Shown here piece by piece: positions 1-36,921 of a stretch of DNA of 36,921 bases (the first letter of the stretch is position 1; each line of letters starts with the position of its first letter). The DNA comes from Polaromonas sp. (GTDB lineage Bacteria > Pseudomonadota > Gammaproteobacteria > Burkholderiales > Burkholderiaceae_C). The DNA lies in assembly GCA_046714915.1 (NCBI GenBank), contig JBKJZS010000409.1, positions 1-36,921 on the forward strand, given 5' to 3'. The notes below the pieces were generated by a model. The model was not told the origin of the DNA. It saw only the letters and a program-made list of their open reading frames with translations, and searched no databases. Position numbers and translations under genes: made by a program.

Positions 1-63
1 GTCCTGGGCGCGTTCGGCGCCCTCGTTGCGGCCCACTTCCCTGAAAAAGCGACTCTGTCGCAT
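1..63 (-). CDS. possible 5' end of a gene running off the left edge (MRQSRFFREVGRNEGAERAQD...)
   Basis: ATG at 63 on the minus strand, open to the window edge, divergent from psd; product not recognisable. Confidence 0.3.
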   Translation of the reverse strand, partial: MRQSRFFREVGRNEGAERAQD

Positions 64-167
64 AACGCCGTGCCCACACGGCGCGCCGTTCTTCGCTGCA
101 TGGATGCGGATGGCCAGCGTGGCGGGCTCGATAGAATGAGTTTTTTTTTAGACTTTAGTGAGCCTGC

Positions 168-1019
168 GTGTCCGAACAATTTGAAGTCTTTTTGCAATAC
201 GTCCTGCCCAAGCAGGCCCTGACAGAATTCGGCCGCCACATTGCATCGGCGCGCGGCGGCACCATCACCACACGCATCATCCGGTGGTTCATTGGCAAAT
301 ACGGTGTCAACATGGCCGAAGCGGCCAACCCCGACATTACCAGCTACCTCACCTTCAATGACTTCTTCACACGGGCGTTGCAACCCGGCGCGCGGCCCTT
401 GGCTACGGCCGACCTGATTTGCCCGGTCGACGGGGCGATCAGCCAGTTTGGTGCGATCAACGGCGACCAGATTTATCAGGCCAAGGGGCACCACTACTCG
501 ACGACGGCCCTGGTCGGGGGGGACCGCGGACTGGCAGCGCGTTTTGAAGGCGGCAGCTTTGCCACGATTTACCTTAGTCCCAAGGACTACCACCGCATCC
601 ACATGCCTTGCGACGGGCGCTTGGTGCGCATGATTTATGTGCCGGGCGCGCTGTTCTCGGTCAATCCCGCCACGGCCCGGGGCGTGCCCGGGCTGTTCGC
701 GCGCAACGAGCGTGTGGTCTGCGTTTTTGAATCGGCGCGCGGCCCCTTTGTGCTGGTGTTGGTGGGGGCCACCATCGTGGGCAGCATGGCCACCGTGTGG
801 CACGGCGTGGTCAATCCGCCCCTACCCAAGCAGACGCGCGAGTGGCTCTACGAGGAGCCGCCGTTGGAACTGGGGCAAGGCGCCGAGATGGGCCGTTTTT
901 TATTGGGTTCCACGGTGGTGATGCTGTTCCCCAAGGGCCCGTGCCAGTTCAACCCCGGCTGGGCGCCGGGCGTTACCGTCCGGCTGGGCGAAGCAATGGC
1001 CAACTGTTCCAGGCCCTGA
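168..1019 (+). CDS. psd: phosphatidylserine decarboxylase proenzyme
   Basis: FNDFFTR, YLSPKDYHRIHMP, NERVV and the LGST autocleavage motif (FLLGSTVV). Confidence 0.95.
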   Translation: MSEQFEVFLQYVLPKQALTEFGRHIASARGGTITTRIIRWFIGKYGVNMAEAANPDITSYLTFNDFFTRALQPGARPLATADLICPVDGAISQFGAINGDQIYQAKGHHYSTTALVGGDRGLAARFEGGSFATIYLSPKDYHRIHMPCDGRLVRMIYVPGALFSVNPATARGVPGLFARNERVVCVFESARGPFVLVLVGATIVGSMATVWHGVVNPPLPKQTREWLYEEPPLELGQGAEMGRFLLGSTVVMLFPKGPCQFNPGWAPGVTVRLGEAMANCSRP

Positions 1020-1032
1020 GCCGCCACCAGCC

Positions 1033-1158
1033 CAGTGGTGAGCCAAATTCGGCCGGATGAACCTGCCCGACGCCGGCAGCTTGCGGGAGCTGGAGGTCGA
1101 GAACGCCAAGCTCCCGCGGCCCTGGGCCGAAGCGCACCTGAATAGTCACCCCCTGGAG
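1033..1158 (+). mobile_element. degraded IS3-family OrfA remnant
   Basis: Frame reads QW*AKFGRMNLPDAGSLRELEVENAKLPRPWAEAHLN, matching the IS3 OrfA pattern W-R/K-AKFGGM...RLRELE-EN-KLK---AE; internal stop at 1039. Confidence 0.7.
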
Positions 1159-1664
1159 GCTATTCCAAGGGGCGGTCAAAGGATCCAGCAAGCCGCCGTA
1201 GATATCCTGCAGGGGAGGTGTTCGGCGTACCCGCATAATTCCTGGCTGTCGGCGCCGAGCCGTCAATACATAGCCCCAGGTCGCCGTACTCGCCTACCAA
1301 GAAGTCGCATTGGCGGTATCAGGCTTTGACCGCCGAGGATCTGCTCTTCAGCGAATCCGCCTTTATTCATATCCCTCGCTCTCCGGGTTGATGGACTTCG
1401 CTACCTTGCGTTGGCACGGCTGGTGGGGGCAAGGCATTCCGGCCGAAAGACTCCCTCTTCGAACCGCGGTGAGGTCCGTCTGCCGTTGAACTTGTCCTAC
1501 ATGGCTTTGATGATTTCAGCCCTGTGCGGCTGATCGCGCGCGCCTACACTGGACCCGGCACATCATCCGTGGTTTTTATCGAAGGGTTTTATGCCGCAGG
1601 GACAGATCATGCCGCCGGCATACGCTACGCAAGCGCTTCAAACGGGCGCACAGCGGGTGCGTCA

Positions 1665-2078
1665 ATGAGCAAGTCCCCCAAGTACGGTGGGAGCTCAGGC
1701 GGCAAGCGGCCATTGAAGGTGTTTGTCATTGAAGACAATGAGGTTCTGAGAAACCTCATTGTCGACGCCCTGAGGGACATCCCGTCGATTGAAGTCCTGT
1801 TTTATGCTGACAATGAAATTTCCGCGACCAACTGGTTGTCGTCGAATGACAGTGCCTGGGATCTCGCGGTGGTCGACTTGCATCTCAAGCAGGGCAGCGG
1901 CGTCGGTGCGCTCAACTGGTGCACCACGCGCCGGCCAAATCAGCGGGTGGTCGTGCTGAGCGGCGAGTTGAACGAGGAGATACGCCAGAAATGTCTGGCC
2001 CTGGGTGCCGACGCGGTTTTCGACAAGGCCACCGAAATGAGCGATTTCCTGGACTACAGCCGGATTCTCGCTTCCTGA
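1665..2078 (+). CDS. single-domain response regulator (receiver only)
   Basis: VFVIEDN...WDLAVVDLHL...VVVLS...GADAVFDK receiver motifs; ATG 1665 preferred over the longer ORF start at 1524. Confidence 0.85.
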   Translation: MSKSPKYGGSSGGKRPLKVFVIEDNEVLRNLIVDALRDIPSIEVLFYADNEISATNWLSSNDSAWDLAVVDLHLKQGSGVGALNWCTTRRPNQRVVVLSGELNEEIRQKCLALGADAVFDKATEMSDFLDYSRILAS

Positions 2079-2174
2079 TCCGCTTGCTGGCGCATGGCCT
2101 AAACTTGCAGCCGCATAGCCCGCTGGCGCGCCCCAAGACCGGCCGCGACCGTGAAACTTCTTTAGGAGAAACGC

Positions 2175-2603
2175 ATGAGTGCAGTATTTCGCGAGCAGTT
2201 GCTCGCCGCAGCGGAACAGGCCGCGTTTCCGGCCGAGAAAACGCTGGACCCCGATACCGGCGTGGAAACGCTTGACGCCGACTCAGAGGCAACCCTCTCG
2301 CAGCTCTTCGAAATGTTTGGTGTCACTGCACTGAGTCCCAACGACGAAGACTTCGACAAGGTGATCAACACCGCTTGTACCCTGGCCACCGAGGTGGCGG
2401 CGCATGTGCGAAGCCTGAGCGCCGTCGGCGGTTCGGCGGTTGCGCTGGCGGCGGCCGCCGACTGGCACCCGGACTATCGCGCCTATGTCTCCGCGCTGTG
2501 GCAGGGAGACCGCGCAGAAGCCGCCCGCTGCGCCGCCAAACTCAAGCTGCTCGGAGGCATACCCAATGGCTCGCTGCCCCTGGAGGGCGGCCCCTTGGGC
2601 TGA
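2175..2603 (+). CDS. hypothetical protein
   Basis: 142-aa ORF with strong RBS (TTAGGAG) and host-like codon usage; no family recognised. Confidence 0.7.
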   Translation: MSAVFREQLLAAAEQAAFPAEKTLDPDTGVETLDADSEATLSQLFEMFGVTALSPNDEDFDKVINTACTLATEVAAHVRSLSAVGGSAVALAAAADWHPDYRAYVSALWQGDRAEAARCAAKLKLLGGIPNGSLPLEGGPLG

Positions 2604-2633
2604 CCTGGTGGCCCGCATCGTTATCATGGCCCA

Positions 2634-3437
2634 ATGACTCCCCTGGTATTCCGGCTGGCTAGGCTGGCAGAATTAAACCGCAGGGCGCAGAACTGGCTGC
2701 TCGGCTGGTGGCGCCTGATTTACCTGGGTGCGCTGATTCTGGTGCTCACCTTGTCCCCGTCGAGCTACACCCGCCAAAGCCGCGTGGTGCTGACGCGTCA
2801 TATTTACCACAACACCGCGCCCATTCTGCTGGGCTTCACGCTGATGTGTGCGCTGATCACCGTGATCATCACGCGCATTGTCATCGTCACCGCGCTCAGT
2901 TATGGCTTGTCCCAGTACGCGCTGCAGGTGGTCATCCGTGTGCTGGTGCTGGAACTGATTCCGCTGACGGCTGCCCTGTTTGTGGCCCTGCGCTGCGCGA
3001 TTGCCAGTGGCGTGGAGCTGTCGCTGATGCGCCAGCAGGGTGCGCTGGCCGCGCTGCAACAGCGTGGCATTGACCCGGTGCGTCAGGAGGTACTGCCGCG
3101 AGTGGCGGCCGGTATCTTTTCAACCGTGACACTGGCCGCACTCAGCTGCGTGGTGGCGCTGGTGATGGCTTACCTGGCGGTCTACGGTTTTACCTTGTCC
3201 GGCGTGGCGGGTTACACACGTTTGTTCGGTCAGGTTTTCAATCCCGCCGTGACGCTGATCTTCGGGCTGAAAACCCTGTTCTTCAGCCTCGCGGTGTCGC
3301 TGATTCCGATGGCGTCGGCGCTGTACGACGAGACGGATCTGCGATTTCGCGCCAGTGCCGAACTGCGCATGCTGGTGCGCATGTTTGCCGTCATTCTTGT
3401 GATTGAGGTGGTTTCCCTGCTGGGCAATTATTATTGA
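2634..3437 (+). CDS. MlaE-family ABC permease
   Basis: Multi-TM protein with VLELIPLTAALFVALR...ELSLMR...GIDP...LPRV pattern; upstream of an MCE gene. Confidence 0.85.
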   Translation: MTPLVFRLARLAELNRRAQNWLLGWWRLIYLGALILVLTLSPSSYTRQSRVVLTRHIYHNTAPILLGFTLMCALITVIITRIVIVTALSYGLSQYALQVVIRVLVLELIPLTAALFVALRCAIASGVELSLMRQQGALAALQQRGIDPVRQEVLPRVAAGIFSTVTLAALSCVVALVMAYLAVYGFTLSGVAGYTRLFGQVFNPAVTLIFGLKTLFFSLAVSLIPMASALYDETDLRFRASAELRMLVRMFAVILVIEVVSLLGNYY

Positions 3438-3488
3438 GGGGGCGCGGTAACACACGGCATCATTCCGTTATTCGCAGGCTTCCAGGTG

Positions 3489-3540
3489 CATGCGGGCTTG
3501 ACCCGCAATCCATGGATGCCGGATCATGTCCGGCATGACA
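3489..3540 (+). repeat. family C REP-like paired-hairpin repeat (GCGGGCTTGACCCGCAATCCATG...CCGGATCANGTCCGGCATGACA)
   Basis: Two short hairpins; related copy at 30701-30792. Confidence 0.75.
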
Positions 3541-3571
3541 GCCATACCCCAATCAGGACACTTTACAACCC

Positions 3572-4579
3572 ATGAACGAACCCGTAGAACCTTTACCGGC
3601 GGCAGCGCCCGCATCGCTGCCGCCTCCGGACGCCCCGGTATCGATGCCGCCGGTCGCCAACCTGGAGTTCAAAGCGGTGTTGCTGTTGATCTTCATGGCA
3701 CTGTTGGTGGGTGGCTCGACGCTGTATTTGCTTTACGCCCGCGGCGCCTTTGAAAGCACGCAGAAACTGGTGCTCCAGTCTGAGGATTCCGAAGGGGTGG
3801 TGATCGGCATGGACCTCACGTTTGCGGGTTTTCCGATCGGCCGGGTGCGCCGCATCGAGCTGGCTGACGACGGCAAGGCCCGCATCATTGTTGACGTGCC
3901 GACCAAGGACGCGCACTGGCTGCGCACTTCCAGCGTGTTCACCCTGGTGCGCGGTCTGGTGGGCAGTACCAACATCCGCGCCTACACCGGCATTATGAAA
4001 GACCCGCCGCTGCCCGACGGCGCGGTACGCGAGGTGCTGCGCGGCGACACCGGGGCCGAGGTGCCGAAACTGATTGCGGCCGCCAAAGAGCTGATTGAAA
4101 ACCTCAATAGCCTCACCAGCAGCGAAGGCGCGCTCGGTGCCAGTCTCGGCAACCTGCAGAAGTTGACCGGCCGGCTGAACGGCCCCGGTGGCGCTCTCAG
4201 CGTTCTGCTGGGCAATGACGCCGAATCCAAAAAACTCATCGCCACCCTGGACCGCAGCAATGCGCTCCTGACCAAACTCGACGGCTTGGCGGCCAAGACC
4301 GACACCCAGGTGTTTGGCGACAAGGGCGTGATGCCGGAAACCCGCGCCACCATCGTGCAGCTCAATGCCCTGCTGGGCGAGGCGAGAGGCAGTTTGAAGA
4401 AAGTGGACGCGGTGCTGGTTGAAGCCCAGGCTGTGGGCGCCAATGCCAGAACCGCCACCGACGACCTGGGCGCGCTACGCGCGGAGGTCGAGTCCAGCCT
4501 GCGCAAGATCGATGGGCTTGTCAATGAGATCAATCGCAAGTGGCCGTTTGCCCGCGACACGGAAATCAAACTCCCATGA
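3572..4579 (+). CDS. MlaD/MCE-domain protein
   Basis: N-terminal TM, MCE motif SEGVVIGMDLTFAGFPIGRV, long helical C-terminus. Confidence 0.9.
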   Translation: MNEPVEPLPAAAPASLPPPDAPVSMPPVANLEFKAVLLLIFMALLVGGSTLYLLYARGAFESTQKLVLQSEDSEGVVIGMDLTFAGFPIGRVRRIELADDGKARIIVDVPTKDAHWLRTSSVFTLVRGLVGSTNIRAYTGIMKDPPLPDGAVREVLRGDTGAEVPKLIAAAKELIENLNSLTSSEGALGASLGNLQKLTGRLNGPGGALSVLLGNDAESKKLIATLDRSNALLTKLDGLAAKTDTQVFGDKGVMPETRATIVQLNALLGEARGSLKKVDAVLVEAQAVGANARTATDDLGALRAEVESSLRKIDGLVNEINRKWPFARDTEIKLP

Positions 4580-5256
4580 CGTCCAGACCTGCTATCTCAA
4601 AAGCCGCGCTCGCTGCTGTGCTGTTAGCCCTTGGCGCCTGTAGCGGCAACCCCAAGCCCGCTGATTGGCAAATGGAGGCCAAAAGTGCGATGGAGCGGGC
4701 CGTCGCCGCTTACCTGGAAGGCAACTCGCGGGTCGAGGTGCTGGAGTTTGGCCGGGCGCGCGCTGAGGTCTCCAGCACTGGCCGCGCCGACTTGATGGCC
4801 AGGGCCGAGCTGCTGCGGTGCGCCAGCCACGTCGCCAGCCTGGTGTTTGAGCCCTGCGCTGGTTTTGAGCGGCTGCGGCAGGACGCGCCGGCGGCAGAAC
4901 GCGCCTATGCCGATTACCTGGCCGGCCAGCTGCGGCAGCAGGACATCGCCTTGCTACCCGCGCCGCAACGCGCGGCCGCCGCAGGGCCTGGCAATGTGGC
5001 GGCCGTAAAAAGCATCAGCGATCCGTTGTCGCAACTGGTTGCGGCTGCCGTGATGTTCCAGTCTGGCCGCGCCAGCCCGGCCGTGCTGCAGCAGGCGGTG
5101 GACACCGCCTCGGCGCAAGGCTGGCGTCGCCCCTTGCTGGCCTGGCTCGGTGTGCAGGTGCAGCTAGCGGACAAGGGCGGCGATGCCGAAGAAGCCGCGC
5201 GACTGCGCCGCCGTATCACGCTGGTACAAAACCCTGCTGCGGGCACCCGACCTTGA
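4576..5256 (+). CDS. lipoprotein of the MCE operon
   Basis: ATGA overlap with the mlaD stop; signal peptide with lipobox LGAC. Confidence 0.75.
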   Translation: MTSRPAISKAALAAVLLALGACSGNPKPADWQMEAKSAMERAVAAYLEGNSRVEVLEFGRARAEVSSTGRADLMARAELLRCASHVASLVFEPCAGFERLRQDAPAAERAYADYLAGQLRQQDIALLPAPQRAAAAGPGNVAAVKSISDPLSQLVAAAVMFQSGRASPAVLQQAVDTASAQGWRRPLLAWLGVQVQLADKGGDAEEAARLRRRITLVQNPAAGTRP

Positions 5257-5390
5257 CCGGGTCTGAAACCGATTTACGGGCCTTGATGCGGCAGTTCCCG
5301 CGGGCCGGACGGGCGTTGAACTCTCGCCATAGCGCTGGTGTGACCGAGGCTGTGCTCGCGCTGTTGGGCCGGATGGTGAGCAACTTCCCA

Positions 5391-5981
5391 CTAGCTGTTG
5401 TGCTTGTTCGCAAGTACCGGCCTGAGCAACTGCGCCAACTCGGTGCCCTGCATCACCGTGATGTCGTGAGCTGCGGCAAACTGGCGCGCCTTGTCCGTGA
5501 TATCCCCCATCGCGATGCAGAGACTGCCGTCCGCCTCGCGCACGCGGCGGGCTGCTTCCAGGCTTTGAAAGGTTTCCACGCCCAGGCGCGCGGCTTTCCA
5601 GCGTTTGCAACTGAGCAGCGTCGTGCGCCCCGCCTTGATGACCGCAAAATCGGCAGCCGCACCATCCAGGCGCTGGATCTCATAGCCTTCGCTGCGAAAC
5701 GCCTGCTCGACGGTGCTGGAGAAATCGCGCCACGACATCGCACCGATCTGCGCCAGCGTGCCGGCCACGTGGGCAGTGCTGGGTGCGCTGAACTGCTTGT
5801 AGGCAGCGATCACGCCTATCACCGCGAAGGGAAGGCCACCCAGTGCGCCAAACACAAAGTACTGCGCCGGCATCAAGGCCTTGGCGGCCAGCCCGAACCC
5901 GAGGGCAATGGAAAAACTGATCCACCAGGGCGAGCGCAACAGGATGGCAAAGAGGGACTTTTCAGCCATTTTGAATTTCAA
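5391..5981 (-). CDS. membrane-anchored Mrr-like (restriction endonuclease fold) protein
   Basis: Two N-terminal TM segments, then MSWRDF...F--EGY...ADF...SCKRW...F/IT-KA--FA Mrr-type pattern. Confidence 0.75.
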   Translation of the reverse strand: MKFKMAEKSLFAILLRSPWWISFSIALGFGLAAKALMPAQYFVFGALGGLPFAVIGVIAAYKQFSAPSTAHVAGTLAQIGAMSWRDFSSTVEQAFRSEGYEIQRLDGAAADFAVIKAGRTTLLSCKRWKAARLGVETFQSLEAARRVREADGSLCIAMGDITDKARQFAAAHDITVMQGTELAQLLRPVLANKHNS

Positions 5982-6122
5982 GATCTTCCTTTCGAGACAC
6001 AGTCGTTGTTTGTATCACGCCGGAGGAGGAGGGCAGGCTGGATGCGGGGTAAGGGCAGCGACTTCCACGCCGATCCCATTGCCCGCACTCTCTGGACCGC
6101 AGGGGCCGATCAAAAATGGCAG

Positions 6123-6180
6123 GTTTCAAAAATGATAGCTGCTTGCTCCCTATTTCATTGGGTTAGAGGCAGTTATTGCT
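6123..6180 (+). repeat. family B repeat (GCTAT-N6-7-RTAGC palindrome plus GGG(C/T)TAGAGGC tail), partial
   Basis: AAAAATGATAGCTGCTTGC...GGGTTAGAGGC; related copies at 18294, 30563 and 30843. Confidence 0.6.
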
Positions 6181-6277
6181 GGCGGATTCAAGTACAAAGC
6201 GCAACAAAAGGCAGTCTAATCGACTGCATCTTCAAGCCCTAAAAGGCCTCGTGCGGCGTGCGGTAGCCCAAGCACCG
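6181..6277 (-). mobile_element. IS30-family 3' end remnant (transposase C-terminus plus terminal IR)
   Basis: Minus frame reads RCLGYRTPHEAF*GLKMQSIRLPFVALCT*, followed by ATCCGCC; the CLGYRTP motif and GTTGCGCTT...TTGAATCCGCC end are typical of IS30. Confidence 0.8.
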
Positions 6278-6360
6278 CCGGGGCTGAGCCACAGGCCCAA
6301 ACCCCAGCGGGCCAGTGCGCCCAGGCAGGCGCCGATGCAGATGGCTAGAACAGACGACAT
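6274..6360 (-). pseudogene. crcB: truncated fluoride channel CrcB/FluC (first TM helix only)
   Basis: MSSVLAICIGACLGALARWGLGLWLSPGG matches the CrcB N-terminal G-x-x-G-A-x-x-R motif, then runs into IS30 sequence; too short for the ORF track. Confidence 0.8.
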
Positions 6361-6373
6361 GGCGCGAGCCTGC

Positions 6374-7684
6374 CTACTTTTCCTTGCCCATCACCAGGTC
6401 TGGCAGGAAGGTGACGATCTGCGGGAACAGCGTGATCAGTGCGATGCAGATGACCATGCAGATAAAAAATGGAATGGCGGCGCGCGCGATCACGTTGCTG
6501 TCCTTGCCGGTCATGTTTTGCAGCACAAAGAGGTTGAAGCCCACCGGCGGCGTGATCTCGGCGATTTCGACCAGCAAAATGATGAAAATTCCGAACCAGA
6601 TCAAGTCGAACCCGGCCTTCTGGATCATGGGCAGTACCACGGCACTGGTCAGCACAATCATTGAAATGCCGTCTAGCGCCGTGCCCAGCACCAGGTAAAT
6701 CAGCACCAGCGCACCAATGAGTGCATAAGGCGACAGTTGCATGGCATCGACCCATTCGGCCAGCTCGCGTGGGATGCCGGTGAAAGCCATGGTCTTGGTC
6801 AGAAAAGCCGCGCCGGCCAGAATGAACATGATCATGCAGCTGGTGCGGGTGGCGCCCATCAGTCCTTCGGTGAAGTTGCTCCAGGTGAGGGAACGTCCCC
6901 AGGCGGCAATGCCCAGCGCGCCCAGCACGCCAAAGGCGGCGCATTCGGTCGCCGTCGCCCAACCGGCGACCAGCACCCAGACGATGAAGACGATGAGCAG
7001 CGCGCAGGGAATCAGATTGCCCGAGAGGCGGATTTTTTCCCTGAAGCTGGTCGGTGGATCGGCCGGCGGGACCTGGTCGGGGTGGCGCAAGCTCCACCAG
7101 CCGATATAGCCGGAGAACAGCAGCATCAGCAGGAAGCCGGGCAAAAACCCGGCGAGAAAGATACGGATGATGGAGGCATCGGCGGCCACGGCATAGACCA
7201 CCATGGTGATCGACGGCGGTATCAAAATGCCGAGTGTGCCGGCCGAGGCCAGCGAGCCGATGGCCAGATTTTCGTTGTAGCCCCGGCGTTTGAGCTCGGG
7301 CAGGGCGACTTTGGCAATGGTGGCGCAGGTGGCGGCCGACGAGCCCGAGACCGATCCGAACACGCCGCAGCCGATGATGGTGGTGTGCATCAGCCGGCCG
7401 GGGATGCGGTTCAGCCAGGGCCGCAGACCCTCGAACATTTCTTCGCTGAGCTTGGTGCGAAACAGGATTTCACCCATCCAGATAAACAGCGGCAGGGCGG
7501 CCAGCTCCCACGAGGCATTGGACTCCCAGAAGGCCGAGAACAGGTTTTTACCAGGCAGGGTGTTGGTGAAAAAGGCCTGGCCAATCCAGCCCACGATGGC
7601 CAGCGTCATGGCAATCCACACGCCGCCGGCGAGCAGCACCAGCATGATAATGAGCAGCATGCCGCCCATGAGCAGGATATCCAT
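6374..7684 (-). CDS. dctM: TRAP transporter large permease
   Basis: LAALPLFIWMGEIL, GSVSGSSAA, GTLGILIPPS, ITPPVGFNLF motifs. Confidence 0.95.
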   Translation of the reverse strand: MDILLMGGMLLIIMLVLLAGGVWIAMTLAIVGWIGQAFFTNTLPGKNLFSAFWESNASWELAALPLFIWMGEILFRTKLSEEMFEGLRPWLNRIPGRLMHTTIIGCGVFGSVSGSSAATCATIAKVALPELKRRGYNENLAIGSLASAGTLGILIPPSITMVVYAVAADASIIRIFLAGFLPGFLLMLLFSGYIGWWSLRHPDQVPPADPPTSFREKIRLSGNLIPCALLIVFIVWVLVAGWATATECAAFGVLGALGIAAWGRSLTWSNFTEGLMGATRTSCMIMFILAGAAFLTKTMAFTGIPRELAEWVDAMQLSPYALIGALVLIYLVLGTALDGISMIVLTSAVVLPMIQKAGFDLIWFGIFIILLVEIAEITPPVGFNLFVLQNMTGKDSNVIARAAIPFFICMVICIALITLFPQIVTFLPDLVMGKEK

Positions 7685-7704
7685 GATTTTTTTCGGGTAG
7701 CTTT

Positions 7705-7728
7705 TAGATATCGGACTAGATATCGGAC
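7705..7728. repeat. perfect 12-bp tandem duplication (TAGATATCGGAC x2)
   Basis: Read directly; spans the dctQ stop codon. Confidence 0.85.
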
Positions 7729-8249
7729 GAAAAGTCGCCCTTGGCGTGACGCTCTTCCACGGCGCGCTGGTAACTCGGTTTGCCCCCCTGCACCACGGTC
7801 ACCAGTTCATCGAGCATGGCGGCCAGCAGCAGCCAGCAGCCGATGACAAAGGTTGACTGCGGAATCCAGATCGGAATGATGACCAGGCCGGTCGCCATCT
7901 CCTTGAACTGGTAGCTCTCATAGGTGAACGCGGTGGCCGAATAGGTGAGGTAGCTGACCGAGACTGCCGCAATCACCAGGCAGGTGACATCGAGAATGCG
8001 TCGCAGACGCGGCGATACCGTGTCAAGCAGCAGCGTGACGCGCACGAAATCGCCATGGCGAAAAGCGTGCGCCATCGCAAAAAATGCCGCCGCGGCGCAC
8101 AGCCACGAGACGATGTCGTTAACGCCGCTGACGGCCAGGTTCAACTGGCGCCCAACGCCCGCGATGACCATCAGTACAAAGATCAGGAAGACGCAGAACG
8201 CGCCCAGGGCGCCTGCCGCGTCGAGGATTCGTTCCAGAACGCGGCGCAT
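7716..8249 (-). CDS. dctQ: TRAP transporter small permease
   Basis: 4-TM protein with HGDFVRVTLL motif, located between dctP and dctM. Confidence 0.93.
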   Translation of the reverse strand: MRRVLERILDAAGALGAFCVFLIFVLMVIAGVGRQLNLAVSGVNDIVSWLCAAAAFFAMAHAFRHGDFVRVTLLLDTVSPRLRRILDVTCLVIAAVSVSYLTYSATAFTYESYQFKEMATGLVIIPIWIPQSTFVIGCWLLLAAMLDELVTVVQGGKPSYQRAVEERHAKGDFSSDI

Positions 8250-8252
8250 GGC

Positions 8253-9224
8253 TTACTTGGTCTTTTTGTACGCATCCACGATGACGGCACCATCGGCACC
8301 CGCGGCCTTGAGCCAGTCGGCCTGCATGATGGCACCCACCTGGCGCATGTCGGCATCGAGTTTGGCGGACGGCTTGTGAATTTTCATTCCGCGTTCAGTC
8401 AGCAGGCGCTTGTATTCAATATTTTTTTCTTCGGCCACTTTCCAGCCGCGGGTTTCCGCGTCGGCGGCCACTTTCAGCACGGCAACCTGGCTCGCTGCGT
8501 CAAGCGCGTTAAAGCTCTTCAAATTGACCAGCACCGCATTTTTGGGAATCCAGGCCTGGGTGTCGTAGAAGTTCTTGAGGTGCTCGTAGGTCTTGGTGTC
8601 ATAACCCGTCGAGCCGGAGCTCATGAAGCTTTCAATCACGCCGGTAGCCATCGCAGCGCTTAGCTCAGCCTGCTGAATTTGCACCGGCTGTGCACCAATC
8701 AGTTCTGCAATCTTGGCCGTCGCAGGGCTGTAGGCGCGCCACTTGATGCCGCGCAAATCCCCGACTGAGTTGATTTCGCGCTTGCTGTAAATGCCTTGTG
8801 GCGCCCAGGGTACCGAGAACAGCAGCCTGATGCCCTGGGCGGCCAGCAGCTTTTCCAGCGCCGGTTTGGAGGCGTCGTACAGGCGCCGGGCTTCCGGATA
8901 GCTGGTCGCGAGGAAGGGCACGCCATCGAGCGCATACACCGGATTTTCGTTGGCAAAGTTGGCCAGCAGAATCTCGCCGGCCTGGGCCTGGCTGCTCTGC
9001 ACGGCGCGTTTGATCTCGGGTGCCTTGAACAGCGAGGCATTGGCATGCACCGTGATCTTGAGCTTGCCGGCTGTGGCCGCATCCACCTCTTTGGCAAACT
9101 GGGTGATGTTCTCGGTGTGGAAGTTGGTGGCGGGGTAGGCTGTGGGCAGGTCCCATTTGGTTTGGGCAAATGCTGTGGTGCCGACACTGAGTACGGCGGC
9201 GATGAGTGCAAGTTTGAATTTCAT
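8253..9224 (-). CDS. dctP: TRAP solute-binding protein, DctP6-like (probable pyroglutamate)
   Basis: Signal peptide; mature QTKWDLPTAYPA...KAPEIKRAVQ...KWRAYSP...SSGSTGYDTKTYE closely resembles Bordetella DctP6 as recalled. Confidence 0.92.
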   Translation of the reverse strand: MKFKLALIAAVLSVGTTAFAQTKWDLPTAYPATNFHTENITQFAKEVDAATAGKLKITVHANASLFKAPEIKRAVQSSQAQAGEILLANFANENPVYALDGVPFLATSYPEARRLYDASKPALEKLLAAQGIRLLFSVPWAPQGIYSKREINSVGDLRGIKWRAYSPATAKIAELIGAQPVQIQQAELSAAMATGVIESFMSSGSTGYDTKTYEHLKNFYDTQAWIPKNAVLVNLKSFNALDAASQVAVLKVAADAETRGWKVAEEKNIEYKRLLTERGMKIHKPSAKLDADMRQVGAIMQADWLKAAGADGAVIVDAYKKTK

Positions 9225-9584
9225 GAGGGCTCCAGGACAATAGATGGCTAAGTGGTCATAGGATACGACGCAAATCCCGCGCCAGTGCTCCGGATATACC
9301 CATAAAAACTAATACCCACACTGATGACACTCGGCCGGGGGGCTCAACCGACGTCAGGGCGATGCTGGGGCAGCGTTCCGGTCATGTATTTGTACGCGCG
9401 TCCCTTGTCGGCTGATAATTAAATTGGGCAGAGCGAGACGATTGCGAAGTTCGTTATAGGGAGTCATCTCCCCTTGCGGGAGCTGCATCTGGAATCCCTA
9501 TGGTTTACGTCTACATACCCTAAGGCACATCTATGGTTTATTCTATAAATTCGCCTAAACCCCATTTTTTAGCATGGATCAAAC

Positions 9585-10709
9585 GTGAACCCTTCAACCA
9601 ACCTAGTTCCTCAGTTGACATTGCACAGTATCAAGCTGCGCGTTCTATCGGTCCCGCTACGGCGCCCTATCGTGTCAAATCCGACTGTCGGAAAATACAC
9701 TGAATGGCCATTCATCCTTGTAGATCTGATAACAAATGAGGGAGTCATAGGTCGCAGCTACCTGGAACCCTACGTCCTCAAATCTACGGAGTACATTCTT
9801 CCGGGAATTCTGGCGATCGCAGAGGCTATTCGTCCTAGGTTGCTTTCACCGGTCGATTGCTTTAAGACCGCGGCGCAGACCATGCATTTGTCGGGCAGAG
9901 AAGGAATTGGACTAATTGCCGCCTCAGCCATCGACATGGCGATCTGGGATGCGGTGTCGAAGGCTGCGGGGCAACCCCTCGCCCAATATCTGGGAGCGAG
10001 CACTGGACCAGTGCGTGCCTATAACACCAACGGCTTGTGGCTCCTTCCGCCAGATCAGTTGCAAGACGAGGCCTTGTCACTCGTCGCTGAGGGAAATTTT
10101 TCGGCGATCAAGATGCGACTGGGACGTGAGGACTTCAAAGCCGATGTCGCCGCTCTGGACGCCGTCCGAAACGCGGTGGGTTCTGATGTGCGCATCATGA
10201 CGGATTTCAATCAAGGACTGGATCTCGGCGAGGCGCTGCTGCGATTGCACGCGCTGGACGGCGAGGGCTTGCAGTGGTTCGAAGAGCCGATCGCCTACGA
10301 TAACTTCGATGGATGCGCTCAACTGGCGCGGGAACTGAAGACTCCTATTCAAATCGGTGAGAACCTGTACGGGTCCCGCAGCTTCTACAAGGCCGTGCAG
10401 GCAAAAGCCGCTGACCTGTTCATGCCCGACCTGATGCGAATCGGGGGCGTAACTGGCTTCATGCGCTGTGCCGCAATTGCTGGAGCCGCCGGGATCCCGC
10501 TTTCAAGTCATTTGTATCCTGAGGTCTCGGCACATCTTTTGCGGGCGTCCGAAAGCGCCCACTGGCTGGAATGGCGCGACTGGGCACATCCATTCATCGC
10601 AGAGCCGTTTGCGGTGAGAAATGGGATGGTTCATGTGCCCGACCGGGCAGGCAGTGGCATCGACTGGGATGAGGCCGCTGTGAGCAAGATGCTGGTTCAC
10701 TCATGCTGA
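9585..10709 (+). CDS. mandelate racemase-subgroup enolase superfamily enzyme
   Basis: Metal ligands in MTDFNQ / WFEEP / IGENL, MPDLM Asp, SSHL His, WLEW Glu; K-x-R (KMRLG) in place of K-x-K. Confidence 0.9.
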   Translation: MNPSTNLVPQLTLHSIKLRVLSVPLRRPIVSNPTVGKYTEWPFILVDLITNEGVIGRSYLEPYVLKSTEYILPGILAIAEAIRPRLLSPVDCFKTAAQTMHLSGREGIGLIAASAIDMAIWDAVSKAAGQPLAQYLGASTGPVRAYNTNGLWLLPPDQLQDEALSLVAEGNFSAIKMRLGREDFKADVAALDAVRNAVGSDVRIMTDFNQGLDLGEALLRLHALDGEGLQWFEEPIAYDNFDGCAQLARELKTPIQIGENLYGSRSFYKAVQAKAADLFMPDLMRIGGVTGFMRCAAIAGAAGIPLSSHLYPEVSAHLLRASESAHWLEWRDWAHPFIAEPFAVRNGMVHVPDRAGSGIDWDEAAVSKMLVHSC

Positions 10710-10882
10710 CGCAGTCCGCGATGATTTCCGTTCGCTCGGGACTTTGGTTTGTGGGGGGACTACCCAAGGCCCTGGACCATGCCAGAGCGCGAATCAAGTG
10801 AACTGGTACTGAGCTTGCCCCTGGATTGCGTATCCCATAGGCGAGATCATGAACTGGCTTGCCCGGAAAAGATTGCTAAAAA

Positions 10883-13800
10883 ATGACCCAAGAAAACACC
10901 TCCAACACAGGCAGTGGACGCTGGCAGTTCTGGATCGATCGCGGCGGTACGTTTACCGACATCGTGGCCAGAAAACCGGACGGTTCACTGGTTACGCACA
11001 AGCTGCTGTCAGACAACCCGGAGCAATACCGCGATGCGGCGGTCGCGGGTATTCGGCATCTGCTGGGGCTGAAAGCAGGAGAGCCTATTCAATCCGACGT
11101 GGTGGAGTGCGTGAAGATGGGCACCACGGTCGCGACCAACGCGCTGCTGGAGCGCAAGGGCGAACCAACCCTGCTGGTCACCACACGCGGCTTTCGTGAT
11201 GCGCTGCGCATTGCCTACCAGAACCGCCCCCGGCTGTTTGACCGCAACATCGTGTTGCCCGAGCTGCTGTACAGCGCCGTGCTTGAAGCCCAGGAGCGCC
11301 TCAGTGCGCAGGGTGAGGTATTGCTTGCTCTGGATGAAGTGCTATTAAAAGAGGAGCTGCTTGAGCACTACCGTAAAGGGCTGCGAAGTGTTTCTATCGT
11401 ATTCATGCACGGCTACCGCTTTACCGATCACGAGAAGGCAGCCAAGCGCATAGCCCAGGAAGTGGGGTTCAAGCAGATCAGCACCTCGCATGAAACCAGC
11501 CCGATGATGAAGTTTGTCAGCCGGGGCGACACCACAGTCGTCGATGCCTACCTGTCGCCGATATTGCGCCGTTATGTGGAGCAGGTGGCGGGCGAGATGC
11601 CAGGTGTCAAACTGTTTTTCATGCAGTCTTCCGGCGGCCTGTCCGACGCGCAGGCCTTTCAGGGCAAGGATGCGATTTTGAGCGGCCCGGCGGGTGGCAT
11701 TGTCGGGATGGCGCGCACCGCCGCCATTGCCGGGATTGAAAAAGTGATTGGCTTTGACATGGGCGGCACGTCTACCGATGTGTCGCATTACGCCGGTGAG
11801 TTCGAGCGTGAGTTTGAAACCCAGGTGGCCGGCGTGCGCATGCGTGCGCCCATGATGAGCATTCACACCGTGGCTGCAGGGGGCGGCTCCATCCTGAAAT
11901 TTGACGGCGAGCGTTTTCGCGTCGGGCCGCAGAGCGCCGGCGCCAATCCGGGCCCGGCCAGCTACCGTCGCGGCGGGCCGCTGGCCGTAACCGATGCCAA
12001 CCTGATGGTCGGCAAGGTGCAGCCGGGCTACTTTCCCAAGGTGTTTGGCCCGAAGGCGGACGAAGCGCTGAGTTTTGACGTGGTGCAGGAAAAGTTCAAT
12101 GAGCTGGCCGACCAGACCGGGCGCAGCGCCGAGGTGGTGGCGGAAGGGTTCATCAGTATTGCCGTGCAGCAGATGGCCAATGCCATCAAGAAAATTTCGG
12201 TCGCGCGCGGTTACGACGTGACACGCTACACCTTGCAGTGTTTCGGCGGCGCCGGTGGTCAGCATGCCTGCCTGGTGGCCGATGCGCTCGGCATGACACG
12301 GGTATTCGTGCATCCGCTGGCGGGCGTTTTGAGCGCCTACGGCATGGGCCTGGCGGACCAGAACGTGATCCGCGAGCAGGCGGTCGAACTCAAGCTGCTC
12401 GACACCGCCTTGCCCGAAATTACCGCCCGGCTGGCTGCGCTGGTGGCCACCGCTGAAGCCGAGTTGCAGCGCCAGCAGGCCAGCCAGCGGTTCATCAGCA
12501 CGCACCGGCGCGTGCACGTGCGCTACGAGGGAAGCGACGCCGCGCTGATTGTGCCTTTTGGCAATGTGGAAAAAATCGTGGCGGGCTTTGAGGCCGCTTA
12601 CCGTCAGCGTTTTTCCTTCCTGATGCAGGGCAAGGGTCTTGTGGTTGAAGCCGTGTCGGTGGAGGCGGTCGTGGCCGGTGATGCCCCGGTCGAGCCGCGC
12701 CACGCCATTCACGCGCCGCGCGAAGTGCCGCGACGGGAAACCGTGCGCATGTATTCCGGCGGCCAGTGGCACGACGCGGCGCTGATAGTGCGCGAAGACC
12801 TGCAGCCCGGCGACATCATCAGCGGGCCGGCCATCATTGCCGAAAAAAACGCCACCACGGTGGTTGAACCGGGCTGGGAAGCAGCGTTGACCGCGCTGGA
12901 CCATCTGGTGCTGGACCGGCGCGCCGCGCGCGCTGTCAAGTTTGCGGCGGGTACCACGGTGGACCCGGTGCTGCTGGAGGTGTTCAACAACCTCTTCATG
13001 AACATTGCCGAGCAGATGGGCCTGCAACTGCAGAACACGGCCTACTCGGTCAACATCAAGGAGCGCCTGGACTTCAGCTGTGCGCTGTTCGATACCGACG
13101 GCAACCTGATCGCCAATGCGCCGCACATGCCGGTGCATCTGGGATCGATGGGCGAGAGCATCAAGACGGTAATTCGCGAGAATGCGGGCCGCATGTCGCC
13201 CGGTGACGTGTACGTGTTGAACGACCCCTACCACGGGGGCACCCACTTGCCGGACATCACGGTCATCACGCCGGTTTACCTGGGCCGGCGGCTCTCACCC
13301 CAACCCTCTGCCGGCGGGCGAGGTGGCAAGGCCAGTGGGTCGGCGGGGTCCAGGGCAACTGCGGAATTCCCTCTCCCCCTGGGCGAGGGCAGGGGTGAGG
13401 GCCCGCGCGAGCAAGCATCTGAAAATGCGCCAGGCAATCGCCGCCCCCTCTTTTACGTCGGTTCACGCGGTCACCACGCAGATGTGGGTGGCACCACACC
13501 AGGCTCCATGCCACCGTTCTCTACCCGGATTGAAGAAGAGGGCGTGCAAATCAATAACTTCAAGCTGGTCGAGGGTGGCGCACAAGGCGTCCGGATTCAT
13601 GAAGCCGAGATGCTTGCCTTGCTCAAGAGTGGTAAATACCCGAGCCGCAATCCGCAGCAGAACATGGCGGATTTAAAAGCACAGATCGCCGCCAACGAGA
13701 AAGGTGTGCAGGAGCTGCGCAAGATGGTCGAGCAGTTTGGCCTGGACGTCGTGCAGGCCTACATGCGCCATGTGCAGGACAACGCCGAGGAGTCGGTGCG

Positions 13801-14677
13801 CCGCGTGATCACGCGCCTGAAAGACGGCGAGTTCACCTTGCCGCTGGACAACGGCGCGCAGATCAAGGTGGCGATTCGGCTGGATGCGAAAAATCGCAGT
13901 GCCGAAATCGACTTCACCGGTACCTCGGCGCAGCAGACCAACAACTTCAACGCGCCGACGGCGGTCTGCATGGCGGCGGTGCTGTATGTGTTCCGAACGC
14001 TGGTGGACGACGACATTCCGCTCAACGCGGGGTGTCTGAAACCGCTCAAGGTCATTATTCCCGCGGGCTCGATGCTCAACCCGAATCCGCCGGCTTCCGT
14101 AGTGGCGGGCAATGTGGAGACCTCCACCTGCATCACCAATGCACTGTATGGCGCGCTGGGCGTGATGGCGGCCAGCCAGTGCACCATGAACAATTTCACC
14201 TTCGGCAATGCGCGCCACCAGTACTACGAGACGATTTCAGGCGGCTCGGGTGCCGGCGGCCAGCTCGATGCCGACGGCAGGATTGTTGAGGGTTTCAACG
14301 GCACTTCGGTCGTGCAGACGCACATGACCAACTCGCGCCTGACCGACCCCGAGGTGCTGGAATTCCGTTTTCCGGTGCGGCTGGAGAGCTACGAAATTCG
14401 CCAGAACTCGGGCGGCGCGGGGCGCTGGGTCGGTGGCAATGGCGGTGTGCGGCGGGTTAAATTTCTGGAGCCCATGACTGCCAGTATCCTGTCGAACGGT
14501 CGTAAGCACGGCGCCTTTGGCATGGCCGGTGGCGAGCCGGGCCAGGTTGGCCGCAACGTGGTGGTGCGGGCCAGTGGCCAGATTGAAATGCTCGACCATA
14601 TCGGCCAGGTCGAGATGCAGCCAGGCGACGTGTTTGAAATCCACACGCCGGGGGGTGGCGGTTTCGGGAAAATCTGA
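10883..14677 (+). CDS. ATP-dependent 5-oxoprolinase (fused hydantoinase A/B, OplA type)
   Basis: [51 protein letters not shown] motifs. Confidence 0.95.
13292..13401. repeat. family D BoxC-like inverted pair inserted in frame in the oxoprolinase
   Basis: CTCTCACCCCAACCCTCTGCCGGCGGGCGAGG ... CCCTCTCCCCCTGGGCGAGGGCAGGGGTGAGGG; encodes [11 protein letters not shown]...[12 protein letters not shown]. Confidence 0.8.
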
Positions 14678-14808
14678 GTGGGGACATTGCCCTGGGTCGC
14701 ATTTTGCCGTGTTTATCGATGAAAACCGCCCCCAGACCCAACACTGTTCAGTTAAGCCATCGCCCCCTGCGCAGCCTGAAAGGACAGGGTTTGAGGTGCT
14801 GACACTGC

Positions 14809-15828
14809 TTAAACCGTCGCCCAGAACACGGCAAACCACGATTTCGGATCGGTCCAGTATTCGATCTGCGCAAAGCCTGAACGTCGCAGCAACGCGGACA
14901 TGGATTCCACGGTGTATTTGTAGGAATTTTCGGTATGAATGCGCTCGCCGGCCTTGAAAGCGCGTTGACCGTCTGGCCAGCGCACGGTCAGATCGCAGTG
15001 CGCTTGCAGGTGCATTTCAATGCGCGACTCGACCTCGTTGAACAGGGCGAGATGGCGCCATTGACGAACGTCGAAGTCGGCTCCCAGCAGTGTGTTGACA
15101 TTGAGCAGCAGGTTTTTATTGAACGCTGCCGTCACCCCCAAGGCGTCGTCATACGCCGCTTCCAGGGTGGCCTTGTGCTTCACCAGATCAATTCCGATCA
15201 GCAAGCCGCGGGCGTGTCCCTGCGCCGGGTCGGCGATGTGCTGCAAAAATGTGAGGGCCTGATCGGGTGAAAAATTGCCCAGGCTGGAGCCAGGGTAGAA
15301 AAAAACGCGGTCGCGGGTCTGGACCTCGGGCGGAAGCGCCAGCCCGGCTGAAAAATCCATGCCGATGCCGACAATGTCCAGCCCGGGGAAAGTAATTTGC
15401 ACCTCTTCCGCCGCGCCGCGCAGGAAGTCCACGGAAATATCCACCGGCACGTACTGTTGTGGCTGCAGGTGCGGGATCAGGCGGGTGGCCTTGGCGCAGT
15501 TGCCGGCCCCCAGGTCGATCAGGCACGGGTGCGTAATACCGGCGCCGGCAAGTGCCCTGGCGATCTCGGGGTGGACTGCGTCGAAAATGCCGGCTTCGGT
15601 GCGTGTTGGGTAGTATTCTGCGAGCCCGGTGATCGCCTCGAACAGCTGGGAGCCCAGCGCGTTGTAGAAGTATTTCGGCGACACGCTGGCCGCCGCCGCG
15701 CTCAGGCCCTCAGCCAACTCCCGCGTTGCGCTTTGCGCCTGTCCCTGTCGGGACTGGCTGTAGCGGTTGATGAACTGCGGGGAAGCCGGCGGCAGGGCTA
15801 GGCCGGGGAGGTTGAGTGGGAAATTCAA
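14809..15828 (-). CDS. egtD: L-histidine N-alpha-methyltransferase (ergothioneine)
   Basis: PKYFY, EYYPTRTE, DLGAG, GSSLGNF, AYDDALGVTAAFN, IHTENSYKY. Confidence 0.95.
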   Translation of the reverse strand: MNFPLNLPGLALPPASPQFINRYSQSRQGQAQSATRELAEGLSAAAASVSPKYFYNALGSQLFEAITGLAEYYPTRTEAGIFDAVHPEIARALAGAGITHPCLIDLGAGNCAKATRLIPHLQPQQYVPVDISVDFLRGAAEEVQITFPGLDIVGIGMDFSAGLALPPEVQTRDRVFFYPGSSLGNFSPDQALTFLQHIADPAQGHARGLLIGIDLVKHKATLEAAYDDALGVTAAFNKNLLLNVNTLLGADFDVRQWRHLALFNEVESRIEMHLQAHCDLTVRWPDGQRAFKAGERIHTENSYKYTVESMSALLRRSGFAQIEYWTDPKSWFAVFWATV

Positions 15829-15963
15829 AAATCGACTCAGCGGGTGTTGGTTAAGGGATTTGAAAACATTTCAATGTTCGCATTTGTAGGACGGTTTCGC
15901 TTTACATGCAAGCGGGTGATGGCTGGACGACTATGGCGGGTCTGTCCGACGCAGATGCCCGGC

Positions 15964-16947
15964 TTAAGGGGCTGTGAGCACCGGCGGCAGGCTGAGGTGG
16001 CGGCGGCTCTGGAAGTGTCGCGGCTGCCCGGTGAACGGGTCGTCAAAGGCGATGGTCTGGGCCAGCAGTTGGAGCGGGTAGCGGTAGTCGTCCCCGGGCG
16101 TCAGGTCGGGGAGGCTGTCGGACCTCGGAATCGTCGGCTGCAAATCGCTATCGACGCCCCCAGCCCGACAGGCTCCTGGCGCCGGGTAGACGCGGTCATT
16201 GACAATCGGCAGGCCCAGCGCGTTCATGTGCACGCGTAACTGGTGTTTCTGTCCGGTGACCGGGCTCAGGCTGTAGCGTGCCAGCGGCCCGCTGACTTCC
16301 AGCACCTCGATATGGGTTTCGCTGTTGGCCGGGCCGTCCTCTTCGCATTGCCGGAAAAAAGGCTGGCCTTCGACGATCCGGCTTTTGCAGACCCGTGGAA
16401 AGGTCACATCGGCACGCCAGGGCGCAATCGCCTCGTAGCGTTTGCTGACTTTGCGTTGCCTGAACAAATCCTGGTAGGCGCCCCGTTCCTGCGGTTGCAC
16501 TGAAAAAAGTACCAGCCCGGCGGTTTCGCGGTCAATCCGGTGGATCGGGCTGAGGCTGGCAATGCCCAAGCGATTTTTCAGTCGGACCAGCAGCGTTTCC
16601 TGGAGGTAGTGGCCTGATGGCGTCACCGGCAGAAAATGGGGCTTGTCGGCAACCACCAGGTGCGCGTCCTGAAACAGCAGGACCTCGTCAAAAGGAATGC
16701 GCGGCTCATGGTCCAGTGCGCGGTAGTAATAAACGCGCATATGGCCGCGGTAGGCACGCTCCGGCGTAACAGCCTGACCAAACTCGTCGATGACCTCGCC
16801 GCTGCCCATGCGTACCATCCACAGCGCACGTGGGATCGCCGGGAAGCGTTGCACCAGAAAATCGGTGATGGTCGGCCAGTCGCCGCCGGGCAGGCTGACG
16901 CAGCTGGGGCTCACGCCCTGGCGGGTGGGCAGTCCGCCGCAAATCAT
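15964..16947 (-). CDS. RluA-family pseudouridine synthase
   Basis: DKPHFLPV, HRIDRETAG catalytic motif, TGQKHQLRVHM. Confidence 0.9.
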   Translation of the reverse strand: MICGGLPTRQGVSPSCVSLPGGDWPTITDFLVQRFPAIPRALWMVRMGSGEVIDEFGQAVTPERAYRGHMRVYYYRALDHEPRIPFDEVLLFQDAHLVVADKPHFLPVTPSGHYLQETLLVRLKNRLGIASLSPIHRIDRETAGLVLFSVQPQERGAYQDLFRQRKVSKRYEAIAPWRADVTFPRVCKSRIVEGQPFFRQCEEDGPANSETHIEVLEVSGPLARYSLSPVTGQKHQLRVHMNALGLPIVNDRVYPAPGACRAGGVDSDLQPTIPRSDSLPDLTPGDDYRYPLQLLAQTIAFDDPFTGQPRHFQSRRHLSLPPVLTAP

Positions 16948-16951
16948 TGAG

Positions 16952-17041
16952 CCCCCGCGCTTGGCGCTTCGCGAGCCTCCGGCGGCACGCTGCCCCTTGC
17001 GCGACGAAGAGGAGCTGTCCGACCCTGGGGCGGCGCGGCGG
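16952..17041 (+). repeat. family A GC-rich element, copy A1 (long variant)
   Basis: CCCCCGCGCTT...CGGCGGCACGCTGCCCCTT...CCCTGGGGCGGCGCGGCGG; shares the internal CGGCGGCACGCTGCCCCTT block with copy A5. Confidence 0.7.
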
Positions 17042-17076
17042 TCGTACGGGCCTTGGCTTCTACAGCTTCAAACGGC

Positions 17077-17808
17077 TTACACACGGGTGAACACCAGGTC
17101 CCAGACGCCGTGCCCGAGTTTGATGCCGCGGTTTTCGAACTTGGTGAGCGGGCGGTAGTGCGGCTTGGGTGCATAGCCGCCACTGGCCGGGTCAGCGGTG
17201 TTTTTCAGCAAGGGCTCGGCGCTCAGGACTGCGAGAATCTGCTCGGCATAAGGTTGCCAGTCGGTCGCGCAATGCAGGTAGGCGCCGGGTTTGAGGCGGG
17301 TGACCAGTTGGGCGATCAGCGGCGGCTGGATCAGGCGACGTTTGTTGTGCTTCTTCTTGTGCCAGGGGTCGGGAAAGAAGATGTGTACACCGTCCAGGCT
17401 TTGCAGCGGCAGCATGTGCTCGAGGACTTCCACTGCGTCATGCTGCACGATGCGGATATTGCGCAAACCCTGTTCGTCGATGCGTTTGAGCAAGGCGCCG
17501 ACACCGGGGGTGTGGACTTCACAACCGAGAAAATTTTTCTCCCGGATCAGCGCGGCAATGTGCGCCGTGGCTTCTCCCATGCCAAAGCCAATTTCAAGAA
17601 TAAGCGGCGCAGATCGCCCGTAGGTGGCTGCCAGGTCAACCGCGGACGCTGTGTAGGGGAGCAGGAATTTCGGTCCCAGTTCGTCAACGGCTTTGGCCTG
17701 GCCGACCGTGGTGCGGCCGGTGCGGCGAACAAAGCTGCGGATGGTACGGGGGTGGGCGACATCCGGTGCTGGCGCGGCCGGGCGGCTGGGGGGAGTTGTT
17801 TCAGTCAC
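17077..17808 (-). CDS. trmB: tRNA (guanine-N7)-methyltransferase
   Basis: [38 protein letters not shown]; exact start uncertain (GTG 17808 chosen). Confidence 0.95.
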
Positions 17809-17858
17809 AGCCGTGATTTTAGGCGTTGGTGTCGCTGACCGAGCTCCTTCAGTGCGTT

Positions 17859-18821
17859 TCACAGCGGGTGCAGGGCTGCCCACCGCGCCACCGCCTGGCC
17901 TAGCCAGTCCCCGACGCTGCCCGCATCCACCTGCAGCCCCAGCAGCCGGCCTGCTTCGCCCAAGCTGGCGAGCGGCGTGCCGGGGTCCAGCGGCAGGGCG
18001 CCATTTTGTTTGGACAGTTTTTCACCGTTTTCGCCCAAGACCAAGGGTACATGCAGGTAGGCCGGGGTGGGCACGCCCAGCGCGCGCTGCAGCAAAATTT
18101 GCCGGGCGGTGTTGTCGGCAAGGTCTTCACCGCGCACCACATCGGTGATGCCTTGCGCGGCATCATCGACCACCACGGCCAGCTGATAGGCCCACAAACC
18201 ATCGGCGCGTTTGAGCACAAAGTCGCCCACCGCCTGCTCGACCTGCTGCTGCTGCACTCCGAGGCGGCGATCGTGCCAGCGAAGGCCTGAGGTTGCTATT
18301 AAATTAGTAGCTGAATACGCTGATTTGGTATGGGGTGCAGGCTGATTTGATGAAAATTTCCGGGTCAGAAAGCGCCACACGCGCGCGCGGCGGCCCTGCA
18401 GCCCCTGCCGGCACGTGCCGGGGTAGACCAGCTCCCCATGGCGCGGGCGGGCTTGCCCGCTGGCCGCCAGCGTCTGCGCAATGTCCTGCCGCGTGCAGGC
18501 GCAGGGGTAGGCGAGTTGCGCGGCGATCAGCGCCGCAAGTGCCGACTGGTAGTGGCCGCTGCGCTGTGACTGGTAGAGCGGCGGCGCGTCAGGCAGCAGA
18601 CCGCATGCGGCCAGCTGCTGCAGGATGATGGCGTCGGCTCCCTGCACGCAGCGCGGCGTGTCGATGTCTTCGATGCGCACCAGCCATTGCCCGCCGTGCG
18701 CTCGCGCATCGAGCCAGCTTGCCAGGGCGGCGACCAGCGAGCCCGCATGCAAAGGGCCGGTCGGGGAGGGAGCGAACCGGCCGATGTAGCGGACCGGCAG
18801 AACTTTAACTAAGGTCTGCAT
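17859..18821 (-). CDS. gluQ: glutamyl-Q tRNA(Asp) synthetase
   Basis: [15 protein letters not shown]-x-C zinc site, [20 protein letters not shown]; no anticodon-binding domain. Confidence 0.93.
18294..18356 (+). repeat. family B repeat inserted in frame in gluQ
   Basis: TGCTATTAAATTAGTAGCTG...GGGGTGCAGGCTGATTTGATGAAAA; AT-rich island in a GC-rich gene, encoding [21 protein letters not shown]. Confidence 0.8.
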
Positions 18822-18899
18822 GAATTTTTCGACGGGCCGCCCCTAGGAAAATGCGCCCCCTCGGGGGCAGCGCATTACACGAAGTGAAAAGCGTGGGGG
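18822..18899 (-). repeat. family A element, copy A2
   Basis: CCCCCACGCTTTTCACTTCG...CTGCCCCCGAGGGGGC..TTTTCCTAGGGGCGGCCCGTCG fills the whole spacer between the oxidoreductase stop and the gluQ ATG. Confidence 0.85.
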
Positions 18900-20024
18900 C
18901 TAGCAGATCTCGAGTGCCATTTCCAGCCCGGATACAAAACCGTCTTCCACCCGATGGCCGATGCACCAGTCACCGCAGCTGCCTATCCGCGATCGGGCGT
19001 CCCAAAGAAAGGGCTGGCCCAGGGCTTCGGTGGTTTGGGCATGGCGCCAGCGATGCACCACGGCATGCGGCGGTTGGGCCCGTATGCCGGTCACTTCGGT
19101 GAAGGCCTTGAGCAGTTTGGCTTTGACACGCTCGCCATCGTCTTCAAGGTGACGCTCCGACCACTCAGGGCTCGCCTGCACGGTCCAGCGCTCGATCGCG
19201 CTGCGTCCGGGCTTGGACGATTCACGGGCCAGCCAGGCAATGCGGTGGTGCGTGCTGCGGGCAGCGTTCCAGTGCGGACCCAGGTGCGGCAGCGTGGGCT
19301 GCAGCGCTTGCGGAAAGGCCAGCATCAGGGTCCAGCAGGGGGCAATGCTGACGCCGCTCAGGGCCGGCATCAAGGCTTTGCCTTGCTGCGAGCTCAGCAA
19401 CAAGGCGTGCGCCTGCGGCGAGGGCACGGCCAGCACCACGGCGTCAAAGCCGGAATAGACCTGGCTGCGGGCGCCCGGGCCTTCGGTCTGCAACTGCCAG
19501 CGCTCGGGGTGCAGCTTGTCGGCCTCTATCCGGACCACCTGGGTTTCCAGCGTCAGGGCGCCGTTTGCGCTCAGCGGCTGGGCCCACTGCTTGACCAGCG
19601 CATTCATGCCCGGTGTTGCGACCCAGTGGGCTTCCTTGGGCGGCAGTGATGACGCCACCACGCGGCCCGCTTCATCGAGAATACGCACGGTGTTGGCGCT
19701 CCACGGCCGAACCAGGCCGGCGGAGGTGGCGAGCGCTTGTTCGAAGCGCGCATCGCGCACGGTGAAGTACTGGGTGCCGTGGTCAAAGCCACCGAATTCG
19801 GTCTGGCGCGTCGCCATGCGGCCCCCGAGGCCGCGGCTTTTTTCAAACACCGTGACGCGGTGGCCGGCCTGCACCAGGGTACGCGCGCAGGCGATGCCGG
19901 CGATGCCCGCGCCGACCACGGCATAGTGCCTGGATGTCTGCCGCGATGATGAGTAGGCCAGTTTCAAGGTCGGGCTCAGGGCGTTTCTGGAGGATTTCTT
20001 GGCGGATTTTGTTTGTGCTGTCAT
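18900..20024 (-). CDS. renalase-like NAD(P)/FAD-dependent oxidoreductase
   Basis: VVGAGIAG, FEKSRGLGGRMATR, FDHGTQYFT, HRWRHA, CGDWC..VEDGFVSG. Confidence 0.9.
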   Translation of the reverse strand: MTAQTKSAKKSSRNALSPTLKLAYSSSRQTSRHYAVVGAGIAGIACARTLVQAGHRVTVFEKSRGLGGRMATRQTEFGGFDHGTQYFTVRDARFEQALATSAGLVRPWSANTVRILDEAGRVVASSLPPKEAHWVATPGMNALVKQWAQPLSANGALTLETQVVRIEADKLHPERWQLQTEGPGARSQVYSGFDAVVLAVPSPQAHALLLSSQQGKALMPALSGVSIAPCWTLMLAFPQALQPTLPHLGPHWNAARSTHHRIAWLARESSKPGRSAIERWTVQASPEWSERHLEDDGERVKAKLLKAFTEVTGIRAQPPHAVVHRWRHAQTTEALGQPFLWDARSRIGSCGDWCIGHRVEDGFVSGLEMALEIC

Positions 20025-20033
20025 GGCTGGACT

Positions 20034-21023
20034 CTACACGCTGTGGGGACGCTCCAGCAATGCCAGCTGCGTCTGCGGTCGCGCCAGCTGTTCCAGCCAC
20101 CAGTCCAGCGCGCGGCCGTTGTGCGGGGGGCGGGCCGGCTGCGCACCGCCGCTACCATTTTTCCGGGCCGGCGCAGTCGCGCCGGCGCTGTGACCCCGCC
20201 ACGCATAACTCATGGGCACGGCGCGGCGCGGCCTGTCCACGGCCTTGACCACCAGGCGGCCGTTGTCGATGTAAGGCCGGGCCAGGTGCTCGGGCAAGAA
20301 ACCGCAGCCCAGACCGCGCAGCTGCGCTTCCAGCTTGTACTGCATGGTCGGGACGGTCAGCACATCCTGGCCGCCGAGCAGGCCCATGCTGATGCCCGCG
20401 CCGCGCAGGGTGGTGTCGGCCACCGCCACCGCACGATAGGGCTGCAACTGCGCATCACTGATGCCGCCGCTGACGCCGGCCAGCGGATGGTGCGGTGCGA
20501 CGGCAAACACAAAGCGCACCTCACCCATCGGGCGGTTCAAAATTCCACTGGACTGGGTGACTTCCACGACGCAACCGATGGCCAAATCCGCCTGGCCCTG
20601 CAGCAGTGTTTCCCAGGTGCCAGACAGGGTCTCGGACCGGATGCGCAGCCGGGTCGGCGGACTCAAGGCATAAAAAGCCTCGCACAGTTCAAACAGCGTG
20701 GTGCTCGAAATCAGGCCGTCGGCCGTGATTGTCAGCTGCGACTCCCAACCGGTGGCGACCCGTTTGACACGTTGCGCCACCGCGTCGAGTTCGATCAGCA
20801 AGCGATTGCCCTCGCGCAGCAGTTCCTGCCCGGCTTCAGTCAGCCTGGCCTGGCGCGATGAGCGGTCAAACAGCAACACATCCAGCGCGTCTTCGATTTG
20901 CCGCACCCGGTAAGTCAGCGCGCTGGGCACCACGCCGAGCTCGCGCGCCGCAGCGGCCAGGCTGCCGGTTCGGTGCACCGTCGCTATCAGGCCCAGGGCT
21001 TCAGGCGTCAGGACGTTGCGCAA
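20034..21023 (-). CDS. LysR-family regulator (YhaJ-like)
   Basis: HTH GSLAAAARELGVVPSALTY, LFDRS; divergent from a pirin gene; GGAGG RBS with TTG start. Confidence 0.92.
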   Translation of the reverse strand: MRNVLTPEALGLIATVHRTGSLAAAARELGVVPSALTYRVRQIEDALDVLLFDRSSRQARLTEAGQELLREGNRLLIELDAVAQRVKRVATGWESQLTITADGLISSTTLFELCEAFYALSPPTRLRIRSETLSGTWETLLQGQADLAIGCVVEVTQSSGILNRPMGEVRFVFAVAPHHPLAGVSGGISDAQLQPYRAVAVADTTLRGAGISMGLLGGQDVLTVPTMQYKLEAQLRGLGCGFLPEHLARPYIDNGRLVVKAVDRPRRAVPMSYAWRGHSAGATAPARKNGSGGAQPARPPHNGRALDWWLEQLARPQTQLALLERPHSV

Positions 21024-21037
21024 AATTCCTCCGTTAG

Positions 21038-21052
21038 TTCAAATAATTTGAA
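21038..21052. promoter_or_regulatory. putative LysR operator palindrome TTCAAA-TAA-TTTGAA
   Basis: Perfect 6-bp dyad containing T-N11-A, in the divergent LysR/pirin spacer. Confidence 0.65.
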
Positions 21053-21141
21053 TGATGCCATCAATGGACAACAATTATCAAGACCGTCGGGTCCCTCTAC
21101 ATTGGATGCATCGATTCACCCGGTTTTGAAAGGACCGCCAC

Positions 21142-21843
21142 ATGCTGACATTGCGAACTTCCGCAGAACGGGGCTATGCCGACCACGGCTGGCTCAAGTC
21201 GTACCACTCTTTTTCGTTTGCCGGTTATTACGACCCGGCCCACATGGGTTTTGGAAATTTGCGCGTCATCAACGAAGACCGCATTGAGCCGGGCACCGGC
21301 TTTGGCACCCATGGCCACAAAGACATGGAGATCATCAGTTATGTGCTGAGCGGAGCGATCGGGCACAAGGACAACATCGGCAACGGCGCGTCCATTCCGC
21401 CGGGCGACGTGCAGCGCATGAGTGCCGGTACCGGCATTCAGCACAGCGAGTTCAACCATGCCAAGGATGCAACGACGCATTTTTTGCAAATCTGGATTGA
21501 ACCCAATGTCAGAGGCACCCCGCCCGGCTATGAGCAAAAGACCTTTGCCGACAGCGAAAAGCGTGGCGCGCTCAGGCTGGTGGCGTCTGGCGATGGCGCC
21601 CAGGGTTCGGTGACGGTGCACGCCGATGCAAAACTTTATGCCGGCTTGTTTGACGGCAGTGAGGCCGCCGAATTGCCGCTGGACCCCGGGCGCAAAACCT
21701 ATGTGCATCTGGTGCGCGGCGAACTGCATGTCAATGGCCAGCTGCTCCGGGCAGGCGATGCCGCCATGCTCGAAGCAGAAAGCCGGTTGCACCTTGGCCA
21801 GGGCAAGGCCGCCGAAGTGCTGGTGTTCGATCTGGCTGCTTAG
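21142..21843 (+). CDS. pirin family protein (YhhW/YhaK type)
   Basis: HGWLKSYHSFSF, LRVINED, HGHKDMEIISY, QRMSAGTGIQHSE. Confidence 0.93.
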   Translation: MLTLRTSAERGYADHGWLKSYHSFSFAGYYDPAHMGFGNLRVINEDRIEPGTGFGTHGHKDMEIISYVLSGAIGHKDNIGNGASIPPGDVQRMSAGTGIQHSEFNHAKDATTHFLQIWIEPNVRGTPPGYEQKTFADSEKRGALRLVASGDGAQGSVTVHADAKLYAGLFDGSEAAELPLDPGRKTYVHLVRGELHVNGQLLRAGDAAMLEAESRLHLGQGKAAEVLVFDLAA

Positions 21844-21962
21844 AACTTGCTCCTGGCCCAGCGGGAACCACACTGTCGCATGACGTGCCTATACTTACGT
21901 CCCCAATCTTTCGCTTAGCCTCATCTTTTTCGTTTTTCATAACTTTCAACAAAGGGCTCACC

Positions 21963-22373
21963 ATGCTTAACTCACTTCAAAACCCGTTTTCACTGCTCGG
22001 ACGCGTGCTGATTGCCTTGCTGTTTGTCCCGTCCGGTTTCGGAAAAATCGTCGGCTTTTCCGCTACGGCTGGCTACATCGCGTCGAAAGGCGTGCCGGTT
22101 CCAGAAGTGGCCACGGCGATTGCCATCGCGGTTGAAGTGGGCTTGGGTTCGTTGCTGCTGGTGGGCCTGCAGACACGCTGGGCGGCGCTCGGCATTGCGC
22201 TGTTTACCGTGGTCATCACCTTCATCTTTCACAACTTCTGGGCCATGCCTGCCGATCAGGTCATGATTGAGCAGCAAGCTTTCTTCAAAAACATCGCCGT
22301 CGTCGGCGGCCTGCTGACCATCGCCGCCTGGGGTGCCGGCGCGTGGAGTATGGACGGCAAGCTCAAAAGCTGA
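21963..22373 (+). CDS. DoxX family membrane protein
   Basis: GRVLIALLFVPSGFGKI...HNFW...FFKNIAVVGGLL; ATG 21963. Confidence 0.9.
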   Translation: MLNSLQNPFSLLGRVLIALLFVPSGFGKIVGFSATAGYIASKGVPVPEVATAIAIAVEVGLGSLLLVGLQTRWAALGIALFTVVITFIFHNFWAMPADQVMIEQQAFFKNIAVVGGLLTIAAWGAGAWSMDGKLKS

Positions 22374-22399
22374 CCCGTCCGGTCTGTTTCTTTTTCCCG

Positions 22400-22431
22400 C
22401 AGGCCAGCCTTCCAGCTGGCCTGTTTTTTTT
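22400..22431 (+). terminator. Rho-independent terminator
   Basis: CAGGCCAGC-cttcca-GCTGGCCTG hairpin followed by T8. Confidence 0.75.
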
Positions 22432-22448
22432 GAGTTTAGGATAGAACA

Positions 22449-23003
22449 ATGACAACAGTCGTGGTGCTTTATCACTCTGGGTACGGACACACCCAGCGCA
22501 TGGCGCAAGCGGTCGCTGAGGGCGCGGGCGCGGAGCTGCTGGCCATTGATGCCGATGGCAATTTGCCGGACGGCGGCTGGGGCGCGCTGAGCGCGGCCGA
22601 TGCCATCATCATGGGCTCGCCCACCTACATGGGTAATGTCAGCTGGCAGTTCAAGAAGTTTGCCGATGCATCCTCCAAAATCTGGTACACCCAGGCCTGG
22701 AAAGACAAGCTGTTTGCGGGCTTTACCCACAGCGCTGCCATCAATGGCGACAAGTCGTCGACCTTGAGCTATTTGTTTACGCTGGCGATGCAGCACGGCG
22801 GCCTCTGGATCAGCCAGGGCGTGTTGCCCAGCAGCAGCAAGGCGGCCCAGCGCAATGACCCGAACTACCTCGGCTCCTACAGCGGCGCCATCGCGCAAAC
22901 GCCGTCCGACGCCGGTGCCCATGAAATGTTGTCGGGCGATCTCGCTTCCGCCAAAATGTTTGGCAAACGCGTGGCTGAAATCAGCGGACGTTTTCGCGCT
23001 TGA
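22449..23003 (+). CDS. WrbA-like flavodoxin / NADPH-dependent FMN reductase
   Basis: YHSGYGHT, GSPTYMG, WKDK.AGF, NGDK motifs. Confidence 0.9.
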   Translation: MTTVVVLYHSGYGHTQRMAQAVAEGAGAELLAIDADGNLPDGGWGALSAADAIIMGSPTYMGNVSWQFKKFADASSKIWYTQAWKDKLFAGFTHSAAINGDKSSTLSYLFTLAMQHGGLWISQGVLPSSSKAAQRNDPNYLGSYSGAIAQTPSDAGAHEMLSGDLASAKMFGKRVAEISGRFRA

Positions 23004-23060
23004 TCGGCGTCCACTGATCCATTACTTTTTTACCGTTTGTCCGCTTTCAAGGAGTCGACC

Positions 23061-23468
23061 ATGCCGATTGAACTCAGACGTGATCCCGCTGCAGCCATGG
23101 CGCAAAAGCTGGTGATTCGCAGTCACCAGCTGTTCGCCGATGAGGGCGCCGCAGAAGGCGGAGAAGACAAGGGCCCCAGCCCCCATGACCTGTACGATGC
23201 GGCGCTCGGTGCCTGCAAGGCGCTGACGGTCATGTGGTACGCCCGAAAAAAGGGCATGACCGTTGAGGATATTCACACGGTCATCACCCGCGACGGCTCT
23301 GAAGAGCGCAGCGGCACCTATCGCCTCACAGCCACGCTGCAAATCCGGGGTGATTTGACCGATGCACAGCTCAATGAGCTGGACGCCGTGGCAAAAAAAT
23401 GCCCGCTGCACAAGCTCATGACGGCCGTGACCACGGAAATCACGACGCAAGTAGAAAGGTTGCCATGA
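23061..23468 (+). CDS. OsmC/YhfA-family protein
   Basis: GPSPHDL..AALGAC and KCPLH two-Cys motifs; AGGAG RBS before ATG 23061. Confidence 0.9.
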   Translation: MPIELRRDPAAAMAQKLVIRSHQLFADEGAAEGGEDKGPSPHDLYDAALGACKALTVMWYARKKGMTVEDIHTVITRDGSEERSGTYRLTATLQIRGDLTDAQLNELDAVAKKCPLHKLMTAVTTEITTQVERLP

Positions 23469-24349
23469 GCGTGTTGATGAAACTCGGTGGACATGACAAA
23501 GACCTGGGCGGCGGTTTTATGGTGCGCCGCCTGCTGCCTGCCGCGCAGCGGCAGTCGGTGGGCCCGTTTGTCTTTTTTGACCATTTCGGCCCGGTCACGG
23601 TGGCGCCGGGCACCACGCATGACGTGCGGCCGCATCCGCATATCGGCCTGGCCACGGTGACCTATTTGTTTGACGGGGCCATCATGCACCGCGACAGCCT
23701 GGGTTCGGTCCAGCGTATCGCGCCCGGCGCGATCAACTGGATGACGGCTGGGCGCGGGATTGTGCATTCCGAGCGCGGCCCGGACGATTTGAAGGACAAG
23801 GCCTATGTCAACCACGGCATCCAGCTGTGGGCCGCCTTGCCGCGCGAGCAGGAAGAGGCAGCGCCGGATTTCGTGCACACGCCCGCAGCAGACATTCCTT
23901 CGCTGAGGGTGGGCAGCACCGAGGTTCGCGTTTTGATTGGAACGGCGTTTGGCCAAAGCTCACCGGTCAAGACCTTCTCGAAAACCGTTTACCTGGATGT
24001 GCAACTGGCCACCGACGTCCCGTTCGCATTGCCGCCGCTGGCCCCGGAGCTGGCGCTGTATGCGGTCGATGGCGATATGGTGGTCGACGGCGAGCGCATT
24101 GCCGCACACACGCTGGTGGTGTTGATGCCGGGTGCGACGGTGCAGATTGTTGCCAGCCAGGGGGTCCGACTGGTGGTGATCGGTGGTGATGCACTGGACG
24201 CGCGACGCTTCATCTGGTGGAACTTTGTGTCCAGCCGCAAAGAGCGCATCGTACAGGCCTCGCAAGACTGGCAGCGGCAGGCCATGGGCCAAATCCCAGG
24301 CGATGCAGAGTTCATGCCCTTGCCGGAGAGCAGGTTTATCGCTGGCTGA
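23465..24349 (+). CDS. pirin family protein
   Basis: GPFVFFDH, PHPHIGLATVTYL, NWMTAGRGIVHSE, WWNFVSS; ATGA overlap with osmC. Confidence 0.93.
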   Translation: MSVLMKLGGHDKDLGGGFMVRRLLPAAQRQSVGPFVFFDHFGPVTVAPGTTHDVRPHPHIGLATVTYLFDGAIMHRDSLGSVQRIAPGAINWMTAGRGIVHSERGPDDLKDKAYVNHGIQLWAALPREQEEAAPDFVHTPAADIPSLRVGSTEVRVLIGTAFGQSSPVKTFSKTVYLDVQLATDVPFALPPLAPELALYAVDGDMVVDGERIAAHTLVVLMPGATVQIVASQGVRLVVIGGDALDARRFIWWNFVSSRKERIVQASQDWQRQAMGQIPGDAEFMPLPESRFIAG

Positions 24350-24410
24350 TGCCGGGCCTGCGAGAGAGCCCCGGTGCGCTGGGCTGCCATGCCGGCCTTA
24401 AGAGGGCGGC

Positions 24411-24721
24411 ATGCAGATTTTGACCTTGCTCCCCTGGCCCGACTGGGTCGCCATACTCTGGTTTTTCGGCTGCTGGATTGGCTATGCCTGGTTTGCGCGG
24501 CATTACGGCATCAAGCGTCCGTCCCTTTTGCAAATCACCAACGCACCGTGGGGCTGGCTGCTGAGACCTTCAATGATGGACTGCGCGCCTACTACCTGAG
24601 CTTTGCCATCATGGCCTGTTTTTTTTTCACCATTGCATTTGCACTGGCCACAGCGGTAGTGGTGCTGATTCTGTACAACCGGGAGTTCCGCTCCGAAGTC
24701 CTCGAGGTACTGCGAGGCTAG
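24411..24721 (+). pseudogene. DUF599-family membrane protein, internally deleted and frameshifted
   Basis: N-terminus (DWVAILWFFGCWIGYAWFA...RPSL) and C-terminus (AAETFNDGLRAYY...LYNREFRSEVL) join out of frame near 24543; the middle is missing. Confidence 0.75.
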
Positions 24722-24814
24722 CCCCCCACGCTTGCCGCTGCCTGTGCCTTCGGTGTTGCGCTGGCCCTTTTACCCGTTGGAGGCGTTGATTTTCCTTCGA
24801 GCGGCCCGTCGGAA
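24722..24814 (+). repeat. family A element, copy A3 (degenerate)
   Basis: Starts immediately after TAG: CCCCCCACGCTTG...TTTTCC..GCGGCCCGTCGGAA. Confidence 0.65.
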
Positions 24815-24836
24815 CAGTTTTTTTTCGTTGAAACCG

Positions 24837-26150
24837 TCAGGCAATATCGCGCGCCAGGCGCAACCCGCTGAATTGCCACTGCGCGTCCGGCGGAAAAAAG
24901 TTGCGGTAGCTGGCGCGGATATGGCTTTGCGGTGTGGCGCAGGAGCCGCCGCGCAGCACAAACTGGTTGCACATGAACTTGCCGTTGTATTCGCCGACCA
25001 GGCCCTCCCAGGGCTTGTAGCCGGGATAGGGGTTGTAGTTGGACTGGGTCCACTCCCACACATCACCAAACATCTGGGCCGGGCTGCCGTGGCTCTGTTG
25101 CCGCAGCGGGATCGGATGGTAAGCGGCGCTCTCCACAAAGTTTCCCAGCGGGGTTGGCACACTGCGCGCGGCGAGTTCCCATTCAAATTCGGTTGGCAAA
25201 CGCGCTTCGGCCCAACGGGCATAAGCGTCGGCTTCAAAATAACTGAGGTGGCATACCGGCGTGTTCGGGTCCACCTGCACCAGGCCCTGCAGGGTGAAGT
25301 TGCGGTAATCGCCAGATTCACCCTGCCAGTACAGCGGCATTGTTGGCCGGTTTGTTCGCACCCAGTCCCAACCCATGGCCAGCCACAGATCGGGCCGCTG
25401 GTAGCCAGCGTCCTCGATGAAGGCCGTCATCTCGCCATTGGTGACCAGCCGGCTACCGATTTCAAACGGAGCCAGACAGACCTGGTGGCGCGGCGTTTCA
25501 TTGTCAAAGCCAAACGAACCGTCTGTTGTCTGATCGAAACCATGCGCCAGCAGGCCGCCAGTGAACCCGATCCAGCGCAGGGTCTGCGGGCTGATTCCGG
25601 CCAGCGGCCAGTGTTGAGCATAAGCCGGCCGAGCCGGGTTGAAGGACAGTGCGTGTTTGATGTCTGTCAGCAGCAATTCCTGGTGCTGCTGTTCGTGGTG
25701 CAGGCCCAGCGTGATCAGTTGTATCAATTGAGCAGGTCTCGCATCACCGGCGCCAGTTTCAATTCTCTGGATGAGGTTGACCATACGCGCGTCTACTTGC
25801 GCGCGATAGTCAAGCACCTGCTGCAAGGTCGGGCGGCTGATCAGGCCCCGCTGTGGACGCGGATACTGGTCGCCCACGCCGTTGTAGTAGCTGTTGAACA
25901 AGGCCCGGAAGCTGGCATCGAAAGGCTTGAAGTCGGCCTCAAAACGTTCCAGCACAAACGTTTCAAAAAACCAGGTCAGATGGGCCAGATGCCATTTTGC
26001 CGGGCTGGCATCGGACATGGACTGAAGCTGGCAATCTTCCGCACTCAGAGGCTGGGCCAGCGCCTCGGTTCGTCCGCGTATCTGTTGAAAGCACTGCACC
26101 AATTGGAATCCCTGGGCGGCAGCATGAAGTGCAATGTATGGGGAAGGCAT
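24837..26150 (-). CDS. egtB: ergothioneine sulfoxide synthase
   Basis: SPAKWHLAH and HEQQHQE iron ligands, SYY + RPQR, FGE-like domain RLPTEFEWE, YRNFF. Confidence 0.95.
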   Translation of the reverse strand: MPSPYIALHAAAQGFQLVQCFQQIRGRTEALAQPLSAEDCQLQSMSDASPAKWHLAHLTWFFETFVLERFEADFKPFDASFRALFNSYYNGVGDQYPRPQRGLISRPTLQQVLDYRAQVDARMVNLIQRIETGAGDARPAQLIQLITLGLHHEQQHQELLLTDIKHALSFNPARPAYAQHWPLAGISPQTLRWIGFTGGLLAHGFDQTTDGSFGFDNETPRHQVCLAPFEIGSRLVTNGEMTAFIEDAGYQRPDLWLAMGWDWVRTNRPTMPLYWQGESGDYRNFTLQGLVQVDPNTPVCHLSYFEADAYARWAEARLPTEFEWELAARSVPTPLGNFVESAAYHPIPLRQQSHGSPAQMFGDVWEWTQSNYNPYPGYKPWEGLVGEYNGKFMCNQFVLRGGSCATPQSHIRASYRNFFPPDAQWQFSGLRLARDIA

Positions 26151-26249
26151 AAAAGATCAATCCATGCAAATGGCTTCGGAGGTTCTGATGCGTCAACAAG
26201 CGGGTCGGTTGATGCAGGGTGTTAAAAAGCTTCCCACGACTTGCCGAAC

Positions 26250-27004
26250 TCAAATGTCAGACGACACGCCGACCTGAACTCGGGGATTCAGCGCCGCATC
26301 CAGCGCCCGGCGCTCGTCAAACACAAAGCATTCGCCTTCGAAGTGGGCATGACCGCTGGTTTCAAAGTACTTCAAAATGCCACCCTCGAGCTGGTAAACA
26401 TGGTTCAGGCCGGCTCCTGCATCAACAAGGTGGCTTTTTCACATCGGATTCCACCGGTGCAAAAACTCACAATGGTTTTTCCTTGCAACGCTTCGCGGTG
26501 CTGAAGAAGAGCCTGCGGGAATTCGCTGAACTTGTTAATGCGCCAGTCAATGGCCTGTTTGAAGGTGCCGACGTCGGCTTCAAAGGCGTTGCGGGTGTCC
26601 AGCATCGCCACCGGGCGCCCGGCATCGTCATGCCCAGAGTCCAGCCAGCGCTTGAGCGTGGCTGCATCGACGGCCGGAGCGCGTCCCAGAGCCGGCTGAA
26701 CGGCTGGGTGGTCCATGCGAATGATTTCGCGCTTGAGCTTGACAAGCAGCTTGCGAAAAGGCTGTGCGTGCGACCAGCTTTCCTTGACCTGGAGCTCGGT
26801 GAAGCGGCTGTCCTGCCGCAAACCTGCCAAAAAATCATGAATGGCGGCAGCCGGGCCTGCCAGAAAGAGATTGATGCCTTCTTCGGCCAGCAGGACGGTA
26901 CCCTTGAGTTGGAGCCGGCGCAAGCTCTGCTCAAGCGCTTGCCGCAGCTGTTCAGGATGGTCCAACTGGATAAATTGATAGGCTGCAATATTCAGAATTT
27001 GCAT
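26250..27004 (-). pseudogene. trhO: TrhO/YceA-like rhodanese (tRNA U34 hydroxylase), frameshifted near 26414
   Basis: [30 protein letters not shown]; the conserved tail ([12 protein letters not shown]...[10 protein letters not shown]) continues in another frame to TGA at 26250. Confidence 0.8.
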
Positions 27005-27057
27005 ATCGTGTCATTGTAGGGAGCGGGAGCGCATCCTCGCCGTCCTAGAATGAAGCC

Positions 27058-30000
27058 ATGTTTGTCCATTTACGTATTCACACCGAATTTTCAGTGGTCG
27101 ACGGCACCACCCGCATTGATGAAATCGTTCACGCCGCCGCCGCCGACCGTCAGCCTGCGCTGGCCATTACCGATCTGGGGAATCTGTTTGGCACGGTCAA
27201 GTTTTACAAGGAAACCCGCGGCGCCGGTGTCAAACCACTGATCGGCGCTGACGTGTGGGTGCAGGTCCCGGGCAAAGACGCCGGCGCGGCACCGGCGCGC
27301 CTGCTGCTGCTGGTGCAAAACCGCCAGGGCTACCGGAACCTGTCGGAGTTGCTGACGCGGGCCTGGACCAAAGGCGTGGTGCGCGACCAGGCCGTCATCA
27401 GGCTGGAATGGCTGCAGGAACTCAATGAAGGCCTGATTGCCTTGTCGGGCGCGCAGGGCGGCGCCGTGGGGCAGGCGCTGGTGCAGGGCGATGGCCCGCG
27501 CGCGCTGGAATGCGCGCTGCGTCTGGCGGGGCTTTTCCCGCACCGTTTTTACCTGGAGCTGCAGCGCGCCCAAAGGGTTGACGACGAGCAGCACGTGGCA
27601 GCGGCGGTCCAGCTGGCGGCCCGGCTCAAACTCCCGGTGGTCGCCACCCACCCGGTGCAGTTTTTGGGCTATGAGGACTATGAGGCCCATGAGGCCCGTG
27701 TCTGCATTGCCGAGGGCGAAATCCTCGGCAATGCGCGGCGCGTGCGCAAGTTCACGCGCGAGCAGTATTTCAAGTCGTCAGCGCAGATGGCAAAGCTGTT
27801 TGCCGACCTCCCTTCGGCCCTGGCCAACACGCTGGAGATCGCCAAACGCTGCAACCTGGTGCTTGAGCTGGGCAAGCCCATGCTGCCTGACTACCCGACT
27901 CCGGAAGTCAATGGTGTGCGCCTGCCGATCGACGCCTACTTCCGCCATGCCTCCCTCGAAGGCCTGGAAGTGCGCCTGGCCCACCTCTACCCCGATGTAG
28001 CCGTGCGCGACCAGAAAAGGCCGGTCTACGTGGAGCGGCTGGAGTTCGAAATCAACACGATTTTGAAAATGGGTTTTCCGGGTTACTTCCTGATCGTCGG
28101 CGACTTCATCAACTGGGCCAAAAACAATGGCTGCCCGGTGGGGCCGGGCCGGGGCTCGGGCGCCGGCTCGCTGGTGGCGTATTCGCTGAAGATCACCGAC
28201 CTTGACCCGCTGCAGTACAACCTGCTGTTCGAGCGTTTTCTGAATCCGGAGCGGGTGTCCATGCCCGACTTCGATATTGATTTTTGTCAGACCAACCGCG
28301 ACCGCGTGATTGATTACGTGAAGGACAAATACGGCAAAGAGGCGGTCAGCCAGATCGTTACCTTCGGCACCATGGCGGCGCGTGCGGCGATCCGCGATGT
28401 GGGCCGCGTGCTCGATTTTGCCTACGGCTTTTGCGATGGCATTTCCAAGTTGATTCCGAACAAGCCGGGCCAGGCCGTGACCCTGCAACTGCCGCCGCCC
28501 GACCGCGACAAAAACGACAAGCTGGTGTATGCGCTGGAGGCCGAGCCGATTCTGGCCGAGCGCGAGCGCAAGGAAGAAGACGTCCGCACCCTGCTGGAGC
28601 TGGCGCGCAAGCTCGAAGGCCTGACACGCAACGTTGGCATGCACGCTGGCGGTGTGCTCATTGCGCCGGGAAAGCTGACCGATTTTTGCCCGCTGTATGC
28701 CCAGCCCGGCAGCGGCTCGGCGGTGAGTCAGTTCGACAAAGACGATGTGGAAGCCATTGGCCTCGTCAAGTTCGACTTTTTGGGTCTGGCAACCCTGACC
28801 ATTCTGGAGCTGGCCAAAGACTTTATCGTCCAGCGCCATCCGGCGCGTAAGGACTTCCGCTACGAGGATTTGCCGCTGGACGACGCGCGCGTGTACGCGC
28901 TGTTTGCCAAAGGCCAGACGGAAGCGGTGTTCCAGTTTGAAAGCCGGGGTATGCAGGGCATGCTGCGCGACGCCAAGCCGACTCGTCTCGAAGACCTGAT
29001 TGCGATGAATGCGCTGTACCGGCCCGGCCCGATGGACCTGATTCCGACCTACATCGCGCGCAAGTCAGGCCGTGAAGACGTGGTCTACCCCGACCCGCGC
29101 GTCGAGGCGATTTTGTCCGAGACCTACGGCGTCATGATTTACCAGGAGCAGGTGATGCAGATGGCGCAGATCCTGGGCGGTTATTCGCTCGGTGGCGCTG
29201 ATTTGCTGCGCCGCGCCATGGGTAAAAAGAAGGCCGAGGAAATGGCGGAGCATCGCCAGATTTTCAGCACCGGAGCTGCCGAAAAAGGCATCACCAGGGA
29301 AAACGCCGACAAGGTCTTTGACGACATGGAGAAGTTCGCAGGGTACGGCTTCAACAAGTCGCACTCTGCCGCGTATGCCTTGCTGGCCTACCACACCGCC
29401 TGGATCAAGGTCCATTACACGGCTGAATTTTTCTGCGCCAACATGACGGTGGAAATGGGCGACACCGACAAGCTCAAGGTGTTGTTCGGCGACGCCATGA
29501 AGATGGGCCTCACCTTCGAATCGCCCGACGTGAACCGCGGCCACTACCGCTTCGAGCCGATCAGCAACAGCAGCATTCGCTACGGCCTGGGCGCGGTCAA
29601 GGGCACCGGCCAGCAGGCGATTGCCGCCATCGTGGCCGCGCGCGAGGCGGGCGGGCCATTCACTTCGCTGTATGACTTCTGCGTTCGGGTGGACAAGTCC
29701 AGACTCAACAAACGCACGGTAGAGGCGCTGATCAAGGCCGGCGCCTTTGACAACCTGCAACTCAATCGCGCGTCGCTGCTGGCCTCGGTGGACCGCGCTT
29801 TTGAATTTGCCGCCGCCACCGAGGCCAATGCCAACCAGGGCGGGCTGTTCGACATGGCCGACTCGCACGCGGCCAGCACGCAGGAACCGGCCTTGGTTGA
29901 AGCCGTGCCGTTTGGCGTGAAGGCGCGCCTGACCCAGGAGAAAACAGCGATCGGCTTTTATTTGTCGGGCCACCTGTTTGACGAGGTCGAGCGCGAAGTA

Positions 30001-30567
30001 CGCCAGTTCGCCAAGCGAAAAATCGACGAACTGATCGATTCGCGCGAGCCGCAGTTGCTGGCCGCCATCGTGACCGATTTCCGCGTTATCAACGGCCAGC
30101 GTGGCAAGCTCGCGCTGTTCAAGCTGGACGACAAATCGGCTGTGATCGAAGCCACCGCCGACGAAGCGCTGATCAACGCCAACCGCAATTTGCTCAAAGA
30201 CGATGAGCTGGTGATTGTGCAGGGGGTGTTGCAAGCGGACCGTTTCACCGGTGGCTCGCGGCTTAAGGTTACGCAGGTCTGGGACCTGGATGCGGCGCGC
30301 TGCCGCTTCGGCAAGTACCTCCGGGTGGTGGTCAATGGCACGGCGCCGGATGTGCAACGCCTCGTCAGGGATTTCCCCCCGCACCGCGAAATGTCGGAGC
30401 AGGGGGAGGTCAGTCGCGGCCTGCCGGTGCGCCTGAGTCTTCAACGCGGCAGTGTCAGCGCGGAGCTGCAGCTGGGTGAGGCCGCGAAGTTTTTCCCGTC
30501 CGACGCGGCGCTGGCCAGCTGGATGGCCCAGGCCGACCAGGGGATGGCACACATTGTTTATGAATGA
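27058..30567 (+). CDS. dnaE: DNA polymerase III alpha subunit
   Basis: PHP domain, GPGRGSGAGS, SMPDFDIDF, YGFNKSH, OB fold; no intein-sized insert. Confidence 0.98.
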   Translation: MFVHLRIHTEFSVVDGTTRIDEIVHAAAADRQPALAITDLGNLFGTVKFYKETRGAGVKPLIGADVWVQVPGKDAGAAPARLLLLVQNRQGYRNLSELLTRAWTKGVVRDQAVIRLEWLQELNEGLIALSGAQGGAVGQALVQGDGPRALECALRLAGLFPHRFYLELQRAQRVDDEQHVAAAVQLAARLKLPVVATHPVQFLGYEDYEAHEARVCIAEGEILGNARRVRKFTREQYFKSSAQMAKLFADLPSALANTLEIAKRCNLVLELGKPMLPDYPTPEVNGVRLPIDAYFRHASLEGLEVRLAHLYPDVAVRDQKRPVYVERLEFEINTILKMGFPGYFLIVGDFINWAKNNGCPVGPGRGSGAGSLVAYSLKITDLDPLQYNLLFERFLNPERVSMPDFDIDFCQTNRDRVIDYVKDKYGKEAVSQIVTFGTMAARAAIRDVGRVLDFAYGFCDGISKLIPNKPGQAVTLQLPPPDRDKNDKLVYALEAEPILAERERKEEDVRTLLELARKLEGLTRNVGMHAGGVLIAPGKLTDFCPLYAQPGSGSAVSQFDKDDVEAIGLVKFDFLGLATLTILELAKDFIVQRHPARKDFRYEDLPLDDARVYALFAKGQTEAVFQFESRGMQGMLRDAKPTRLEDLIAMNALYRPGPMDLIPTYIARKSGREDVVYPDPRVEAILSETYGVMIYQEQVMQMAQILGGYSLGGADLLRRAMGKKKAEEMAEHRQIFSTGAAEKGITRENADKVFDDMEKFAGYGFNKSHSAAYALLAYHTAWIKVHYTAEFFCANMTVEMGDTDKLKVLFGDAMKMGLTFESPDVNRGHYRFEPISNSSIRYGLGAVKGTGQQAIAAIVAAREAGGPFTSLYDFCVRVDKSRLNKRTVEALIKAGAFDNLQLNRASLLASVDRAFEFAAATEANANQGGLFDMADSHAASTQEPALVEAVPFGVKARLTQEKTAIGFYLSGHLFDEVEREVRQFAKRKIDELIDSREPQLLAAIVTDFRVINGQRGKLALFKLDDKSAVIEATADEALINANRNLLKDDELVIVQGVLQADRFTGGSRLKVTQVWDLDAARCRFGKYLRVVVNGTAPDVQRLVRDFPPHREMSEQGEVSRGLPVRLSLQRGSVSAELQLGEAAKFFPSDAALASWMAQADQGMAHIVYE

Positions 30568-30621
30568 AATCGGGCTATAGCCCTTGTTTCATATGCGTGA
30601 GTAGCTATTAAATATGTAGCA
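30563..30621 (-). repeat. family B repeat overlapping the dnaE stop
   Basis: Minus strand TGCTACATATTTAATAGCTACTCACGC...GGGCTATAGCCCGATTTCATT. Confidence 0.75.
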
Positions 30622-30700
30622 ATCGAAATTTGTTTTGAAGTCGAAAATGGCATCTTCGACGTTTGCCATTGCAGGCCTGACCAATACTCTTCGTTTAACT

Positions 30701-30792
30701 GTCATTGCGGGCTCGACCCGCAATCCATGCTGGCGCGTCATGGATGCTCCCGGATCGAAGTCCGGGGCAGGCTTATCAGGTCCGGGATGACA
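30701..30792 (+). repeat. family C paired-hairpin repeat
   Basis: GTCATTGCGGGCTCGACCCGCAATCCATG...CCCGGATCGAAGTCCGGG...TCCGGGATGACA; matches 3489-3540. Confidence 0.8.
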
Positions 30793-30842
30793 GCCATCGT
30801 CCGGGATCATAGATGGGGGGTGACGGCTTTGCCAAACGGTGT

Positions 30843-30892
30843 TGGCTCCAGCCCGCGAAGGTACAGCGCAACAAGCTATCATATTGATAGCA
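30843..30892 (-). repeat. family B repeat
   Basis: Minus strand TGCTATCAATATGATAGCTTGTTGCGC...GGGCTGGAGCCA. Confidence 0.7.
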
Positions 30893-30910
30893 ATTTATCG
30901 TCCGGACGCA

Positions 30911-31774
30911 CTAATCTTTGGGCCGGAACTCCAGAATCATAGGGCTGGGCACCCGGCCATCGACATCGCGTGGCATGGTCTCGGTGCGGATGATGGCCTT
31001 GATCACTGCCTCATCCCAGGCCTTGTTGCCGCTGGCCTTGATCAGTCGCTGGCTGATGATGCTGCCGTCCAGCGCGGTACGCACCTCAACCTCGGCGGTC
31101 GGGTTGCCGGCGATGTCTTCGGTGAACACGATGTTGGGTTTGACTTTGGCGCGCACCTTGCCGCCATAACTGGCCGAGGGGCCGCTTGATTTTTGCGTCG
31201 TGCCTTTGGAATCTGCCGCGCCGGTGGCGCCGGCTTGGCCGAGCATGCGTTCCAGGTTTTTCTTGCGCTGGTCGGCGAGCTTCTGGGCTTCCTGCTTGTT
31301 GGTCTCTGCCTTTTTGTCCTCCGCTTTTTTTGCGTCCAGCTTTTTCGTGTCCTCGGCGGCCTTGCGTTTGGCCAGCTCAAGTTCCCTGGCTTTCAAGGCA
31401 TTCTCTTTTTCCTTTTGCTGAGACTTGAGTTTGTCGTCGGCTTCTTTTTTCTGTTGCAACTTGCGCCGCTTTTCCCGCTCCAGCGCAATATCGACGTCGG
31501 GTGTGGGTGGTGGCGCCTTGACCTGAGGCGGCTCGGGTGCCGGCTGGGGTGGTGGCGGCGGCGGGGCCTCCACCAGCCTGGGCGCTGCCTCCTGCGGCAG
31601 ACTGGACCACAACTCGGCTTCAAAGGAAATATCGGGGTTGCTGCGCTTCCAGTTCACGCCCCAGGTGAGCGCCGCGCCCAGCAGGAGATGGGCCAGCAAT
31701 GCCAGGCTGAAGGCCCGCATCGCACCGGGGTCGCGGTGGGGTGCAAATTCAAGGCGGTCGGCGGCGCTGGGCAT
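30911..31774 (-). CDS. tolA: Tol-Pal protein TolA
   Basis: TM with conserved His, Pro-rich then Lys/Glu/Ala-rich linker, C-terminal SGNKAWDEAV domain; follows tolQR. Confidence 0.92.
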   Translation of the reverse strand: MPSAADRLEFAPHRDPGAMRAFSLALLAHLLLGAALTWGVNWKRSNPDISFEAELWSSLPQEAAPRLVEAPPPPPPQPAPEPPQVKAPPPTPDVDIALEREKRRKLQQKKEADDKLKSQQKEKENALKARELELAKRKAAEDTKKLDAKKAEDKKAETNKQEAQKLADQRKKNLERMLGQAGATGAADSKGTTQKSSGPSASYGGKVRAKVKPNIVFTEDIAGNPTAEVEVRTALDGSIISQRLIKASGNKAWDEAVIKAIIRTETMPRDVDGRVPSPMILEFRPKD

Positions 31775-31808
31775 GGGGTGGGTATGACTGTGCGCGGAAA
31801 AACCGGCT

Positions 31809-32240
31809 TCAGTTGCCAGTCTGCACGGACAGTCCGACACGGGCCACGCCTGCTTTTTGCAGGGCGTCCATGACCTTGACCACGGTTTCGTATTTGACCG
31901 ATTTGTCAGCGCTGATCACCACGGGCGTGAGCTGCTCACCCGTCGGCACCGCCGGTTGCAAGCGCTTGACGGCCGACCCAACGTCGCCGAGCCTGGTCGT
32001 TGCCGCCTCGCCGGCGGTCTTGATTTGTATGACCTCATCTTTGCTGATCAATATCTGGATCGGCTTGGCTGGTTGACCGGTTGCCTTGCCGACCTTGGGC
32101 AGGGCGATCATGCTGGGGGTGATCAGCGGCGCCGTTACCATGAAGATGATGAGGAGCACCAGCATCACGTCAATGAAAGGCACCATGTTGATCTCGCTGA
32201 TGTTGCGACGGCCTCGGCCGCGAGAATTGGTGGCTGGCAT
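31809..32240 (-). CDS. tolR: TolR
   Basis: SEINMVPFIDVMLVLLIIFMVTAP; ADKSVKYETVVKVMD; GGAG RBS before ATG 32240. Confidence 0.95.
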   Translation of the reverse strand: MPATNSRGRGRRNISEINMVPFIDVMLVLLIIFMVTAPLITPSMIALPKVGKATGQPAKPIQILISKDEVIQIKTAGEAATTRLGDVGSAVKRLQPAVPTGEQLTPVVISADKSVKYETVVKVMDALQKAGVARVGLSVQTGN

Positions 32241-32254
32241 ATCAGGTCTCCGTA

Positions 32255-32417
32255 GGGCCGCCCCAAGGCGACCTGGGCCCCCTCGGGGGGCCGGGCCAAA
32301 GCGTGATGCCTCGGAACGTGCGTGGCGCAGGCCCGGCATTGGGCTCGGTCCGCCGTACCGCAGCCCGCACGGCCACTGCGCGAGCCCGGTGCAGTGACGA
32401 AGCCGAAAACGTGGAGG
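32255..32417 (-). repeat. family A element, copy A4, expanded by internal hairpins
   Basis: Plus-strand ends GGGCCGCCCCAAGG...CCCCCTCGGGGGGC and ACGAAGCCGAAAACGTGGAGG match A2/A6; interior has CCGGGCC..GGCCCGG and GGGCTCG..CGAGCCC stems. Confidence 0.7.
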
Positions 32418-32434
32418 TGATCATTTTTCCTGGT

Positions 32435-33127
32435 CTAGTGACCTGAGGGCGAGGTAGCGCCCAGATTGCGTTGCAGGATGTTGGAAAACTCTTCGATGAA
32501 AGTCTCCAGCTTGTTGGCCACGCGATCAATGTCATGGGCAAAGCGGTTGTAAGCCACCACGGCAGGAATGGCGGCAAACAGGCCAATGGCGGTGGCGACC
32601 AGCGCTTCGGCAATGCCGGGCGCCACGGCTGACAGCGTGACCTGCTCCAGGGCAGCCAGTCCGGTAAAGGCATGCATGATGCCCCAGACGGTGCCGAACA
32701 GGCCGACATAAGGCGACACTGAACCGACCGTGGCGAGGAAGGACAAATTTGCCTCGACGGCGTCGACTTCGCGCTGGTAGCTTGCGCGCATGGCGCGGCG
32801 GGCGCCGTCAAGGAGGGTGCTGGGGTCGGCCATGCGGCGCTCGCGCAGTTTCTGAAATTCGCGCATGCCGCTGGCAAAAATACGTTCCATCGGCCCGGTG
32901 TGCCGGGCGTTCTGGGTGGCTGCGGTGTAGAGGTCGTTCAGGCTCGTGCCAGACCAGAACTCGCGGTCAAACTCCTCATTGAGCGACTGCACGCGTTTGA
33001 GCGAAATGATCTTGCGGAAGATGGCCGACCAGCTCGCAATCGACACCCCGACCAGCAACGCCACCACGCCCTGAACCACCCAGCTGGCGTTGAGAATGAG
33101 AGTGACAATGGATAAATCCTGATTCAT
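32435..33127 (-). CDS. tolQ: TolQ
   Basis: LATVGSVSPYVGLFGTVWGIM, VAPGIAEALVATAIGLFAAIPAV. Confidence 0.97.
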   Translation of the reverse strand: MNQDLSIVTLILNASWVVQGVVALLVGVSIASWSAIFRKIISLKRVQSLNEEFDREFWSGTSLNDLYTAATQNARHTGPMERIFASGMREFQKLRERRMADPSTLLDGARRAMRASYQREVDAVEANLSFLATVGSVSPYVGLFGTVWGIMHAFTGLAALEQVTLSAVAPGIAEALVATAIGLFAAIPAVVAYNRFAHDIDRVANKLETFIEEFSNILQRNLGATSPSGH

Positions 33128-33774
33128 GTTGTGGTTTCCAGACTGTCAAGGATGTGAGCGGGAATTCTGGCAGGTTTGAGGCTGGCCGCGTCCACCCAGC
33201 CTATGCGTATCGTGCCCTCGCAGAGTAATGTCGCCTCCACGCTATTCGCTGCGCGTGCCATCGGCGGCACGCTGCCCCTTTCACCCAATGAAGGGGCTAA
33301 TTTTCCCAGGGGCGGCCCGGCGGAAAATTGCCCGTCGCCCAAGTTTCTGCCGGGCAGGTCATTTCGCTCTGATTTTAATAGCGCCTGCTGCCTGATTATC
33401 AAGGACGCCCGACCTTTTTCGACCAGACTTGCAGTCACAGTCAGTTCGTCATCGAGGCGGGCAGGGCGGTGATAGCGAACGCGGGTTTCTGTCACGACAA
33501 AGATGCCGCCGGTGCTTTCACGCAGGCGCTGCTGCTCAATGCCCAGGGATCTGAGCCACTCGGTGCGCGAGCGTTCAAAAAATTTCAGGTAGTTGGCGTA
33601 GAACACAATGCCGCCTGCATCGGTGTCTTCCCAGTACACCCGTATTGGCCAACTAAAGGCGCTTTTTAGTGGGGGAGGAAGGCAATTTTCCGACGGGCCG
33701 CCCCTAGGAAAATTAGCCCCCTCGGGGGGCAGCGCAGTACGCGAAGCGACAAGCGTGGGGGTCACCTTATCCAA
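33124..33774 (-). CDS. ybgC: Tol-Pal-associated acyl-CoA thioesterase with repeat-derived N-terminal extension and internal insert
   Basis: RVYWEDTDAGGIVFYANYLKFFERSRTEWL, PARLDD, RIP; TTG 33774 has a GGAGG RBS, and no start codon lies between the repeat and the conserved core. Confidence 0.9.
   Translation of the reverse strand: MDKVTPTLVASRTALPPEGANFPRGGPSENCLPPPLKSAFSWPIRVYWEDTDAGGIVFYANYLKFFERSRTEWLRSLGIEQQRLRESTGGIFVVTETRVRYHRPARLDDELTVTASLVEKGRASLIIRQQALLKSERNDLPGRNLGDGQFSAGPPLGKLAPSLGERGSVPPMARAANSVEATLLCEGTIRIGWVDAASLKPARIPAHILDSLETTT
33234..33332 (+). repeat. family A element, copy A5, in frame inside ybgC
   Basis: CCTCCACGCT...CGGCGGCACGCTGCCCCTT...GGGGCTAATTTTCCCAGGGGCGGCCCGGCGGAAAATTGCC. 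Confidence 0.85.
33681..33761 (-). repeat. family A element, copy A6, encoding the YbgC N-terminus
   Basis: CCCCCACGCTTGTCGCTTCG...CTGCCCCCCGAGGGGGCTAATTTTCCTAGGGGCGGCCCGTCGGAAAATTGCC; closely similar to A2. Confidence 0.85.
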
Positions 33775-34972
33775 GCACCGCCTCCAGCCGCGCGACCGCT
33801 TCCTGCAGTTCTGCCATCGAACTGGCCGTGGAAAAGCGGATGTAACGCTCGGGCGCGTCGGTGCCGAAATCGCGGCCCGGTGTCACTGCCAGGTGCGCCC
33901 GCTTCATCAGCTCGAAGGCAAAGTCCCAGCTGCCGTTCACACCCAGGCGGGCGGCGGCTTCCGTGCAGTCGGCATACGCATAAAAAGCGCCGTCAGGCAT
34001 GACGGGCACCCGAAGACCCAGACGATTGAGTTCGGGGATGAAGTAGTCGCGCCTGGACTTGAATTCGGCGCGGCGCCGTTCGTACTCGGCCAGGCTGTCG
34101 GCTTCAAAACAGGCCAGCGCGGCGTGTTGGGCAACGGTGCTGGCGCAGATGAACAGGTTCTGGGCGATGCGTTCGACCACCGGCGCCAGTGCCTCGGGCA
34201 CAACCAGCCAGCCCAGCCGCCATCCCGTCATGTTGAAGTACTTGCTGAAGCTGTTGATGCTGATGATGCTGTCGCCCAGACCATCGGCCATGGCCAGCGC
34301 GCTCTGGCCAAAGCGCTCCTCGTAGCTCAGACCCAGGTAAATTTCATCAATCAGGGTGATGCCGCCGCGGCTGTGCACAAACTCATGGATGCGGCGCAGC
34401 TCTTCCGGCGCGATCGAGGTACCGGTCGGGTTGGACGGCGAAGCCAGCAACACGCCGCGGGTCTTGTCGGTCCACGCGGCCTGCACCTTGGCGCTGCTGA
34501 GCTGAAAGCGTTCTTCGGCCGTCGTCGGAATCAGCACCGCGGTGCCGTCGGCGGCGCTGACAAAGTGCCGGTTGCAGGGATAGCTCGGATCGGGCATCAG
34601 GATCTCGTCGCCGGCCTCGATCAACGCCAGGCAGGCCAGCTGCAGTGCCGCCGAGGCGCCGGCAGTGATGATGATGCGGCCCGGCGCAACAGCGGCATGA
34701 AAACGCGCGGCGTACCAGGCGCTGATGCGTTCACGCAGAGGCTGCAGGCCGGTTGCCTGCGTGTATTGGGTGTCGCCGTTCTGGATGGCCCGCACCGCTG
34801 CCTGCTGAACCAGAGGCGGCGCGGTGAAGTCCGGCTCGCCAATGTTCAGGAAAATCATCGGCTGCGCGGTGTGGGCGACTTCTTGGGCCATTGCCGCCGC
34901 GGCCTTGGCGACCTCCATCACATAAAAAGGCTCAATGCGCTGGGCGCGCCGGGAAATTCTCACTGGGTTCAC
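33767..34972 (-). CDS. class I/II PLP-dependent aminotransferase
   Basis: [32 protein letters not shown]. Confidence 0.93.
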
Positions 34973-35484
34973 GCCTTGTCTGCGGCAACTTCAGCGGCGC
35001 GAAAGGCCGGTGCCAGCTTGTGCAGCACGCCATTGACGTATTTGTGGCCATCGGTGCCGCCGAAGGCCTTGGCGAGCTCAATACATTCATTGATAACCAC
35101 GCGGTATGGCACATCCAGGCAGTGCTTGAACTCGTAGGTGCCAATCCACAGCACCGCGTGTTCGACCGGTGATATTTCAGCCATTTTGCGGTCCAGCAGC
35201 GGCGTCACGCTGCCATCCAGCAAAAGCGCGTCGCGAATGCAGCCGTGCAGCAAGGCGTCGTAGTGTACCGAATCGGCCTTGTGAAAACCCACCAGGTCGC
35301 GGGTGAAGGCATCGATGGATTCAGCTTCATTGCCGCTCACCAGGTGCTGGTAGAGGGCCTGCAAGGCAAACTCGCGCGCGCGGGTACGGGCCGATTTGTC
35401 AGCCGCTTTTTTCACGCCGGTGTCGGTCAGCCCGGTGCGGGTCTGCGGGGGGCGTTTGGGTTTGGTGGTGTTTGTTTCAGACAT
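34969..35484 (-). CDS. nusB: transcription antitermination factor NusB
   Basis: [38 protein letters not shown]; ATG 35484. Confidence 0.95.
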
Positions 35485-35518
35485 GGCGCGTTGGTTGGGG
35501 AGTGTTGGCCGTGGATGC

Positions 35519-35983
35519 TCAGGCAAGTTCGTTCAGCAGGTTGGCCATTTCCACAGCCGCACGCGCCGCGTCGCGGCCTTTGTCGATCTGGCGGGCTTCG
35601 GCCTGGGCGACGTTTTCCACCGTCAAAATGGCGTTCGCGATCGGCAACTGGTAGTCCAGTGTGAGCCGGCTGACCGAGGCGCCACTTTCATTGGCGACCA
35701 GCTCAAAGTGATAGGTTTCGCCGCGAATGACGCAGCCCAGCGCTACCAGCGCGTCGTATTTGTCGCGCTCAGCCATGGCCTGCAAGGCTGAGGGTATCTC
35801 CAGTGCGCCCGGTACCTTCACGTGGTGGATGTTTTTTTCTTCGACTCCCAACGCCAGAAGTTCCTGCCAGCAGGCCTGGGCCAGCGCGTTGGTAATGCTT
35901 TCGTTGAAGCGCGCCTGAACGATGCCAATCGAGAGTTTTTTGCCATCCAGTTTGTCGGACCGGCCTTTTTCTGCACCAAACAC
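35519..35983 (-). CDS. ribH: 6,7-dimethyl-8-ribityllumazine synthase
   Basis: [24 protein letters not shown]. Confidence 0.96.
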
Positions 35984-35986
35984 AGT

Positions 35987-36921
35987 TCAATCCTTTTTGG
36001 CAATGTAGCCGGTAATTTCGAGACCATAACCCGTCATGCTGGGCATGCGGCGCGGATTACCCATCAAATTCATTCTGTGGACGCCGCACTCGCGCAGAAT
36101 CTGGGCACCCACGCCGTAAGTGCGCAGGTCCATACGGCCGCGCTCCGGGGCCTGGCTGGGTCGGGCCGTGCCTTCAAATTGCGCCAGCAACTGCGCCGCG
36201 CTTTCACCGCAATTGAGCAGCACAGCCACGCCTTTGCCCTCGTTGGCTAGGTGCGCCAGGCTTTGGTCCAGACTCCATGAGTGCATGGAGCGGCCGGTCT
36301 CCAGCGCATCAAGCACCGACAGCGGCTCGTGCACCCGCACCGCCACCGTATCGTCGGGCGACCATTGGCCTTTAACGAGCGCCAGATGCAGCCCCTGGCT
36401 GGGTTTGTCCTTGAAGGCGTGGGCGGTGAACTCGCCGAAAGCGGTCTGGATCGTCCGCGCACCGATTTTTTCAATCAGCGACTCATTGCGGCTGCGGTGC
36501 TCGATCAGGTCAGCAATCGTGCCGATCTTCAAGCCATGCTCGGCGGCGAAGACCTGCAGATCCGGCAGCCGCGCCATCATTCCATCGTCCTTCATGATTT
36601 CGCAAATCACAGCCGCTGGCAAGCAGCCGGCCATGCCAGCCAGATCGCAGCCGGCTTCGGTGTGGCCGGCACGCATCAGCACGCCGCCATCCACCGCCTG
36701 CAGTGGGAAAATATGGCCGGGCTGCACCAGATCGCTGACCTTTGCATTTTTGGCCACAGCGGCCTGCACGGTGCGGGCTCGGTCCGCCGCCGAAATGCCG
36801 GTGGTCACGCCTTCTGCGGCCTCAATCGACACCGTGAAGGCGGTGCTGTGCTTGGTGCCGTTGCGCGTCGCCATCGGCGGCAGTTGCAGCATTTCGCAGC
36901 GCTCGCGCGTCAGCGTCAGGC
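35987..36921 (-). CDS. ribB: DHBP synthase fused to a degenerate GTP cyclohydrolase II-like domain (RibBX type), 5'-partial
   Basis: TAFTVSI, TTGISAADRA, PGHIFPL, RAGHTEA, CEIM; C-terminal domain has VRVHEPLS without the zinc cysteines; runs off the right edge. Confidence 0.92.
   Translation of the reverse strand, partial: LTLTRERCEMLQLPPMATRNGTKHSTAFTVSIEAAEGVTTGISAADRARTVQAAVAKNAKVSDLVQPGHIFPLQAVDGGVLMRAGHTEAGCDLAGMAGCLPAAVICEIMKDDGMMARLPDLQVFAAEHGLKIGTIADLIEHRSRNESLIEKIGARTIQTAFGEFTAHAFKDKPSQGLHLALVKGQWSPDDTVAVRVHEPLSVLDALETGRSMHSWSLDQSLAHLANEGKGVAVLLNCGESAAQLLAQFEGTARPSQAPERGRMDLRTYGVGAQILRECGVHRMNLMGNPRRMPSMTGYGLEITGYIAKKD

What the first reader, a model, noticed from the sequence alone, without database searches (positions are those of the whole stretch)
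16944..33774. Family A element occupies stop-start junctions and carries bridging reading frames: candidate translation-relay mobile repeat
Seen: six copies (16952, 18822, 24722, 32255, 33234, 33681) of a CCCCCACGCTT...CTGCCCCCCGAGGGGG...GGGGCGGCCC element. Two begin on the base after a TAG. At trmB-rluA, an ORF starts at a GTG overlapping the trmB end (17084) and stops in an ATGA overlap with rluA (16944). At tolQ-tolR, a 60-aa ORF (32424-32242) starts 10 nt after the tolQ stop and ends 1 nt before the tolR ATG, with GGAG at its end. At aminotransferase-ybgC it is fused as the N-terminus. Inference: a non-autonomous element that survives inside important operons by passing ribosomes across itself, avoiding polarity, and may tune downstream expression through strong hairpins. 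Best candidate here for an undescribed system.
Basis: partly seen in the sequence, partly recalled or inferred. Interest (0 to 1): 0.8.

Follow-up and report, generated by a model that had tools for sequence, protein, structure and literature searches.

The report
Known repeat bridged by relay mini-ORFs
The repeat is the already described betaproteobacterial element BRE, and copies that sit between same-direction genes carry a short reading frame from one gene's stop to the next gene's start far more often than chance, which likely lets ribosomes cross the insert, as proposed for mycobacterial MIRU repeats.

Summary
Observation confirmed; identity known. "Family A" is BRE (Hot et al. 2011, PMC3110155): 334 hits in 253 loci in this genome. 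The bridging frames are real. A separate ORF spans the element from upstream stop to downstream start in 31 of 63 sense junctions, against 9.5±2.0 after frame-shifting the element. This repeats in other genera (19 of 31 vs 5.7). An ORF starts at the stop in 99 of 132 co-directional but 3 of 24 convergent gaps. The relay belongs mostly to the host junction, not the element: at trmB-rluA 10 of 30 genomes have a relay ORF, only 2 with BRE, and an unrelated REP is bridged too (7 of 26 vs 2.5). Only 2 of the 6 window copies are true relays. The logic is published for MIRUs and attC sites, and this scan saw it in other genomes with other repeats; I found no paper linking it to BRE. Translation is untested and no mobilising enzyme was found. 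Unexplained: one end of BRE sits just after same-strand stop codons even in convergent gaps.

The parts
16952..17042 (+). BRE copy, antisense to the trmB-rluA mRNA
   Evidence: profile hit
16944..17084 (-). 46-codon relay ORF: GTG at -8 from the trmB stop, TGA overlapping the rluA ATG at -4
   Evidence: no Pfam hit
17077..17808 (-). trmB, upstream gene of the relay (start approximate)
   Evidence: TIGR00091 over cut-off
15964..16947 (-). RluA-family pseudouridine synthase, downstream gene; 19 of 30 genomes have a direct -4 GTGA overlap here
18822..18899 (-). BRE copy filling the whole 78-nt gap between a flavin oxidoreductase TAG and the gluQ ATG; no bridge
24722..24816 (+). BRE copy directly after the TAG of a DUF599 remnant, in a convergent gap facing egtB; nothing to relay to
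32242..32424 (-). 60-codon relay ORF between tolQ and tolR, with GGAG near its end
32388..32417 (-). degenerate 5' half of a split BRE (limits approximate)
32246..32292 (-). 3' half of the split BRE; its stem arm carries the GGAG in front of tolR
32435..33127 (-). tolQ
   Evidence: TIGR02796 over cut-off
31809..32240 (-). tolR
   Evidence: TIGR02801, below cut-off; start codon conserved in relatives
33233..33329 (+). BRE copy in frame inside the C-terminal part of ybgC; a matching insert is in L024
33684..33762 (-). BRE copy in frame just after the TTG start of ybgC (N-terminal extension)
33124..33774 (-). ybgC thioesterase with two in-frame BRE inserts
   Evidence: TIGR02799; alignment

Best explanation
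The repeat is BRE, a ~80-nt three-hairpin element, and its copies between same-direction genes are crossed by short stop-to-start reading frames, most likely because host selection keeps only inserts that ribosomes can translate through and so stay coupled to the next gene. Shown: family identity, copy number and position; excess of bridging frames and of -4 overlaps; dependence on a downstream gene; the same bridging at BRE-free spacers. Inferred: BRE inserts imprecisely near stop/start junctions. A ribosome ending the upstream gene restarts at an ATG/GTG in the element's variable A/T-rich 5' linker or at the old start codon, reads a throw-away peptide of about 27-135 residues, stops on or near the next start and restarts. 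This would unfold the hairpins, avoid Rho polarity and deliver ribosomes. In-frame fusion to the N-terminus (ybgC) is the other tolerated outcome. BRE suits this filter because four of its six frames are stop-poor and its tandem unit is usually 84 nt. The mobilising enzyme is unknown.
For: Frame-shift null, 97 of 119 co-directional loci testable: bridge in 31 of 63 sense (null 9.5±2.0) and 7 of 34 antisense (1.2±0.9), 0 of 500 simulations reaching either. Strict test on independently called starts: exact -4 overlap in 19 of 75 vs 4.4±1.5. Other genera: 21 of 39 vs 6.7±1.5. Three congeners: 20 of 54 vs 3.5±1.4. ORF start at the stop that crosses the element: 99 of 132 co-directional vs 3 of 24 convergent. 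tolQ-tolR: 6 of 6 BRE spacers of 105-222 nt are bridged; 39 of 51 loci have 2-36 nt spacers. trmB-rluA: 19 of 30 direct -4 overlaps, 10 relay ORFs of 7-46 codons all ending at -4, only 2 with BRE. CGTC-type REP: 7 of 26 vs 2.5±0.9. Bridged genes have stronger Shine-Dalgarno matches (31 vs 44 genes, p=0.011). Published spacing rules for coupling fit (passages of PMC12548453).
Against: No translation or expression data. 25 of 63 sense and 11 of 34 antisense junctions have no path, including the window copy at 18822. N-terminal fusions are fewer than the null for sense copies (4 vs 10.6). Gene calls come from my own hexamer caller, with some wrong flanks: the intragenic 33233 copy was scored as a C-terminal fusion. 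Congeners share sites (27 of 58 orthologous sites also filled in this genome), so counts across kin are not independent. A pure host filter does not explain the stop-codon adjacency in convergent gaps or the GGAG arm variant.
Confidence: 0.68

Rival explanations
1. BRE is itself adapted as a translation-relay cassette: it targets stop codons and brings its own start codon, open frames, 3n unit length and sometimes a Shine-Dalgarno sequence, so relay is an element trait.
For: The CCCCC end lies -3..+15 nt after a same-strand stop in 132 of 146 sense co-directional and 24 of 28 convergent loci. Stops occur in only 37 and 27 of 263 copies in two sense frames, against about 25% in shuffles. 54 of 69 tandem periods are multiples of 3. 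A GGAG stem arm occurs in 7 of 115 sense co-directional loci and 0 of 184 others, 9-13 nt before the next start in 6 of 7. Filled/empty pairs suggest the A/T-rich linker comes with the element (21 pairs).
Against: Start codons are nearly absent in convergent gaps (3 of 24), so they are filtered by context, not fixed. Bridges use all three sense frames (20, 9 and 2). Relay ORFs occur without BRE. Without the 84-nt class only 17 of 32 periods are 3n. The GGAG class is small and was noticed after the fact.
Confidence: 0.17
2. The ORFs matter only as ribosome cover that prevents Rho termination or RNase attack on the structured insert; downstream genes start independently from their own Shine-Dalgarno sequence, without true re-initiation.
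For: An ORF crossing the element (52 of 64) is more common than a full bridge (31 of 63). Bridged genes carry good Shine-Dalgarno matches. At tolQ-tolR five of six bridges end 9-12 nt before the ATG.
Against: The excess of exact -4 stop/start overlaps (19 of 75 vs 4.4), and 10 of 10 relay ORFs ending at -4 on rluA, are not needed for cover alone.
Confidence: 0.1
3. Bridges are a mechanical by-product: insertion duplicates an NTGA junction (as proposed for MIRUs) and GC-rich DNA rarely has stops, with no selection involved.
For: Two loci have 8-nt duplications that include ATGA (contigs C211, C533). One filled/empty pair has ATGA on both sides where the empty site has a single overlap (L241).
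Against: No general duplication: mean longest shared word 3.85 vs 3.74±0.06 in 193 loci. The frame-shift null keeps composition and both junction ends yet loses most bridges. Bridges persist through large length changes.
Confidence: 0.05

Closest known systems
BRE, Beta-proteobacterial repeat element (Hot et al. 2011, PMC3110155; seen: abstract, parts 2-4 of 6 of the text, parts 1, 3 and 4 of 4 of supplement 1; figures not seen)
   Same: Three sequence blocks are identical in order and letter to the listed Bordetella copies (38 of 38 nt, compared by eye), with spacers of 11 and 18 nt against 11 and 19. Same size, tandem arrays, intergenic, overlapping and in-gene positions, and the same Comamonadaceae genera.
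   Different: Far more copies here (334 hits vs at most 29 strong ones reported). The paper's main text has no occurrence of 'coupling', 'stop codon', 'hairpin' or 'transposase', so relay ORFs, stop-codon adjacency and the structure are additions.
MIRU, mycobacterial interspersed repetitive units (Supply et al. 1997; original not seen, read as passages of PMC12548453 and PMC3184786)
   Same: Small repeat at gene junctions whose ORF couples to the next gene with -4 spacing, proposed to limit harm to the host gene.
   Different: Unrelated host phylum. BRE occurs in both orientations and often in frame inside genes, uses several frames, and shows no general 4-nt target duplication.
Short ORFs in integron attC sites and attI1 ORF-11 (passages of review PMC8876359)
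   Same: A short throw-away ORF across a structured element relieves a stem-loop barrier by termination-reinitiation; tested experimentally for ORF-11.
   Different: No integrase or cassette array is linked to BRE here; BRE is scattered over housekeeping operons.
REP/REPIN elements with a RAYT transposase (definitions partly recalled)
   Same: GC-rich hairpin repeats, hundreds of chromosomal copies, tandem arrays, often just after stop codons; the genome has one RAYT (NF047646).
   Different: No GTAG/CGTC tag in the consensus and arrays are head-to-tail only (0 mixed-strand loci). No BRE lies on the RAYT contig or in 30 Y1-transposase loci.
Rickettsia palindromic elements (recalled; Ogata et al. 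2000 cited in PMC3184786)
   Same: In-frame palindromic inserts in conserved proteins; 54 of 253 loci are intragenic, two of them in ybgC.
   Different: Different phylum-level host and size; the relay ORFs are a separate outcome.

Membership tests
BRE | Sequence similarity to the published ~90-bp repeat | tested here: met
   Blocks GGGCCGCCCC, GCCCCCTCGGGGGGCAGC and AGCGTGGGGG match List S1 in order and spacing; compared by eye, no score computed
BRE | Full length 75-91 bp plus partial copies | tested here: met
   78-position model; 286 full, 48 partial of 334 hits; tandem unit mostly 84 nt
BRE | Head-to-tail tandem copies at some loci | tested here: met
   59 of 254 clusters hold 2-5 copies, none of mixed strand
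BRE | Betaproteobacterial (Comamonadaceae, Alcaligenaceae) chromosomes; intergenic, overlapping and in-gene positions | tested here: met
   Named genera; 59 of 61 congeners; 1 plasmid record of 72,556, no phage; positions
BRE | Transcribed (BprJ RNA in Bordetella) | not testable with these tools
   no RNA data for this organism were available
MIRU | Internal ORF coupled to flanking genes, often at -4 | tested here: met
   (works like a MIRU)
MIRU | Tetranucleotide direct repeats at filled sites | tested here: not met
   no excess of shared words over shuffled pairs in 193 loci; 2 isolated 8-nt cases
MIRU | Mycobacterial host and MIRU sequence | tested here: not met
   element found in Betaproteobacteria; MIRU sequences were not aligned
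REP/REPIN | Cognate RAYT flanked by the repeat | tested here: not met
   single RAYT beside gltB with no BRE on its contig or in 30 Y1 loci
REP/REPIN | GTAG or CGTC tag next to a palindrome (recalled) | tested here: not met
   absent from the consensus
MITE | Terminal inverted repeats and target-site duplication | tested here: not met
   consensus ends are not complementary; no general duplication
Rfam RNA families | Match to a covariance model | tested here: not met
   0 at gathering score in the window; 0 at E<=1 for 33600-33850

The most novel reading that the evidence does not exclude
BRE is a single-stranded-DNA-mobilised, one-ended element that is aimed at the bases just after stop codons and has evolved portable translation signals (start-codon linker, stop-poor frames, 84-nt unit, a Shine-Dalgarno stem arm). 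Its invariant C-GNA-G loop on the strand opposite the CCCCC end would be the recognition hairpin of a still unknown enzyme. That would be a mobile element whose target choice follows translation termination.
Probability: 0.17. Interest if true: 0.72.

Novelty: new variant of a known kind. Interest (0 to 1): 0.42.

Why it matters
BRE is named in only two papers found and has no assigned function, yet it reaches hundreds of copies in Comamonadaceae-type genomes. These data explain how it persists inside operons such as tol-pal and trmB-rluA and give a genome-scale, replicated test of an idea proposed for MIRUs. The junctions are natural experiments on termination-reinitiation: the same gene pair exists as a -4 overlap, a 7-codon relay and a 46-codon relay. 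For annotation, these repeat-derived peptides and terminal extensions should not be read as protein families. The open question worth a specialist's time is what moves BRE and why one end hugs stop codons.

Tried and rejected
Cognate enzyme: PF01797 is in 60 of 61 congeners, mostly as a single RAYT beside gltB, while strict BRE counts run from 0 to 181. No BRE lies next to it, so it is not supported as the partner, though action in trans is not excluded. Other transposase or reverse-transcriptase families were not searched. Plasmids and phages gave no BRE-enzyme link. General target-site duplication: not found. Landing-site mirror, a lead from an earlier finding: the variable 3' stem arm does not match the empty site in the 21 pairs printed; these relatives are only 68-88% identical, so the test is coarse. 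Unusually stable RNA fold: no. Rfam: none. Sequencing runs: no RNA holder listed; laid contigs gave no clean joint that skips a copy. The REP pattern failed (2 copies), so the 572 control gaps there (37 bridged vs 29.6±3.5) include REP-bearing gaps; it was redone (160 copies). The nested-insert search failed and was redone. Paper searches for a BRE relay found none. A search for GNA triloops with all six terms found no paper, so loop stability is recalled knowledge. Searches gave nothing used. Supply 1997 and the BRE figures were not seen.
Full report
Observation. The six copies and both relay ORFs are at the stated coordinates. The repeat is genome-wide: a second-round profile finds 334 hits (E<=0.01; 0 in the reversed genome) of which 286 are full length. 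They form 253 loci: 77 co-directional sense, 42 co-directional antisense, 54 inside genes (26 sense, 28 antisense), 14 convergent, 7 divergent and 59 at contig edges. 'Sense' means that the strand beginning with the CCCCC run is the mRNA strand. Gene calls are from a hexamer model I trained with the repeats masked; stops are reliable, starts less so.

Identity. The first paper search returned Hot et al. 2011, which describes BRE in Bordetella and Comamonadaceae. Its sequence list shares three blocks letter for letter with the window copy at 33684-33762, in the same order and near-identical spacing (compared by eye). The strict pattern is in 59 of 61 congeners at 0-181 copies and in 18 of 201 genomes across the order, mostly as one or two matches. 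The host is therefore inferred to be Comamonadaceae-type. Only two papers name BRE, and the original has no mention of coupling or stop codons.

Is bridging more than chance? For 97 of 119 co-directional loci (22 dropped for open ends, long gaps or no usable anchor) I asked whether a start within -8..+12 nt of the upstream stop opens a frame that spans the element and stops within -8..+12 nt of a start in the downstream gene's frame. The null adds or removes 1-2 nt inside the element. With ATG/GTG, separate bridges occur in 31 of 63 sense junctions (null 9.5±2.0) and 7 of 34 antisense ones (1.2±0.9). Any continuous path occurs in 38 of 63 (null 20.8) and 23 of 34 (11.8); swaps, shuffles and reversal also gave lower counts, and 3-nt deletions left them unchanged. 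Using only starts called blind to the bridge, 19 of 75 stops overlap the start exactly at -4 (null 4.4±1.5, maximum 10 in 300). The result repeats in 39 testable junctions from the 80 GTDB loci fetched (21 vs 6.7±1.5) and in 54 from 87 loci of three congeners (20 vs 3.5±1.4). Against: 36 of 97 junctions have no path, sense N-terminal fusions are below the null (4 vs 10.6), and kin share sites (27 of 58).

Host or element? Three results point to the host. First, among sense copies next to a stop, an ORF that crosses the element starts there in 99 of 132 co-directional but only 3 of 24 convergent gaps (three sets pooled, not independent). Second, at trmB-rluA in the 30 best-matching of 56 genomes, 19 have a direct -4 overlap, one a +7 start, and 10 a relay ORF of 7-46 codons ending at -4; only two of the ten hold BRE. 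One of the ten (L046) is from unpublished genome G046; without it the count is 9 of 29. G046 also enters the tallies. At tolQ-tolR (51 of 53 loci scored) 39 have 2-36 nt spacers, all 6 BRE spacers are bridged, 2 of 6 other long spacers pass the rule, and three more have an ATG 1-3 nt after the stop by eye. Third, the genome's unrelated CGTC-type REP is bridged in 7 of 26 junctions (null 2.5±0.9), while ordinary 70-300 nt gaps show little excess (37 of 572 vs 29.6±3.5). Empty orthologues of bridged sites more often had a start near the stop (4 of 8) than those of unbridged sites (1 of 9), a small sample. At the aminotransferase-ybgC junction the TTG at -8 is present in 21 of 23 loci, and BRE is inserted in frame behind it in either orientation: a tolerated fusion, not a relay.

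Element anatomy. Covariation over 237 copies supports a first hairpin (positions 16-22, 14-25, 13-26) and a variable third stem (52-75, 55-73); a C-rich/G-rich middle hairpin appears in single-copy folds. The first loop reads C-T-N-C-G in 197 of 237 copies, which is C-GNA-G on the other strand. From recalled knowledge, that is an extra-stable DNA triloop and hints at a single-stranded DNA stage; this is inference, and one search found no paper with all my terms. Folding is barely better than shuffles (RNA mean z -0.43 and -0.03, DNA -0.51 and -0.31; 80 copies). Four of six frames are stop-poor (10-19% of 263 copies vs 25-32% shuffled) and 54 of 69 tandem periods are 3n, but only 17 of 32 outside the 84-nt class (a stricter count gave 37 of 39). 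A GGAG stem arm is confined to sense co-directional loci (7 of 115 vs 0 of 184), including tolQ-tolR. No general target duplication was found; 21 filled/empty pairs show a short A/T-rich linker and net gains of mostly 69-108 nt.

Unexplained. The CCCCC end lies -3..+15 nt after a same-strand stop in 132 of 146 sense co-directional and 24 of 28 convergent loci, while the other end is 2-239 nt from the opposite stop. Coupling cannot explain this in convergent gaps, and genes show no orientation bias. An A/T-rich target preference, selection on 3' untranslated RNA, or targeting linked to termination are the candidates. No mobilising enzyme was found: the single RAYT has no BRE beside it.

Comparison and verdict. 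It is a member of BRE. It works like a MIRU (passage in PMC12548453) and like the short ORFs of attC sites (passages in PMC8876359) but fails MIRU, REP and MITE membership tests. Earlier notes of this scan named BRE for in-frame inserts and described relay ORFs for other repeats in other genomes; none shown joined the two. Novelty: new variant of a known kind. Interest 0.42.

Noticed in passing
window 32293-32387; L005, L011; genome contigs C483, C578, C485: Second palindromic elements are nested inside BRE near the same point (after the first hairpin). Two carry the CTGACCCC-type inverted repeats also seen flanking the RAYT gene.
   Followed up: partly
L321 (G000 C611 5207-5911); L188-L211: A single-copy RAYT (NF047646) sits upstream of gltB in most congener loci examined, with its own short inverted repeats: likely a domesticated transposase of unknown role.
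   Followed up: partly
window 24411-24721: DUF599 gene broken into two short frames with most of its middle missing.
   Followed up: partly
window 3504-3545 and 30756-30797: Copies of a second, CGTC-type REP family (160 matches in the genome), also bridged above chance.
   Followed up: partly
window 14809-15828 and 24837-26150: egtD and egtB (ergothioneine synthesis) lie about 9 kb apart rather than side by side.
   Followed up: no
window 5391-5981: Mrr-type restriction endonuclease domain gene (PF04471).
   Followed up: no
L225 vs contig C560; L243 vs contig C551: BRE decays by internal deletion and leaves its first 10-20 nt as an in-frame scar in proteins.
   Followed up: no
L275 vs contig C242; L280 vs contig C466; ybgC start in L001-L021: The same junction holds BRE in opposite orientations in different species, pointing to repeated insertion at hotspots.
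   Followed up: partly
L300, L313, L317: Other long palindromic inserts at tolQ-tolR in other genera also open an ORF right after the tolQ stop.
   Followed up: partly
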